NCBI GenBank assembly: GCA_947259215.1
Contig: CAMYLJ010000008.1
Location: 46,673 to 110,672, forward strand
Length of the DNA stretch: 64,000 bases
Source: an uncultured delta proteobacterium
GTDB lineage: Bacteria > Myxococcota_A > UBA9160 > JAFDET01
Direction of reading: 5' to 3'
The notes beneath the pieces are model-generated. The model was not told the DNA's origin and searched no databases. It worked only from the letters and a program-made list of their open reading frames with translations. Every line of letters starts with the position of its first letter. Within the stretch, counting starts at the first letter, position 1. Shown piece after piece: positions 1-64,000 of this stretch. Made by a program: the position numbers and the translations under genes.

Positions 1-1456
1 ACTGCGTCCCCTCGTTGCCCATGCACGCGAGGGCCGAAACGTCGCCCACCCGACGCGGGTCCATCAGCATCACCATCGTGTGGCAGCCGATCCCGGCCGC
101 CACCAGCGAGCCTTCGGGCACCTGGGTGCTGCGGTTGTGCGGGCAGCCGGAGCAGTAGAAGGGCGTGCGCTGCACCGCGAGCGGGGCGGCGTCCGGGCGC
201 GCAGCCGGCGCCTCCGGCGCCAGGCGATCGGCGAGCCGCGGCGTCAGCCGCCGGCGCAGCGCAGGCAGCAGGGAGTCGGCCGAGAGGCTGCCGTGGCCCC
301 GCAGCAGCGGTCGTTCGCGCTCGTCGAGCTTCCCGGTCACGAGCGGGTGCCGCGTCTCGTTGTAGAGCGCGTCCTTCACGAGCGACTCGATGTTCGGCTG
401 CTTCTCCTCGATCACGAGCAGCTCTTCGAGCCCGCGCGCGAAGTGGCGCACGGTGTCCGGATCGAAGGGCAGGGGCATCTGCATCTCCAGCAGCCGGATG
501 CCCGCGGCTGCCACGGCCTCGTCGCCGGCGAGGCCGAGGCGCCGCAGCGCCTCGCGCAGCTCGCGGTAGGTGATTCCCGACGAGACGATTCCGATCCAGG
601 CGTCCGCGGGATCGACGGTGGTGCGATTCAGCCGGTTCGCCGAGGCGTACTCGACGGCGAGGGCGTAGCGGATCTCGTAGATCTCGCGCTCGAGCTCGAG
701 GGTATGAGGGGTAAGGAGCTTGCCGTCGGGCACGTGCACGTAGGGCCTGCCCTCGTGCAGCGGGATCTCGGGTCGCACGCGCTCCGGATCGAGGTGCACG
801 CTGCTGCTCCCGTCGGCGACGTCCGCCACGATCTTCAGGCTCGTCCACAGCCCCGTGCAGCGGGAGAGCGCGATCGCGTGGCGTCCGAGCTCGAGGGCTT
901 CCGCGGGATCTCCCGGATACAGCAGGGGGATGTGCATGTCGAAGAGCGCGCCGGCCGACGAAGAAGGCAGGGTCGAGCTCTTGGCGTTCGGATCGTCGCC
1001 CACCAGCGCTACGGCGCCACCGCGCGGATCGCTGCCGGCGTAGACCGCGTGGCGCAGCGCGTCGCTCGCGCGGTCCACCCCTGGCGCCTTGCCGTACCAG
1101 ATCCCGACGACGCCGTCGTAGCGCGCGTCGGGCTGGGCCGCCGCGAGCTGCGACCCCATCACCGCGGTCGCGGCGTACTCCTCGTTCAGCGCCGGACGGC
1201 AGACGATGGGAAGGTCGGGCACCTCGCGCACGGCGGCCGCGATGGTCTTGTCGTAGCCGCCCAGCGGCGATCCCGGGTAGCCGGACACGAAGGCGGCGGT
1301 GCGCAGGCCCGCGGCGCGATCGGCGCGCAGCTGCTCGATCGGGAGCCGCGCGAGCGCCTGGATGCCGGTCATGTAGACCGTGCCGCGCTCCGCCGTGTAG
1401 CGGTCCGAGAGCCGGTAGCCCTCCCCGATGCCCTGGCCGTCGCGCGCTCGCTTCAC
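1..1456 (-). CDS. Indolepyruvate ferredoxin oxidoreductase family protein (fused type), 3' part runs off the window
   Basis: Manual minus-strand translation from GTG 1456: YRLSDRYTAERGTVYMTGIQALARLP...FVSGYPGSPLGGYD, and GIGCHTMVMLM near the left end. Missing from the ORF track because its stop is outside the window. Confidence 0.9.
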   Translation of the reverse strand, partial: MKRARDGQGIGEGYRLSDRYTAERGTVYMTGIQALARLPIEQLRADRAAGLRTAAFVSGYPGSPLGGYDKTIAAAVREVPDLPIVCRPALNEEYAATAVMGSQLAAAQPDARYDGVVGIWYGKAPGVDRASDALRHAVYAGSDPRGGAVALVGDDPNAKSSTLPSSSAGALFDMHIPLLYPGDPAEALELGRHAIALSRCTGLWTSLKIVADVADGSSSVHLDPERVRPEIPLHEGRPYVHVPDGKLLTPHTLELEREIYEIRYALAVEYASANRLNRTTVDPADAWIGIVSSGITYRELREALRRLGLAGDEAVAAAGIRLLEMQMPLPFDPDTVRHFARGLEELLVIEEKQPNIESLVKDALYNETRHPLVTGKLDERERPLLRGHGSLSADSLLPALRRRLTPRLADRLAPEAPAARPDAAPLAVQRTPFYCSGCPHNRSTQVPEGSLVAAGIGCHTMVMLMDPRRVGDVSALACMGNEGTQ

Positions 1457-1662
1457 TGGCCGTTCTCCGGCCAGACGTATCGGTCGTCCGGCCTCCCAGC
1501 CGTCGCCTCGACATTAGCACGCAACTCCCGGCGCAAGCTCCTGGAGTGCCGTCCCGGCAGGAGGGTAGCTCGCCGCTCGCGCAAACGTGTTTCAGGCCGC
1601 GGGCGCATCCGGACGATGATGGCTGCTCGGGGCTGGAGCGTTTACGACGGGAGCTGGGGCGA

Positions 1663-2187
1663 ATGGAGAAGCGCAGGCAGCAGCGGAGCCGGCGCCGGAT
1701 CACCTGTGAGCTGGTGATCGACGGAAAGCACCACCCTGCCATCGTGCGCGACGTTTCCCGTGCGGGTCTCTTCGTGCAGACCCGGGCGCGACCGGAGCTG
1801 AACAGCGCCATACAGCTGGTCTTTTCCGCCGAGGGGGACCGGCCGGAGATCCGGGTCGAGGCGGGGGTGGCGCGGGAGCGCGCCGTACCCGCAGGGCTCG
1901 AGTCCGAGGTGCCCGGCGGGATCGGGCTCGAGGTGCTGGATGCGCCGCCCGCCTACCACGAGCTGGTCGCCGAAGCCGGCTTGCAGCCCGCGGGCCCCGG
2001 GCCGGCGGCCGAGACGGGCCCGACGTCCGATCCGGGCATCCGCACCTTCCGCGTGCGGCTGATCGAGCGCGGGACGCCCAACGCCACGGTCCTGACCGTT
2101 CGCTCCGAGAGCGCTGAGGGAGCCCGCGCCCGCGCCCTCACGCGCGCCGGCCGCGGCTGGAAGATCGCGGCGATCCAGGAGATCTAG
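1663..2187 (+). CDS. PilZ-domain protein with C-terminal extension
   Basis: RQQR and RDVSRAG match the PilZ RxxxR and DxSxxG c-di-GMP motifs; ATG 1663 within ORF 1546-2187. Confidence 0.8.
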   Translation: MEKRRQQRSRRRITCELVIDGKHHPAIVRDVSRAGLFVQTRARPELNSAIQLVFSAEGDRPEIRVEAGVARERAVPAGLESEVPGGIGLEVLDAPPAYHELVAEAGLQPAGPGPAAETGPTSDPGIRTFRVRLIERGTPNATVLTVRSESAEGARARALTRAGRGWKIAAIQEI

Positions 2188-2870
2188 GCTCCCGCCGAGG
2201 TCACGGCGTCGAACGCGTCGAGATCCTGGCAGGCCGTGACCAGACGCGAGATGTTCGCTTCGGTGATGGCCGGACCGAAGGCACGGGCGGCGTGATGAGC
2301 CAGCCGATCACGAGGCCCCAGATCACGGCGAGGCGATAGCGAGCAGGTCGCGGATCGAATCGAGCGGCACGTCGCGGGTGGCGTTCGGGAAGCTCGCACC
2401 GCGCAGGGTGACGTCCTCCATCAGGATCCCGAAGTGGCGGCTCTTCGCGTCGAAGAGTCCTCCGAACGCCCGGGGTGCTTCCAGATCCAGCTGCGGTCGG
2501 ATCTCCGTGTAGAAGCGGACCTCGTTCGCGTACATGGGGTCGGGCGCGTGAGGGAAGAAGCGCTGGTAGGCGCCGACGAGCACGAAGAGCAGTGAGCGTA
2601 CGCCGCCGTCGACCGCGGGCAGGCTTTCGGTGGCGCGCGAAGCCCGGGCCAGGGACAGCACGGCCGGCAGACCGAAGCGCAGCAGTGGATGGAGAAGCAG
2701 GGTCTTCAGGATCATCCGCGAGGGCAGACCACCGTCGCGGCCCGGCGCGAACTCGACGCCGAGCGCGATCCGGTCGGCCGTGGAGGCGATTCCGTCCCCG
2801 CAGCGCGCGCGTTCGAGGACCTCGACCGCGCGCACGACCACGTCCGGGTGGAGCCGGCGCAGCATCGCCT
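2184..2870 (-). pseudogene. Choline/ecdysteroid-kinase-like phosphotransferase, internally deleted
   Basis: N-lobe (YANEVRFYTEIRP...ILMEDV) jumps near 2340 to C-terminal YRLAVIWGLVIGWLITPPV and then FGPAITEANISRL in other frames; the catalytic HGD region is absent. Confidence 0.65.
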
Positions 2871-3112
2871 GTACGCCCGCTAGGGACCCGAGGTCAAGAC
2901 GATCCGCTCGGACGTGAGCGATCCGGGTGAATCCACCAGCGAGACCGGCGTCGTGCGAATCCGCCTGGGCGACGACGAGCCGTGGGCGGGCCTCGTGCTC
3001 CCGGAGAGCGAGGCCACGGGCGCCTTGTCCGAGTGGCGCGGCGGCGCGAGCCTGGCGCCGGAGGACTGAGTGGCGCCCGCTTCGGGAACGGTCCGGGGTA
3101 TCCTGTCCGGCC

Positions 3113-4201
3113 ATGAGCGAGCACCCGACGCGCCGTCCCGAGCTTCTCCCGCTTCCGCCCCAGCCCACGGGCGTGCCCTGGCCGACGAGGGAGTGGCCCC
3201 GGGCGGAGCTCGACCGCCGGGTCGACCGGGCGGCTCTGGACGGGCTGCTCGACCACGCCTTCGCGCGCCCCGAGCCCGAGGACCTGGAGCGCACCCACGC
3301 GGTCGTGGTCGTGCACCGCGGCGCGATCGTGGCCGAGCGCTACGGGGAGGGCGCCGGTCCCGACGACCCCTGCCGCTCCTGGTCGATGGCCAAGAGCATC
3401 ACCAACGCGCTGATCGGCATTCTCGTGCGTGAGGGCCGGCTCGACATCTTCGAGCCGATCCCGGTGAAGGAATGGGATGCGGACGACCCGCGCGCGCGCA
3501 TCACCACGGACCAGATGCTGCGCATGGTCGACGGGCTGCGCTTCCGCGAGGCCGAGCACCTGGGCGGCGGCGCGGTCCGCTACTACCCCGAGGAGGAGTC
3601 GGACGTCATCCCGATGCTCTTCGGCGCGGGCCGGAAGGACGTCGCCGCCTTCGCCGCGACCCTGCCCAGCGTGGCGGAGCCCGAGACCCGCTGGAACTAC
3701 AACAGCGGCGCCAGCAACCTGCTGGCGCGGCTGGTGGGCGAGATCGCCGGCGGCGGAGGAGGCGAGAAGACACTCGCCTTCATGCAGCGCGAGCTCTTCG
3801 CGCCGCTCGGCATGAAGACCGCGAGCCCGACCTTCGACGAGGCCGGCCACTTCATCGGCTCGAGTCACTGCGCCTGCAGCGCGCGCGACTTCGCGCGCTT
3901 CGGCCTGCTGTACCTGCGCGACGGCCTGTGGGAAGGGAAGCGCATCCTGCCCGAAGGCTGGGTCGACTACAGCCGGACGCCCAGTCCCCAGTCCGAGGGC
4001 CTCTACGGGGCCCACTTCTGGGTAGTCCCCGGCAGCCTCGGCATCTTCCATTGCAGCGGTGCGTGGGGGCAGCGGATCATGATCGTCCCGAAGCTCGACC
4101 TGGTGGTCGTGCGGGTGGGACAGACCGCGCCGCACAAGGTCGCCGCGGTGGTCCGCCAGTGCAGGGAGCTGATCGACGCGTTCCGGCCGACGGCGCTGTG
4201 A
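3113..4201 (+). CDS. Serine hydrolase, beta-lactamase class C-like family
   Basis: SMAK (SxxK) and YNS motifs, ARFGLLYL. Confidence 0.9.
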   Translation: MSEHPTRRPELLPLPPQPTGVPWPTREWPRAELDRRVDRAALDGLLDHAFARPEPEDLERTHAVVVVHRGAIVAERYGEGAGPDDPCRSWSMAKSITNALIGILVREGRLDIFEPIPVKEWDADDPRARITTDQMLRMVDGLRFREAEHLGGGAVRYYPEEESDVIPMLFGAGRKDVAAFAATLPSVAEPETRWNYNSGASNLLARLVGEIAGGGGGEKTLAFMQRELFAPLGMKTASPTFDEAGHFIGSSHCACSARDFARFGLLYLRDGLWEGKRILPEGWVDYSRTPSPQSEGLYGAHFWVVPGSLGIFHCSGAWGQRIMIVPKLDLVVVRVGQTAPHKVAAVVRQCRELIDAFRPTAL

Positions 4202-4204
4202 TCG

Positions 4205-5059
4205 TCAGGCCAGCGCCTCCAGCGCCCGCAGCGTACCCCCGACGTAGCCTCCGCCGAACTTGATCGCGTGCACCACCAGCGGCGCCAGCTGGTGGAGGGG
4301 CACCCGGTCGGCCCAGCCGTCGGTCAGGGGCGAGACCTCGGCGTAGGCCGCGAAGCACGCGTCGCCGAACCCGCCAAAGAGTCGCATCATCGCCAGGTCG
4401 AACTCACGATGGCCACCGTGGGCTGCGGGGTCGATCAGCCAGCTGACGCCGCCCGCACCCACGACGCGGTTTCCGCCCCAGAGGTCGCCGTGGAGACGGG
4501 CTGGGGGCTCGATCGGACCGCCGAGCTCCGGGAGTCGGCCGGCGACGGCTTCGAGGTTCCGGATCGCCGACAGCGGCAGCGCTCGCTCGTCGGACGCGAG
4601 CCGGGCGAGCGGGAGCAGGCGGTTCGTCGCGTAGAAATCGACCCAGGTCTCACACGGCTCGTTGGGGAGACCGCGGCTGCCCGTCCGGCGCCGATCCTCC
4701 CGTCCGAACGACGGGGCGCCTGCCGCGTGGGTTGCGGCCAGGGCGCGCCCGAAGGTTGCTTCGGTCGCGGCACCCGGGCGCCCGTGTTCGATCCACTCGA
4801 GGATCAGGAGCGGCGGGTCGTCGGAGACTCCGAGCACCTCGGGGATGGGTACGGCATCCGCCTCCCGCAGCCACGCCAGGCCGGCCGCCTCGGTGACGAA
4901 GAACCCGGGCGGAGCCCCCGGGCGGGTCTTGGCGAAGACCGTGCCGCCGTCCCCCAGGCGCACCCGGAAGGCGTCGGCGACGTCCCCGCCGCTCACCGGG
5001 GTCAGCGCCACGATGTCGCGGTCCAGCGCGCGGGCGATGTGTTCGCGAAGGTCGCTCAT
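4205..5059 (-). CDS. Fructosamine kinase family protein
   Basis: LHGDLWGGN, LIDPA, GHREFDLAM motifs. Confidence 0.92.
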   Translation of the reverse strand: MSDLREHIARALDRDIVALTPVSGGDVADAFRVRLGDGGTVFAKTRPGAPPGFFVTEAAGLAWLREADAVPIPEVLGVSDDPPLLILEWIEHGRPGAATEATFGRALAATHAAGAPSFGREDRRRTGSRGLPNEPCETWVDFYATNRLLPLARLASDERALPLSAIRNLEAVAGRLPELGGPIEPPARLHGDLWGGNRVVGAGGVSWLIDPAAHGGHREFDLAMMRLFGGFGDACFAAYAEVSPLTDGWADRVPLHQLAPLVVHAIKFGGGYVGGTLRALEALA

Positions 5060-5132
5060 CAGCCCCGCCTGGAATAGCGTACTACGCTCCGAGCGCCTTC
5101 CCCCAGGACCCGAAGCATGGGAGTCCCGAACG

Positions 5133-5399
5133 ATGGCCGAGACCCGCGACGCCGACGGCTACTGGAGGGCCAATCTGCGCCTCGTGCTGGGCCTGCTCCT
5201 GGTCTGGTTCCTCGTCTCCTACGGCTTCGGAATCCTGTTCGTCGACCTGCTCAACCGGGTCCGGATCCCGGGCACCGGCTTTCCGCTCGGGTTCTGGTTC
5301 GCGCAGCAGGGGTCGATCTACGTCTTCGTGGTCCTGATCTTCGTCTACGTCTGGCGCATGAACCGGCTCGACGCCGAGTTCGGCGTGGCCGAGGACTAG
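5133..5399 (+). CDS. DUF4212 small membrane partner of SSS transporter
   Basis: YWRANL...GFPLGFWFAQQGSIYVF; directly upstream of the SSS gene. Confidence 0.9.
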   Translation: MAETRDADGYWRANLRLVLGLLLVWFLVSYGFGILFVDLLNRVRIPGTGFPLGFWFAQQGSIYVFVVLIFVYVWRMNRLDAEFGVAED

Positions 5400-5402
5400 C
5401 TC

Positions 5403-6999
5403 GTGAACGTCCAGGCCTGGACCTTCGTCATCGTCGGGCTGACCTTCGCGCTCTACATCGGCGTCGCGATCCGGTCGCGCGCCTCCTCCACCAGGGACTT
5501 CTACGTGGCCGGCGTCGGCGTGTCGCCGCTGGCGAACGGGCTGGCCACGGCGGCGGACTGGATGTCGGCCGCCTCCTTCATCTCGATGGCGGGCCTGATC
5601 TCGTTCCTGGGCTTCGACGGGTCGGTCTACCTCATGGGGTGGACCGGAGGCTACGTGCTGCTGGCCCTGCTGCTCGCGCCCTACCTGCGGAAGTTCGGCC
5701 AGTACACGGTGCCCGACTTCGTAGGCCAGCGGTACTACTCGCGGCTCGCGCGGATCGTGGCGGTGGTGTGCGCGATCTTCGTGTCGTTCACGTATGTGGC
5801 AGGGCAGATGCGCGGAGTGGGGATCGTCTTCAGCCGCTTCCTCGAGGTCGACATCACGTACGGCGTCCTGATCGGCATGGGGCTCGTCTTCTTCTACGCC
5901 GTCCTGGGCGGGATGAAGGGCATCACGTTCCGCCGATCTCGCGTCGGGCGAGTACCTTCTCGACCGCCTGAACGGACTTCACGCCGAGCTGGGATTTGCC
6001 CCCTACACCGATGGCAGCAAGGGCACCCTGGACCTGCTCGCGATCACTGCCGCGCTGATGGTCGGGACGGCGGGTCTGCCCCACGTCCTCATCCGCTTCT
6101 TCACGGTGCCCCGCGTCCGGGACGCGCGCACCAGCGTGGGCTGGGCCCTGGTGTTCATCGCGATCCTGTACACGACCGCACCCGCGGTCGCCGTCTTCGC
6201 GCGAACCAACCTGCTGAACACCGTGAGTGAGCAGCCGTACGCCGACGTGCCGGAGTGGTTCAAGACCTGGGAGGGCACGGGTCTGATCCGCTACGAGGAC
6301 CGCAACGGCGACGGCCGGATCCAGTACGTGGGGGCGGGCTCGCCGCAGCAGAACGAGCTCACGATCGACCGGGACATCATGGTGCTCGCGAACCCCGAAA
6401 TCGCGGGCTTGCCGGCCTGGGTGATCGGCCTCGTCGCGGCGGGCGGGCTCGCCGCCGCGCTCTCGACCGCGGCCGGCCTGCTGCTCGTGGTCTCGTCGGC
6501 GGTGAGCCACGACCTGTTGAAGAGCACGATCCGGCCCCGCATCACCGAGCGCGGTGAGCTCCTCGCGGCCCGCGTGAGCGCGGCCGTGGCGGTCGTGGTA
6601 GCCGGCTACCTGGGCATCGATCCGCCCGGCTTCGTCGCCGAGGTGGTGGCGTTCGCCTTCGGCCTGGCGGCCTCGTCATTCTTCCCGGTCCTGATCCTCG
6701 GCATCTTCTGGAAGCGCATGAACCGGGAGGGAGCGATCGCGGGGATGGTCACGGGCATCGGCTTCACGGCCGCGTACATCGTGTACTTCAAGTTCGTGAA
6801 CCCGGCGGCCAACGTGCCCGACCGCTGGCTCCTCGGCATCTCGCCCGAAGGCATCGGAACCCTCGGGATGCTGCTCAACTTCGGGGTCGCGAGCGGCGTC
6901 GCGCTGGTCACGCCCCCGCCGCCCGAGATCGTCCAACGGCTGGTGGACGAGATCCGGGTTCCGAAGGGCGCAGGTCCGGCCCACGAGATCCGCGCGTAG
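5403..6999 (+). pseudogene. Sodium:solute symporter (ActP-like), frameshifted by an internal deletion
   Basis: [12 protein letters not shown]...GGMKGIT in one frame, continuing as [14 protein letters not shown]...[10 protein letters not shown] in another from 5929. Confidence 0.85.
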
Positions 7000-7083
7000 C
7001 GCGGAGACACGTCCGATCCCGCGGGAAATTGTTGCCGTGGCACCTTGATTCTTGAACCCGGCACGTGGACACTGGAACGCGCC

Positions 7084-7308
7084 ATGGAGAAGAAGCCCGA
7101 TCCGGTGGAAGGCGGCGCGCTCGCCTCGGCCAATGCCCTCGGCACGATCGATGAAGTGCGTGCGCTGCTCGAGTCGGCTATGCACCACGATCTGGCCGAC
7201 CGCGCGGCCAGCGTGAAGCAGAAGCTCGACGCCGCGCACGAGGCGCTGGAGGCCGCCCACCGCGAGACGGGCGGCGCCCTGGGCCGCAGGCGCTCCTGGG
7301 CGTGGTGA
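7084..7308 (+). CDS. Hypothetical helical protein (possibly truncated ElaB/YqjD-like)
   Basis: ATG 7084, amphipathic helix, overlaps the next ORF; family call is inference from context. Confidence 0.4.
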   Translation: MEKKPDPVEGGALASANALGTIDEVRALLESAMHHDLADRAASVKQKLDAAHEALEAAHRETGGALGRRRSWAW

Positions 7309-7553
7309 GGCACCTCGAGCACGAGAAGGCGCTGCTGGAGGCGAAGATCGAGGCGCATCGCCGGGTCCTGGGTCTGGAGGTGCGTGCCGCGCGCTCCGCG
7401 TTCGATCCGATCGGGATCGCGCCGTCGTTCCTCGACGCGGACCCGCGGGTGGTGGAGGTCCTGCCGCCGCTGCTGCGCGCCATCACGGCCAGCATGGGTC
7501 GGGACTCCGACCACGCCGAGGCCGAACCCGGCGACGAGCCGGACGGAGCGTGA
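7302..7553 (+). CDS. Hypothetical protein (YqjK-like position)
   Basis: 83-aa ORF coupled by a GTGA overlap to the AI-2E gene. Confidence 0.5.
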   Translation: MVRHLEHEKALLEAKIEAHRRVLGLEVRAARSAFDPIGIAPSFLDADPRVVEVLPPLLRAITASMGRDSDHAEAEPGDEPDGA

Positions 7554-8668
7554 GCGTGCCCCCGGTTCACGAGCGCCCCACGTTGATCCGGGAGAGCCTG
7601 TTCACCCCGTTCTTCTTCGCGGTCTTCTTCTTCCTGATCTACCAGTTCTACCTCTTCCTCTCGCCGTTCGCGGCGCCGCTGTTCCACGCCGGCGTCTTCG
7701 CGATCATCTTCTCCCCGCTGACCACGCGCGTGGTCGCGCTGCTGCGGGGATCGCGAACCCTGGGCGCACTGATCATGACGGTCGCGACTGTGTTGCTCGT
7801 ACTCGTGCCGCTGTCGATCCTGCTCTCGATGCTGGTCGCCGAGGCCGCCGACTTCTACGAGCGGGCCGATGAGATCGGGAGCCAGGCCCGGGAGGAGCGC
7901 CAGGCGATCCTGGCGTGGTTCCGTGACTTCTGGGAGAAGCTCGAGGGTCGCTTCCCGTTCCTGGCTTCCCTCGACCTCTCCGCTGCGCCCCTGGCGGCGT
8001 CCAAGCGCATCGCAAGCTGGGTCGCGGAAGAGAGCCAGGCCCTGGCGACCGGAGCCGCGGCGACGCTGCTCGGCGCCGCGATGATGCTGGTAGCCCTGTT
8101 CTTCTTCTTCCGGGACGGGGACCGCATCGCCGCCCTCGTGCGCGAGCTGATTCCCATGCGGCCGGTCTACCGGGATCGCATCCTGAAGCGTCTCTACGAC
8201 ACGCTCCAGGTCGTCGTCCAGAGCAGCCTCGCGATCGCCGTGCTCCAGGGAATCGTCGCGGGAGTCGGCTACGCCTTGCTCGGAGGCCTCTCGGTGAGCG
8301 TCTTCCTGGCCTTCCTCACTGGCGTGGCCTCGCTCGTGCCCGTCGTGGGTTCCGCGTTGATCTGGGTCCCTACAGCGATCTACGTGCTCTTCGGCGTAGA
8401 GGTCTGGCGCGGGATCGCCCTGTTGCTGTGGGGCGCCCTGGTCGTGGGCTCCATCGACAACATCGTGCGGCCCGTGATGATCGGGGGCCGCGTGCAGATC
8501 CCGACCGTGCTGCTGCTCTTCGCGATCCTGGGCGGCATCCAGGTGTACGGGATGCTGGGCATCATCGTGGCGCCGGTCGTCGTGGCGATCCTGATCGGGT
8601 TCGTGGAGATCTACCGCGAACGCCTCGCCGACCTGGCGGCGGACGACGCGCCCGCGGAAGCGGACTGA
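7550..8668 (+). CDS. AI-2E family transporter
   Basis: Multi-TM; IDNIVRP, GGIQVYGMLGIIVAP motifs. Confidence 0.92.
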   Translation: MSVPPVHERPTLIRESLFTPFFFAVFFFLIYQFYLFLSPFAAPLFHAGVFAIIFSPLTTRVVALLRGSRTLGALIMTVATVLLVLVPLSILLSMLVAEAADFYERADEIGSQAREERQAILAWFRDFWEKLEGRFPFLASLDLSAAPLAASKRIASWVAEESQALATGAAATLLGAAMMLVALFFFFRDGDRIAALVRELIPMRPVYRDRILKRLYDTLQVVVQSSLAIAVLQGIVAGVGYALLGGLSVSVFLAFLTGVASLVPVVGSALIWVPTAIYVLFGVEVWRGIALLLWGALVVGSIDNIVRPVMIGGRVQIPTVLLLFAILGGIQVYGMLGIIVAPVVVAILIGFVEIYRERLADLAADDAPAEAD

Positions 8669-8684
8669 AGGCTCTTCCCAACCC

Positions 8685-9017
8685 GTGCCCCACTACGCCT
8701 GCATCATCCAGGAGGGACAGACCGCCCACCAGCGGCAGGAGCTGCTGGCGGAAGGACTGCGTCGGATCGGCCAGGAGTCCTTTGGCGACGATCCCACGGC
8801 GACCGAGATCGCCTGGATCGTGATGAAGAAAGGGTTCGCCTGGACGGCCGGCGAGCCGAGCACGTCCTCGATCGTCGTCCGCTCGGTTCCTGTCGGCCTG
8901 CCCCTCGACCGGAGGGAGGCCTTCATGCGCAAGGTCTGCGACCTGTGGGAGAAAGAGACGGGCTGCTCGATCAACGAGATCGTCGTCACCGCCTGGGACG
9001 GTCCGCTTCCCCTCTAG
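8685..9017 (+). CDS. Tautomerase-superfamily protein (Pro-1)
   Basis: Begins (M)PHYAC; apparent double beta-alpha-beta pattern; paired with the next gene. Confidence 0.6.
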   Translation: MPHYACIIQEGQTAHQRQELLAEGLRRIGQESFGDDPTATEIAWIVMKKGFAWTAGEPSTSSIVVRSVPVGLPLDRREAFMRKVCDLWEKETGCSINEIVVTAWDGPLPL

Positions 9018-9033
9018 CCACGAGGAGATTCCG

Positions 9034-9420
9034 ATGCCCCTCTACCGCTGCGCCGTTTCCGAAGGTCTCACCACGGAAGCGCAACGCGCCCGGATCGCCA
9101 AGGAAGTGGTTCGAATCCACTGCGAAGTGAGCGCGGCGCCGCCCTCCTTCGTCCACGCCTTCTTCACGGAGACGCCCGCCGCGGAGCTTCCCGAAGGCAG
9201 GCTGGCCTTCGTGCTGGGATCGATCCGTTGGGGTCGGACCGACGAGCAGAAGGCGCGCATCGTGTCGGAGCTCACCGACGTCGTGGCGGAGGTGATCGGC
9301 CGCGACCGGGATGCCGTCGCCGTCGTCACCGCCGACGTGCCCTCCAAGTGGAACATGGAGGGCGGCGAGCTCCTGCCCGAGGCGGGCGAAGAGGCCGAAT
9401 GGCTGGAGCGGCACCGATAG
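9034..9420 (+). CDS. Tautomerase family protein, cis-CaaD/Cg10062-like
   Basis: RBS AGGAG; MPLYRC (Pro-1), His in IHCE, RWGR, MEGG. Confidence 0.8.
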   Translation: MPLYRCAVSEGLTTEAQRARIAKEVVRIHCEVSAAPPSFVHAFFTETPAAELPEGRLAFVLGSIRWGRTDEQKARIVSELTDVVAEVIGRDRDAVAVVTADVPSKWNMEGGELLPEAGEEAEWLERHR

Positions 9421-9499
9421 GAGTCGAGGGCACCCTCCTTCAGAGAGCGCCCTCGTTCTCCCACGCCACCGATTCGATACGGCCCGCGCTACGCGGCGC

Positions 9500-9769
9500 T
9501 CAGATCCCCGCGCCGGCCATGATGCCGGGCTCCGGGGCCACGTCCGGGGCGGTGATCAAGCCCACGTTGAGGGCAGCCACGTAGACCCAGTCGAATCCCG
9601 CGAAGCTCTTGTACGCGCCACGGAAGGCCAGGCTCAGCGCCAGGTGTTCGACGAAGACCCCCAGCGACGGCAAGGCGGCCAGACCGGCCATCACCGAAGC
9701 CGAGATCACGGAGGTCACCCCCGCGACGAGTGTTACGGCGTAGGCTGCGAAGATCTTGTCGTTGTCCAC
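9500..9769 (-). CDS. Small hydrophobic hypothetical protein
   Basis: Purine-rich RBS region (AGGAG..GAGG) before GTG 9769; sigma54-like promoter upstream. Confidence 0.55.
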   Translation of the reverse strand: MDNDKIFAAYAVTLVAGVTSVISASVMAGLAALPSLGVFVEHLALSLAFRGAYKSFAGFDWVYVAALNVGLITAPDVAPEPGIMAGAGI

Positions 9770-9834
9770 GGCTCTGTCCTCTTCTCTCCTGGTTCGCTGA
9801 ATCCAATCGATCATTCGATCGCGTGCGTGCGAAA

Positions 9835-9850
9835 TGCAGGCTCCGTGCCA
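9835..9850 (-). promoter_or_regulatory. Sigma54 -24/-12 promoter candidate
   Basis: Minus strand TGGCACGGAGCCTGCA = GG-N10-GC. Confidence 0.6.
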
Positions 9851-10227
9851 GCGGGCCGGGCAACCGGTGTCGTCCAGGCGTCACCCTTCCTGGCCGAATG
9901 TCCAACCGAGCCGCCGCAAGAGGCAGAGCACGAAAATCCGCTCCGTTGCGCGAAAGTCTGCGCGTGACAGTTCGCTTGACTGCGGGTCAGGGAATTCGTT
10001 CCAGCGATTCGAACCGATTTGCCTCGCGCGGATTTCCGCTTCGATCCGTGGCGAAGATCCACATCCGGTTGTGGCCGATTGGGCAGAACGTCTCAGTCGT
10101 TCCGATCCGGTGTCGGCGCGATGACTTCGCGTCGACGAATGCGCGCGTGAACACGTGATCGGGCTGGACAATTCGACAACGAACGCTAGTGGCGCCGGGT
10201 TCCGCCGCGGCGCGCTACGCTGGCGAG

Positions 10228-10971
10228 GTGACGCGCAAGGCGGATCAGACGTGGGGGTTCCGGCTCGAGCCGCGCGAGTGGCGGCGTCTCGCCGGCCTCG
10301 TGCGCGCGAATCCGGGCGACGTGACGCTCGGCGCGCGCGTCTTCTTCGCGATCGGTGGCCACGACGAGGAGCCCGCCTATCGGCGCTTCCTCGAGACCCC
10401 GACGGGCAGGCATCTGGTCGAGAACGCGATCGGCTATCCGGACCTGTTCACGGACTACGAGCGCCTGCGCGCACTGCCGCCGGGCAGCTTGGGTCGCGAG
10501 TACGTCCGGGATCTCGACGATCGCGGCATCGACCCGCTCGAGCTCGACCAGCTCACGCAAGCCGCCTACGAAGGGCGTGCGTTCAGCCGCGAGCACGCCT
10601 ACGTGCGCGATCGCGTGCGCCACGCCCACGACCTCCTTCACACCCTCACGGGCTACGGGGTCGACGTGTTCGGTGAGGCCGGCGTGCTGGCCTTCACCTA
10701 CGCACAGACGGGCAACAAGGGCTGGGCGGGGCTCGTGCTCCTGAACGGATTGACCGCGGTCGCGGGGTGGCGGCTCGACGGCTGGCGCGTCGCCTGGAAG
10801 GGATATCGCCGCGGTCGGCAGGCCCGCTATCTCCCCGCCGTGGACGATTGGGAGAGGCTGCTCCAGCTCCCGATCGAGGAGGCCCGCGCCGAGCTGAAGA
10901 TCCCGCCCCTCGAACCCTACGCACCCATGGCGCTGGGCGACGTCTTCCGCTTCGCGAGCGACGCGCATTGA
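10228..10971 (+). CDS. Coq4 family protein
   Basis: LPPGSLG and HDLLH...GE metal motif. Confidence 0.85.
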   Translation: MTRKADQTWGFRLEPREWRRLAGLVRANPGDVTLGARVFFAIGGHDEEPAYRRFLETPTGRHLVENAIGYPDLFTDYERLRALPPGSLGREYVRDLDDRGIDPLELDQLTQAAYEGRAFSREHAYVRDRVRHAHDLLHTLTGYGVDVFGEAGVLAFTYAQTGNKGWAGLVLLNGLTAVAGWRLDGWRVAWKGYRRGRQARYLPAVDDWERLLQLPIEEARAELKIPPLEPYAPMALGDVFRFASDAH

Positions 10972-10977
10972 GCCGAA

Positions 10978-11570
10978 TCAGGGCCGAAGCGTGATCGGTC
11001 CCTGGTAGCTGTCCCGGTTGGGAAAGAAGAAGACGGTCGTCGGGGTGGGGATGCGCACGACCCACTCCGTCTCGAGCGCCACCTCGCTGAGCGTCCAGCC
11101 ATCCGGCAGCGTGAGCGGCGGCTTGTCCGGACCGCCCTCGACCACGTGGACGAAGTCCCCGCCCTCGGCGCCGGGGACGCGCAGCACGGGAACGCGCCGG
11201 CCCGTCCGAAATCGCAGCACGTGATGTTTCTCCACCAGCATCCGTCGCGGCCCGTCGGGTCCCGCCGGCTGCGCAAGGGCGCTGGCAGGTCGGGCGCAGA
11301 GCGCGAAGCGGTGGCCGCCGATCTCGGTCCGTCTTCAGCGTCGCCCGGTGAGTGCTCGAACCAGTGCTCGTCCATGGCGCCCGCGCCGATGCCGACGCGA
11401 ATCCACGGTTCCTCGAGGGGCAGCGCCTCGTACTCCTCGCGCGAGACCGGCTCGACCGACTGCCAGACGTTCTGCGTCGTCGGGTCGAGGACCTCCGCGT
11501 GCAGCTCTTGCGCTCCCACCAGCACGGTGGCAGACGCGGGGCGCCCGGCGTGCTGCGAGCGGGCCGTCAC
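10978..11570 (-). pseudogene. Hypothetical protein split by a frameshift near 11325
   Basis: GTG 11570 overlaps the NIPSNAP stop; HSPGDAEDGP continues as EIGGHRFALCARP...MLVEKHH in another frame. Confidence 0.6.
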
Positions 11571-11887
11571 TGCAGCGGGGAGTAGGGGAGGGGATGCAGC
11601 CGCTGCATTCGCTCCCGGAGCGCGACCGGCCGCAGCGGCTCGAAGAAGGCATCCGGCCCCTCCGCGCCGGCTGCCTCGCGCCAGGCGCCGAAGCCGGCCA
11701 GGTTCTCGAACTCGGTGACGTGCTGGATCTCCGAGAACCACTCCTCGTGGCAGAACCAGGCGGCCATGAGTCGCGCGCCGAGCTTCTGGGTCGCCGGCAC
11801 CGCGGCCTCCCCGGCGGCTTCGACGAAGCGGTCTCGCGTCGCCGGAGTGGCCGGATGGATGCGGAAGCTCTGCTTCAGGTAGATCAT
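11567..11887 (-). CDS. NIPSNAP-like protein
   Basis: 106 aa, LGARLMAAW, C-terminal PLPYSPLQ. Confidence 0.75.
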   Translation of the reverse strand: MIYLKQSFRIHPATPATRDRFVEAAGEAAVPATQKLGARLMAAWFCHEEWFSEIQHVTEFENLAGFGAWREAAGAEGPDAFFEPLRPVALRERMQRLHPLPYSPLQ

Positions 11888-11928
11888 CGCGACTCCCGAG
11901 CGGGTGCTTGTGCCCGCCTTCCGGATTA

Positions 11929-11945
11929 TGGCATGATCCGTGCCG
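11929..11945. promoter_or_regulatory. Palindromic GG-N10-GC site on both strands (sigma54 promoter or operator)
   Basis: TGGCATGATCCGTGCCG between divergent genes. Confidence 0.45.
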
Positions 11946-11967
11946 AAACCCGAGCCGGACGTCCGCG

Positions 11968-13065
11968 ATGCCCCCTCCCGTCCCCGGACCCTATCGCTTC
12001 CACGCCTTCGAGGTTTCGTACTTCTCGGCCAAGGTGCGCCCGGCGCTCCGCTACAAGCGGATCTGGTACGAGGAGGTCCGCGCCGACCTGCGCGAGGTGC
12101 TGAAGCGGACCGGTCTCGGATTCATCCCCATCGTGGTGACGCCCGAGGACGAGACCTGGCAGGACTCGAGCGAGATCATCGACCGGCTCGAGGCGCGCCA
12201 CCCGGACCCGCCCCTCATTCCCACCGCGCCGGTGCAGCACGTCGCGGCCCACCTGGTGGAGCTCTACAGCGACGAGTTCGCCACGATCCCCGCCATGCAC
12301 TACCGCTGGGGCAGCCCGCTCGGCGAGGCCTCGGCCCGGGCGCGCTTCGTGGCGATGATCGGAGACCCGAAGCTGGGTGAGGGCGCAGCCAAACGCATGG
12401 CCCGCGCGCGCTTCGCGCTCGGCGCCACGCAGGAGACGGCGCCGGCCCTCGAGGACCACACCCGCGACCTGCTCGCGGCGCTGTCCAGCCACTTCGAAGA
12501 GCACCCGTACCTGCTCGGCGACCGCATGTCCTTCGCCGACTGCGCCCTCATGGGTCCCGTCTACGGGCACTTCTTCAGCGACCTGGTCCCGCGCCAGCTC
12601 TTGCTGGAGAGCGCGGTTCCGGTCGTGGGCTGGATCGAGCGCTGTCTCTACCCGAGCCCCGATCCGGGCGGATGGCTCCCGGACGGAGGGATCGCGGAAA
12701 GCCTGCGCGAAGTGCTCTCGCTGATGGGGCGCGACGCTGCCCCGGTGATCCTCGCCGGGATCCGCGCCTTCGAGGCCTGGGCCGACGAGCGGCCAGCGGA
12801 CAGCGACGAGCCGCCGCGGGCGGTGGGGAACTACGAGACCACCCTGCGCGGGGTTCCGCTCAAGCGCTTCATCAGCTCCTACACCCTGTGGATGCTCCAG
12901 CGCACCCTCGACGCCTACCTCGCCCTGGCGGCGGACGAGCGCGCCCGGGTGGACGCCGCTCTCGCGGACACCGGTTGGGAGCCTCTGCTCGTCTACCGGC
13001 CGCGTCACCGCCTCGCCAAGCGAGGCTTCCAGCTCGTGTTCGAAGAGAAGGGAGGAACGCCGTGA
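11968..13065 (+). CDS. Glutathione S-transferase family protein
   Basis: SYFSAKVR, IP, QDSS, YLLGDRMSFAD motifs. Confidence 0.88.
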   Translation: MPPPVPGPYRFHAFEVSYFSAKVRPALRYKRIWYEEVRADLREVLKRTGLGFIPIVVTPEDETWQDSSEIIDRLEARHPDPPLIPTAPVQHVAAHLVELYSDEFATIPAMHYRWGSPLGEASARARFVAMIGDPKLGEGAAKRMARARFALGATQETAPALEDHTRDLLAALSSHFEEHPYLLGDRMSFADCALMGPVYGHFFSDLVPRQLLLESAVPVVGWIERCLYPSPDPGGWLPDGGIAESLREVLSLMGRDAAPVILAGIRAFEAWADERPADSDEPPRAVGNYETTLRGVPLKRFISSYTLWMLQRTLDAYLALAADERARVDAALADTGWEPLLVYRPRHRLAKRGFQLVFEEKGGTP

Positions 13066-14186
13066 CCGATCGCCCCGCCGGAGTGGATTTCCTGGTCGAG
13101 AAGTCCGACTGGATTCGGCATCGCTTCGTGGACGCCCCGGAGCCCGAGCTCGCGCCCGGACAGGTGCTCTTCCGCGTCGATCGCTTCGCCTTCACGGCCA
13201 ACAACATCTCCTATGCGCTGGCCGGAGACATGCTCGGATACTGGCGCTTCTTCCCCGCCCCCGTCGGCTGGGGGCGGATTCCCGCCATGGGGTTCGGCGA
13301 CGTCGTGCGCTCGAGCCACCCCGACGTGGCCGAGGGGACGCGCTGCTTCGGCTTCTACCCCATGTCCCGCTACCTGGTGATCGAGCCCAGCGCTGCCAGC
13401 CCGGCCGGGATCATGGACGGAGCCTCGCACCGGGAGGGCCTGGCGCCGGCCTACAACCAGTACAGCCCCGCCGCTCACGACGCCCTCTACGAGCCCGACC
13501 ACGAGGACGCCCTGATGCTGCTGCGCGGGCTCTTCATGACCTCGTTCCTGGCCGACGATGCCATCGCCGACCACGACCACTACGGGGCCGAGTCGGTGCT
13601 GATCTCTAGCGCCTCGAGCAAGACGTCGATCGCGCTGGGCTTCCAGGTCTCGCGTGCCGGGCGCGCGCGGGCGGTGGGACTCACCTCGCCGCGCAACCGC
13701 GCGTTCGTGAGCAAGCTCGGGTGCTACGACCAGGTGCTGACCTACGACGAGGTCCTTACCCTCGACGCCGCTCTCCCCAGCGTCTACGTCGACATGGCGG
13801 GCAGCGGGCCGCTGCGGGCCGCCGTGCACGGCCACTTCGGCGACCAGCTCCGCTACTCCTGCTCGATCGGCGCCACGCACTGGGACGCGCCTCGCGACGA
13901 CGCTGCGCTCCCGGGGCCGAAGCCCGAGTTCTTCTTCGCCCCGGGACAGATCCAGAAGCGCGTGGCGGACTGGGGGCCCGCCGGATTCCAGGAGCGCATC
14001 GGCGACGCCTGGTCCGCCTTCCGCGCCTTCAGCGACGGCTGGCTGCGGGTGCAGCGCGGCTACGGACGCGACGCCGTCGAGCGCGTCTACCTTGAGACCC
14101 TGGAAGGACGCACCCGCCCGGAGGACGGCCACGTGATCTCGCTCTGGGACTCGGCGGAGGAGGCCTCCGGCGGCGCACCGGCGTGA
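13062..14186 (+). CDS. DUF2855 family protein
   Basis: FTANNISYA, YWRFFP, SASSKTS, FFAP motifs. Confidence 0.85.
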   Translation: MTDRPAGVDFLVEKSDWIRHRFVDAPEPELAPGQVLFRVDRFAFTANNISYALAGDMLGYWRFFPAPVGWGRIPAMGFGDVVRSSHPDVAEGTRCFGFYPMSRYLVIEPSAASPAGIMDGASHREGLAPAYNQYSPAAHDALYEPDHEDALMLLRGLFMTSFLADDAIADHDHYGAESVLISSASSKTSIALGFQVSRAGRARAVGLTSPRNRAFVSKLGCYDQVLTYDEVLTLDAALPSVYVDMAGSGPLRAAVHGHFGDQLRYSCSIGATHWDAPRDDAALPGPKPEFFFAPGQIQKRVADWGPAGFQERIGDAWSAFRAFSDGWLRVQRGYGRDAVERVYLETLEGRTRPEDGHVISLWDSAEEASGGAPA

Positions 14187-15856
14187 GTCGACTGCGCACG
14201 ATCGGGGTGGGAGCGCTCGCACTCCTGGTTCTCGCCGGCGGCCTGGCCTGGCTCTACCAGGACGAGGTTCTGCTCGCGCTCGTCGGCTTCGCGATGGACC
14301 GGCGCCTCCCGGTGGGAACGCACCAGCCCATCGGCTGGGCGAGCGGGCCGGATCCGTCAGGCCGTTCGACCGCGGAACGTCCCCCGAACATCGTCCTGAT
14401 CCTGGCCGACGACCTCGGCTGGAACGACCTCACGTTCGGCGGCGGCGGCGTCGCGGACGGCACGGTTCCGACGCCGCACATCGACTCGCTGGCCCGGGAG
14501 GGCGTGTCGTTCTCCAACGGCTACGCGGCCAACGGCACCTGCGCTCCGTCGCGCGCAGCCATCATGACCGGGCGCTACGGGACCCGCTTCGGCTTCGAGT
14601 TCACGCCGACGCCCGCCGGCATGAGCACGCTGCTTCCCCGCATCGGGAACCGCAGGCCGGGCCGCCTCCGGCCGATCATCACCACTCCCGTGGAAGACGG
14701 CGGCGACCTCTCCTTCGAGGCCCTCGGGATGCCGCCCTCGGAGATCACCCTGGCCGAGCTCCTCGGCGAGCGTGGCTACCACAGCGTGCACATCGGGAAG
14801 TGGCACCTCGGCCGCAATCCCGGCATGGCGCCGCACGACCAGGGCTTCGACGAGAGCCTGCTGATGGCGAGCGGCCTCTACCTGCCGGAGGACGACCCGG
14901 AGGTGGTGAACTCGAAGCAGGACTTCGATCCGATCGACCGCTTCCTCTGGGCCGCGCTCAAGTACGCGGCGTCTTTCAACGGGGGAGCGGCGTTCGAGCC
15001 GGCCGGCTACTTGACCGACTACTACACCGACGAAGCGGTGAAGGTGATCGAGGCCAACCGGGACCGGCCCTTCTTCCTCTACCTCGCGCACTGGGCGCCC
15101 CACACGCCGCTCCAGGCCGCGCGTTCGGACTACGAGGCCCTCTCCCACATCCAGGACCACCGCCTGCGGGTCTACGCCGCCATGATCCGCGCCCTCGACC
15201 GGGGCGTCGGTCGCGTGCTCGAGGCGCTGCGGAAGCAGGGCCTGGAGGAGAACACCCTGGTCTTCTTCACGTCGGACAACGGCGCGCCCAGCTACATCGG
15301 GCTCCCCGACGTGAACCGCCCCTTCCGCGGCTGGAAGATCAGCTTCTTCGAGGGAGGGGTTCACGTACCCTACTTCGTGAAGTGGCCGGGCCGGCTGCCG
15401 GCGGGCGACTCCTTCGCTGCGCCCGTGAGCGGCTTCGACATCTACGCCACGGCCGCAGCGGCAGCGGGCGCCTCGCTGCCCGAGGATCGCGTCATCGACG
15501 GGGTGGATCTCGTGCCCTTCGCACGGGGCGACCGCCAAGGGGCTCCGCACTCCCGACTCTTCTGGCGCACCGGTCACTATCAGGTGGCGCTGGTGGATGG
15601 CTGGAAGCTGCAGGTGAACGAGCGCCCGCCCGGTACGACCTGGCTCTTCGACCTGGCGAACGACCCCGGCGAGCGCACCAATCTGGCGGAGCGCGAGCCC
15701 GCGCGCGTGGCCTCGTTGAAGCGCGCGCTGGCCGCCCACAACGCCGAGCAGGCCGAGCCTGCCTGGCCGTCCCGGGTGGAGGTGCCGGTGAACCTGGACA
15801 AGACCCTGGTCGAACCGGATGCGCCCGACGACGAGTACATCTACTGGCCCAACTGA
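14183..15856 (+). CDS. Formylglycine-type sulfatase with N-terminal anchor
   Basis: PNIVLILADDLG, CAPSR (CxPxR), GKWHLG, SDNG. Confidence 0.95.
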   Translation: MSRLRTIGVGALALLVLAGGLAWLYQDEVLLALVGFAMDRRLPVGTHQPIGWASGPDPSGRSTAERPPNIVLILADDLGWNDLTFGGGGVADGTVPTPHIDSLAREGVSFSNGYAANGTCAPSRAAIMTGRYGTRFGFEFTPTPAGMSTLLPRIGNRRPGRLRPIITTPVEDGGDLSFEALGMPPSEITLAELLGERGYHSVHIGKWHLGRNPGMAPHDQGFDESLLMASGLYLPEDDPEVVNSKQDFDPIDRFLWAALKYAASFNGGAAFEPAGYLTDYYTDEAVKVIEANRDRPFFLYLAHWAPHTPLQAARSDYEALSHIQDHRLRVYAAMIRALDRGVGRVLEALRKQGLEENTLVFFTSDNGAPSYIGLPDVNRPFRGWKISFFEGGVHVPYFVKWPGRLPAGDSFAAPVSGFDIYATAAAAAGASLPEDRVIDGVDLVPFARGDRQGAPHSRLFWRTGHYQVALVDGWKLQVNERPPGTTWLFDLANDPGERTNLAEREPARVASLKRALAAHNAEQAEPAWPSRVEVPVNLDKTLVEPDAPDDEYIYWPN

Positions 15857-15892
15857 TCGGCGCCTGCCGCCGACGACGATGGAGAATCGCCC

Positions 15893-16498
15893 ATGACGCA
15901 AGCCCAGCAGAGCCCGCGAGCGACGACCGACGGCCGGGCGCGCCGTGCCGAGCGCAGCCGCGAGACGATCGCCAATGCGCTCTACGAGCTGGTGGGCGAG
16001 GGCAACCCGACGCCGACCGCCCAGCAGGTCGCCGAGCGCGCAGACGTGGGCATCCGCAGCGTGTTCCGGCACTTCTCGGACATGGAGGCCCTCTACGCCA
16101 CCCTCGACGCCCGCCTGCTGGCGGAGATGAGACCGCTCGTCCGCCCGCTGCCGCCGGAGGGTGGCCTGCGCGAACGCGGCGCGGACCTGGTGCGCGAGCG
16201 GGACGCGCTCTTCGAGCGCATCGCCCCGTACAAGCGTGCCTCGAACCTCAATCGCTGGCGTTCTCCCTTCCTGACCGCCCAGCACCGCAAGCTGGTGGCC
16301 GCGCTGCGCACGGGTCTCCTGCGTTGGCTCCCGGAGCTCGCGTCGGCGCCTCCCGACACGCTCGAGGCGCTCGACCAGGCTACCTCGTTCGAGGCCTGGG
16401 ACCGGCTGCGCAGCGAGCAGCGGCTGAGCCGCGCGCGCGCTCGCGCCGCCATGGAGTGCACCGTGCTGGCTCTGGCTGCCAGCTTGGAGGCGCCGTGA
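15893..16498 (+). CDS. TetR/AcrR regulator
   Basis: HTH VAERADVGIRSVFRHF. Confidence 0.9.
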   Translation: MTQAQQSPRATTDGRARRAERSRETIANALYELVGEGNPTPTAQQVAERADVGIRSVFRHFSDMEALYATLDARLLAEMRPLVRPLPPEGGLRERGADLVRERDALFERIAPYKRASNLNRWRSPFLTAQHRKLVAALRTGLLRWLPELASAPPDTLEALDQATSFEAWDRLRSEQRLSRARARAAMECTVLALAASLEAP

Positions 16499-17850
16499 GT
16501 CGGTTGGCTCGAAAGGCGATGCCCTGGTTCCCCTGGGCCCTGACCCACCCGCGCGCGCGAGCCGCACGCCGCGCGCTCGCGGAAAGGCGCCGGCGGCTCG
16601 CCGGGCAGTCGCACCGGATCCGCTACTTCCACCAGGTCGACGATCCCTACAGCCAGCTGGCCGCACAGGCGCTGGAGCCGCTCTGCGATCGCTACGAAGT
16701 GCAGCTCGAGCCCCACCTGGTGGGGCCGCCGCCCGACGACGCCGCCCCCGAGCGCGAACGTCTCGAGGGCTTCGCGCGCCGGGACGCGGCCGACGTGGCG
16801 CCGTTCTACGGGCTCGACTTTCCGGAGTCCCCGGCGCCGCCCAGGCCCGCCGACGTCGAGCTCGCCGGACGGCTGCTGGCGTCGGCGCTCGCCAGCGGAC
16901 GCTTCGTGCAGGAGGCGGCGCGCATCGGAGCGGCGCTCTGGAGCGCGGACCCGAGCCGGCTCGGGAAGCTGGCGATCGAGCTCCCGCCGGCGGACCGCGA
17001 AGCCACGCGGAGCGCGATCGACGCCGGCAACGCACTGCGCCGGCGCAGCGGCCACTACCTGGGCGCCATGTTCCACTACGCCGGCGAATGGTACTGGGGC
17101 GTCGATCGGCTGTGGCACCTCGAACGCCGGCTGCAAGCGCTGGGCGCGCTGCGCTCGGGCACCGACGCCGCCCCGATCGTCCCGCGACCCGATCTCCGGG
17201 AGGCGCCACCCCTCGGGTCGCCGCGTCGTCTGCGGCTCGAGTACTTCCCGTCGCTCCGCAGCCCCTACACGGCCATCGCGATGCGTCGGGTCCTGGAGCT
17301 TCCCGAGCGCCTGCCCGTCGAGCTCGTGCTGCGCCCGGTGCTGCCCATGGTGATGCGCGGGCTGCCCGTCCCCAGCGCGAAGCGCCTCTACATCATGCAA
17401 GACACCAAGCGCGAGGCGGAAGACGCGGGCGAGCCGTTCGGCTTCGCGTGCGACCCGGTGGGTCGTCCCGTCGAGCGGGCTTTCTCGTTGTATCCGTGGG
17501 CGCGTGAGCGAGGCCGGGCGGCCGAGCTGCTCGCTTGCTTCACCCGGGCCGCCTTCGCGGAGGGCGTCGACACGGGCAGCGACGCGGGCCTGCGTGCCGT
17601 CGTGGAGGGCGCCGGGCTGTCGTGGGGCGAGGCGCAGCCTCACCTCGACGGCGAGGGCTGGCGCGAGGAGCTGGAGGAGAACCGCCGCTCGCTCTTCGCC
17701 AGCGGGCTGTGGGGCGTGCCGAGCTTCCGGCTCGTCGGCGAGGGGACCGAGCCCGACTTCTGCACCTGGGGTCAGGATCGCATCTGGCGGGTCGAGGCGG
17801 AGGTGCGCCGCCGCCTCGGCGCACCGCACACCGGAGAGGACGCTCGATGA
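16495..17850 (+). CDS. DsbA-like / HCCA isomerase, tandem-domain
   Basis: DDPYS and RSPY motifs, WGVDR, WGVPSF, WGQDR. Confidence 0.85.
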   Translation: MSRLARKAMPWFPWALTHPRARAARRALAERRRRLAGQSHRIRYFHQVDDPYSQLAAQALEPLCDRYEVQLEPHLVGPPPDDAAPERERLEGFARRDAADVAPFYGLDFPESPAPPRPADVELAGRLLASALASGRFVQEAARIGAALWSADPSRLGKLAIELPPADREATRSAIDAGNALRRRSGHYLGAMFHYAGEWYWGVDRLWHLERRLQALGALRSGTDAAPIVPRPDLREAPPLGSPRRLRLEYFPSLRSPYTAIAMRRVLELPERLPVELVLRPVLPMVMRGLPVPSAKRLYIMQDTKREAEDAGEPFGFACDPVGRPVERAFSLYPWARERGRAAELLACFTRAAFAEGVDTGSDAGLRAVVEGAGLSWGEAQPHLDGEGWREELEENRRSLFASGLWGVPSFRLVGEGTEPDFCTWGQDRIWRVEAEVRRRLGAPHTGEDAR

Positions 17851-18752
17851 AGCTGCTACGCACGCCGGACGAACGCTTCGCCGAGCTCGAGGGCTACGCC
17901 TTCGAGCCCCGCTACAGCGAGGTGATGGATGAGGATGGGAGTGCGATCCGGATCCACCACCTGGACCAGGGCCCCCGCGACGGGTCGCCCATCCTGCTCA
18001 TGCACGGCAACCCCACCTGGTCGTACCTCTACCGCAAGTGGATCCCCACGCTGGCGGCGGCCGGGCACCGGGTGGTTGCCATGGACCTGGTGGGCTGCGG
18101 CCGCTCCGACAAGCCCGCCGAGCGCTCGGACTACACCCAGGCCCGGCACGTGGACTGGCTGTCGAAGTGGCTCACGGGGCTGGATCTCCGCGACGTGAGC
18201 CTGTTCTGCCAGGACTGGGGCGGCACGCTCGGCCTGCACCTGGTGGCCGAGCACCCCGAACGCTTCGCGCGCGTCGTGGCCTCCAACACGGGCATGCCGC
18301 TCGGTGAGGGCGAGAGCCCGTTCATGAAGATGTGGGTGGGAATGATGCGGAACGCCCCGCAGTTCCCGATGGACCAGATGCTGCCCTCGGGCATGACCCA
18401 CGCCATCACGCCCGGCGAGCTCGCCGCCTACAAGGCGCCCTTCCCGGACCCGTCCTACGAGGCGGGCATCTGCCAGTTCCCGCTGCTGATCGCCGTGCAG
18501 CCGGACAACCCGGGCGTGCCGCTCAACCGGGCGGCCTGGGAGAAGCTGGCGCGCTTCGAGAAGCCCTTCCTCACCCTGTGGGGTGCGCTCGATCCGGCGT
18601 CGGGCAGCGCCTACAAGGCTCTCCAGGCGCATATCCCCGGCGCGGCCGGTCAGCCGCACCACGTGCTGCCCGACGCCAACCACTTCATCCAGGAAGACGC
18701 GCCCGAGGAGCTGGTAGAGCGCCTGCTCGGGTTCATCGCGGCGACCCGGTAG
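17847..18752 (+). CDS. Haloalkane dehalogenase
   Basis: LRTPDERF, HGNPTWSYLYR, QDWGG nucleophile, HFIQED. Confidence 0.92.
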   Translation: MKLLRTPDERFAELEGYAFEPRYSEVMDEDGSAIRIHHLDQGPRDGSPILLMHGNPTWSYLYRKWIPTLAAAGHRVVAMDLVGCGRSDKPAERSDYTQARHVDWLSKWLTGLDLRDVSLFCQDWGGTLGLHLVAEHPERFARVVASNTGMPLGEGESPFMKMWVGMMRNAPQFPMDQMLPSGMTHAITPGELAAYKAPFPDPSYEAGICQFPLLIAVQPDNPGVPLNRAAWEKLARFEKPFLTLWGALDPASGSAYKALQAHIPGAAGQPHHVLPDANHFIQEDAPEELVERLLGFIAATR

Positions 18753-18759
18753 CCGGTCG

Positions 18760-19377
18760 ATGGAGCTGACGGAGCAGCAGGCCTTCGTGGTGAGGAACTT
18801 GTACCTCACCGCCCTGGTTCCTCTCGCTGCGATGGTCGGGCTGTACCTGATCGGGATCCTGTCCCGGTGGGTGTTGGCGGTCTACGCCTACTCCTTCGTG
18901 ATCTGCGCCCTGGGCTGGGAGATCTGGTACACGTACGGCCTGGTCGGCGGGCTGCCGGTGGACGAACGCCGCGCCCCGGCCATGTCGGAAGCCATTCCCA
19001 TTCATCTGAACTGGGTCCTGACGTCGCTCTTCGATGCGGCGGTCTGCGCGCTCGGCCTGTTCCTGATCTGGCTGATCTACGGCTTCAAGGACACGGCCTT
19101 CAAGGCCTGGAAGTGGCCCGCCCTGGTCGTCCTGTTCGTGCTCTTCGTGGGACAGAACGTCTACGTGGAATTCATGATCCACGAGCAGGTGAAGCCGGGG
19201 CTGCCGCTCTCCTGGGCGCCCCTGATTCCCACCGGTCCGTGGTTCAACTTCGTGCTCTTCGAGATCCAGGGCCGCGCCATCACGTTCCAGACCCAGCTGC
19301 CCTGGGTGCTGATGGTACCCGTGTTCAGCCTGCTGGTCTTCCGGTGCCATCGACGCCAAGGCGCCGGGCTCGAATGA
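18760..19377 (+). CDS. Hypothetical membrane protein
   Basis: 205 aa with about 5 hydrophobic segments, inside the operon. Confidence 0.75.
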   Translation: MELTEQQAFVVRNLYLTALVPLAAMVGLYLIGILSRWVLAVYAYSFVICALGWEIWYTYGLVGGLPVDERRAPAMSEAIPIHLNWVLTSLFDAAVCALGLFLIWLIYGFKDTAFKAWKWPALVVLFVLFVGQNVYVEFMIHEQVKPGLPLSWAPLIPTGPWFNFVLFEIQGRAITFQTQLPWVLMVPVFSLLVFRCHRRQGAGLE

Positions 19378-20846
19378 GTGCCGCCAGCGCCCCCGCAGAC
19401 GACCGCCAGGTCCCGTTCTCGATCCGGATCGCCTACGGAATCGGCGCGATCGCCGATGGTGCCAAGAACTCCGCCTTCAACGCGTTCCTGGTGCTCTACT
19501 ACACGACGGTGCTCGGGCTGCCCGGGACGCTCTCGGGGCTGGCGATCTTCATCGCGCTGTGTGTAGACGCCATCACCGATCCGCTGGTCGGCTCGATCTC
19601 GGACCACTTCCACTCGCGCTGGGGCCGGCGCCATCCCTTCATGTACTTCTCGGCGATCCCGATGGGGCTCTGCTTCTACGGGCTCTTCTCGCCGCCGGAG
19701 GGATTGAGCCAGAATCAGCTCTTCGCCTGGCTCGTCGCGTTCGCCATCGGCGTCCGCCTCTTCCTGACCTTCTACATGGTGCCGAGCGGCGCGCTCGCGC
19801 CGGAGATGACGACCCATTACGACGAGCGCACCCGGCTCGTCTCGTACCGCTGGCTGATCGGGTGGCTGGGCGCGCTCACCGTCGCGATGTCGGGCTGGCT
19901 CGTCTTCTTTGCCGACCGCGAGGTCGTCGGCGACGGCCGCCTCGACTCGAGCAACTACCCGCAGCTGGGGATCTTCGCTGGGATCCTGGTGGCCACCGCG
20001 ATCCTGGTCTCCTCGGCGGGAACCCACCGCGTCATCCCCAAGCTGAGGCGGGTCGGAGCCGGTGGCTCGCTCTTCTCCGCCACCCGCTTCGCCCGCGACG
20101 CCGTGGCCGCCCTCCGCAACCACTCCCTGCGGATGCTCCTGGGAAGCTCGCTCTTCTCGGCCACGGCACTGGGCGTCTCCGAGGTACTCGGGACCTACAT
20201 GAACACCTGGTTCTGGGAGTTCCCCTCGACCCAGATCGGGATCCTGGCCGGCGCCCAGGTATTCCCGCTGCTGCTCGGGTTCTCCATGGTGGGCCCCATC
20301 AGCCAACGCTGGGACAAGCGCAAGGCCACCATCGGGCTCGCGCTCTTCGCGATCCTCTGGGGTCCCCTCCCCGTGCTCCTGCGCTTCGCCGGGCTTGCCC
20401 CGGAGAACGGAAGCCCCTTCCTGATCGTGTTCATCATGGGCCACGGCCTCTTCCTCATCGCCGCGGCGATCCAGATCGGGATCCTCAACTCGTCCATGGT
20501 GATGGACGCGACCGACGAGCACGAGCTCGAGTCCGGCGAACGACGGGAGGGCACCTTCATCGCCGTCACCACCTTCACGGGCAAGGCTGTCTCGGGTTTT
20601 GGCAACTTCCTCGGCGGCGTGCTCCTGGACGTGATCGACTTTCCCGTGGGCCAGGTCGATGCCGCGGTGGGCAACGTGCCCGGGGAGACCATCTTCAAGC
20701 TCGGCCTCGTGGCCGGCCCAGGCCTGGTGATCTTCTACCTGTGCGGCCTCTGGTTCATCACCCGGATGCGCCTCAGCCGCGAGCGGTACAGCGAGATCTC
20801 GCGCGGCCTCGCCGAGCGCGGCAGCCGGGGCGCTAGTGGCGGCTGA
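19374..20846 (+). CDS. MFS transporter, GPH/MelB-like
   Basis: DAITDPLVG, SRWGRRHPF, G-x-RREG motifs. Confidence 0.9.
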   Translation: MSAASAPADDRQVPFSIRIAYGIGAIADGAKNSAFNAFLVLYYTTVLGLPGTLSGLAIFIALCVDAITDPLVGSISDHFHSRWGRRHPFMYFSAIPMGLCFYGLFSPPEGLSQNQLFAWLVAFAIGVRLFLTFYMVPSGALAPEMTTHYDERTRLVSYRWLIGWLGALTVAMSGWLVFFADREVVGDGRLDSSNYPQLGIFAGILVATAILVSSAGTHRVIPKLRRVGAGGSLFSATRFARDAVAALRNHSLRMLLGSSLFSATALGVSEVLGTYMNTWFWEFPSTQIGILAGAQVFPLLLGFSMVGPISQRWDKRKATIGLALFAILWGPLPVLLRFAGLAPENGSPFLIVFIMGHGLFLIAAAIQIGILNSSMVMDATDEHELESGERREGTFIAVTTFTGKAVSGFGNFLGGVLLDVIDFPVGQVDAAVGNVPGETIFKLGLVAGPGLVIFYLCGLWFITRMRLSRERYSEISRGLAERGSRGASGG

Positions 20847-21720
20847 GCCAGTCGAGGAGGATCCGGTTCACCTCGTCGGGCTCCTCCTGGTGGAGGAAGT
20901 GGCCGGCGCCGTCCAGCCGGGTCACCTGCAAGCCGGCGGGGAAGTCCTCCGGCTTCATCGCGACGTCGTGAAGCCGCGTGTCCATGCAGCCGTCCAGGGC
21001 CCCGGTGAGCGCCAGGGTCGGCACGCGGATCTCGGATGCGAGCAGCCGTGTGGTCTCCCTCGCGGCCGGGGAGCGGACGTCGAGCAGCGTGCGGTAGTAC
21101 GCGAGCGCGGCCTTCTTCACACCGGGCTGCCCCAACGTCGCCTTCACGCTGGCGAGCTCTTCCGCCGGAAGCTCCCAGCCCGGCGACCAGTCCCGCCAGA
21201 GCTTCTCGATGAAGGCCCAGTCGCGCGCCTCCACCACCCAGTCGGCGATGCCCCGCAGCTGGAAGAAGAGCATGTACCACGAGTTGCGGAGCTGGCTCGG
21301 CACCTTCCGGAGCCCTTCCTTCTGGAGCCGGCCCGGGTGGGGGATCGCGAGCGTGGTGAGCGAGTGCAGTCGCCCTGGGGCCAGGGCGGCCGCCGCGTAG
21401 CCGATGACGGCGCCCCAGTCGTGGCCCACCAGGTGCACGCGCTCCTGGCCGAGATCGTCGATCCAGCCCACCACGTCCTCCGCCATGCGGACCATGTGGT
21501 AGTCGCCGTCCGCCGGCTGGGAGGACGGCTCGTAGCCGCGCAGGGTCGGGGCGACCGCGCGGAACCCGGCGGCGGCCAGGGCCGGAAGCTGCAGGCGGAA
21601 GGACCGGCGGTTGTCCGGAAAGCCGTGCAGGCAGAGGACCAGCGGTCCGTCGCCCTGGGTCAGGGCGGAGAAGGTCAAGCCACTCGCGTGGAGGGTCGTC
21701 GTCCCGGGGCCGTTCGCCAT
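20833..21720 (-). CDS. Alpha/beta hydrolase (epoxide hydrolase-like)
   Basis: HGFP, GHDWG, GHFLH. Confidence 0.9.
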   Translation of the reverse strand: MANGPGTTTLHASGLTFSALTQGDGPLVLCLHGFPDNRRSFRLQLPALAAAGFRAVAPTLRGYEPSSQPADGDYHMVRMAEDVVGWIDDLGQERVHLVGHDWGAVIGYAAAALAPGRLHSLTTLAIPHPGRLQKEGLRKVPSQLRNSWYMLFFQLRGIADWVVEARDWAFIEKLWRDWSPGWELPAEELASVKATLGQPGVKKAALAYYRTLLDVRSPAARETTRLLASEIRVPTLALTGALDGCMDTRLHDVAMKPEDFPAGLQVTRLDGAGHFLHQEEPDEVNRILLDWLSRH

Positions 21721-21784
21721 CCGCCGAGTCTCGGCCAGGCGCAGCGCCTTTGTCCACGCCGCGCAGGCCCGATACGCTTGGGAG

Positions 21785-22570
21785 ATGGCCGACATCACGG
21801 TCCGGAAGATCCGCTTCTCGTTCGAGGAGCCCATCGACTTCGAGGTTTCGGACGAGCGTCTCGGGGCGATCCTCGGTCCGCTCGCCCTCTCCATGACCAT
21901 GCCCTACCTCGAGCCCTACCTGATCCGGACCATGAAGGCGGCCCTCAAGCGCATCAGCGACCCGGTGCTGGCCGAGGACGCCCGCCGCTTCTCCCAGCAG
22001 GAGGGGCACCACTACCGCAACCATGCGCTCCTGAACGATCAGATCCGCCGGCAGTTCGCTGACGCCGGCGCGGAGGCGCTGCGCGCCATCGAGTCGGACC
22101 TGGAGACGGACTACCAGCGCTTCACGCGCACGAAGTCGCTGCGCTTCAACGTCGCCTACGCCGAGGGCTTCGAGGCCATGACCTGCGCCGGTGCATTGGC
22201 CGCCGCCGAGCACGGCAGCTTCGACGGGGGGACGCTCCCCGGCGGCGAGATCTGGGGCTGGCACATGGCCGAGGAGATCGAGCACCGTACCGTCGCCTTC
22301 AACGTCTACCGGCACCTGGTGGGGAGCTATCCGTACCGCATCCTCGCCGGCACCTGGGCCCAGTGGCACTACGTGTCGTACATCCGCCGCTTCGCGCGCT
22401 GCATGGCGGACGCCCTCGGTCGCACTCCGGTCACGCCGCGCTCGCCGGTGCAGCGTGCGGCCCTGCGCAACTACCTCCGGACCTGGAGCCCGCGCTACGA
22501 CCCGGGGAAGATCGAGCTGCCGGCCGGCGTGCAGGAGCTCCTCGACCGCTACTCGTCGATGGCGGCGTAG
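21785..22570 (+). CDS. Predicted metal-dependent hydrolase
   Basis: QEGHH and WHMAEEIEHR motifs. Confidence 0.85.
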   Translation: MADITVRKIRFSFEEPIDFEVSDERLGAILGPLALSMTMPYLEPYLIRTMKAALKRISDPVLAEDARRFSQQEGHHYRNHALLNDQIRRQFADAGAEALRAIESDLETDYQRFTRTKSLRFNVAYAEGFEAMTCAGALAAAEHGSFDGGTLPGGEIWGWHMAEEIEHRTVAFNVYRHLVGSYPYRILAGTWAQWHYVSYIRRFARCMADALGRTPVTPRSPVQRAALRNYLRTWSPRYDPGKIELPAGVQELLDRYSSMAA

Positions 22571-22592
22571 GGTCGGCCGGAGGGCGCGGCCC

Positions 22593-23192
22593 GTGGATGC
22601 AGCCCGCTACTGGCTGGCCCTGGTGACGGTGGTGAGCCTGCCTCCCGCCCTGCTGCTCTGGCTGGTGATTCATCCCTGGGTGGGATTCTGGCGCCGGGTC
22701 GGCCCCGTGGGCACCTACGCGTTCGTGCTTGCCCTGTTCGGCCTCGCGGTCTACGGGATGGTCCGGATCCGCGAGCCGCTTCTCGCCGTCGAGTTCGGCA
22801 CGCGCTGGCCTCTGGTGGCGCTCGGCGCCGTGCTGCTCGGCATCTCGAGCTGGCTGCGCCTCCGGATCCAGCGCCACTTCCCCACCCGGGTCCTGGCCGG
22901 CCTCCCCGAGCTGGCCCCGGATCGCTACCCCCAGGACCTGGTCAGCGTGGGGCCCTTCGCCGTGGTGCGCCACCCGAGGTACCTGCAGTTCCTGATCGCG
23001 TTGCTGGGCTTGTCGCTCTTCGCCAACTACCTGGCCCTCTACGCCGTCTTCGCGCTCTGGCTTCCCGGCGTCTGGCTCATCGCCGTACTCGAGGAGCGCG
23101 AGCTGCGAGAGCGCTTCGGCAGCGAGTACGAGGCCTACTGCCGTCGCGTGCCCCGCTTCCTGCCACGGCCGCGGGACGACTCAGCTCCCTGA
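22593..23192 (+). CDS. Isoprenylcysteine carboxyl methyltransferase family
   Basis: GPFAVVRHPRY, EERELRERFG, YCRRVPRF. Confidence 0.88.
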   Translation: MDAARYWLALVTVVSLPPALLLWLVIHPWVGFWRRVGPVGTYAFVLALFGLAVYGMVRIREPLLAVEFGTRWPLVALGAVLLGISSWLRLRIQRHFPTRVLAGLPELAPDRYPQDLVSVGPFAVVRHPRYLQFLIALLGLSLFANYLALYAVFALWLPGVWLIAVLEERELRERFGSEYEAYCRRVPRFLPRPRDDSAP

Positions 23193-23259
23193 CGTCGAGC
23201 AGGTCGCAGCGCGGCGCGCCCCGGTGGAAAGCGCCGCGCGTCTGTGGTTCGCTCTCTCC

Positions 23260-24075
23260 ATGGCCTGGCAGCCCCGCGTCGTCCTCCCCCACACGAACCT
23301 CGAGGTCGGCCGCATCGGCCTGGGCGCGAGCTTCGGCGTAGACGCCTCGGATCTCGAGTACGCGTACGACCACGGAATCAACTTCTTCTACTGGGGCAGC
23401 GTCCGGCGGCCCGGCTTCGGCGAGGGGATCCGGCGTCTGGCCCGGCGTGACCGCGACGGAATCGCCGTCGTGCTCCAGAGCTACGCGCGCTGGCCGGCGG
23501 CCCTGCTCCGCCACGCGGTCCTCGCTGGGCTCCGCCGCCTGCGCCTCGACCACGCCGACGTGCTGCTCCTCGGCTGGTACAACCAGCGTCCGCCCCAGGC
23601 GATCCTGGACGAGGCGCTCGAGCTGCGCGAACAGGGCCGCGTGCGCCACCTGATGCTGTCGGGCCACCGGCGTCCGTTCTTCGCCGAAATGGCGCGGGAG
23701 GGCATCTTCGACCTGTTCATGGTTCGCTACAACGCGGCCCACCGCGGCGCCGAGAGCGACGTCTTCCCGAAGCTGCCCCCGGGCGCCGCGCGCCCCGCGG
23801 TGTGCGCCTACACCGCCACGCGTTGGGGGTCGCTGATCGATCCCAAGAAGGTGCCGAAGGATGAGGACGTGCCCCGTGCCGGGGACTGCTACCGCTTCGG
23901 CCTCTCGCACCCGGCCGTGGACATGACGCTCTGCGGCCCCGCCACGCGCGAGCACGTGCGCGAGGCCTGCGAGGCGCTGGCCAAGGGTCCCATGGACGAG
24001 AGCGAGCTCGGCTGGATGCGGCGCGTCGGCGACCACGTCTACGGGCGCTCGCCCGTCGCCTCGCTCGCCGACTGA
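23260..24075 (+). CDS. Aldo/keto reductase
   Basis: GLRRLRLDHADV, RYNAAHRGAE. Confidence 0.8.
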   Translation: MAWQPRVVLPHTNLEVGRIGLGASFGVDASDLEYAYDHGINFFYWGSVRRPGFGEGIRRLARRDRDGIAVVLQSYARWPAALLRHAVLAGLRRLRLDHADVLLLGWYNQRPPQAILDEALELREQGRVRHLMLSGHRRPFFAEMAREGIFDLFMVRYNAAHRGAESDVFPKLPPGAARPAVCAYTATRWGSLIDPKKVPKDEDVPRAGDCYRFGLSHPAVDMTLCGPATREHVREACEALAKGPMDESELGWMRRVGDHVYGRSPVASLAD

Positions 24076-24090
24076 CCCACGCCGGGCCCG

Positions 24091-25320
24091 CTAGCCTTCG
24101 AGCGCGACGCCGTAATAGTCGGTGTAGGGCCGCATTCTTTCGCGCAGCTGGACGCGATCGAAGCCCCACTCCTCGGGCGAGTACCGGTGCTTGCCGAACT
24201 TGTCCTTGGGCTTCCGTTCGATGTAGCCGCGGATCGCATCCGCGTGCTCGCCGAGGAAGGGTCGGTCCATCTGGCCGTACAGCTTCTCCACCGCCGCGAC
24301 CGGGTCCGCCATCAGCTCGCTGAAGTGCGAGTCGACGATGCGATCCGGGACGTCGCAGGCGGCGCGCCGCTGCGCCAGCAGGATCATCATGTCCCCCAGG
24401 CCGGCGGCGCCGGCTTCCGGGAGCTCCACGGCGTCGCTGCGCTCCCAGCGCACGGTGGCGAGCGTGCTCAAGCTCGAGGGCTCCGTCTTCAGCGGATCCC
24501 GATGCGTGTGCACCAGCCAGGCATCGGGATAGGTGGCGAACAGAAGATCGATGAACACCAGGTACAAGGGTGTCTTCAACACCCAGTTGCGGGGCGGACC
24601 GCCGTGCTGGAGCGTCTGGAGCAGCGCCCGGTGGTAGTCCATCGTGGCCGCGTAGTCCGCTTGCCAGCCCGGGATGTTGGCAATCATCCCCCAGTGGCCG
24701 CCGGAGAAGCCCGGCAGCGTGATGGTCACGCACTCCACCGGCAGGTCCGAGCGCAGCTCGTGGATCGCCGCGAACTCCGGCTGCACATCGGCCCAGAACT
24801 CCTGCTCGCACTCCCCCATGGCCCGGCGCGCGTCCTCGCTGACGCCGCCGAAGGGCACCGGGTGCAACGCCTCCCAGGCCAGGGGCGCGCGGGCGCCCGG
24901 GTCGAGTGCGAGCAGCTCGAACAGGATGGACGTGCCCGAGCGCGGCGGGCCGGTGATGACGAGCGGCGCCTCGATCTTCTCCTCCGCGATGGCAGGGACC
25001 TCGCTGCGCGCGTAGGTCAGGAGCAGGCGCGTGCGCAGGCCCCGCAGCAGCTCCTGCCGGGTCATCAGGCGGCCCACGGCGTGCAGCCTGCCGGTCGCCT
25101 CGAGCTCGCGGAGGAGCGAGTCGAAGCGCGCCCGCCAGTCTCCGTCGAAGTCGCCGAAGTCGTCGAGGCCGCCGGTCGACTCGATCGCGCTGCCCACGAG
25201 CGCATCCGCATCGAGCGGGATCAGGTTGCGGGCGCCCCCCACGGAATCGCCCATGGCGTTGATGCGGCGCACCCAGTCGGGGCGGGTGTAGTGCTCGGCC
25301 AGGTTCTTGATCGGAGGCAT
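24091..25320 (-). CDS. Sulfotransferase
   Basis: PRSGTS (5'-PSB), WVLKTP, HRDP. Confidence 0.9.
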   Translation of the reverse strand: MPPIKNLAEHYTRPDWVRRINAMGDSVGGARNLIPLDADALVGSAIESTGGLDDFGDFDGDWRARFDSLLRELEATGRLHAVGRLMTRQELLRGLRTRLLLTYARSEVPAIAEEKIEAPLVITGPPRSGTSILFELLALDPGARAPLAWEALHPVPFGGVSEDARRAMGECEQEFWADVQPEFAAIHELRSDLPVECVTITLPGFSGGHWGMIANIPGWQADYAATMDYHRALLQTLQHGGPPRNWVLKTPLYLVFIDLLFATYPDAWLVHTHRDPLKTEPSSLSTLATVRWERSDAVELPEAGAAGLGDMMILLAQRRAACDVPDRIVDSHFSELMADPVAAVEKLYGQMDRPFLGEHADAIRGYIERKPKDKFGKHRYSPEEWGFDRVQLRERMRPYTDYYGVALEG

Positions 25321-25325
25321 CGTCG

Positions 25326-26465
25326 CTAGCCCAGCGACCCGACGTCGACGAGCTCGGTCTCGATCGGCGGGACCTCCTCTTCGGGCAGCAGGAAGCGCCA
25401 GAAGATCATTCCGGACTGCAGCCCCGCCGGGTCGATCCAGTTCGGCACGCCCGGATCGCGGTGGGCCATCACGATCGTGAAGCTGCCGTCCGGCTCGTAG
25501 CGGACCTGGCGGCGGTTCAGCGAGACGCGCCGGTAGCGATACGGAGGCGTCTGCAGGCGATGGTTCCAGACCACCACGTTTGCGAAGCGGCAGCGCGGGA
25601 AGCGGCCGCGCATGACCAGCGCCTGGTCGGGATCGAGCTCGTAGATCGTCTGCCGGTAGTCGATGTCCTTCGCCGAGTAGCCGATCTCCGCGTTGGTCCG
25701 TTCCGGGTCGGCGCCGGAGAAGCGGTTGACCTCCCGGGACACCCACTCGGGCATCACCTCGGGCGGCAGGTCCGGGAAGTCGATCGTCGCGCCGCGCACG
25801 AAGTTGATCACGCGCCCGATTCCCGCGGCGATCGCGGCGTCGTCCATCGGGGGTGCCGGCCCCGGATCCTCGAGCGGCTCGATCCAGAGCGGGACGTGGA
25901 ACGTCGGGTCCGCCGCCGCGTTGCGCTCCCACTCGAAGTAGTGGCGGGTGGTGATGCTCCCGGCTCCGGGCTCGAGCCGCAGCCAGTTGCGCGGCTGGGG
26001 CTCGGGGCTCGCGATGATCTCGTAGCTGCCGTCCGCGGCGACGTTGAACTCCGTGTCGTTCAGGGTCGAAACCAGACCCTTCGAAAGATGGCCGTCCTGG
26101 GCTCCGGTCTCGACGGTGAACGAGGTGTAGCTGGCGCTCTGGATGTTGCCGCGGATGCGGTAGCTGCCCGCGGGATCGCAGACGGCGCCGTAGTAGACGG
26201 CGTCGGGGTTGTCGCCCAGGAGCTTCTTCGTCGGGCTCAGCCAGCGCTGGAAGGTCGGGCGCCTCGGATCCACGTCGAACCAGCACTGGAAGCCGTGCTG
26301 GAGCGCATTCGCGACCAGGTAGCGGCCGCCCGCCCGGTCCTGGGCCGTATGCATCTTGCGGTCGGGACCGATGTACTTCGCCTCGATCTCGGCGAGAACT
26401 GCGGACAGGGCGGCGAAGGCCTGCGCCGCCGCATCGCCCGACGTGGAGTTCCTGGAGCCCATCAC
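25326..26465 (-). CDS. DUF1214 domain protein
   Basis: DNPDAVY, DGSFTIVMAHRDPGVPNWID; adjacent to the sulfotransferase. Confidence 0.85.
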   Translation of the reverse strand: MMGSRNSTSGDAAAQAFAALSAVLAEIEAKYIGPDRKMHTAQDRAGGRYLVANALQHGFQCWFDVDPRRPTFQRWLSPTKKLLGDNPDAVYYGAVCDPAGSYRIRGNIQSASYTSFTVETGAQDGHLSKGLVSTLNDTEFNVAADGSYEIIASPEPQPRNWLRLEPGAGSITTRHYFEWERNAAADPTFHVPLWIEPLEDPGPAPPMDDAAIAAGIGRVINFVRGATIDFPDLPPEVMPEWVSREVNRFSGADPERTNAEIGYSAKDIDYRQTIYELDPDQALVMRGRFPRCRFANVVVWNHRLQTPPYRYRRVSLNRRQVRYEPDGSFTIVMAHRDPGVPNWIDPAGLQSGMIFWRFLLPEEEVPPIETELVDVGSLG

Positions 26466-26552
26466 GCGACCTCCGACGTGGCAGAATCGTCTGCATGATA
26501 CCGCGCCCGCTCAGGCTGGTGGCCAGGTCGGCGGCGGCGGGGTGCGCCGGTG

Positions 26553-26618
26553 GAGCACGACTCCCGCGCCGTCCATCGCGGCCTGCGTGGCGTGATCGCG
26601 GTGGCTGAAGGTCTGGTC
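26553..26618 (-). pseudogene. LysR substrate-binding domain shard
   Basis: Translates DQTFSHRDHATQAAMDGAGVVL, resembling the GcvA-type FSH...QAA..G.GV.L segment. Confidence 0.45.
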
Positions 26619-26739
26619 CCGGACTCAGGCAGCCTGCTCGTCGTGGGATCGAGCTTCCTGGGCCTGGCCACGCGCGCTGGCCAAGCCAGGGAGGTAGTGG
26701 GTCCCGGTGGCCGACCCCTGGCGGCTCGCTGGGGAGCGG

Positions 26740-26932
26740 GACGCCGCTGTAGCGCCCAGAGGGCGCAGGCAGCCCCCGCCAGCAGGAGCGCTCCCGGCTC
26801 CGGCACGAACGCGGGCAGCCCGCCTCCGTCGCTGAACTCGATCCTGAGCGTGGTCAATGTGGGAAGCGTGTTGCCTCCGGCGAACAGGAATGTCGGCGTC
26901 ACCAGAGACGGGCGGCTTCCTGCGGCGTCCAC
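26740..26932 (-). pseudogene. PEP-CTERM protein C-terminal shard
   Basis: FVPEPGALLLAGAACALWALQRR: PEP motif, TM helix, basic tail; no signal peptide or body. Confidence 0.65.
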
Positions 26933-26979
26933 GCTGCCGGTCGACTCTCATCGGTGCCTCTGAGATACTCGACGAGCCG

Positions 26980-28047
26980 ATGAGACAACCCTCCGCATTC
27001 GGGATCCCGGTCGGCTACCCCGACCTGCGCGACGACCCGCCGCTCGGTCGACGCAATCTCGTGAACGTCGCCGTGACGCTCTGGGTGCCCATCCCTGCCA
27101 TCGCCTGCGCGCTCGTGCTGTTCCGCTGGTTTCCCGCCGGGTCGATCCCGCCGGATCCGGGCTGGGTGTGGCCGGGATCGGCCGACGAGGCCGCAGCCCT
27201 GCTCCTTCATCACCCGCTGCTCGCCGCGAACCTCCTCTTCCTGCTCTTCGTGGATCTCCAGTTCTGGGGGATCGCGCTCTTCCAGCGCAGCAGCTGGCTC
27301 ATCGACCCGTACTGGACGCTGCTGCCGCCGCTGCTGGCGCTCTTCTACGTTGCGCACCCGCTGGCCGAGCCGGAGGGGACGCGCGCAGCGCTGTCGATCG
27401 GCATCCTGCTGGTCTGGTCCGTGCGCCTGACCTGGAACTACTTCCGCCGCGAGCGCTGGCGGTTCGGGGTTCGCGAGGACTGGCGCTACGCGAAGATGCG
27501 TGCCGAACGCCGTCACTTCTGGCTCGAGCAGCTCGGGGTCGTGTACACCGTGCAGCACCTGATGCTCGTCGGGCTCAGCCTTCCGTTCTGGGCCATCGCC
27601 TTCCGCGACGTGACCTTCGGCGCGCTGGACGTCATTCTCTTCGTCTTGGCTGCCAGCGGGATCGCCATCGCGCGTGTGGCGGATACGCAGCTCGACCGGT
27701 TCATGCTGGAGAACGAGGCGCGGCGCGCCCGGGGAGAGGCCGGGATCCCCGTGCTCGAGCGCGGGATCTGGCGCACCTCCCGTCACCCGAACTACTTCGG
27801 CGAGCAGCTCTTCTGGTGGTCCATCGCCGGCTTCGGCGTCGTGTGCGGCGAGCCCTGGGTGGTGGTGGGTACGGCCTTCAACTCCACGGTGCTCGCTGCG
27901 GTCACCGTCATGACCGAACGGCGGATGCTCGCCGTGCCCGAGCGGCGGGAGGCATTCGAGGCCTATCGCCGGCACACCTCGGTCTGGGTCCCCTGGTGGC
28001 CGCGACGGGAGTCGACCCGAGCCGCCCCATCGGCCCGCGGGTCTTGA
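26980..28047 (+). CDS. DUF1295 / steroid 5-alpha-reductase-like membrane protein
   Basis: IDPYW, EDWRY, SRHPNYFGE. Confidence 0.9.
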   Translation: MRQPSAFGIPVGYPDLRDDPPLGRRNLVNVAVTLWVPIPAIACALVLFRWFPAGSIPPDPGWVWPGSADEAAALLLHHPLLAANLLFLLFVDLQFWGIALFQRSSWLIDPYWTLLPPLLALFYVAHPLAEPEGTRAALSIGILLVWSVRLTWNYFRRERWRFGVREDWRYAKMRAERRHFWLEQLGVVYTVQHLMLVGLSLPFWAIAFRDVTFGALDVILFVLAASGIAIARVADTQLDRFMLENEARRARGEAGIPVLERGIWRTSRHPNYFGEQLFWWSIAGFGVVCGEPWVVVGTAFNSTVLAAVTVMTERRMLAVPERREAFEAYRRHTSVWVPWWPRRESTRAAPSARGS

Positions 28048-28113
28048 AGTTTCCATGCTCGACCACCACTTCGAGGGAGTGGCGCAGGCTCTCTCGTGTG
28101 ACATGCTTCCGCC

Positions 28114-28878
28114 ATGCGGCTCGAGGTGTTCGGAAGCGACGGGGGGATCGGAAACCCGTTGCGCACGCTGGCATTGCTGGTGGACGACGACATCCTGGTC
28201 GAGGCCGGATCCGGGCTCGGTGAGCTGCCGCTCGAGAGGCTCGTCCGGATCGATCACGTCTTCGTGAGCCACAGTCACCTCGACCACATCGCGTGTCTGC
28301 CGTTGCTGATCGACGCCGTGGCGGCCAGGCGCGATACCCCGGTGGTCGTCCACGCCACGCAGGAAACGATCGCCAGCCTGCGCGAGCACGTCTTCAACTG
28401 GTCGATCTGGCCGGATTTCACGGCGCTTCCGACCCCCGAGCGACCGGCCCTGACCTTCGAGCCGCTCGATCTGGGCAAGTCGGTGGATCTCGGCGGACGT
28501 CTCTTCACGGCGCTTCCGGCGCGGCACGCGGTGCCCACCGTGGGGTTCCTGCTCGACAGCGGCCGCGCCAGCCTGGCCTATTCCGCCGATACGAGCACCT
28601 GCGACGAGCTCTGGAGAACGCTCAACCAGGTGGAGAACCTCGCCCACGTGATCGTCGAGACCTCGTACGACGACTCCCTCATGGACCTGACCATAAAGGC
28701 CGGACACCTCTCGCCGACCCTGCTCGCGGCGGAGCTCGCCAAGCTCGAGCGCCCCGCTCGGGTCCACATCGCGCACATGAAGTCGGGGCTCGCCGACACC
28801 ATCCTGCGTGAAGTCGAGCGCCTGGCGTTGCCGCACCAGCCAGCGCATCTCGCGCGGGGGCAGGTGCTGGAGTTCTGA
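28114..28878 (+). CDS. 3',5'-cyclic-nucleotide phosphodiesterase (MBL fold)
   Basis: SHSHLDH, HVFNWSIWPDF, GHLSP. Confidence 0.88.
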   Translation: MRLEVFGSDGGIGNPLRTLALLVDDDILVEAGSGLGELPLERLVRIDHVFVSHSHLDHIACLPLLIDAVAARRDTPVVVHATQETIASLREHVFNWSIWPDFTALPTPERPALTFEPLDLGKSVDLGGRLFTALPARHAVPTVGFLLDSGRASLAYSADTSTCDELWRTLNQVENLAHVIVETSYDDSLMDLTIKAGHLSPTLLAAELAKLERPARVHIAHMKSGLADTILREVERLALPHQPAHLARGQVLEF

Positions 28879-28907
28879 TGGATGGAGCGGCGACCCGAGC
28901 TTGTGGA

Positions 28908-28926
28908 CGGTCTCAGCGTGAGACCG
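28908..28926. terminator. 8-bp perfect hairpin
   Basis: CGGTCTCA-GCG-TGAGACCG after the PDE stop; no U-tract. Confidence 0.3.
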
Positions 28927-28992
28927 AGGCGCCTTCGATCGCGGTGGGTGGTGGCGCTACTCACCGGCCGCTTCATTCAAGCACGGAAGGCA

Positions 28993-29176
28993 CCATAAGA
29001 GGCCCTGCAGCTGACCGGCCGCAGCTCCCTTCAACTGCCCGCCAGGCGTCTTGCCGCGGGCCCTCGAGTCTACTCCACGCGGGTCGCGCACCCTGTGGTG
29101 TAGACTGGCCGCGTTCCTTCGGGGCTCGGCCTGCTCCGGTCGCGTGGCCAGCAGCCGAAGCGCCGGTGCCTCGGGC
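28993..29176 (+). repeat. Degenerate attC-like long palindrome
   Basis: Nested inverted arms centred near 29085 (AGTCTAC/GTAGACT, CCAC/GTGG, GGGT/ACCC; outer CAGCTGACCGGCC vs GGCCAGCAGCCG); RBS and ATG follow immediately. Confidence 0.5.
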
Positions 29177-29184
29177 GGAGGAGC

Positions 29185-29862
29185 ATGCGAGTAGCAACGC
29201 TGGCCAGCGCCGCAGTCTTGCTGGGTTGTCTGGCAGGTTGCGCGACGACTGACGCGCCCATGCCCGCCGGGACGGAAGTCCCGGACTTCGCGAGACCTCA
29301 CGTCGAGCAGCGTTCATACGGCGCCGACGCGCAGATCGGCACGGTGTCGTATCGTCAGCTGACGCGCGATGACTTCCGCGGTGCGAAACCCCATCCAAGG
29401 GTCGCCGAGTACGCTGCCAGGCTGGGAGCCTACGTCTGCGTACAGGTGGTCGCTTCCTCGGGCAATCAGATTGCCATTCGGGCACGCAGGGATGGCAGAG
29501 GGTACGCGGCGAGCGCACGGAATATCTCGTACGTCGCCGTTCTCGATCCGGAGTGCTCCTGGTGGAACCAGAACGCGCCGCAGCCACCCGAGTACTCCCT
29601 CCAGCATGAGCAGATTCATTTTGCGCTGGCCGAGATCGCGGCTCGAGGTCTGACCAAGCAGCTCCAACGGGTCGAGACCGTCGGGGACACCCGCACGGAA
29701 GCCCAAGCTTCCTTCCAGCGGGAGGCAGAGGCTCTCATCCGCCAGACGGGTGAGAAGCTGGCGGCCCGGAACCTGGCGTTCGACGAGGACACATCGACTG
29801 CCTTCCGGCCTGACGCCCAGGACGACTGGTACCGGACCGTAGTGTCCGAGCTCAGTGAATGA
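29185..29862 (+). CDS. Lipoprotein with HExxH motif (DUF922-like Zn-peptidase)
   Basis: Lipobox LAGC; HEQIHF; codon usage appears less GC-biased than neighbours. Confidence 0.75.
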   Translation: MRVATLASAAVLLGCLAGCATTDAPMPAGTEVPDFARPHVEQRSYGADAQIGTVSYRQLTRDDFRGAKPHPRVAEYAARLGAYVCVQVVASSGNQIAIRARRDGRGYAASARNISYVAVLDPECSWWNQNAPQPPEYSLQHEQIHFALAEIAARGLTKQLQRVETVGDTRTEAQASFQREAEALIRQTGEKLAARNLAFDEDTSTAFRPDAQDDWYRTVVSELSE

Positions 29863-29989
29863 ACCCCCGATGCCAAGCGGCACGCTGCAGCCCACTCGTG
29901 TGTGGGGGGCCCCCGCCCCCCTTCGCGCTGCTACCGAGGCGGGCGAACACCTGGCACCTGGAGGCCCACGACAGCTCGCTCTCGACGAC

Positions 29990-30061
29990 CTGCACCCCGG
30001 CCTGCGCTACCAGGACGACGTGGTCCGGGTCGGCGAGGATTGGAAGATCATCCGGCGCTAG
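29990..30061 (+). pseudogene. SnoaL/NTF2-like C-terminal shard
   Basis: GLRYQDDVVRVGEDWKIIRR-stop. Confidence 0.45.
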
Positions 30062-30158
30062 GCTGTGAAACAATGGCACCGGGGCCCGTTCCCGCGGCCG
30101 ACCCTGGGCCCCCCGACCCACCCCCGATCGCGCTAGCCGGCCCGACAGGAGATCCCCC

Positions 30159-31319
30159 ATGGCAGACCTCTTCGATCGCTACCGGGTCATCGACGTCGAC
30201 AGCCACGTGTCCGAGCCCGCCGACCTGTGGACGTCGCGCGTTTCGCGCAAGTGGGGCGATTCCGTACCCCACATCGTGAACCGCGGCGGCAAGGACATCT
30301 GGTACATCGGCGACCAGCTGATCATGCCGGTCGGCGTGACGGCCATCGCGGGCTTCGACGGAACCCTGCCCGAATGCCCCGACACCATGGAAGACATCCC
30401 GCCGGGCGCCCATCTCGCCGAGGAGCGGCTGGCCTACCTGGACCGTGAGGGCATCCACGCCCAGGTGGTCTATCCGAACGTGGGCGGCTTCGGCTCGGGG
30501 GTGTTCCTCAGGCTGAAGGAGCCCGAGCTGATGCTCGAGTGCGTGCGCGCCTACAACGACTTCCTGGTCGAGTGGGCGTCAGTAGACCCGAGCCGCCTCG
30601 TACCGGTCATGGCGACGCCGTTCTGGGACGTGCAGGCCGCCGAGAAGGAGATCGAGCGCTGCGCCGCTCTAGGACACCGCGGCGTGCTCTTCGGCAGCCA
30701 GCCCCAGTCCTTCGGCGAGCCCCCGCTGGCGAGCCCTCACTGGGATCCCGTCTGGGCCGCGGCCCAGTCCGCCGGGCTCCCGATCAGCTTCCACATCGGC
30801 TCGGGCGCCGAGTGGGACCTGGCCGGCGCCGGCCCGATCGGCATCCGCGCCCAGTTCGCCCGGGTGGCCGCGAACGCCTTCATCGAAAACGAGAAGTGCC
30901 TGGCCGACATCATCTTCGGCGGCGTCTGCCACCGCTTCCCGGATCTCGCGTTCGTGTCGGTCGAGAGCGGCGTCGGCTGGCTGCTCTTCGTGCTCGAAGC
31001 CTTCGACTGGCAATGGTCCAACGCCGGGATCCACAAGGAGCACCCGGAGTACGATCTCCTGCCGAGCGAGTACTTCCGCCGCCAGATCTACGGCTGCTTC
31101 TGGTTCGAGGAGCACGGGCTCGCCAAGACCCTCGAGCTCTATCCCGACAACATCCTCTTCGAGACGGACTACCCGCATCCGACGTCCATGTCGGTGGGTC
31201 CCCAGTCCGCGGCCGTGCATCCGCGGGAGTACGCGTCGCGGGTGCTCGACGGAATTCCCGACGCCGTGGTCGAGAAGGTGCTGCACGGGACGGCTGCCCG
31301 GCTCTACGGGCTCGGCTGA
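30159..31319 (+). CDS. Amidohydrolase family 2
   Basis: DVDSH, FHIG, ESGVGW, ETDYPH. Confidence 0.92.
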   Translation: MADLFDRYRVIDVDSHVSEPADLWTSRVSRKWGDSVPHIVNRGGKDIWYIGDQLIMPVGVTAIAGFDGTLPECPDTMEDIPPGAHLAEERLAYLDREGIHAQVVYPNVGGFGSGVFLRLKEPELMLECVRAYNDFLVEWASVDPSRLVPVMATPFWDVQAAEKEIERCAALGHRGVLFGSQPQSFGEPPLASPHWDPVWAAAQSAGLPISFHIGSGAEWDLAGAGPIGIRAQFARVAANAFIENEKCLADIIFGGVCHRFPDLAFVSVESGVGWLLFVLEAFDWQWSNAGIHKEHPEYDLLPSEYFRRQIYGCFWFEEHGLAKTLELYPDNILFETDYPHPTSMSVGPQSAAVHPREYASRVLDGIPDAVVEKVLHGTAARLYGLG

Positions 31320-31332
31320 GCGCGAGGTACGG

Positions 31333-31363
31333 CTGGCGCCCCGGGGATGACTCGCACCCCCGA
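31333..31363 (-). repeat. Degenerate copy of tRNA-Arg 3' end (att relic 3)
   Basis: 29/31 identity to 49589-49619. Confidence 0.85.
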
Positions 31364-33040
31364 AGGGTCTGGGCGCTTGCTATCCTGGTCCCCTACCTTG
31401 TCGAAAGGCACGGTTACGGACCGCCCCAAGACGATCGAGGACGCCACCCGGCGCATTGCAGAGCTCTCGCAGCAGCTGAGGGCCGTAACCGCCGAGCGAG
31501 ACGAGTACCGCCTGGCGTTCGATCGTGCGCCTCTGCTGATCTGGTACAAGGACGACAAGAACACGGTGCTGCGGGCCAATGAGCCCGCCGCCGCCTCTGC
31601 GGGGCTGACCCCGGACCAGGTGGTGGGGCGGTCGACCTTCGATCTCTACCCCGAGGAAGCCGACGGCTACTACCGGGACGACCTCGAGGTCATTCGATCC
31701 GGCCGGCCCAAGCTGGGCATCATCGAGCGGCTCGAAACACCCGAGGGCAAGCGCTGGGTCCAGACCGACAAGATCCCCTGGCGCAGCCCTTCCGGAGAGG
31801 CCGCTGGCGTGCTGGTGTTCGTCCGCGACATCACCGATCGCATCCAGATGCAGGAAGAGCTCTACCGCGCACAGCGTCTCGAGTCGTTGGGCCTCCTCGC
31901 TGGAGGCATCGCCCACGACTTCAACAACCTGCTTCAATCGATCTACGGCAACGTCGAGCTCCTGCGCCTCCGGCTCGAAGTTCCCGAGCAGGGTGAAGGC
32001 TCCGCCACGGAGGATCCGGCCGCGCGCTACGTCCGGCGGGCGATGTCGTCGATCGCCCGAGCGCGGTCGCTCACGCAGCAGCTGCTGACCTTCGCCAAGG
32101 GCGGCCAACCCGGACGGAGCCCGGTTCCACTGGAGCCCCTGATCGAAGAGGTCGTCACGCTGGCCCTCAGCGGCTCCTCGATCCAACCCGATGTGATCGT
32201 GCAGCCCGACCTCGACCCCTGCCTTGGCGACCGGAGTCAGATCGCGCAGCTCGTCGAAAACCTGCTCGTGAACGCCGTCCAGGCCATCGAGCAGGCCGAG
32301 TCGCGCTCCCAGCCGGGCGCGCGGAGGGCACCGGGGGTCTGTCGCGTCCGCGTCCGGCGCCGCAGCGATCCCCTCCCGACCTACACTGGCTCCTGGATCG
32401 AGGTCGAAATCGCGGACAATGGCGAGGGAATCGAGCCCGGGCATCTCGAGCGGATCTTCGACCCCTTCTTCACCACGAAGGCCGAGGGCTCGGGCCTCGG
32501 GCTGGCTTCCGCCTACCGATCGCCAAGCGTCATGGCGGCACGCTCGACTGCTGGAACAACAGCGGCGGCGGCGCCACGTTCCGCCTGCTGCTCCCCATTG
32601 CGGAGAAGGCCGCCGGAGATCTCCCCGCCGGGGAGGACGAGGTCGTGCCGAGCCTCCCGCCCCTGCGCGTCCTGCTGTTCGACGACGACGAGGCCATCCG
32701 GCAGCTCGCGCAGTCTGCCGGGCCACACCTGGGGCTGGAGCTGCGATGCGTCGGTGACCTCTCCCAGGCGCTTCGATCCTGCCAGCGTGCGATCGAGAGC
32801 GGCCGAGCGTACGACGTGGCCGTCATCGACCTCACGGTGCGTGGTGGGGTCGGTGGCACCGACGCACTGATCGAGCTGAGGGCGCTACAGCCGGGCCTGC
32901 CAGCGGTCGTGTGCAGTGGCTACTCCAACGATCCGGTCCTGGCCCGCCACGAAGAGCACGGCTTCGATGCCGCCCTGGTCAAGCCGTACCTCCTGGACGA
33001 GCTGCGTACGGCCCTGGCCGAGGCCACGTCGCGCAGCTGA
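31347..33040 (+). pseudogene. PAS hybrid histidine kinase-receiver, frameshift near 32517
   Basis: PAS, AHDFNNLL H-box, DPFFTTK, GLGL; then IAKRHGG...FRLLLP and a REC domain (DDD, D, KPY) in the shifted frame. Confidence 0.85.
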
Positions 33041-33249
33041 AGACCCGAGCCCGGAGGCCAGGAGCAGTGCGAGAGAGGCTTCCGCGAGCGTCTCGACCGG
33101 GATCGGGTCGTCGGGATCGACTCGCCGCCGGGGAGTGTACGCATCAGGGCCGTGTACTCTTCGCCGGGCATGGAGTATCCCCCGTTGGTATCGAGCGCGG
33201 AGCATAGGCGTGCCGGCGCGGGTCCCCGCGCCCTGTGGGGAGACGCACG

Positions 33250-34326
33250 ATGAGCGAGCTTCGGGATCGCATCGCGGCCGCGTGGGAAGGGCGCGTCTCC
33301 GGTTGCCAGCTCGGCAAGGCGGTGGAGATCCTCTCGGCCACGCAGGGCGCCGAGGCGCTTCACGCCTACCTGGAGCAGGCCGACGCCCTCCCCGTGCGCG
33401 ATTATATCCCGGCCCTCGAAGGCACGATCCCCGAGCGGTTCGTGCGCGGCTCCTGTCGTGGCCACATCACCCGCAGCGAGCCCGACGACGACATCAACTA
33501 CACCGTGCTGGCGCTCCTTCTCCTCGAGCGCCACGGCCTCGGGCTGACTACCGAGCACGTCGCGAGGGCCTGGCTCCAGCTGCTTCCCGCTGCCGCGGTC
33601 TTCACCGCGGAGCGCGCCGCCTACGTCACGCTCCTCAACCGGGCGCCGGAGTTCTTCGGCTCGGACATCGTCGACATCCCGGCCGGCTTCGATCTCGCGG
33701 AGTGCGCGGACAACCCCTGCAACGACTGGATCGGCGCGCAGATCCGCGCCGATCTCTATGGCTGGGTCTGCCCCGGGCGCCCGGCCCTCGCCGCCGATCT
33801 CGCTTCCCGCGACGCGGCGCTCTCCCACCGCGGCGACGGGATCCACGGGGCGGCGTTCGTGGCCGCCATGGGGGCGGCGATCCCCGACGCGCCTTCCCTC
33901 GAGGCCGCGCTCGACGTCGCGCTGGCAGAGATCCCGGCGGATTCGGGCGCGGTGCAGGCCGTGGCCCTCGGGCGCAAGCACGCCGGAAGCGCGGAGGGCG
34001 CAGCGGCAATTCGCGCACACTACGAAGGGATGTCGCCCGTCCACACGCTCAACAACCTGGCGCTGGTGGTGTGGGCGCTCCTCGGCGCCGACGACTACGC
34101 GAGCGCGGTGGGCGAGGTGGTCGCGGCGGGTCTCGACACCGACTGCAATGGCGCCACGGTCGGCGGGCTGTGGGGGATTCGGGGCGAGGCCATCCCCTCG
34201 GCGTGGACCGACCCCTGGCAGGGTTGCGTCGCTACGTCGCTCGCCGGCCACGGCGAGATCGGCCTCGATGAGCTCGTCGACCGCACCGTCGCGGTCGCGG
34301 AGCGCGTCGCGCGCGACGTGGCGTAG
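33250..34326 (+). CDS. ADP-ribosylglycohydrolase family protein
   Basis: EPDDDINY, WIGAQIRAD, DTDCNGAT. Confidence 0.88.
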   Translation: MSELRDRIAAAWEGRVSGCQLGKAVEILSATQGAEALHAYLEQADALPVRDYIPALEGTIPERFVRGSCRGHITRSEPDDDINYTVLALLLLERHGLGLTTEHVARAWLQLLPAAAVFTAERAAYVTLLNRAPEFFGSDIVDIPAGFDLAECADNPCNDWIGAQIRADLYGWVCPGRPALAADLASRDAALSHRGDGIHGAAFVAAMGAAIPDAPSLEAALDVALAEIPADSGAVQAVALGRKHAGSAEGAAAIRAHYEGMSPVHTLNNLALVVWALLGADDYASAVGEVVAAGLDTDCNGATVGGLWGIRGEAIPSAWTDPWQGCVATSLAGHGEIGLDELVDRTVAVAERVARDVA

Positions 34327-34370
34327 CGGCGAGGTCTCCAGCCAAGCGGAATCCTGGCCATGGCGGGGAG

Positions 34371-34478
34371 CCTGGCGCCCCGGGGAGGACTCGCAGAAGA
34401 TGACAGTGCGCCGGGCTTCGCCCAGCGCCCGATCCGCTTGACGCTCTCGCTGTGGGCCCCCAACCCGCTGCTTAGAAG
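34371..34478 (-). repeat. tRNA-Arg 3'-half copy interrupted in the T-loop (att relic 2)
   Basis: 34371-34393 identical to 49588-49610; about 61-bp insert; then CCCCC..GCTGCTTAGAAG resumes. Confidence 0.85.
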
Positions 34479-34536
34479 AACTTTGTCCTGGTGACCTGGA
34501 CCACGCGAGCGCCCTGGTGCGGAAGTCAGCCCGCGC

Positions 34537-34590
34537 GGAGTCCCGCGGGATCAGCTCTACAGGAAGATGAAGAGGTTGGGGATCGAGTGA
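34537..34590 (+). pseudogene. Fis-type HTH C-terminal shard of a sigma54 activator
   Basis: GVPRDQLYRKMKRLGIE-stop. Confidence 0.55.
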
Positions 34591-34667
34591 GGTCGGTCGG
34601 GTTGCAGGTATCCCCGATGTGGACAGAGGATTCATCTCGAAGGCAGGATGACCGAAGGAGACGGCGG

Positions 34668-35447
34668 TCAGGCAGCCGGGCTCCAGCCCTCCGGCCGCAG
34701 CCGATGCCCCATGCGGAAATAGCGCGTGTAGGTAGGCGGCGGCCCGAGCCCGAGCCTCTCGCGGGCCTCGTCCAGGGGCAGCGCGAGGAGGCCCTCCCAG
34801 TCCTGGACCGGCAGCCAGCTCGCCTCGCGTCCGCGACGCCTGGCGTCGTCGATGAGCGCGACGGCCCCCGGAGCCTGCATCGCACAAAGAGGACGGATCG
34901 CGGCAAGCGAAAGCCGGTAGGCGGGCGTTCCCAGCTGCTCGTAGCCAAACGCCAAGAGAGCGAACTCGCCGACCATGTCACGCGAGTAGCCGGTGGCGAC
35001 ATGCCAGAGGTCGTGGAGGTCGGTGATGCGGTCATGCACGAGCTGCCGTTCCTCGTCCATGAGCCCGAAGATCTCGCGGGCGGGGTCCGACGTCGCGGAG
35101 TCCAGCCCTTCGAGGCTGATCCCTTCTGCGTCCATGAAGGCTGCGTAGACCTGGCCGAGGCTTCCCAAGGGCAATGCGCGCAGGCGCGCGCGATCCATGA
35201 GTGTCTCGCGGATCGATCGCCGCTCGGCCAGGATGCGCGCACCGCTGGGGTCGGTACGAAAGCGCTGGAAGAGGCGCTCGGTCGTCTTGCCTTGAAGTGC
35301 GTAGACGAAGCGGGCACCGGCCTCCGTGTCTTCCGAGTCGCGAATCTGGCTCGCCAAGGCACGAAGTGCGAGCCAGGGGCGAACGCGTCCGCTCCGGGGT
35401 CGAGCTGCGGAGGCCGAAGGCGAGACGGAGCGAGATGTCGAGGACAT
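34668..35447 (-). CDS. Coq4 family protein
   Basis: LPLGSLG, HDLWHVATGY...GE. Confidence 0.87.
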   Translation of the reverse strand: MSSTSRSVSPSASAARPRSGRVRPWLALRALASQIRDSEDTEAGARFVYALQGKTTERLFQRFRTDPSGARILAERRSIRETLMDRARLRALPLGSLGQVYAAFMDAEGISLEGLDSATSDPAREIFGLMDEERQLVHDRITDLHDLWHVATGYSRDMVGEFALLAFGYEQLGTPAYRLSLAAIRPLCAMQAPGAVALIDDARRRGREASWLPVQDWEGLLALPLDEARERLGLGPPPTYTRYFRMGHRLRPEGWSPAA

Positions 35448-35721
35448 GGGTCTACCCTTCTCACGCATTCCCAAGGTACCACGACTCGTCTGCTATCAGC
35501 GGTTCGTGCGCCCGGCCCGGCCGCGGCTTCTCCGCGGAATCGCTCTGCAGTCGGGGCCTCTGGTTGTAGCCGGCCTCACGGGTGATCCGTGTAGATGAAG
35601 CGGATCGGGATGAACGGGAAGATCGCCCACGGCCATGGGCACGCTCTTCGAGGCCTGAGGAACGGGCAGACCCCCCGTGTTTACCTGCGGCTTACCCGGC
35701 CGAATCCCGAATCGCGTAAGT

Positions 35722-35769
35722 CCTGGCGCCCCGGGGAGGACTCGAACCCCCGACATGCTGCTTAGAAGG
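35722..35769 (-). repeat. Perfect 48-bp copy of tRNA-Arg 3' half (att site)
   Basis: Identical to 49588-49635, spanning the CCA end to the anticodon loop. Confidence 0.95.
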
Positions 35770-35857
35770 GCCCGGGGACGATGAGGAGTAGCGCGAGCTT
35801 GCGTCTCCTGCGCGGAGAGGCCCTGCAGGGGACGGTACGGGGCTGCACCGACGACGG

Positions 35858-35876
35858 CCCGACGGCCCTATACGGC
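35858..35876 (+). repeat. 19-bp direct repeat, copy 1 (putative arm-type site)
   Basis: CCCGACGGCCCTATACGGC identical to 49500-49518. Confidence 0.8.
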
Positions 35877-35882
35877 CCCCCG

Positions 35883-36497
35883 CTAGCGACCGTGGGTCTC
35901 GGCCGTGAGGTAGCGAGTCAAAAGCATCGCGATCTCCTCTGCAAGACGGTCGCCGAAGAGATCTGCGCTCACGTTCGAGCCGATCCCTTCGGCAGCACTC
36001 ACCGCGATGAACGCTGCAAGATCGAGATCGGTGACTCGCAGCTCCTGGTGGTGAGCTTCGAGAAGCTGACGCATGAAGGCGATGACGGATCGTCGCGCAT
36101 CGGCCAGGCGCCGTCGAAAGACCGCCCCGGGCACCTGCTCGAGCGAGCGAATGAAGTCGGGGCCTCGGCGCATGGCTCCCATCGCCAGCTTGAGAACCCG
36201 GCTGAGCGTGTCCTGGATCGGCGCCTCCAGATCGAGGTCCTCGCTCCGGATCGCCGCGACGAGTGCGTCGAACTCCTGCTGAATGAGCGCGTCGTAGACC
36301 TCTTCCTTGTTCGCGAAGTACTCGTACAGAGTGCCTACGCTCGCGCCGGCGGCCTCCGCGATCCTGTTGGTCGTGGCCTTGGCGTAGCCATGGCGCTCGA
36401 GAACCCGAGCCGCCGCCTCCAGCAGGGCCTGGACGGTCTCCCGGGAGCGCTCCTGTTTCGCCTTTCGTCTCGGGCGCTTGGCGGTCTTCGTGGGCAC
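35883..36497 (-). CDS. TetR regulator
   Basis: QERSRETV, TTNRIAEAAGASVGTLYEYFANK. Confidence 0.92.
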   Translation of the reverse strand: MPTKTAKRPRRKAKQERSRETVQALLEAAARVLERHGYAKATTNRIAEAAGASVGTLYEYFANKEEVYDALIQQEFDALVAAIRSEDLDLEAPIQDTLSRVLKLAMGAMRRGPDFIRSLEQVPGAVFRRRLADARRSVIAFMRQLLEAHHQELRVTDLDLAAFIAVSAAEGIGSNVSADLFGDRLAEEIAMLLTRYLTAETHGR

Positions 36498-36588
36498 CGG
36501 GGATCGGCCTCCGCAAACCCGAGTTGAACGAATCCGAGCAATGCCTCAATTTTATTGTCAGCGCGCCGAAACGGCAAGTGGGAGTGTC

Positions 36589-37311
36589 ATGGAAGCGATC
36601 GACTATCGGTACACCGCACGCCCCACCCGGAATCCCTTCCGGTATCTGCTCGCCGTGTGGCGCCTCATCCGCAACGACCCGGAGACGACGACCAACGAGG
36701 CGGCCATCGTGGAGATGGGCTTTGCCCGCTCGCGGCGGGGGCGGCGCTTTGCGCGCTGGGAGGAGGCCGTCGAGCACTTGAAGTCGGACCCCCGGACCGC
36801 CCGGGCGATGGACGCGCGGAAGGCGTTCGGCCCCATCTCGCTGGAAGACCTCGACGGATTGCCGGAGGGGACGCTGGGGCGCGTCTTCGCCGACCACTGC
36901 CGCGCGCGAAAGATCGACCCGAACCTGATCCACGTGCCGCCGGACGACGAGGTCGGCTGGATGCTCAACCACCTCTACCAGACCCACGACATCTGGCACG
37001 TGCTCACCGGCTGGGGCAACGACCTGACCGGCGAGGTGGGCCTCGCCGGCTTCTACTCGGCCCAGTTCGGCTCTCCACCCTTCTTCGGCTACATGCTCTC
37101 GCTGATCCTGCTGAACACGATCATGCGCCGCGCCAGCGTCGGGGAGATCTTCGAGGCCTTCAGCGCAGGGTTCCAGACCGGCCTGCGCACCCAGCCGCTC
37201 TTCGGCACGGACTGGGACGCGCTCTGGGACGTTCCCATCGAGGACGTGCGCGCGCGCTTCGAGATCGACCGCAGCACCGTCATCGGCGAGGGAATCCGGG
37301 CCGCAGCCTAG
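36589..37311 (+). CDS. Coq4 family protein
   Basis: LPEGTLG, HDIWHVLTGW...GE. Confidence 0.87.
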   Translation: MEAIDYRYTARPTRNPFRYLLAVWRLIRNDPETTTNEAAIVEMGFARSRRGRRFARWEEAVEHLKSDPRTARAMDARKAFGPISLEDLDGLPEGTLGRVFADHCRARKIDPNLIHVPPDDEVGWMLNHLYQTHDIWHVLTGWGNDLTGEVGLAGFYSAQFGSPPFFGYMLSLILLNTIMRRASVGEIFEAFSAGFQTGLRTQPLFGTDWDALWDVPIEDVRARFEIDRSTVIGEGIRAAA

Positions 37312-37314
37312 GCG

Positions 37315-37842
37315 GTGAGCCTCTTCCTCACATTCAGCGGCGTCTCACTGATCCTCGCCGGGATCGGATACCTGCTCTTCCCCCATGTTGGCGTCGGCCT
37401 CGCGGGAGTCGAGCTTCCCGTGGCCTCGGCGGCCATCGACGTGCGCGCCACCTATGGAGGCACGCAAGTCGGCGCGGGTCTCTTCCTGCTCTGGTGCCGG
37501 AGGAAGAACGGAACTGCGCGCGTAGGACTCGTGCTGATCCTGGTCTGGAGCGTGTGCCTAATGCTGTCCCGCATCTACGGATTCGCGGTAGACGGCGGGC
37601 CGGGCTGGTTCAACGCCCTGGGCATCGCGGTGGAAGGTGCCTTCGTCGTCGTCGCCGCCCTCCTGCTGCAACGCTCAGCCGTTCGCCCCGTCCGAGGCAA
37701 TTCCTCCGGCCAGCGAGCGGACGAGCGACGCCAGGAAGCGGTCCACCTCCGCACGCGGACGCCCGGAGAGCTTCATCTGCGCGATCATGTAGCCCGCGCC
37801 GATCATGATGCGCGCGCCGTCCCGCGCCGGGGCGGCGTTTGA
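37315..37842 (+). CDS. DUF4345-like membrane protein, 3' end overlaps the convergent TetR
   Basis: DVRATYGG motif, about 4 TMs; last ~55 codons are antisense to TetR. Confidence 0.7.
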   Translation: MSLFLTFSGVSLILAGIGYLLFPHVGVGLAGVELPVASAAIDVRATYGGTQVGAGLFLLWCRRKNGTARVGLVLILVWSVCLMLSRIYGFAVDGGPGWFNALGIAVEGAFVVVAALLLQRSAVRPVRGNSSGQRADERRQEAVHLRTRTPGELHLRDHVARADHDARAVPRRGGV

Positions 37843-38322
37843 GAGGGTACCTTCCCTCTGGCCTCGTTCGATGGAGCCCGTGATGATGGCGATCACTCGC
37901 TCCTCCAGCTTCAGGTAGCGCGGCCAGATCTCCCCGCGGATCGCGCTGCTCCAGTTGAGCCAGACCCGGGCGTGGTGCTCGTGGGTATCCACGGAGTCGG
38001 CGAAGGCGGCCACGTGGGCCAGCAGCAGCTCGGGCGCAGGACGATTCGCCGTGTGGACGCGCTCGGCGAGCGCCACGTAGAAGCGCTCGACCTCGTCCAA
38101 CACCGCGGACACCAGATCCTCTCGGGTCGGGAAGTAATGGAAGGCGGTGGACAGGGCGACGCCGGCCTCCGCCGCCACGGCGGCGTGGCGGGCAGCGCCG
38201 ATTCCCTGGTCCGCGAAGACCCGGAGCGCGCAGTCGAGGAGCTGCTGCCGCCTCTCCTCCTGCGGTAGCCGGGCAGCACGAGCCCGGGAGATCGAAGTAT
38301 CTGTTTTAGAAGCGGATTTCAT
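37675..38322 (-). CDS. TetR regulator (DesT/FabR-like)
   Basis: VAAEAGVALSTAFHYFPTREDL. Confidence 0.9.
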   Translation of the reverse strand: MKSASKTDTSISRARAARLPQEERRQQLLDCALRVFADQGIGAARHAAVAAEAGVALSTAFHYFPTREDLVSAVLDEVERFYVALAERVHTANRPAPELLLAHVAAFADSVDTHEHHARVWLNWSSAIRGEIWPRYLKLEERVIAIITGSIERGQREGTLSNAAPARDGARIMIGAGYMIAQMKLSGRPRAEVDRFLASLVRSLAGGIASDGANG

Positions 38323-38359
38323 TTATTGACAATAACTTCAATAACGCTCAATCTATTGA
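38323..38359. promoter_or_regulatory. AT-rich divergent promoter with palindromic operators
   Basis: TTATTG-A-CAATAA (38323-38335) and TCAAT-CT-ATTGA (38348-38359). Confidence 0.65.
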
Positions 38360-38388
38360 AGAACATATCAAATGGCGGGAGACGCCCC

Positions 38389-39669
38389 ATGTTCGAGATC
38401 GAGACCTTCACACCTCCCAACCTCGGCATGACCGGGCTCGACGGCGACCTGACCGAGGAGGAGCGGGCCACCCAGGAGACCTTTCATCGCTTCGCCGAGG
38501 AGGTCGTACGGCCCATCGGGATCCAGCTCGACAAGATGACCCCGGAGGAGGCCGTCGCTCCCGGCTCCCCCGTGTTCGACTTCATCGCCAAGTTCGAAAC
38601 GCTGGGCTTCGGTCCCGAGGCCCTGGCCCAGACGCCGCCGGAGCAGCTCTCCCGTCTGCTTCCGCTGATCATGGAGGAGCTCTGCTGGGGCGACGTCGGA
38701 CTGGGGCTCTCCACAATGGTGATGAGCTTCCCCGCCTTTGCGGCCTCGCTGACGGGGAAGCCCGAGGTGATGGAGCGTTTCGCCGGCCAGCGGGGCTGCT
38801 GGCTCGGCACCCAGCCCGACCGCGGCAGCGACGTGCTGGACTTCCAGGGGAGCAACCTGCATCCGGGCGGGAAGCAGAACAAGGGCAACCTCGTCGCCCG
38901 CGTGGAGGGAGACGAGGTGATCCTCCACGGACAGAGCTCCGCCTGGGTCTCGACCTCCCCCATCGCCGAGTGTGCGCTCGCCTACGTGCCCTGCGACTAC
39001 GGGAACGGCATCCTCCGCCAGGACGGCATCGCCAATGGGATCGCGCTCCTCGTGCCCTTCGACCTCGAGGGCGTCTCCAAGGGCAAGCCCCTCGACAAAC
39101 TCGGCATGCGGCCCCTCTCCCAGGGCGAGCTCTTCTTCAAGGAGGTGCGGATCCCGCGTGACTACGCCATCGCCGAGGGCGACGCGTACTTCACGAGCTT
39201 CTACGGCGCCCTCACCTTCGCCAACATGGAGATGGGGATCGCGTTCACCGGCCTGGCGCGGGCGGCCTTCGAGCACGCCCTGGCCTACGCCCACGAGCGG
39301 CGCCAGGGGGGAACCGAGATCATCCACCACCAGGCGGTGAAGCTGAAGCTCTTCTCGATGTGGAAGAAGGTCGAACTCTGCCGCGCGATGAGCCGGCGCG
39401 CCGCCCGGTACAACTTCGTGTCCGGAACGCCGCACGTGCTGGCCTCCATCACGTCCAAGACCTCGGTGACCCAGCTCGCCTTCGAGGTGGCCAGCGAGGC
39501 CATCCAGATCTTCGGCGGCAACGGGCTCACCAAGGAGTACCCGGTGGAGAAGCTCCTCCGGGACGCGCGCTCGGCGCTGATCGCCGACGGCGAGAACACG
39601 GTCCTGGACATGGTCGGAGCAGAGTGGCTCTCGCGTTGGTACTGCGAGCAGCACGGCGCCCGGTCCTGA
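38389..39669 (+). CDS. Acyl-CoA dehydrogenase
   Basis: KLGMR, ERRQGG, QIFGGNG, EKLLRDA. Confidence 0.92.
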   Translation: MFEIETFTPPNLGMTGLDGDLTEEERATQETFHRFAEEVVRPIGIQLDKMTPEEAVAPGSPVFDFIAKFETLGFGPEALAQTPPEQLSRLLPLIMEELCWGDVGLGLSTMVMSFPAFAASLTGKPEVMERFAGQRGCWLGTQPDRGSDVLDFQGSNLHPGGKQNKGNLVARVEGDEVILHGQSSAWVSTSPIAECALAYVPCDYGNGILRQDGIANGIALLVPFDLEGVSKGKPLDKLGMRPLSQGELFFKEVRIPRDYAIAEGDAYFTSFYGALTFANMEMGIAFTGLARAAFEHALAYAHERRQGGTEIIHHQAVKLKLFSMWKKVELCRAMSRRAARYNFVSGTPHVLASITSKTSVTQLAFEVASEAIQIFGGNGLTKEYPVEKLLRDARSALIADGENTVLDMVGAEWLSRWYCEQHGARS

Positions 39670-39679
39670 GGAGTCGAAG

Positions 39680-40792
39680 ATGCCCACGAAGCCCGTCGTC
39701 GTCTACGGAGCCAGCGGCTACACCGGCCGCCTGGTGTGCGAGGCCCTGCGCCACTACCAGCTTCCCTTCATCGCCGCCGGCCGCGACAAGGCCCGGCTGG
39801 AGGCGGCCATGAAGCAGGTCCCGGGGATCGAGACCGCCGACTACGAAGTCGTCGCCGTAGACCACGCCGTGGACGCGTTGGCGGACCTCTTCGACGGCGC
39901 AGAAGTCGTCTGCAACACCGTCGGACCCTTCCTCTACTACGGCCTGACCGTGGTGGAGGCCGCGGCGCGCGCGAAAATCCACTATCTGGACAGCACCGGC
40001 GAGATCGATTTCATGTCGCAGGCGCGGGACGCCTTCGACGCTGCTTACGCCGAGGCCGGCAAGGTGCTGGCGCCCTCGTCGGCGTACATGTACACGCCCC
40101 TCGAGATCGCTGCGCGCATCGTCCTGGAGACCGAGGGTATCGACACCCTGGAGGCCATCTGCTCGGCGACAGGGACACCGACCTACGGGTCGACCCAGTC
40201 GATCTTCGCCATGTTCCAGAGCGCGGAGACGGCCTTCTACCTGGAGCAGAACCAGCGCGTCCCCTGGCCCGCGGCGCGCGGCTACGAGGTCTCGGTGCCG
40301 GGCCTGCCGATGACCCAGCTCGCCCATCCCTGGGGCGGTGGCAGCCTGCCGCTCTACTTCGAGCGCGACCCCCGGGTGCGGAGTTGCCGTCAGCTCACGG
40401 GCTTCACCAACCGCACCCTGATGGAGCAGGTGGTCCAGCTCCAGCAGCTGTACGAGAGTGACCTGAAGGCCCTGCCGGAAGACGAGCGCACGGCGAAGCT
40501 CGGCGAGATCGCCGCCGGGATCCAGTCCGGCATGCCGCCGCGGGAGAACCCGCTCGTCCACCGCTGCACCGACCACGTGGTCGGCCGTGGCGGGAACACG
40601 GTGTGCCACTGCACCCTCTACAGCTTCAATCCCTACCAGGTGACGGGGACCGTGCTGGCGGCCGTCGCCCAGTTCCTGATCGGCGGCCACCAGACCGCCT
40701 CGGGCTTCGCCTCCGCCTGCGAGGCGGTGGGATACCGGGAGATCCTGGGCCAGCTCCGCAACTTCGGACTGGTCGAGGTTTCCGTCAGCTAG
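39680..40792 (+). CDS. Saccharopine dehydrogenase-like oxidoreductase
   Basis: YGASGYTG, NTVGPF, YLDSTGE. Confidence 0.85.
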   Translation: MPTKPVVVYGASGYTGRLVCEALRHYQLPFIAAGRDKARLEAAMKQVPGIETADYEVVAVDHAVDALADLFDGAEVVCNTVGPFLYYGLTVVEAAARAKIHYLDSTGEIDFMSQARDAFDAAYAEAGKVLAPSSAYMYTPLEIAARIVLETEGIDTLEAICSATGTPTYGSTQSIFAMFQSAETAFYLEQNQRVPWPAARGYEVSVPGLPMTQLAHPWGGGSLPLYFERDPRVRSCRQLTGFTNRTLMEQVVQLQQLYESDLKALPEDERTAKLGEIAAGIQSGMPPRENPLVHRCTDHVVGRGGNTVCHCTLYSFNPYQVTGTVLAAVAQFLIGGHQTASGFASACEAVGYREILGQLRNFGLVEVSVS

Positions 40793-42342
40793 ACATTCCG
40801 CTCGCGACCTTCCCAGTAGCGGTCGCGGAGGTCCCGCTTCAGGACCTTGCCCGCAGCGCTTCGTGGAAGTTCTTCGACGAAGTCGACCGATTTGGGCGTC
40901 TTGACGCTGCCCAGGCGTTCCTTGCACAGGGCCAACAGCTCTTGCTCGGCGACGCTCTGACCCGGCTTGCACTCGACCACCGCCTTGACCGCCTCTCCCC
41001 ACTGGTCGTCCGGCACGCCGATCACGGCGCAGTCCTGGACCACCGGGTGGGACCAGATCACCTGCTCGATCTCGCTGGGGAAGACGTTGAACCCTCCCGA
41101 GATGATCATGTCCTTCTTGCGATCGGTGATGTGCAGGTAGCCTTCGGGGTCGATCCGCCCGACGTCGCCGGTGTGGAGCCAGCCGTCGATGATGGTCGCA
41201 GCCGTCTGCTCAGGGTCCGCGTAGTAGCCCTTCATGACGAGGTCACCACGGACGCAGATTTCCCCGGTCTCGTCCCGGACCACGGGACGGCCCTCCTCGT
41301 CCAGGATCGCGACCTGGACCAGGGGCATCGGCCGCCCGCAGGAGGAGAGCCGACGATCCTCCGCGGGCCGCCCGTCCACAAGGTGCTCGGCCGGGGACAG
41401 GTACGAGATGGTCGCCGGCGCCTCCGACTGGCCGTAGAACTGGGTCATGACCGGGCCGAAGACCTCGATCGCGCGGCGCAGCTTCTCGGTCGACATCGGT
41501 GCTGCGCCGTAGACGAAGTAGCGAAGGGAGGAGAGGTCGTGGCTCGCGAGGTCCGGCATCTCGAGAAGCCGGTAGATCACCGTGGGCGGCAGGAAGAGCT
41601 CGGTGACATGGTGCTCCTCGATCATCTTGGGCAACAGCGCCGGGTCCGGCCGGGTCATGATCACCAGGCGACCGCCCCGCGCGGCAGTGGCCAGGGACAG
41701 CACGCCCGCCGCGTGGGTCATGGGTGCCGCCGCCAGGTTCACCGGTGCACCGTCGAGGTACGGCGTGCCGAGCATGTACTGCGCTGCAAAGACGAGGAGG
41801 TTCCGGTGGGTCAGCATCACGCCCTTCGGACGGCCGGTGGTCCCGCCGGTCGACTGGATCATGCACACCTGCCCGAGATCGATCGTCAGGCCCGGGTCGT
41901 CCTCGAACGCGCCGGCCAGCCAGGTCTCCAGGCCGGGCGCAAACGCGAGGTCCCGGTCGAGGCAGACCAGCTCGCGCACGTGATCCATCTTTTCCCGCAG
42001 CTCGGCCACGACCTCCGCGAAGGCGCCGTGGAAGAACAGCACCTCGCAGCGAAAGCGGTTGAGCGCGTCCAGGAAGGAGTCGGCGGTGCCGCGGGGATTC
42101 AGGGGTACCCAGGCCATGCCGGCACGCCAGATGCCCAGCGTGGCCAGCCACGCCACCGGATCGTTGGGAGCCAGCACGGCGCCCTGGACCCCCTGCCCCA
42201 GTCCCTTTTCGAGCAGCCGGTTCGCGATGCAACAGGTCCGGAGACGCGCTTCGCGGTAGGTGCAGGAATAGTCATCGGCCTGGAGGTACACGCCGTCCGG
42301 ATGGATCCCGAAGCCCCGATCGAACAGTTCGATCACCGCCAT
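40789..42342 (-). CDS. AMP-binding acyl-CoA ligase
   Basis: STGGTTGRPKG, YGQSE, GWLHTGD. Confidence 0.93.
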   Translation of the reverse strand: MAVIELFDRGFGIHPDGVYLQADDYSCTYREARLRTCCIANRLLEKGLGQGVQGAVLAPNDPVAWLATLGIWRAGMAWVPLNPRGTADSFLDALNRFRCEVLFFHGAFAEVVAELREKMDHVRELVCLDRDLAFAPGLETWLAGAFEDDPGLTIDLGQVCMIQSTGGTTGRPKGVMLTHRNLLVFAAQYMLGTPYLDGAPVNLAAAPMTHAAGVLSLATAARGGRLVIMTRPDPALLPKMIEEHHVTELFLPPTVIYRLLEMPDLASHDLSSLRYFVYGAAPMSTEKLRRAIEVFGPVMTQFYGQSEAPATISYLSPAEHLVDGRPAEDRRLSSCGRPMPLVQVAILDEEGRPVVRDETGEICVRGDLVMKGYYADPEQTAATIIDGWLHTGDVGRIDPEGYLHITDRKKDMIISGGFNVFPSEIEQVIWSHPVVQDCAVIGVPDDQWGEAVKAVVECKPGQSVAEQELLALCKERLGSVKTPKSVDFVEELPRSAAGKVLKRDLRDRYWEGRERNV

Positions 42343-42355
42343 CGTGAGATCCCGC

Positions 42356-43171
42356 TCAGGCTACTCGGGCGCCGCCGTCGATGAGCAGGCCCACCCCGTT
42401 CACGTGCGCGGCGGCATCGGACGCCAGGTAACAGACGGTCGCGGCGACGTCGGCGGGCTCGCCGAACCCCCCGAGGAACTGCGTTTCGAGCAGTTGCTCC
42501 ACGGCCTGGGCGTCTTCGCCGTAGCCCAGCCGCACCATTCCTTCGAGTCCGCGATCCACCATCGGCGTCCGGATGAAGCCGGGGTGGACGCTGTTCACGC
42601 GGATTCCCAGGCCGAGGCGCGCGAACTCCACGGCCCCGGCGCGGGTGATCGACTCCACGGCGCCCTTGCTCGCGCAGTAGCTCGCCAGACCGGCGAAGCC
42701 GATCTTGCTACCCAGAGAGGAGACGTTGACGATCGATCCGCCCTGGCCCGCGGGACCGTCCGGCCCCATGACGCGAGCCGCGTGCTTCATGCCCAGGAAG
42801 ACGCCTTCCACGTTCACCCGCTGGATGCGCTGGAAGTTCTCGAGGGATTCCTCGTGGATCCAGTTCAGCTCTTCGATCCCGGCGTTGTTCACCAGCACGT
42901 CGAGACCGCCCAGGCCCTCGACCGCGCGCTGGACGGTCGCCTGCCACTGGTCCTCATCGGTGACGTCCTGGGCCGCGAACTCGGCGGTGAAGCCGCCTTG
43001 CGCGATGGTCTCGGCGGTCTTCCGGCCCTGCTCTTCGAGCACGTCGGTCAGGAGCACCCGGGCGCCCGCCTGGGCCAGGGCCTCCGCACACGCCGCCCCG
43101 AGGCCCTGGGCCGCCCCCGTGACCAGGGCCACCTTGCCGTCCAGCCGCTGGCGCTTCGCGTAGTCGGTCAT
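42356..43171 (-). CDS. SDR oxidoreductase (hydroxysteroid dehydrogenase-like)
   Basis: TGAAQGLG, NNAG, YCASK. Confidence 0.92.
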   Translation of the reverse strand: MTDYAKRQRLDGKVALVTGAAQGLGAACAEALAQAGARVLLTDVLEEQGRKTAETIAQGGFTAEFAAQDVTDEDQWQATVQRAVEGLGGLDVLVNNAGIEELNWIHEESLENFQRIQRVNVEGVFLGMKHAARVMGPDGPAGQGGSIVNVSSLGSKIGFAGLASYCASKGAVESITRAGAVEFARLGLGIRVNSVHPGFIRTPMVDRGLEGMVRLGYGEDAQAVEQLLETQFLGGFGEPADVAATVCYLASDAAAHVNGVGLLIDGGARVA

Positions 43172-43180
43172 GGTCGTCTC

Positions 43181-44413
43181 CTATCGCCCGAGCAGCGTCA
43201 CGCAGGCGGCGGCTTCCTCGATGCCGAGCAGACCGCCGCCGTTCTCCGCCACCGCGATCCGTGCGCCGGACACCTGCCGCGGACCGGCCTCCTCGCGAAG
43301 CTGCGTGACGAGCTCGTGGACCTGTCCGAGCCCCGTGGCGCCGATGGGATGGCCCTTGCACTCGAGCCCGCCGGAGGGGTTCACCGGGATCCGGCCGCCG
43401 AGGCAGGTGTCGCCGCGAACCGCCAGCTCGCCGCCTTCCCCGAAACCGCAGAAGCCCAGGTTCTCCACCTGGATGATCTCTCCCATCGCACTTGCGTCGT
43501 GCACTTCGGCTACGGAGACGTCCTCGGGGCCGACGCCGGCCGCCTCGTAGGCCTCTCGGGCGGCCAGATGACTGACGTGCTGGTCGAGCGCTTCGGGGTC
43601 GCGGTCCCGGCCGCTGCGCAGGACCGACGCGAGCACGCGAATCTCACGGCCCCGGGGCAGGCGGCTCAGAGCGACCGCCGTACACAGGACCGCCGCGGCC
43701 GCGCCGTCGCTGAGGGGAGCACACATGGGGACGGTGAGCGGACCGACCACGGGGCGCCCCGCCAACACCTCCTCTACGCTGAAGGGCTTCCGATACTGGG
43801 CTCTGGGGTTGTGGACCGAGTGGTTGTGGTTCTTGGCGGCGACCGCTGCGATCTGCTCCCGGGTCGTCCCGAACCGCCGCATGTGGAAGTGCGCGAACGC
43901 TGCGTAGACGTCCATGAAGCGGCTGTAGCCCCCGGACGCCGGCGGGTCGTCGGCAACCTCGTCGCCCGAGAGGCGCCTCAGATCAGCCAGGTTCCCCTCG
44001 ACGTCGTGGACGTCCCAGCCGCCCTCGAAGAGCCCGAACGCCTTCGCCCGATCCTCGCTGACCAGCTTCTCGGCGCCGACGGCGAGGGCCACGTCTCCCT
44101 GGCCTGCCCGCAGCCACGTGCCCGCCAGATGAAGGGCGCTGCTGCCGCTGGCACAGGCGTTCTCGACGTTCACGATCGGGATGCCCCCGAGCTCGAGGGA
44201 GCGCAACGCCACCTGGCCGCGGATCGTGATCTGCCCCTCGTGGTAGCCCTGGCCCGAGTTGGCGAAGAAGGCCGCGCCCAGGTCCGCAGCGGCGAGGCCG
44301 GCGTCCGCCAACGCCTCCTGGACCGCGGCTCGAGTCAGGTCCTTGACGCTCTGTGCGGGAAACCGCCCGAAGGGCGTCATCCCGACGCCGATCACGTAGA
44401 TGCGCTCCGCCAC
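43181..44413 (-). CDS. Thiolase (SCP2-type)
   Basis: ENACASG, EVHDA, GHPIGATG. Confidence 0.9.
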   Translation of the reverse strand: MAERIYVIGVGMTPFGRFPAQSVKDLTRAAVQEALADAGLAAADLGAAFFANSGQGYHEGQITIRGQVALRSLELGGIPIVNVENACASGSSALHLAGTWLRAGQGDVALAVGAEKLVSEDRAKAFGLFEGGWDVHDVEGNLADLRRLSGDEVADDPPASGGYSRFMDVYAAFAHFHMRRFGTTREQIAAVAAKNHNHSVHNPRAQYRKPFSVEEVLAGRPVVGPLTVPMCAPLSDGAAAAVLCTAVALSRLPRGREIRVLASVLRSGRDRDPEALDQHVSHLAAREAYEAAGVGPEDVSVAEVHDASAMGEIIQVENLGFCGFGEGGELAVRGDTCLGGRIPVNPSGGLECKGHPIGATGLGQVHELVTQLREEAGPRQVSGARIAVAENGGGLLGIEEAAACVTLLGR

Positions 44414-44424
44414 CCGTTCCTCCG

Positions 44425-45054
44425 TCAGCCGCGCCGTCGGCGCGCCGGCGGCTGCTTCGCCTCGGCGGCGGGATGGAGCAACCCGTGCAGGAGGAGCTCC
44501 GTCCATTCCCGGAACGCTTCGCCGACCGAGAGGCTCGCCTCCCGGAGAAACGCGGGCTCCTTCAGTCGGCGTGCGACGACCCGCGCGGCCTCGCTGACGA
44601 GGTACGGGTTCACGCGCCGCAGCTGGCCGCGCCGGATGCCGTCTTCGATGATCCGGCGGATGCCCGCGGCCCGGGTCTCCTGGTGCTCCTCCATCATGCG
44701 CCGCGCAGACGGGAAGGAATCGATGTCGCCGAAGAAGGTCGTGCTGGCCTGGACCGTTTCGACGAAGCCGGGGCGCAGGAAGGCCTCGAGTCGGACGGCG
44801 GGATCCTGGAGCTCGCCTGCCGCCTCGTCGCCCAGGCGGCGGATTCGGGCGAGCAGGCGCTCCAGCACGCGGAGGAAGAGGTCCTCCTTGCTCCCGGCGA
44901 GCTCGTAGAAGGATCTCCGGGAGCAGCGCAGGCGAGCGGCCAGCTCACCGACAGTCACCTTCCGGAAGCCCTCCTTCTGGAAGATCTCCTCGAGTGCGTC
45001 CAGGAGCTCCCGCTGTCGCGCCCCTTCGACGTTTTCCGGGTTCCGACCGGCCAT
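44425..45054 (-). CDS. TetR regulator
   Basis: VTVGELAARLRCSRRSFYELAGSKEDL. Confidence 0.88.
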   Translation of the reverse strand: MAGRNPENVEGARQRELLDALEEIFQKEGFRKVTVGELAARLRCSRRSFYELAGSKEDLFLRVLERLLARIRRLGDEAAGELQDPAVRLEAFLRPGFVETVQASTTFFGDIDSFPSARRMMEEHQETRAAGIRRIIEDGIRRGQLRRVNPYLVSEAARVVARRLKEPAFLREASLSVGEAFREWTELLLHGLLHPAAEAKQPPARRRRG

Positions 45055-45061
45055 GAGGGTA

Positions 45062-45089
45062 TGGTACTCTAAGCACTAGTCTGGTACCA
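45062..45089. promoter_or_regulatory. Inverted repeat, putative TetR operator
   Basis: TGGTAC-N16-GTACCA between divergent tetR and DUF1329. Confidence 0.5.
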
Positions 45090-45113
45090 ACCGTTTCTCG
45101 AGCAGGTGGCCCG

Positions 45114-46436
45114 ATGCGCATGCCCGGTCTCCACGCCCTGCCCGCGGTGGCAGCTCTGTTCTTCCTGGCCCCGTCGACGTCCACCCACGCCGAGGTAGAC
45201 GCCAGGCCCGACGGGCCCGCCGCGCTCCGCGAGGGCGAGATCATCGACTTCGCCCGGGTCGAGCGTCTGAAGCCGTATCTGCCACCGGAGCTCTGGGCCC
45301 ACCGCCAGTTCGTCTTCTACGAGGGGATGCGCCTCGAGATCGGTCCGGCGTTTCGCGACTACGCGCCGCCGCCGGTCTTCCACGAGGCCACGGAGACGCA
45401 CCGCGGCCAGGCGCGGATCGGTCCGGACGGCAGCTTGGAGAACTACACCGCCGGCGAGCCCTTCCCCATGGACGAGATCGACTGCCGTAACGATCCCCAG
45501 GCCGGGGAGAAGGTCATCTGGAACTTCGACTATCGCTGGCAGGGATCCGGCCAGACGGCACACGCCTACTACTCCTACTGGGACCGCGGGGAGGAGCTTC
45601 CGCTCTACTACGAGGGCACGGCGCGCTACGTCTGGCTCGCCCACCGTCCCGAGCCCCAGTATGCGAAGAACGGCGGCAACATCTTCCGCAAGGAGCGGCG
45701 CAAGCTCGCCTACGGCGTGAACGTCCTGGCCCCGTTCGACGCCAAGGGCATCGCGATCCTGAACTACCGCTACAAGGCCGCGGATGGACCGCGCGACCAG
45801 GCCAAGAACGACGACACCTGGGTCTACATCCCGACCCTGCGCCGGGTGCGCAGGGTCTCCAGCGCCCAGCGCACGGACGCCGTCTCGGGTACGGACTTCA
45901 CCTTCGACGACTTCTCGGGCTTCTTCGGCATCCCGCCGCAGTACGAGTGGCAGTGCCTCGGCGAGCACGACGTGATCGCCACGGTGAACTCGCGGATCAA
46001 GGCCTATCCCTACACGAAGGACCACAACTTCGGCCCCTACGGGCTCTCCTTCGCCGACGACCGCTGGGAGCTGCGCCATGCCATCAAGATCCGCTTCGTC
46101 CCCAAAAACGACGACCACCCGTACTCGCAGAAGATCCTCTACATCGACAAGAACACCGCCGAGATGCTCTATTCCTTCGCCTACGACCAGAAGGAGGAGC
46201 TCTGGAAGATCATCTACCACAACAAGCGCTGGAGCGAAGACGGCCACGAGTTCTACGAGCCGTGGGAAGGCGTGCCGGAGCCCCGTGACAACATGTCGGT
46301 GGCGGACGTCGTGATCAACGTCCAGACCGGGACGGGCAACCGCATCGAGTTCTGGGACGCCAACGGCACGCCCCTCGGCAGCAGCGGCAAGGTGCGGCGC
46401 TTCATCGACATCGGCCGCCTCACCCGGGGGCGCTGA
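45114..46436 (+). CDS. DUF1329 / outer-membrane lipoprotein-sorting-like periplasmic protein
   Basis: Signal peptide; WVYIPTLRRVRR, YDQKEELWK. Confidence 0.85.
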   Translation: MRMPGLHALPAVAALFFLAPSTSTHAEVDARPDGPAALREGEIIDFARVERLKPYLPPELWAHRQFVFYEGMRLEIGPAFRDYAPPPVFHEATETHRGQARIGPDGSLENYTAGEPFPMDEIDCRNDPQAGEKVIWNFDYRWQGSGQTAHAYYSYWDRGEELPLYYEGTARYVWLAHRPEPQYAKNGGNIFRKERRKLAYGVNVLAPFDAKGIAILNYRYKAADGPRDQAKNDDTWVYIPTLRRVRRVSSAQRTDAVSGTDFTFDDFSGFFGIPPQYEWQCLGEHDVIATVNSRIKAYPYTKDHNFGPYGLSFADDRWELRHAIKIRFVPKNDDHPYSQKILYIDKNTAEMLYSFAYDQKEELWKIIYHNKRWSEDGHEFYEPWEGVPEPRDNMSVADVVINVQTGTGNRIEFWDANGTPLGSSGKVRRFIDIGRLTRGR

Positions 46437-46438
46437 GC

Positions 46439-49396
46439 GTGGATCGCCGGCGCGCCCTCTGGATCGCGACGGCCTTCCTGGTGATCCTCGGTTCCGGTGC
46501 CGCGTCCGCCCAGCCCACGCTGGTCTCGCCGGACGTCGGCCGCTTCCGCCTGGACGGCTACGCCGAGATGCAGCTCCGAGGCCTGATGGATCGCTTCGAT
46601 ACGGATCGGGCCTATCTCAGTCAGTGGGCCTGGGTTCTCAACCTCGAGCCCGAGTGGGACATCGCGCCGGACGGCTGGGGGCCCTTCACGCACCTCTCGG
46701 CCTTCGCCCGTCTGGAGTTCCGGTACGAGTGCGTGTGGACCGGGTGTGGGATCGGAAACTCGTGGCGCCACTTCGGCGACCGCGCCAAGAACGCCCCGGC
46801 AGAGAACTGGACGAACGCCCTCACCGAAGGGTGGGTCGGCGGGATCAATCTGCCCAAACAGGGCATACCGCGACGCCGGGTGCACGGCGACAGTACGAAG
46901 CTCCTCGACATCACCCACGTACCCCGCTTCGAGCGCTTCTACGACGTCGGCGTCCCGCGGTCCTCCCTGGAGGAGGCCCTCGGTCCGCTCGCCGACGACC
47001 TCTTCGCCTACCGGCGGTTTCCCGGGCCGCGAGAGTCCCTGGCCTTTCCCCAGGGTCCCTGGCGGCCGGAGTCCAAGATCCAGCCCAACGGGGCGCTTGC
47101 CCGTGAGCCTTCTACGGTCCTTCCGCTCCCGCTGCGGCCCGAGGCGAGGAGCTTGTTCATCCCTTCGGCGGCGCTGCGCCAGGAGATCGACGGCTTCGGG
47201 AACTTCGATCAGAATTTTAGCCAGACCGAGCTCGAGTGGAACCTCGGCGCCAGCCAGGAGGACCAGGAGTGGTTCCTGCGCGAGCTCTACTTCGACATGG
47301 AGCTCCTCGACGGAAAGCTCTGGGTCCGCGCCGGCAAGCAGAACATCGTCTGGGGCAAGACGGAGCTCTTCCGGACCACGGATCAGTTCAACCCGGTGGA
47401 CATCGGACTGGCCTCCCTGCCAAGCCTCGAGGAGAGTCGCATCCCGCTCTGGTCGATCCGCGGAGTCTGGGCCTTCTACGACGTCGGCCCCCTCGAGGAC
47501 GTGCGGCTCGAGCTGGCCGCGAACCTCGACGACTTCGAGCCCATCGACACCGGTCGCTGTGCGGAGCCCTACACCGTGTGGCTGATCTGCTTCAAGTCCG
47601 CAGGGCTCTGGTCCCACGGCGTCACCGGCGGGACCCTCGCGGGCGAGGTGCGCCCGCCCGACTTCTGGGAAGACCTCCGCGGGCTGGAGGTGGGCGCCCG
47701 CCTCGAGTTCCGCTGGTCGCGCTTCAGCGTCGCGATCATGGACTTCTACGGCTACCACGACCTGCCCGCCATCGAGCTCTTCAACAACTTCGAGCGCAAG
47801 GTGGACGTGCAGACCGGCAGGCCGCTGAACGTCTACGGGCGCCCGTTGACGCCGGACAACGCGCTGGAGACCAGCACGGGCAACCGCCAGGCCTTCGACT
47901 TCGGCTGCGCCGCGTCCCGCGGCTTCGGGGAGAAGGCGCTGCTCGCCCTGACCGGCGGCGCGGGTCAGATCCCCGACGTGAGCGAGCGCTGCATCGGGGA
48001 CATCGTCAACGTTCGAGATCCCCTGACCCTGACCGCCACTCTGTTGGGGTTGAACGTGAGCATCCAGGCGGAGCCCACCAACGCCATCGGCGCCATCCTC
48101 GCTGGCCAATTCGGAGGCAATCTGCTGCTGGAGGGCGCGATCAACGGCCTCGACTCCGCCCTGCTGGCCATCGTCACCGGCAGCCTCCCGGTGCGGCTGG
48201 CGCCCCTGAACCGGGACCCCTTCGACGGCCCGTCCGGCGGCGGTCTCTTCGGCACCGACTGCCCTGTCGGGACGACGATCGGGCTGATCCTCTGCCCGAT
48301 CGTATCCACCTCCAACGTCAGCTACTACCTGACGAACGAGCAGGAGGCGCTACTCGGCTGCGGTCCCTTCTACGGCACGGACTGCGATGTCCAAGGCATC
48401 GACATCTTCAACGCCGAAGCGAGCGTGCTTCTCCAAGCCTTCCCCGGCTTCGAGCGCAATCCCGTCGGCACCCGCTACGAGAAAGGGCGTCTCTTCATCC
48501 TGCCCGGCGCGCGCGGCCCCGGCGACCCCGGCTACGACCTGCGCTTCGACGGCACTCCGCCGAAGGGATTTCGCAGCGAGATGGAGGCGCTCTCCTTCAA
48601 CTTCGCCCTGGGCATCGCGGTCCTCGGGATCGCCGAGGGCGACACGGAATGCGACCTCAACGACCTCGCGACCTGCGCGGCGATCCGTGCAGTGGAGGCG
48701 CTGACCGGCTCCCAGCGGCCCGAACTGCGCGCGGCGGGCAACGGCCGCTACGGCCGCCGGGACTGGGGCTGGCACGGAGGAGGCGAAGCGCTGATCCGCT
48801 ACCCGAAGCGGAACGTCCTGGGCCTCTCCCTCGACTTCGCCGAGGATCGCACCAAGACGAGCTGGGGTGTGGAGTTCACCTGGATCAACGACACCAGCTT
48901 CGCCAGCAACACCTCGCCCACGCGCCTCCAGGAAGCTGACGTGTTGAACCTGACGATCTCCGTGGACCGTCCAACCTTCGTCAACTTCCTGAACGCCAAC
49001 CGGACCTTCCTCCTGAACAGCCAGGTGTTCCTCCGTTACATCCCGGGCCACGATGCGAGCTTCGACATCAGCGGCCCCGTGTCGGTGTTGGCCACGTTCG
49101 CGGTCATCACCGGCTACTTCCAGGACCGCCTGCTCTCGAGCCTGGTCTACGTGCACGACTTCTCGACAACTTCCGGCGGTCTGGTGGCCCAGTTCACCTA
49201 CCGGGCGACCGAGGCGTTCTCGGTGAGTCTGGGCGTGCTCGGCTTCTTCGGAAGGCCCGGGACCAACCGGATCGCTCGCTACCCCGCTCAGCTCTTCGAC
49301 ACCCAGACCTCGTTCGACATCGACACGCGTTACGAGGGTCTCACGGCGATCTCAGAGCGCGACGAGGTCTTCATGGTGCTCCGCTACACCTTCTGA
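46439..49396 (+). CDS. DUF1302 outer-membrane beta-barrel protein
   Basis: Signal peptide; GKQNIVWG; C-terminal LRYTF. Confidence 0.8.
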   Translation: MDRRRALWIATAFLVILGSGAASAQPTLVSPDVGRFRLDGYAEMQLRGLMDRFDTDRAYLSQWAWVLNLEPEWDIAPDGWGPFTHLSAFARLEFRYECVWTGCGIGNSWRHFGDRAKNAPAENWTNALTEGWVGGINLPKQGIPRRRVHGDSTKLLDITHVPRFERFYDVGVPRSSLEEALGPLADDLFAYRRFPGPRESLAFPQGPWRPESKIQPNGALAREPSTVLPLPLRPEARSLFIPSAALRQEIDGFGNFDQNFSQTELEWNLGASQEDQEWFLRELYFDMELLDGKLWVRAGKQNIVWGKTELFRTTDQFNPVDIGLASLPSLEESRIPLWSIRGVWAFYDVGPLEDVRLELAANLDDFEPIDTGRCAEPYTVWLICFKSAGLWSHGVTGGTLAGEVRPPDFWEDLRGLEVGARLEFRWSRFSVAIMDFYGYHDLPAIELFNNFERKVDVQTGRPLNVYGRPLTPDNALETSTGNRQAFDFGCAASRGFGEKALLALTGGAGQIPDVSERCIGDIVNVRDPLTLTATLLGLNVSIQAEPTNAIGAILAGQFGGNLLLEGAINGLDSALLAIVTGSLPVRLAPLNRDPFDGPSGGGLFGTDCPVGTTIGLILCPIVSTSNVSYYLTNEQEALLGCGPFYGTDCDVQGIDIFNAEASVLLQAFPGFERNPVGTRYEKGRLFILPGARGPGDPGYDLRFDGTPPKGFRSEMEALSFNFALGIAVLGIAEGDTECDLNDLATCAAIRAVEALTGSQRPELRAAGNGRYGRRDWGWHGGGEALIRYPKRNVLGLSLDFAEDRTKTSWGVEFTWINDTSFASNTSPTRLQEADVLNLTISVDRPTFVNFLNANRTFLLNSQVFLRYIPGHDASFDISGPVSVLATFAVITGYFQDRLLSSLVYVHDFSTTSGGLVAQFTYRATEAFSVSLGVLGFFGRPGTNRIARYPAQLFDTQTSFDIDTRYEGLTAISERDEVFMVLRYTF

Positions 49397-49499
49397 GACT
49401 CGGCCGAGCAGATCCATGGAAAGCAAGGATAAAGCGACCGGAGGTCGGCCTTCCTGCCGACGGAGACGACGGGCTACGCGGATGCGTTGAGCGGCGACC

Positions 49500-49518
49500 C
49501 CCGACGGCCCTATACGGC
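49500..49518 (+). repeat. 19-bp direct repeat, copy 2
   Basis: Identical to 35858-35876. Confidence 0.8.
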
Positions 49519-49555
49519 TCCTCTCCAGAAGTCGCCGCGAACGCCGCGCCGCGCG

Positions 49556-49586
49556 AAAAAGAAAACCCGTGGTGGCCGGCGGGGTT
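49556..49586 (-). terminator. Rho-independent terminator candidate of the tRNA
   Basis: AACCCG/CGGGGTT arms followed by TTTTCTTTTT on the minus strand. Confidence 0.55.
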
Positions 49587-49589
49587 CCC

Positions 49590-49666
49590 TGGCGCCCCGG
49601 GGAGGACTCGAACCCCCGACATGCTGCTTAGAAGGCAGCCGCTCTATCCACCTGAGCTACCGGGGC
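49590..49666 (-). tRNA. tRNA-Arg(UCU)
   Basis: GCCCCGG/CCGGGGC acceptor, GCTC/GAGC D-arm, GCTGC-CTTCTAA-GCAGC anticodon arm, TTCGAGT T-loop, encoded CCA; 77 nt. Confidence 0.97.
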
Positions 49667-49810
49667 GCAGGGAGAAAGCTACCGCGTGGCGGGGGGTTGC
49701 GCGAACGGCTCGATGCGCCCGTCGGGTCTGTCGGGCAGGGTTGCCGCCACCGGGAGATGATGAAGGTACTCTTGCGCCACGGCTCAGCCTCGCTGCGCGA
49801 GAGAACGGCA

Positions 49811-50869
49811 ATGCCCGAGAAGGACAGCCAGCTTCCGCTCGAGTCGAACGTCGCGCCCTGGGAGATCGAGCTGGTCTCCCGCATCCCTGGGCCGGCGAGC
49901 GTCGCGAGCCTGCTCGTCGTGCTCGTCCTGCTCGCCGCCTTCGCCGGCTACCAGAGCATCGCCGGAAATCCACTGTGGAGCGAAGTCGGCGAGGGCCTCC
50001 ATCCGGCATCCAGGGGCGCGGTCGCGTTCTCGATCATCATCGGCTACGCGCTCTGGAGCTTCTGGGCGCTCTCGCGATACGCCGCCCGAGAAACGGCGGC
50101 ATTCATCGCAGAAACGCAGACCGCCGCGCTTGCGCCGACGGACATGGACCGCCCCACCTGGAGCGCGTCGATCGTTCGCGAGAGCCGCTATGCCGGAGCA
50201 CTCGGTGTGGTCGCAGCCGGCCTGGCCGCCGCGGTGCTCCATTTCGGATTCGCTGGACTGTCGGCGGGCTGGGAAGGGGAGTTCCTTCTCGTTGCGCTTG
50301 CACTGTGGCTCATGGGTCGGGCCGGCTATCTCACGCTTGCGGCGGCAGGTGGGACGGCGGCGGGCTTGCCGGATGGCGCGCGCATCGACCTGTTGGATCT
50401 GGCGCCACTCCACCGCCTCGGCCGGATCGGACTCCGGACGGCGCTCACCTGGATCGGCGGACTCTCGCTCTATGCGCTGCTGGAGTCGGTGTTTCCCTTC
50501 TCGAGCGCCGTCTATGCCTGGTATGCCGTGCTCGTCCCGTTCTTCGCCTTGACGCTGGTCGTTGCCACGCTGGGGCTGCTGATTCCCGTGCGCGGCGTTC
50601 GCGCGAGGATCCGGCAGGCGAAGCAGGTCGCTCTGGCCAAGGTCGATGCTGATCTTCGTGTCGTACGCAACGCCGTGGTCGAGAGCGGCTCGCGGAAGCC
50701 GGGGCTCGTCCTGGACCTGCTCGCGTATCGATCCTTCGTAGAGGGCGTCAAGGAGTGGCCCTTCGAGTCCGGTACGCGGATTCGTTTCTTCATGTACACG
50801 CTGATCCCGGTGGGATCGTGGCTCGGCGGGGCACTGGTCGAGAGGCTCGTCGACACGGTGCTGGGTTGA
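49811..50869 (+). CDS. Hypothetical multi-TM membrane protein
   Basis: About 7 hydrophobic segments; ends EWPF...IPVGSWLGGALVERL. Confidence 0.75.
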   Translation: MPEKDSQLPLESNVAPWEIELVSRIPGPASVASLLVVLVLLAAFAGYQSIAGNPLWSEVGEGLHPASRGAVAFSIIIGYALWSFWALSRYAARETAAFIAETQTAALAPTDMDRPTWSASIVRESRYAGALGVVAAGLAAAVLHFGFAGLSAGWEGEFLLVALALWLMGRAGYLTLAAAGGTAAGLPDGARIDLLDLAPLHRLGRIGLRTALTWIGGLSLYALLESVFPFSSAVYAWYAVLVPFFALTLVVATLGLLIPVRGVRARIRQAKQVALAKVDADLRVVRNAVVESGSRKPGLVLDLLAYRSFVEGVKEWPFESGTRIRFFMYTLIPVGSWLGGALVERLVDTVLG

Positions 50870-50885
50870 TGGCGCCCGCTTCTGC

Positions 50886-53039
50886 TCAGGGCTCGACGCG
50901 GTAGGCGCGGTCCACGTAGTCGCGCAGCATGCGGCGCGCGCTGAACTGGAGGCCGGCGGTGCGGATGGCGGCCTTGGCCCGCTGCATCCAGCCGCGCGGC
51001 ACGCCGTCGGCGTCGCGGTCGTAGAAGAGCGGGATCACCTCCTTCTCCAGCAGATCGAGGAGCGTCCCGGCGTCGCGCGCGTCCTGGGCCTCGTGGTCCG
51101 GGTCCTCGTCGCCCGAGATGGCCCAGCCGTTGCTTCCGTCGTACCCCTCTGCCCACCAGCCGTCGAGGACGCTCAGGTTGAGGACGCCGTTCATGGCGGC
51201 CTTCATGCCGCTGGTGCCGCTGGCCTCGAGGGGCGGGCGCGGCAGGTTCACCCAGACGTCGCAGCCGGCGATCAGGAACGCCGCCATCCCCATGTCGTAG
51301 TCGTGCAGGTAGGCGATGCGCTCGCCCACGCGGGGGGCGCGCCGGGCGCCGAAGAGCTCCTGGACCACGCGCTTGGCGCCGTCGTCGGAGGGATGCGCCT
51401 TGCCGGCCAGCAGGATCTGGATGGGATTCGGCTCCCGCAGCAGCTTGAGCGCCCGGCCGAGGTCCCGGTTCATCAGGTAGAGCCGCTTGTAGGTCGCCAG
51501 GCGGCGGGCAAAGCCGATGGTGAGGCGGTCGGGGTCGAAGGCGCGCTGGGCCTGCTCCACGTAGTCGGCGGCCTCGCCCCGGGAGAGGCGATCGAGGGTC
51601 GCCCGCTCGCGCACGTAGTCCACGAGCTTCCCGCGGAGCTCGCAGCGGGCCCGCCACAGCTCGGCGTCGGGCAGGTCCGCGATCCGGTCCCAGGTCTCCG
51701 GCTCGGTCGTCCGCGCCTGCCAGCCCTCGCCCAGCTGCGCGTCCAGGAGCGCGCGGAGCGGGTCTGCCATCCAGGTCGGGAGGTGCACGCCGTTGGTGAC
51801 GTGCCCGATCGGCACCTCGTCGTCGGTCCCGGCGCCGAACACCGGGCGCCAGATCCGCCGGGCGACGCCGCCGTGACGCAGGCTGACGCCGTTCCGCGCG
51901 CGGCTGGCGCGGAGTGCGAGGGCGGTCATTCCCGGCGGCTCCTCCCGGTTCGCCGCGTGGACGCGCGCCAGGGAGAGCAGCGTGTCCCAGTCCGTCCCGA
52001 GCCGCTCGTCCAGCCCGGCGAAGACGCGCGTCATCTCCTCGGGCGCGTAGCTCTCGTTCCCGGCCGGGACCGGTGTGTGGGTGGTGAAGACGGTCCGGGC
52101 GCGCGCGGACTCGAAGGCGTCTTCGAACGCGGCTCCCGCGGCCACCGCCTCCGCTGCCAGCTCGAGGGGCGCCAGGGCCGGGTGCCCCTCGTTCAGGTGG
52201 TACACCGCCGGCTCGATTCCCATGGCCCGGAGCGCCCGCACGCCGCCGATCCCGAGCAGCGCGTACTGGGCCAGACGCGTGTCGCGGTCGCCCACGTAGA
52301 GGCGCGACGTGATCCAGCGGTCCACCGGCTCGTTATCGGAGACGTCCGTGTCGAGCAGGAAGAGCGGCACGCGTCCGATGGCAAAGCGCCAGATCTGGAC
52401 CGCTACCTCCCGGCCCCGGATCGGCACGCGGATCTTCATGGGCTCGACCCCGTCCAGGGTCACCGGCGCGCCCGGGAGACGCGGCGGGTCGCTCGGGACC
52501 CAGTACTCGTTCTGCCAGCCCGAGATGTCGATCCGCTGCCGGAAGTAGCCCTGGCCGTAGAGGAGGCCGACGGCGACGAAGGGAAGGCCCATGTCCGACG
52601 CCGCCTTCACCAGGTCGCCCGCCAGGACCCCCAGTCCGCCGGCGTAGACGGGCAGCGAGGCGTGCACGCCGTACTCGGCGCACAGGAAGGCCACGGGGTG
52701 CGTCGAGTCGAATCCGTCCACCTGCGTGGGCTGGCTGGCCTCCACCGCGATGCATTCCTCCAGGGAGTAGACGCGCCGGGTGAGCTGGCGGTCGCCGGCG
52801 GCCTGTTCGAGTGCCCCCGTGGGCGCCTCCTGAAGCAGGCGCACGGGGTTGCGCCCGCAGGCCTCCCAGCGGTGGGCGTCGATGGCGGCGAAGAGGCCCG
52901 CCCCGCCCGCGGTCCAGCACCAACGGTAGTTGAAGGCGATGCGGGCGAAGGGAGCCAGGGCCGAAGGCAGCCGGGCCGCAAGCTGGTCTGCAGCCAGGCG
53001 GAGATCCTCGGCGCCGGGGCTGGCGTAGGTCATGGCCAT
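50886..53039 (-). CDS. glgP: Alpha-glucan phosphorylase
   Basis: YAGGLGVLAGD, HLNEGH, EASGTSGMK (PLP Lys). Confidence 0.93.
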   Translation of the reverse strand: MAMTYASPGAEDLRLAADQLAARLPSALAPFARIAFNYRWCWTAGGAGLFAAIDAHRWEACGRNPVRLLQEAPTGALEQAAGDRQLTRRVYSLEECIAVEASQPTQVDGFDSTHPVAFLCAEYGVHASLPVYAGGLGVLAGDLVKAASDMGLPFVAVGLLYGQGYFRQRIDISGWQNEYWVPSDPPRLPGAPVTLDGVEPMKIRVPIRGREVAVQIWRFAIGRVPLFLLDTDVSDNEPVDRWITSRLYVGDRDTRLAQYALLGIGGVRALRAMGIEPAVYHLNEGHPALAPLELAAEAVAAGAAFEDAFESARARTVFTTHTPVPAGNESYAPEEMTRVFAGLDERLGTDWDTLLSLARVHAANREEPPGMTALALRASRARNGVSLRHGGVARRIWRPVFGAGTDDEVPIGHVTNGVHLPTWMADPLRALLDAQLGEGWQARTTEPETWDRIADLPDAELWRARCELRGKLVDYVRERATLDRLSRGEAADYVEQAQRAFDPDRLTIGFARRLATYKRLYLMNRDLGRALKLLREPNPIQILLAGKAHPSDDGAKRVVQELFGARRAPRVGERIAYLHDYDMGMAAFLIAGCDVWVNLPRPPLEASGTSGMKAAMNGVLNLSVLDGWWAEGYDGSNGWAISGDEDPDHEAQDARDAGTLLDLLEKEVIPLFYDRDADGVPRGWMQRAKAAIRTAGLQFSARRMLRDYVDRAYRVEP

Positions 53040-53170
53040 GGGCATCCTCGAAGCATGGGGCCCGAAGCACCCTCGCGGGCGTCGTGCGGCCGACAGTCGC
53101 GCGTGGCAAGCATTGGAATGATAGGATGTCCAACGGGCGCCTACGACAGGCGTCCACCCCGAGGAAAGCC

Positions 53171-53476
53171 ATGGTAGAGAAGCCTTGCGCGGCACCCGCC
53201 CAGGTGGCGGAGCGCGCCTACTGCATCTGGGAGAGCGAGGGCCGGCCCGAGGGACGAGCCCTGGATCACTGGCTTCGGGCCGAGAGCGATCTCGCCGTCG
53301 GGGCGCCGAAGCGGCGCGCTGCGAAGAAGGCCGGTCGGGCGAAGGCCAAGGCGGCCTCTTCCGAGAGGGCCGGCGGGGCGAAGGCCAAGGCGGCCTCGTC
53401 CAAGAAGGCCGCGCGCAAGCCGGCCGCCGGCAGGCCGCGGACGCGCCGGCCGCGCGGCAGTCCGTCGTCTCCCTAG
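53171..53476 (+). CDS. DUF2934 protein with K/A-rich tail
   Basis: AERAYCIWESEGRPEG...DHWLRAE; repeated AKAKAASS. Confidence 0.85.
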   Translation: MVEKPCAAPAQVAERAYCIWESEGRPEGRALDHWLRAESDLAVGAPKRRAAKKAGRAKAKAASSERAGGAKAKAASSKKAARKPAAGRPRTRRPRGSPSSP

Positions 53477-53582
53477 CGCGCCTCGCGCTGCCTGACGGGC
53501 CGGGACGCCCGCGCGCTATCCTCAGCGAGCGTCCGGCGGGCCCATTTCCCGGGACCCGAGGGCAGGGAGAGAGGCAACGGGA

Positions 53583-55678
<2,096 letters not shown>

Positions 55679-55682
<4 letters not shown>

Positions 55683-57874
55683 CGCCGCTCGCCCCGAGCG
55701 ATGAAGCCAGGGCGCGGGCGGCCCTGGCCGCGGGCGATGCGGCGGAGCCGCAGCGCCTGCTGGGGATCCACGCCGTCGGCGCGTCCCGCTGGCGGGTGCG
55801 GGTCTGGCACCCGGAGGCACGCGCGGCGGAGATCCTGCCTGCTGACGGGAGCGCCCGGCCACTCGAGGCGACGGACACGCCGGGCCTCTTCGAGGCGGTG
55901 GTGCGCGGCGCCGAGCCGCCGCGCTACCGCGTCCGCTTCCGCTTTCCGGACGGCACGAGCTGGGAGGCGGAGGATCCCTACCGCTTCCCGGTGAGCCTGG
56001 GCGACGTCGATCTCTACCTCTTCGCCGAGGGCACCCACCGCACGCTCTGGAAGGTGCTGGGCGCCCACCCGCAGACGCTCGACGGCGTCGACGGCGTCCG
56101 CTTCGCGGTCTGGGCTCCCCACGCGCGTCGGGTCAGCGTGGTGGGCGACTTCTGTCACTGGGACGGGCGGCGCCTTCCCATGCGCCGGATCAGCCCGTCC
56201 GGGATCTTCGAGCTCTTCGTGCCCGGGGTGGCTCGCGGTGCACCCTACAAGTTCGAGATCAAGACGCGCGACGGATCGCTGCGTCCGAAGACCGATCCCT
56301 TCGCCTTCTGGATGGAGCCCCCGCCGGAGTGCGCCTCCCGCGTCTTCGGCTGTCCCAGCGACTTCGCCTGGGGCGACCAGAAGTGGCTGGACGCGCGCAG
56401 CCGCGACCCGCTGCACGAGCCGATCTGCATCTACGAGGTGCACCTCGGGTCGTGGCGGCGGCGTCCGGACGGGGGGCTCCTGGGCTACCGCGAGCTGGCC
56501 GAGGCGCTGGTCGCGCACGCCCAACGCTTCGGCTTCACCCACCTGGAGCTTCTGCCCGTCACCGAGCACCCGTTCGACCTCTCCTGGGGCTACCAGGTGA
56601 GCGGCTACTTCGCGCCGACGCACCGCCACGGAGACCCCGACGACTTCCGCGCCTTCGTGGACGTCTGCCATCGCGGCGGGATCGGCGTGCTCCTCGACTG
56701 GGTGCCGGCCCACTTCCCGCGCGACGACTTCGCACTGCGCCGCTTCGACGGCGAGCCGCTCTTCGAGTACGCGGACCCGAGGATGGGAGAGCATCCCGAC
56801 TGGGGCACGCTGGTCTTCGACTTCGGCCGCAACGAGGTGCGGAACTTCCTGGTGGCCAGCGCCCTCTTCTGGCTGCGCGAGTACCACTTGGACGGCCTGC
56901 GGATCGACGCCGTGGCCTCGATGCTCTACCGCGACTACAGCCGCAAGGAGGGCGACTGGCTGCCCAACCTCCACGGCGGCCGCGAGAACCTGGAGGCCGT
57001 CAGCTTCCTGCGCGAGCTGAACCAGGCCGTGCGCGAGGAGTGCCCCGGCTGCATCACCGTCGCCGAGGAGTCCACCGCCTGGCCCGGCGTCTCGCGCGGG
57101 GTCGACGAGGGGGGCCTCGGCTTCCACCTGAAGTGGAACCTGGGCTGGATGCACGACACCCTCGGCTACTTCGGGCGCGAGCCGATCCACCGCCGCTGGC
57201 ACCAGAACGACCTCAGCTTCGCCTCCCTCTACGAGCACACGGAGCATTTCGTGATGCCGCTCTCCCACGACGAGGTCGTGCACGGCAAGGGCTCGCTGCT
57301 CGCGAAGATGCCGGGCGACCCGTGGCAGCAGTTCGCGAACCTGCGCGCGCTGCTGGCCTACCAGTACACGCGGCCGGGCAAGAAGGTCCTCTTCATGGGG
57401 ACCGAGCTCGCGCCCTGGGAGGAGTGGGACGCGTCGCGCTCCCTCGACTGGGAGCTGGCCCGGGACCCGCAGCGCGCCGGATTCGCACGCTTCCTCGAGT
57501 CCCTGGGCGCACTCTACCGGGAGCATCCCTGCCTGTGGCGCAGCGACCCCTCGCCCGAGGGCTTCCGCTGGATCGACTGCGCCAACCACGAGCAGTCGGT
57601 GCTGGTCTACCTGCGGCGCTTCTTCGACGACGAGCTCGTGGTGGTCCTGAACCTGACCCCGGAGCCTCGCCACGACTACCGGATCGGCGTCCCGCATTCC
57701 GGCAGGTGGCGAGAGATCCTGTGCAGCGACGACGGGAGCTTCGGGGGCAGCGGCCATCCGCGCCGCGGCCGCGCCGTCGCCGAGCCCGTTCCCAGTCACG
57801 GCGAGGAGCAGTCGCTCTCGCTCGTGCTGCCGCCGCTGTGCGCGCTGGTGCTCGAGCGGGAGCCCGTGGAGTGA
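55679..57874 (+). CDS. glgB: 1,4-alpha-glucan branching enzyme
   Basis: SWGYQ, LRIDAVASM, AEEST, SHDEVVHGK. Confidence 0.95.
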
Positions 57875-59994
57875 GCGAGCGACCGGCGCTCCGGGCGCTG
57901 GCCGAGCGTGCGGGGATCCTCGACGGCTACCACTCCGCGCTCGATCGGAGCTGGGTCGCCACGGCAGACGCGACGCACGAGGCCTTGCTGGCGGCCATGG
58001 GCTTCGACGCCAGCTGGGAGGCAGCGGCGGGTCGCGCGCTGGCCGCGCTCGAGGCCGAGCGCGCGGCCGCGCGGCTCGAGCCCCTGCAGGTGGTGGTGGC
58101 GGGACGGCCCGAGGCGCGTCGGCTCGCGCTTCGGGGCGAGGATCGCGCCGCTCGCGTGGCCCTCACGATCGAGGCGGAGGAGGGGGCGGGCTTCGACGGT
58201 GAGGCGGACGTCGACGCCGCCGGCGAGGTCGAGCTGCCCGAGCTGGGACGAGGCCGCTACGCGATCACGGTCCGCCCGAGCGGGCCCGGCGGATCGCTGG
58301 AGCTGCGGCAGCAGCGCTACGTCGTCCCCGCCCATTGCACCACGGTGGAGGAGCGCCTGGGCGAGGGCGTGGCGTTCGGCATCTGGACCAACCTCTACAG
58401 CCTGCGCTCGGACGCCAACTGGGGCTTCGGCAACCTGGGCGACCTGGTTGCGCTCGCGCGCCGGGCAGGCTTCGAGGGCGCGGCCTTCGTGGGCCTGAAT
58501 CCGCTGCACGCGCTCCCGCCCGGGGCCGTCTGCCCGTACGTCCCCTCGAGCCGACTCTTCCGACACCCTCTCTACCTGGATCCCGAAGGCATCCCGGAGC
58601 TGGCCCGGTGTCCGGAGGCCCGCCGTCGGATCGAGAGCGACGCCTTCCGGGCCCGGCTGGCGCGCCTGCGGGCGTCCGAGCGGCTGGATGCCGGCGGCGT
58701 CGGCAAGGCGCTGGACGAGATCCTGGAGCCGCTCCACCGGGCGTTCGCCGCCGGTGTCTGCGGAGAGGAGCGGGCGCGCGCCTTCGGGCGTTTTCGCGCG
58801 GAGCAGGGCTCCGCGCTCGACGAGTTCGCGACGTTCGGGGCGCTGGCGGACCACTTCGCGGCCGAGGGCCGCGGGCGCGACTGGCGCGCCTGGCCCGAGG
58901 CCCTGCGGTCGCCCGCCGCGGGCGGGGTGCGCGCGTTCCGCGACGCGCACCCCGCGGCGGTGGAGCGCCACGCGTGGATCCAGTTCGAGCTCGATCGCCA
59001 GCTGGGGGAGGCGGCGCGCGAGGCCCGTGAGGCCGGCCTCGGCCTGGGCCTCTACACGGACCTGGCCCTCGGGAGCGATCCGGGCGGAAGCGACGCCTGG
59101 GCGTTCCCGGGGCTGCTGCTGCGGGGCGTGCGCGTCGGCGCGCCGCCGGACGCCTTCTCCCGCGAGGGCCAGGAGTGGGGATTTCCGCCGGCCGACCCGG
59201 CTGCCCTGCGCCGCGACGGCCATCGCTTCTGGCTGCGCCTGCTGCGGGCGGGCTTCCGGCACGCCGGCGCGCTGCGTCTCGACCACGCCATGAGCCTGAA
59301 CCGGCTCTTCTGGATTCCCGAGGGCCGCCCGCCCGCCGAGGGAGCGTACGTCCGCTACCCGGACGACGAGCTACTCGGGCTCGTCGCCCTCGAGAGCCGG
59401 CGCCACGGGGCGGTCGTGATCGGCGAAGACCTCGGCACCGTGCCCGAGGGCTTCGCCGAGCAGCTGGGCGAGCGCGGCATCCTGTCGTCGCGGGTGCTGC
59501 TCTTCGAACGGGACGGCGAGGCGTTCCGGTCGGCGGACCGCTACCCGCGGCGCTGCCTGGTGACGGCCAACACCCACGACCTGCCGCCGCTGGCGGCGCT
59601 GGTCGGGGAGGCGGATCTCGAGCTCCGCCGGCGCGCCGGGCAGCTCCCGGATGACGCGTCGCTCGAGCACGCGCGCGTCGAGCGGGCCAGAGAGCGCCGC
59701 GCCCTGGTGGAGCGGCTGCGCGCCGACGGCTGGCTCGACGCGGACGCGCCGAGCGAGGCCGAGCTGGCCGCGGCCGTGACCGCCTTCCTGTGCGCCACGC
59801 CTGCCGCGCTGGTCGGCCTCGCACTCGACGATCTGGCGGGCGAGCGCGAGCCCGTGAACCTCCCGGGCGTGCCCCCCGAGCGCCACGCGAGCTGGACCCG
59901 GCGCCTCCGCCTCTCGCTGGACGAGCTGTGGCGGAGCGCCACGGCGCGGGCTTGCTTGGGGGCGATTTCGGAGCGTCGGCGGCAACTCCGATGA
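57871..59994 (+). CDS. malQ: 4-alpha-glucanotransferase
   Basis: GAPPD, LRLDH, GEDLG, THD. Confidence 0.93.
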   Translation: MSERPALRALAERAGILDGYHSALDRSWVATADATHEALLAAMGFDASWEAAAGRALAALEAERAAARLEPLQVVVAGRPEARRLALRGEDRAARVALTIEAEEGAGFDGEADVDAAGEVELPELGRGRYAITVRPSGPGGSLELRQQRYVVPAHCTTVEERLGEGVAFGIWTNLYSLRSDANWGFGNLGDLVALARRAGFEGAAFVGLNPLHALPPGAVCPYVPSSRLFRHPLYLDPEGIPELARCPEARRRIESDAFRARLARLRASERLDAGGVGKALDEILEPLHRAFAAGVCGEERARAFGRFRAEQGSALDEFATFGALADHFAAEGRGRDWRAWPEALRSPAAGGVRAFRDAHPAAVERHAWIQFELDRQLGEAAREAREAGLGLGLYTDLALGSDPGGSDAWAFPGLLLRGVRVGAPPDAFSREGQEWGFPPADPAALRRDGHRFWLRLLRAGFRHAGALRLDHAMSLNRLFWIPEGRPPAEGAYVRYPDDELLGLVALESRRHGAVVIGEDLGTVPEGFAEQLGERGILSSRVLLFERDGEAFRSADRYPRRCLVTANTHDLPPLAALVGEADLELRRRAGQLPDDASLEHARVERARERRALVERLRADGWLDADAPSEAELAAAVTAFLCATPAALVGLALDDLAGEREPVNLPGVPPERHASWTRRLRLSLDELWRSATARACLGAISERRRQLR

Positions 59995-60024
59995 ACTTCG
60001 CTCGGCTGCGGAAAGAGAAGGATC

Positions 60025-60048
60025 GGAAGTCGGCTGAAGCCGACTTCC
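60025..60048. repeat. REP-like perfect hairpin
   Basis: GGAAGTCGGC-TGAA-GCCGACTTCC between convergent genes. Confidence 0.6.
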
Positions 60049-60157
60049 CAGCTTGCTTGGCGCTGTCGCTGAGACCGCTGCGCGCGGCGGCGGCCGCCGC
60101 TTGCGGCCTCGGCCTCCGTCGACGTGGCCAGCGCGGCGCGGCTAGGGGCGGTGTGGG

Positions 60158-61405
60158 TTACCCGGCCTCGTGGCCGAGCTCGACCCGGGGGAGGAGGACG
60201 CCCTGCGCCACGTTGGGCCAGGCGTAGCGGCGGGCGGTGGCCTGGCCGGCGCGGCGCAGGCGGCGCACCTCGTCCTCGCGGCCGCGTAGACGCCGGTAGA
60301 GGCTCATGAACTCGCGGGGCTCCCCCGTCTCCAGCACCAGGGCGTTCTGCCCGGGGACGGCGTAGTCCTCGCCCGAGCAGCCGGTGCAGGTGATGCCCCC
60401 GGCCGCCATGGCCTCGAGGCCGACCAGCCCGAAGGGCTCGTGCCCGCTGTTGGCCAGGACCGCATCGGTGGACCGGAAGAGCACCCGGCGGGCCTCGGGG
60501 TCCACGTGCGAGCGCAGGTTCACGATGTCCGCATCACCCACATCGCGCACCGCGGACATGAGGCCCTCCGCTCCCGGCTTCTCCCAGGCGCGGTCGACGA
60601 CCCGTAGGCCGAGCGCGTGTGCCTCGCGCAGCACGGCCTCGCCGTACTGCTCCGCGCCCCCGCGGGCCAGCAGCAGCGGGCGCCAGTTCTGCCGCTTCAT
60701 CTCCGCGACCATCCGCACGCTCTCGACCCAGCGCTTGTCCGGGTCCCAGCGCGCCATCTTGCTGACCACCGTGCGGTCGCGGAAGCGGCTGCGGAGCGCC
60801 GCCACCGCCCCTCGGGGCGGCACGTCGAACGCCTCGGCGCCCAGGCCGTTGGGGATGACGGAGGCCTCGACCCCCCACTCGCCCATCCGGTGCTTCATGT
60901 AGCGGCTCACGGTGGTGATCCGCGCGGCCGACGCCAGCTCGGGCCAGGGGATCTGATCGAAGCCGAAGGTGTTGTTGGCGTTCCAGAGCATCGTGACCCG
61001 CTCGCGGATGCCCCGGTAGCGCAGCAGCCAGTGGAGATGGAGGACGGCGTCCACCGTCTGCCACTCCTCCGCCATCACCACGGCGCGGCCGCCCTCCCGG
61101 ACGTGGGGCAGGATGGCCCTCTCGACCAGGTACGGCGGCAGGGAGGCGTTATACTCGGCCTTCTTGCCCAGCTCGCCGGCGTAGACGCGCTCCGGATGGT
61201 GCCGGCTCACCCACTGGCACCAGCGATGGAGGTGGAGCTGCCCGCGCTGCTCGCTGCCGGGCAGGTTGGGGTCGCCGAGGAACCAGAGGTGGGTCTCGTA
61301 GCCGAGCGAGACCAGGGTCTCGGCCAACCCGTCGACCCGGGTTGCCAGACCGCCGGCGCGCGAATAGCGGTCCGGCCCTTCGAAGGAGAGGATGTGGAAC
61401 TGCAC
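60158..61405 (-). CDS. GT4 glycosyltransferase, glycogen-synthase-like
   Basis: RAGGL near the N-terminus; EPFGLVGLEAM. Confidence 0.85.
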   Translation of the reverse strand: MQFHILSFEGPDRYSRAGGLATRVDGLAETLVSLGYETHLWFLGDPNLPGSEQRGQLHLHRWCQWVSRHHPERVYAGELGKKAEYNASLPPYLVERAILPHVREGGRAVVMAEEWQTVDAVLHLHWLLRYRGIRERVTMLWNANNTFGFDQIPWPELASAARITTVSRYMKHRMGEWGVEASVIPNGLGAEAFDVPPRGAVAALRSRFRDRTVVSKMARWDPDKRWVESVRMVAEMKRQNWRPLLLARGGAEQYGEAVLREAHALGLRVVDRAWEKPGAEGLMSAVRDVGDADIVNLRSHVDPEARRVLFRSTDAVLANSGHEPFGLVGLEAMAAGGITCTGCSGEDYAVPGQNALVLETGEPREFMSLYRRLRGREDEVRRLRRAGQATARRYAWPNVAQGVLLPRVELGHEAG

Positions 61406-61445
61406 GGGGGGTCCTTGAATGTGGCCGCGTACCGCGACCGTTTGA

Positions 61446-61461
61446 TTCAAGCTGCGTGCCG
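61446..61461 (-). promoter_or_regulatory. Sigma54-like promoter candidate
   Basis: Minus strand CGGCACGCAGCTTGAA (GGCACG-N4-TTGA) about 40 bp upstream of the GT4 start. Confidence 0.45.
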
Positions 61462-61763
61462 AACGTTCCCTGTCAAACGGGGTCTTCCCGTCGGTGGAGG
61501 CCGATCGGGAAGGGCGGCATCTTACGGCACATGGGGCCTTCGTGCGATGCTTTTTGCGACACGACGCCACTTTTTCACGCCCGGCCGCGACAGATCCTCT
61601 GCGACCCGCTGCGGGTCGGGGAACTTCGCCTCGGGCGAAACGCGTCAAGTGAGACAAGGGTGCTCGCCAGAAGCTTCCGTTGCCTATATGATCCGGCTCG
61701 GGGGGTGAGCGGGCGCCGGAGTGCGGCGTGTCGCTTACCTGACATTACGAGGCAAGCGAACAC

Positions 61764-63482
61764 GTGAGTCTACACGTCGCCTACCTGTCGATGGAGATCT
61801 GCCTGGAGCCCGAGTTCCCGACCTACTCGGGCGGGCTCGGCGTCCTGGCCGGCGACACGCTGCGCTCCGCGGCAGATCTGGCGCTCGACATGGTGGCCGT
61901 CACCCTGGTGCATCGGAGCGGCTACTTCCGCCAGGAGATCGGCCCGGACGGCGACCAGCACGCGCTGCCCGCCGAGTGGCGCCCCGAGAGCCACTTGGAG
62001 CTGCTGGAGCCCAGGGTCAAGGTCAGCGTGGCGGACACGCCGGTCACGCTGCGGGCCTGGCTGTGCCGCATCCGGGGCGCGAGCGGGCACGAAGTGCCGG
62101 TCTATCTGCTGGACACCGATCTGCCCGAAAACCCCCCCGATGTGCGGCGCTTCACCGACACCCTCTACGGCGGCGACGATCGCTACCGGCTCTGCCAGGA
62201 GATCGTGCTCGGGATCGGGGGCGTCCGGATGCTGCGGGCCCTGGGCCACGATGCCATCGACCGCTTCCACCTGAACGAGGGCCACGCGGCGCTGGCGGTG
62301 CTCGCGCTGCTGGAAGAAGAGATGGGGAGCCCGGACGGGCTCGACCTGGCGGCCGCCATCGACCGCGTCCGGCCGCGCTGCGTCTTCACCACCCACACCC
62401 CGGTGCCGGCGGGACACGATCGTTTCCCCAGCTCGCTGGCGGCGGAGCTCCTGGGCTCCGACGCCTGCGCGCGCCTGGGGCGGCTCGGGGTCGGCGGCGA
62501 GCTGAACATGACCTCCCTGGCGCTGGAGTCGGCGGGGTTCGTGAACGGTGTGGCGATGCGCCACGGGGAGGTCTCCCGGGACATGTTCCCGGGCTACCCG
62601 ATCCGCGCCATCACCAACGGGGTGCACGCGGCGAGCTGGACCTCGCCTCCGTTCCAGGCTCTCTTCGACCGCCACATTCCCGACTGGCGGCGCGACTCCA
62701 ACTGTCTGCGGGGGCTGATCGCCCTCGACCCGGACGAGATCGCCTACGCGCACGCCGAGGCGAAGCAGATGCTGCTCGACGCCGTCCGCAACACCACCGG
62801 CCGCACCTGGGACCCGAACCGGCTCACCCTGGGCTTCGCCCGCCGTGCCACCGCCTACAAGCGGCCCACCTTGATCCTGCGGGACCTGGATCGGCTGCGG
62901 CGGCTCGCCGCCCGGCGGGGTCCCATCCAGCTGGTCTTCGCCGGCAAGGCCCATCCCGACGACGAGGAGGGGCAGGATCTGATCCGCAGCATCACCCGGG
63001 AGTCGGGGGGCCGCGAGGACGACCTCGAGCTGGCCTTCCTCCCGGGCTACGACATGGAGCTCGGGCGCCTGATGGTGGCGGGCGTGGACGTGTGGCTCAA
63101 CACGCCCGTCCCGCCCCTCGAGGCGTCGGGCACCAGCGGCATGAAGGCGGCCCTGAACGGGGTGCCGAGCCTGAGCGTCATGGACGGCTGGTGGGTCGAG
63201 GGCTGCGTCGAGGGTGTGACGGGCTGGGCGATCGGCGAAGACGGCGACGGGCACCAGCTGGAGCCCGAGGAGCTCGACGACCTGCACGCCGACGAGCTGT
63301 ACGCGAAGCTCGAGAACGCGGTACTGCCCTGCTACTACGAGCAGCCGCAGCGGATGCGCGAGATGATGCGCTGTGCCATCGCGCTGAACGGCTCGTTCTT
63401 CAACACCCACCGCATGGTGCTCCAGTACCTCTTCGAGGCCTACCGGGACCCCGTCCCCGCCGGGGACGCCGGCACCGACTGA
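61764..63482 (+). CDS. glgP: Alpha-glucan phosphorylase (short form)
   Basis: YSGGLGVLAGD, HLNEGH, EASGTSGMK. Confidence 0.93.
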   Translation: MSLHVAYLSMEICLEPEFPTYSGGLGVLAGDTLRSAADLALDMVAVTLVHRSGYFRQEIGPDGDQHALPAEWRPESHLELLEPRVKVSVADTPVTLRAWLCRIRGASGHEVPVYLLDTDLPENPPDVRRFTDTLYGGDDRYRLCQEIVLGIGGVRMLRALGHDAIDRFHLNEGHAALAVLALLEEEMGSPDGLDLAAAIDRVRPRCVFTTHTPVPAGHDRFPSSLAAELLGSDACARLGRLGVGGELNMTSLALESAGFVNGVAMRHGEVSRDMFPGYPIRAITNGVHAASWTSPPFQALFDRHIPDWRRDSNCLRGLIALDPDEIAYAHAEAKQMLLDAVRNTTGRTWDPNRLTLGFARRATAYKRPTLILRDLDRLRRLAARRGPIQLVFAGKAHPDDEEGQDLIRSITRESGGREDDLELAFLPGYDMELGRLMVAGVDVWLNTPVPPLEASGTSGMKAALNGVPSLSVMDGWWVEGCVEGVTGWAIGEDGDGHQLEPEELDDLHADELYAKLENAVLPCYYEQPQRMREMMRCAIALNGSFFNTHRMVLQYLFEAYRDPVPAGDAGTD

Positions 63483-63526
63483 GCCCGGGGCCGCAGCAGA
63501 AGCTCCGGATCCAGTAGAGTGGGTCC

Positions 63527-64000
63527 ATGGCGGACTTCCTGGCCGACGGCCGGGTCGAGATCGACGCGAGCGATCCGGACCGCGGGCGCGCGGAGCTCTC
63601 CCCGAATTGGGCCGTGTGGGGGCCGAACGGCGGCTACCTGGCGTCGATCGCCCTGCGGGCCGCCATGATGCGCAGCCGGCTGCCGCGGCCCGCGAGCTTC
63701 CACTGCCACTTCCTGGCCGTGGGCGAGTTCGCGCCCGTGGAGCTGCGCCTCGCGTTCCTCGGCGGCGGCAAGCGCGCCGAGTCGCTGCGCGTGGACGTGG
63801 TGCAGGGGGAGCGCATGCTGCTCGCGTCCACGACCTGGATGGTGGACGACGGCCTGCGCGGCTACGAGCACGACGTCGGCGCGCCGCCCGCCGTGAAGCC
63901 CCCGGGCGAGCTCCAGGGCTACCAGGAGCTGGCGGACAACTACGACGAGTGGTTTCCCATCTGGCGCAGCATGGAGGGGCGCCCGACCCGCTGGAACCAG
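63527..64000 (+). CDS. Thioesterase family protein (TesB-like), partial
   Basis: Manual translation: WAVWGPNGGYLASIALRA...PASFHCHFL. Confidence 0.8.
   Translation, partial: MADFLADGRVEIDASDPDRGRAELSPNWAVWGPNGGYLASIALRAAMMRSRLPRPASFHCHFLAVGEFAPVELRLAFLGGGKRAESLRVDVVQGERMLLASTTWMVDDGLRGYEHDVGAPPAVKPPGELQGYQELADNYDEWFPIWRSMEGRPTRWNQ

What the first reader, a model, noticed from the sequence alone, without database searches (positions are those of the whole stretch)
31333..49666. Tandem array of tRNA-Arg 3'-end repeats bounding three integrase-less cargo segments
Seen: the tRNA plus direct copies at 35722 (48/48), 34371 (interrupted) and 31333 (29/31), decaying with distance from the tRNA. Segments are ~13.8 kb (lipid catabolism and uptake), ~1.2 kb (Coq4) and ~3.0 kb (hybrid kinase, ADP-ribosylglycohydrolase). 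Established: repeats ending at the anticodon loop are typical of tyrosine-integrase sites. Unusual: no integrase, phage or conjugation gene in any segment. Inference: a polar, chronologically ordered gene-capture array, either serially domesticated islands or minimal cassettes mobilised in trans.
Basis: partly seen in the sequence, partly recalled or inferred. Interest (0 to 1): 0.85.

Follow-up and report, generated by a model that had tools for sequence, protein, structure and literature searches.

The report
Decayed island array at tRNA-Arg
Three stretches of foreign DNA were inserted one after another behind an arginine tRNA gene of an uncultured Myxococcota bacterium and then lost their integrase genes, which is a known way for genomic islands to build up and decay.

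Summary
tRNA-Arg(TCT) (49590-49666, minus strand) is followed by three same-strand copies of its 3' part. DR1 (35722-35769) matches 48/48. DR2 (34373-34479) is split by a 63-bp insert. DR3 (31334-31364) matches 28/31. No intact integrase lies in the window.

The absence of an integrase comes from deletion. Window 49451-49589 is homologous to the last codons of a tyrosine integrase that sits intact beside tRNA-Arg(TCT) in a relative, G129. There it belongs to a 13-kb low-GC island with the same [33-77] repeat. Segment A also keeps a 19-nt motif, exact, in both arms. Relatives G020 and G129 carry the same motif in both arms, and G089 carries it in the tRNA-side arm and has the integrase as a pseudogene.

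G000 has no close homologue of this integrase (best 36-39% identity), so I found no candidate for movement in trans.

The best reading is serial site-specific integration at one attB, newest next to the tRNA, followed by integrase loss. This is tandem accretion that leaves CIME-like remnants, a known kind.

One wider point stands out. The genome holds 124 tRNA fragments. They bound 47 segments, and 39 of those have no integrase hit. Thirty relatives show far fewer fragments.

The parts
49590..49666 (-). tRNA-Arg(TCT), the intact target gene. Its positions 32-77 form the att identity block (49588-49635 with 2 flanking bases).
   Evidence: ARAGORN; BLAST
49433..49589 (+). P' arm of segment A, which is also the remnant of the 3' end of a tyrosine integrase gene (the part after the catalytic domain). 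It holds the 19-nt arm motif at 49500-49518 and a hairpin plus T-run just behind the tRNA (49557-49589).
   Evidence: BLASTP to the G129 integrase gives 48/72 identical, E 4e-26; 20 of 26 residues are identical in 49451-49528, outside the tRNA. tblastn. Motif. The hairpin was read from the sequence.
35770..49432 (.). Segment A cargo: TetR 35883-36497(-), Coq4 36478-37311(+), TetR 37675-38322(-), acyl-CoA dehydrogenase 38326-39669(+), DUF5938/saccharopine-dehydrogenase-like 39680-40792(+), acyl-CoA synthetase 40789-42342(-), SDR 42356-43171(-), thiolase-like 43181-44506(-), TetR 44425-45054(-), DUF1329 45114-46436(+), DUF1302 46439-49396(+).
   Evidence: Pfam. GC 0.67 against 0.70-0.72 in the flanks; tetranucleotide distance 0.23-0.27, against background percentiles of 0.245 (90th) and 0.275 (95th).
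35770..35880 (.). P arm of segment A, with the 19-nt motif CCCGACGGCCCTATACGGC at 35858-35876, in direct orientation to the copy at 49500-49518.
   Evidence: Homologous to the P arms of G020 and G129: 68% and 64% over 177-185 nt including the core.
35722..35769 (-). DR1: displaced tRNA 3' fragment, 48/48 identical to 49588-49635.
34480..35721 (.). Segment B (1.24 kb): one Coq4-family gene at 34668-35474(-). Its tRNA-side end (35666-35723) resembles the integrase tail only weakly and contains a stop codon.
   Evidence: Pfam 1.5e-23; frame plot; tblastn E 0.01
34373..34479 (-). DR2: a tRNA 3' fragment split into 34373-34395 and 34459-34479 by a 63-bp unique insert.
   Evidence: A contig of run X1 spans it.
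31365..34372 (.). Segment C (3.0 kb): a PAS-HisKA-HATPase-REC hybrid kinase (31347-33040, +), broken by one frameshift near 32505-32520, and an ADP-ribosylglycohydrolase at 33235-34326(+).
   Evidence: Pfam; frame plot; three-frame translation
31334..31364 (-). DR3: the most decayed fragment (tRNA positions 48-77, 28/31). The kinase ORF's first ATG (31347) lies inside it.
30159..31319 (+). Amidohydrolase gene, the first gene outside the array. It is 86% identical in DNA to genes in G001 and G002.

Best explanation
The locus is a tandem array of three genomic-island remnants. They were laid down by repeated site-specific integration of tyrosine-integrase elements into the 3' part of tRNA-Arg(TCT), with the crossover region at the anticodon loop.

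Each incoming element recombined with the intact tRNA, rebuilt it, and pushed the older element and the displaced 3' fragment further downstream. The order from the tRNA outward is therefore youngest (A, 13.8 kb) to oldest (C, 3.0 kb).

In the intact form of this element family, the integrase gene lies directly behind the tRNA on the opposite strand and reads across the att core. In all three segments here the integrase has been deleted. Segment A keeps only the non-catalytic tail of the gene, which is also the P' arm, together with an intact P arm. Segments B and C keep less.

What remains is cargo that the host has kept: a fatty-acyl/lipid catabolism and uptake cluster, a Coq4-like gene, a broken hybrid kinase and an ADP-ribosylglycohydrolase.

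Shown here: the repeats, their boundaries, the arms, the integrase remnant, and the intact relative. Inferred: the order of events, deletion as the way the integrase was lost, and present immobility.
For: 1. Repeat geometry. There are three same-strand copies downstream of the tRNA, with identity falling 48/48, then split, then 28/31.

2. Shared boundary. The same boundary at position 32/33 occurs in G000:C42, G020, G050 and G129.

3. Intact relative. In G129 (locus L095), tRNA-Arg(TCT) is at 1186-1262. A 431-aa integrase ORF at 1171-2466 lies on the opposite strand (PF00589, 2.9e-21). GC is 0.56-0.65 inside the island against 0.70-0.74 outside. The arm motif is at 1313-1325 and 14088-14100, and the [33-77] repeat at 14197-14240.

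4. Integrase remnant. Window 49433-49669 aligns to residues 363-427 of that integrase: 48/72 identical, E 4e-26, and 20/26 in the part outside the tRNA. The match begins just after the end of the Pfam catalytic domain (residues 189-362). This explains why PF00589 finds nothing in the window.

5. Arms. The 19-nt motif is exact at 35858-35876 and 49500-49518. These are the only two exact copies in the 5.7-Mb assembly. The P and P' arms are 61-72% identical to those of G020, G129 and G089.

6. A decay series exists among relatives:
- G129 has an intact integrase.
- G089 has pseudogene pieces covering residues 209-404 beside its tRNA.
- G000 has a remnant from residue 358 (tblastn; 363 by BLASTP).
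- G020 has a remnant from residue 374.
- Several partial or stop-containing copies of the family are listed among the matches in 41 of 193 genomes of the order.

7. Decay gradient within the array. A has both arms. B has a weak remnant with a stop. C has none and carries a frameshifted kinase.

8. No cognate integrase in G000. The best homologues are 36-39% identical and sit at other tRNAs.

9. The model is in print. [quoted passage not shown] A review of integrative mobilizable elements describes decay to CIMEs followed by accretion (PMC5704250, passages).
Against: - No closely related genome was available. G000 is the only member of its genus in the collection, and the best metagenome hit for a cargo gene was 54% identical. 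No empty site and no variant of the array was seen, so the insertion order is inferred from repeat decay alone.
- DR1 is perfectly identical and both arm motifs of segment A are exact. If the integrase was lost long ago, that is surprising. It fits a recent deletion, or selection on the att sites, which would favour the mobilisable reading.
- The deletion end points in four junctions cluster within 25 codons (residues 358, 374, 376, 382). That is not obviously random. Selection for the tRNA terminator may explain it, but I did not test this.
- Segment A's composition differs only modestly from the genome, at about the 90th-95th percentile.
- Parts of the cargo occur as ordinary chromosomal clusters, away from any tRNA, in G012 and G009.
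Confidence: 0.7

Rival explanations
1. Segment A, and perhaps B, is a non-autonomous but still mobilisable element of the CIME type. It keeps functional attL and attR with arm sites, and it is excised, transferred and re-integrated by an integrase of the same family supplied in trans, or in cis by a newly arriving element.
For: - DR1 is 48/48, and the 19-nt arm motif is exact in both arms of A.
- The same arms bound very different contents in other genomes: 1.5 kb with no Pfam hit in G020, and 13 kb of defence-like genes in G129.
- Across the genome, 39 of 47 att-bounded segments lack a PF00589 hit.
- Junctions of the tRNA-Pro arrays keep conserved flanks on both sides of the fragment.
- Contigs C53 and C37 share three pieces at 85-91% identity in a different order.
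- CIMEs mobilised in cis are documented (PMC5704250, passages).
Against: - No integrase closer than 36-39% identity to the G129 type is in the 95.7%-complete assembly, and none lies beside any tRNA-Arg(TCT) copy.
- The cargo of A is not found elsewhere in the genome above 76% identity.
- B and C have decayed arms, and C holds a broken gene.
- An integrase remnant shows descent from an autonomous element, not a dedicated cassette design.
Confidence: 0.2
2. The array is part of a dedicated, integron-like gene-capture platform. Small cassettes carry a tRNA-derived recombination site and are stockpiled at tRNA genes by a few integrases that serve many cassettes.
For: - The genome holds 124 tRNA fragments on 45 of 128 contigs. 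They define 47 bounded segments with a median of about 4.3 kb, of which 8 have an integrase hit.
- G000 gives 29 matches to tRNA-Pro(GGG), against 1-5 in each of 30 relatives.
- About 11 tRNA-Pro junctions share a conserved downstream flank of roughly 80 nt that is followed by cargo and not by an integrase.
Against: - For the Arg(TCT) family, the conserved flank is the tail of an integrase gene, which indicates decayed autonomous elements.
- There is no platform-resident integrase, promoter or attI-like site at the tRNA-Arg locus.
- Cassette orientation and gene direction are mixed.
- The assembly is fragmented into 128 contigs. Its island contigs could come from several strains, which would inflate the counts.
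Confidence: 0.05
3. The repeats do not come from mobile DNA. They are local duplications of the tRNA 3' end, chance matches, or assembly artefacts.
For: None specific. The assembly is fragmented, and bridging of DR1 could not be checked.
Against: - None was expected by chance in 100 shuffles.
- The fragment boundary is identical in four other genomes or loci.
- The conserved arms and the integrase remnant argue against duplication or chance.
- A contig of run X1 spans DR2.
Confidence: 0.03

Closest known systems
Tandem accretion of genomic islands at tRNA genes, with decay to CIMEs (cis-mobilizable elements; ICESt1-related elements of Streptococcus thermophilus; reviewed in PMC5704250, passages read)
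   Same: Site-specific integration into the 3' end of a tRNA gene. Older elements lose their integration genes but keep attL and attR, and new elements integrate beside them to form arrays separated by target-gene fragments.
   Different: The host is an uncultured Myxococcota bacterium. No conjugation or mobilisation genes were seen in any member, including among the 14 ORFs tested by Pfam in the intact G129 element. All three members are integrase-less, and no mobilisation has been shown.
Tycheposon islands of Prochlorococcus (10.1101/2020.12.28.424599, passages read)
   Same: Cargo-carrying elements at tRNA genes. Successive integrations push older elements into the island, and remnants with fragmented integrases and partial tRNAs remain. 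The cargo is metabolic or defence-related.
   Different: No tycheposon hallmark replication genes were found. The integrase family and the host phylum differ. Membership was not tested beyond Pfam.
Islander-type tRNA islands (PMC4383910, passages read)
   Same: A tRNA gene with a displaced 3' fragment in the same orientation, and an anticodon-centred crossover class.
   Different: Islander requires an integrase gene in each island, so this array would be rejected. That database lists only 4 tandems of three or more, and at most 19 islands in one genome.
Myxophage Mx8 integration system (PMC6070905, passages read; Islander's note on Mx8 and SSV integrases extending across attP)
   Same: In the intact relative G129, the integrase ORF runs across the att core (antisense to the tRNA), so integration changes the gene's 3' end. 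The host phylum is the same.
   Different: No phage genes were seen. I did not measure sequence relatedness to Mx8 Int. That Mx8 targets a tRNA-Asp gene is recalled and comes from no call.
Integron cassette arrays
   Same: A polar array of promoter-poor cargo units separated by short recombination sites.
   Different: There is no IntI-type integrase, attI or attC. The sites are tRNA fragments with arms derived from integrase-bearing elements, and the units hold up to 11 genes in both directions.

Membership tests
tRNA-targeting genomic island (Islander criteria) | An intact tRNA gene plus a displaced fragment of its 3' end, in the same orientation, downstream | tested here: met
   three fragments on the minus strand downstream of the tRNA's 3' end
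tRNA-targeting genomic island (Islander criteria) | A tyrosine integrase gene inside each island | tested here: not met
   The six-frame PF00589 search at E<=1 gives no match in the window. Only a non-catalytic 3' remnant is present, at 49451-49589.
tRNA-targeting genomic island (Islander criteria) | The identity block starts at the anticodon loop or the T loop and runs to the 3' end | tested here: met
   DR1 covers positions 32-77. The copies in C42, G020, G050 and G129 cover 33-77.
CIME (cis-mobilizable element) | [quoted passage not shown] | tested here: met
   Met for segment A: the core is 48/48 and the arm motif is exact in both arms, with no integrase. Segments B and C have decayed arms.
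CIME (cis-mobilizable element) | Can be excised or transferred when a related element supplies the integrase | not testable with these tools
   The laid material was short assembled contigs, which cannot show rare junctions. No candidate integrase is in the assembly.
Arg(TCT)-targeting element family typified by the G129 island | P' and P arms carry the GGCCCTATACGGC motif about 50-110 nt from the core | tested here: met
   The combination of tRNA end plus motif occurs in 5 of 193 genomes of the order and 0 times in the reversed-pattern control.
Arg(TCT)-targeting element family typified by the G129 island | An integrase of the G129 type abuts the tRNA | tested here: not met
   Only the last roughly 45 codons remain
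Integron | IntI integrase, attI site, and attC-bounded single-gene cassettes | tested here: not met
   No integrase in the window. The separators are tRNA fragments, and segment A holds 11 genes on both strands.
Tycheposon | Hallmark replication module (primase, helicase or polymerase) beside the recombinase | tested here: not met
   Pfam on all the segment genes I called and on 14 ORFs of the G129 element shows none. PHROGs was not searched.

The most novel reading that the evidence does not exclude
This Myxococcota genome runs a genome-wide, integron-like economy of att-bounded cassettes. Dozens of mostly integrase-less segments of 0.4-20 kb, each flanked by a tRNA 3' fragment and conserved arm sequences, are stockpiled at ten or more tRNA genes. 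A few integrases acting in trans shuffle them. The tRNA-Arg(TCT) array is one such stockpile, and its segment A can still move.
Probability: 0.12. Interest if true: 0.7.

Novelty: new member of a known kind. Interest (0 to 1): 0.35.

Why it matters
The locus is a clean example, from a little-studied phylum, of how integrative elements turn into fixed host DNA. The same pair of att arms can be followed through four states:
- an intact defence island (G129);
- an integrase pseudogene (G089);
- a 13.8-kb lipid-catabolism segment that keeps only the integrase tail (this window);
- a 1.5-kb remnant (G020).

It also shows that island finders that require an integrase gene miss such arrays.

The wider count may matter more than this one array. 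The genome has 124 tRNA fragments, 39 of 47 bounded segments have no integrase hit, and the tRNA-Pro fragment count is about ten times that of relatives. This suggests that tRNA-targeted integration is a main route of gene gain in this lineage, and that a closed genome of it would be worth examining.

Tried and rejected
**Comparative loci.** G000 has no same-genus genome in the collection. Same-family genomes G001 and G002 share only the amidohydrolase gene next to DR3 (86% DNA identity) and nothing else of window 20000-60000. No empty site could be defined.

**Metagenome contigs.** I searched with the DUF5938 protein. Of 81 relatives found, 80 loci were kept, and the best was 54% identical, so there were no close variants. 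The loci served only to show that DUF5938 and the acyl-CoA synthetase form a conserved module.

**Sequencing runs.** Ten runs from 7 studies hold at most 0.12 of the sampled words, all from marine or sediment metagenomes. Contigs of X1-X4 laid on 30100-50000 were short and of low depth. No joint between two repeats (for example 35770 to 49589) appeared among the rows shown; 112 more joints were not shown. Contigs cannot show rare forms, so this says nothing about excision.

**Cognate integrase by adjacency.** None of the 31 PF00589 matches in G000 lies beside a tRNA-Arg(TCT) copy. None does in G001, G012, G016, G028 or G041 either.

**Further repeat copies.** I looked for decayed copies left of DR3 and found none.

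**The 63-bp insert in DR2.** I checked whether it is a repeated element. It is not.

**Segments in G020 and G050.** Pfam on ORFs of their 1.5-kb and 3-kb segments gave no hits.

**A noisy script.** A tblastx comparison of the end of C42 with the window produced only noise from summed statistics. I ignored it.


Full report
**Observation.** The window is G000:C8:46673-110672, from a 5.7-Mb, 128-contig, 70% GC assembly. ARAGORN finds a single tRNA, tRNA-Arg(TCT), at 49590-49666 on the minus strand. A 31-mer of its 3' end, allowing up to 3 mismatches, matches three places on the same strand, and none was expected in 100 shuffles. BLAST of the tRNA against the whole genome gives these copies:
- DR1 at 35724-35769, tRNA positions 32-77, 46/46. 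It becomes 48/48 with two flanking bases.
- DR2a at 34373-34393.
- DR3 at 31334-31363, positions 48-77, 28/30.
- A fourth exact 45-nt copy (positions 33-77) on another contig, C42:30622-30666.

DR2 continues after 63 unrelated bases with CCCCCAACCCGCTGCTTAGAAG at 34459-34479. That insert is unique in the genome.

**Gene content.** I called genes from GC-by-codon-position profiles and Pfam.
- Segment C (31365-34372) holds a PAS-HisKA-HATPase kinase. Its reading frame shifts once near 32505-32520, and the receiver domain continues in another frame to 33040. It also holds an ADP-ribosylglycohydrolase.
- Segment B (34480-35721) holds one Coq4-family gene on the minus strand.
- Segment A (35770-49589) holds three TetR regulators, a second Coq4 gene, an acyl-CoA dehydrogenase, a DUF5938 protein, an acyl-CoA synthetase, a short-chain dehydrogenase, a thiolase-like protein, and the DUF1329/DUF1302 pair.

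A six-frame search with the Phage_integrase model at E<=1 finds 31 matches in the genome and none in the window. GC is about 0.67 in segments A and B against 0.70-0.72 around them. The tetranucleotide distance of those segments reaches the 90th-95th percentile of 3-kb background windows, which is a modest signal.

**Where the integrase went.** Among 61 genomes drawn from the same order, several carry fragments of tRNA-Arg(TCT). In G020 and G050, the copy covering positions 33-77 lies 1.5 kb and 3 kb behind the tRNA, and the ORFs I tested in those short segments gave no Pfam hit.

Aligning the junctions showed that G000 DR1 and the G020 repeat share about 110 nt beyond the repeat. The sequences just behind the two tRNAs also share a block. 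At the centre of both blocks is the motif CCCGACGGCCCTATACGGC. It is exact at 35858-35876 and 49500-49518, in direct orientation, and these are the only two exact copies in the assembly.

I then searched 193 genomes of the order for the tRNA end followed by the motif. It is present in 5 of them (G000, G020, G089, G091, G129) and 0 times in the reversed-pattern control.

G129 carries the intact form. tRNA-His and tRNA-Arg(TCT) are followed at once by a 431-aa ORF on the opposite strand with Phage_integrase (2.9e-21), Phage_int_M and a weak arm-binding domain. A 13-kb stretch of GC 0.56-0.65 follows, between flanks of 0.70-0.74. It encodes an AAA_15/AAA_21-DUF3696 protein and a TIR-domain protein. 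The motif appears again at 14088-14100, and the [33-77] repeat at 14197-14240.

The translation of window 49433-49669 aligns to residues 363-427 of this integrase: 48 of 72 identical, E 4e-26. Over the 26 residues that lie outside the tRNA, 20 are identical. The alignment starts directly after the end of the catalytic-domain match (residues 189-362). The window therefore keeps only the non-catalytic tail of the gene. A stop codon lies at 49430-49432, and the DUF1302 gene ends at 49396.

G089 has pseudogene pieces covering residues 209-404 beside its tRNA-Arg(TCT). G020 keeps residues from 374 onward. The flank of G000 DR1 shows only a weak match (E 0.01) that contains a stop. The P and P' arms of G000, G020, G129 and G089 are 61-76% identical over 177-207 nt.

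In G129 the integrase ORF runs antisense through the whole tRNA, so the att core lies inside the gene. This arrangement is described for myxophage Mx8 (PMC6070905, passages; also noted in PMC4383910). In the excised form implied by DR1, the frame would end seven codons after the core. That is my own reading.

**Is there an integrase that could act in trans?** tblastn with the G129 integrase finds only 33-34% identical genes in G000, at tRNA-Gly(GCC) on C9 and at tRNA-Lys fragments on C3, plus the remnant itself. The genome-search tool reports 36-39% for the same two genes. In the order, 41 of 193 genomes have a match at E<=1e-40, and many of these are at contig ends, partial, or contain stops. 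Of 15 named loci of this family, 8 have an adjacent tRNA and 7 show none in the stretch fetched: tRNA-Arg(TCT) in 2, Val(TAC) in 3, Phe(GAA) in 2 and Gly(CCC) in 1. Their record titles name Myxococcota or Deltaproteobacteria metagenome-assembled genomes. No cognate integrase is visible in this 95.7%-complete assembly.

**Context in relatives.** In seven genomes of the order (G001, G016, G020, G028, G050, G089, G129), tRNA-Arg(TCT) and tRNA-His(GTG) are divergent neighbours 90-170 bp apart. In G000 they are 17.7 kb apart, and the window's share of that interval holds an alpha-glucan metabolism cluster. A block 10.6 kb behind the tRNA in G001 matches C8:37061-41474, which lies 54.8 kb behind the tRNA in G000. 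The whole region downstream of this tRNA is therefore variable between genera, and DR3 need not be the oldest boundary. No further copies were detectable, though.

**Cargo.** DUF5938 sits next to an acyl-CoA synthetase in 53 of the 80 metagenome loci kept, often together with the dehydrogenase or the thiolase-like gene. TetR-Coq4 followed by DUF1329-DUF1302 occurs at 60-80% protein identity in G012 and G009, with no tRNA or tRNA fragment in the 20-kb stretches fetched. The cargo is ordinary accessory metabolism. It is not found a second time in G000 above 76% identity.

**Genome-wide picture (beyond the finding).**
- I ran BLAST with all 61 predicted tRNAs against the assembly. It finds 124 fragments (at least 20 nt and 90% identity) outside tRNA genes, on 45 of 128 contigs. 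Of these, 95 reach the tRNA 3' end.
- Fragment start points cluster at positions 28-33 and 48-55. These are the two crossover classes tabulated by Islander.
- Adjacent same-tRNA, same-strand sites bound 47 segments of 0.4-20 kb. Only 8 of them contain a PF00589 match.
- A tRNA-Pro(GGG) probe gives 29 matches in G000 against 1-5 in each of 30 relatives.
- G000 has 31 PF00589 matches, against 4-10 in five relatives.
- The 26 tRNA-Pro junctions have conserved flanks on both sides of the fragment. The downstream flanks fall into two recurring classes, with a few unlike either: one class is the same as behind the true gene, and the other is a conserved stretch of about 80 nt followed directly by cargo.
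- Contigs C53 and C37 share three pieces at 85-91% identity in a different order.

These counts come from a fragmented assembly that may mix strains.

**Interpretation.** The best explanation is serial integration of elements of one family at tRNA-Arg(TCT), with the newest next to the tRNA, followed by deletion of each integrase. It rests on the repeat geometry, the boundary shared across genomes, the arms, the integrase remnant, and the decay series in relatives.

This is the accretion-and-decay route described for ICE, IME and CIME tandems (PMC5704250) and for Prochlorococcus islands (preprint). I therefore file the locus as a new member of a known kind.

Segment A meets the sequence definition of a CIME, since attL and attR are kept and the integration genes are lost. 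I cannot exclude that a visiting element of the same family could move it, and I give that reading 0.2. An integron-like dedicated platform is the boldest reading the genome-wide counts allow. For this array, the integrase remnant speaks against it.

**Limits.**
- There was no close relative, no raw reads and no bridging check for DR1.
- The arm motif's role as a protein-binding site is inferred from its position and conservation.
- The motif copy in the P' arm also lies inside the integrase tail's coding sequence (it encodes RPYTA). Its conservation there could be coding constraint. The copy in the P arm lies outside any such frame.

Noticed in passing
whole genome G000 (for example C9:1-18751, C53, C37, C49, C73, C17:153274-210591): There are 124 tRNA 3'-type fragments outside tRNA genes on 45 of 128 contigs. 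They bound 47 segments (0.4-20 kb), and 39 of these have no PF00589 hit. tRNA-Pro(GGG) gives 29 matches in G000 against 1-5 in each of 30 relatives.
   Followed up: partly
G000 contigs C53, C37, C49, C73, C76, C87: Junctions with a tRNA-Pro(GGG) fragment [28-77] have conserved flanks on both sides. The downstream flanks form two recurring classes, with a few unlike either. One class equals the flank of the true gene (followed by an integrase on C23 and C37). The other is a block of about 80 nt with an inverted repeat (CAGCCGGTT...AACCGGCTG), followed directly by cargo. C53 and C37 share three pieces at 85-91% identity in a different order.
   Followed up: partly
window 49667-64000 and on to C8:114020: tRNA-Arg(TCT) and tRNA-His(GTG) are 17.7 kb apart here but 90-170 bp apart in seven relatives. 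The window's share of the interval (49667-64000) encodes two glucan phosphorylase-like proteins, a CBM48/alpha-amylase debranching-type enzyme and a glycosyltransferase. How DNA came to lie between the 5' sides of two divergent tRNA genes is not explained.
   Followed up: partly
window 31334-31364 and 31347: The first ATG of the kinase ORF lies inside DR3 and exists only because of a G-to-T change relative to the tRNA sequence (GGGGAGGAC to GGGGATGAC). The true start was not determined.
   Followed up: no
window 32505-32520: A single frameshift splits the hybrid histidine kinase between the G2 box of the ATPase domain and the rest of the domain plus the receiver. It could be a real pseudogene or a consensus error in the assembly.
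   Followed up: partly
G000:C42:27746-31793: An exact 45-nt copy of tRNA-Arg(TCT) positions 33-77 lies between a small XRE-type HTH gene and a PEP-CTERM protein gene. It is 2.85 kb from a tRNA-Asp fragment that directly follows leuD. An ECF sigma/anti-sigma pair lies in between, and there is no integrase. Its inner flank resembles that of DR2.
   Followed up: partly
L095 (G129:C4:316000-335999) 1171-14240: This is the intact 13-kb island at tRNA-Arg(TCT). It carries defence-like cargo (an AAA_15/AAA_21+DUF3696 ATPase and a TIR-domain protein), and its integrase ORF reads antisense through the whole tRNA gene.
   Followed up: partly
L086 (G020:C96) about 3180-3346 and 548-560: About 150 nt behind the G020 tRNA-Arg(TCT), the alignment shows a second P-arm-like block followed by the start of another repeat. 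This would be a junction with almost no interior. A third motif copy at 548-560 suggests a further decayed element.
   Followed up: no
G000 C17:160700-160917, 165653-165869, 192807-193023; C44; C62; C97; C68; C36: A two-part module recurs at least eight times: a tRNA-Asp fragment, about 140-170 nt, then a tRNA-Arg(TCG)-like fragment. It is as if a pair of tRNA pieces were carried around together.
   Followed up: no
G000:C23:90452-97386: Two 3' fragments of tRNA-Thr(CGT) lie upstream of the intact gene, in the same orientation. This is the opposite of the usual geometry.
   Followed up: no
L093 (G089) 5442-5552: A 37-residue piece of the integrase pseudogene is 97% identical in protein to the G129 integrase, although the two genomes are in different families. 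This suggests recent horizontal spread of the element.
   Followed up: no
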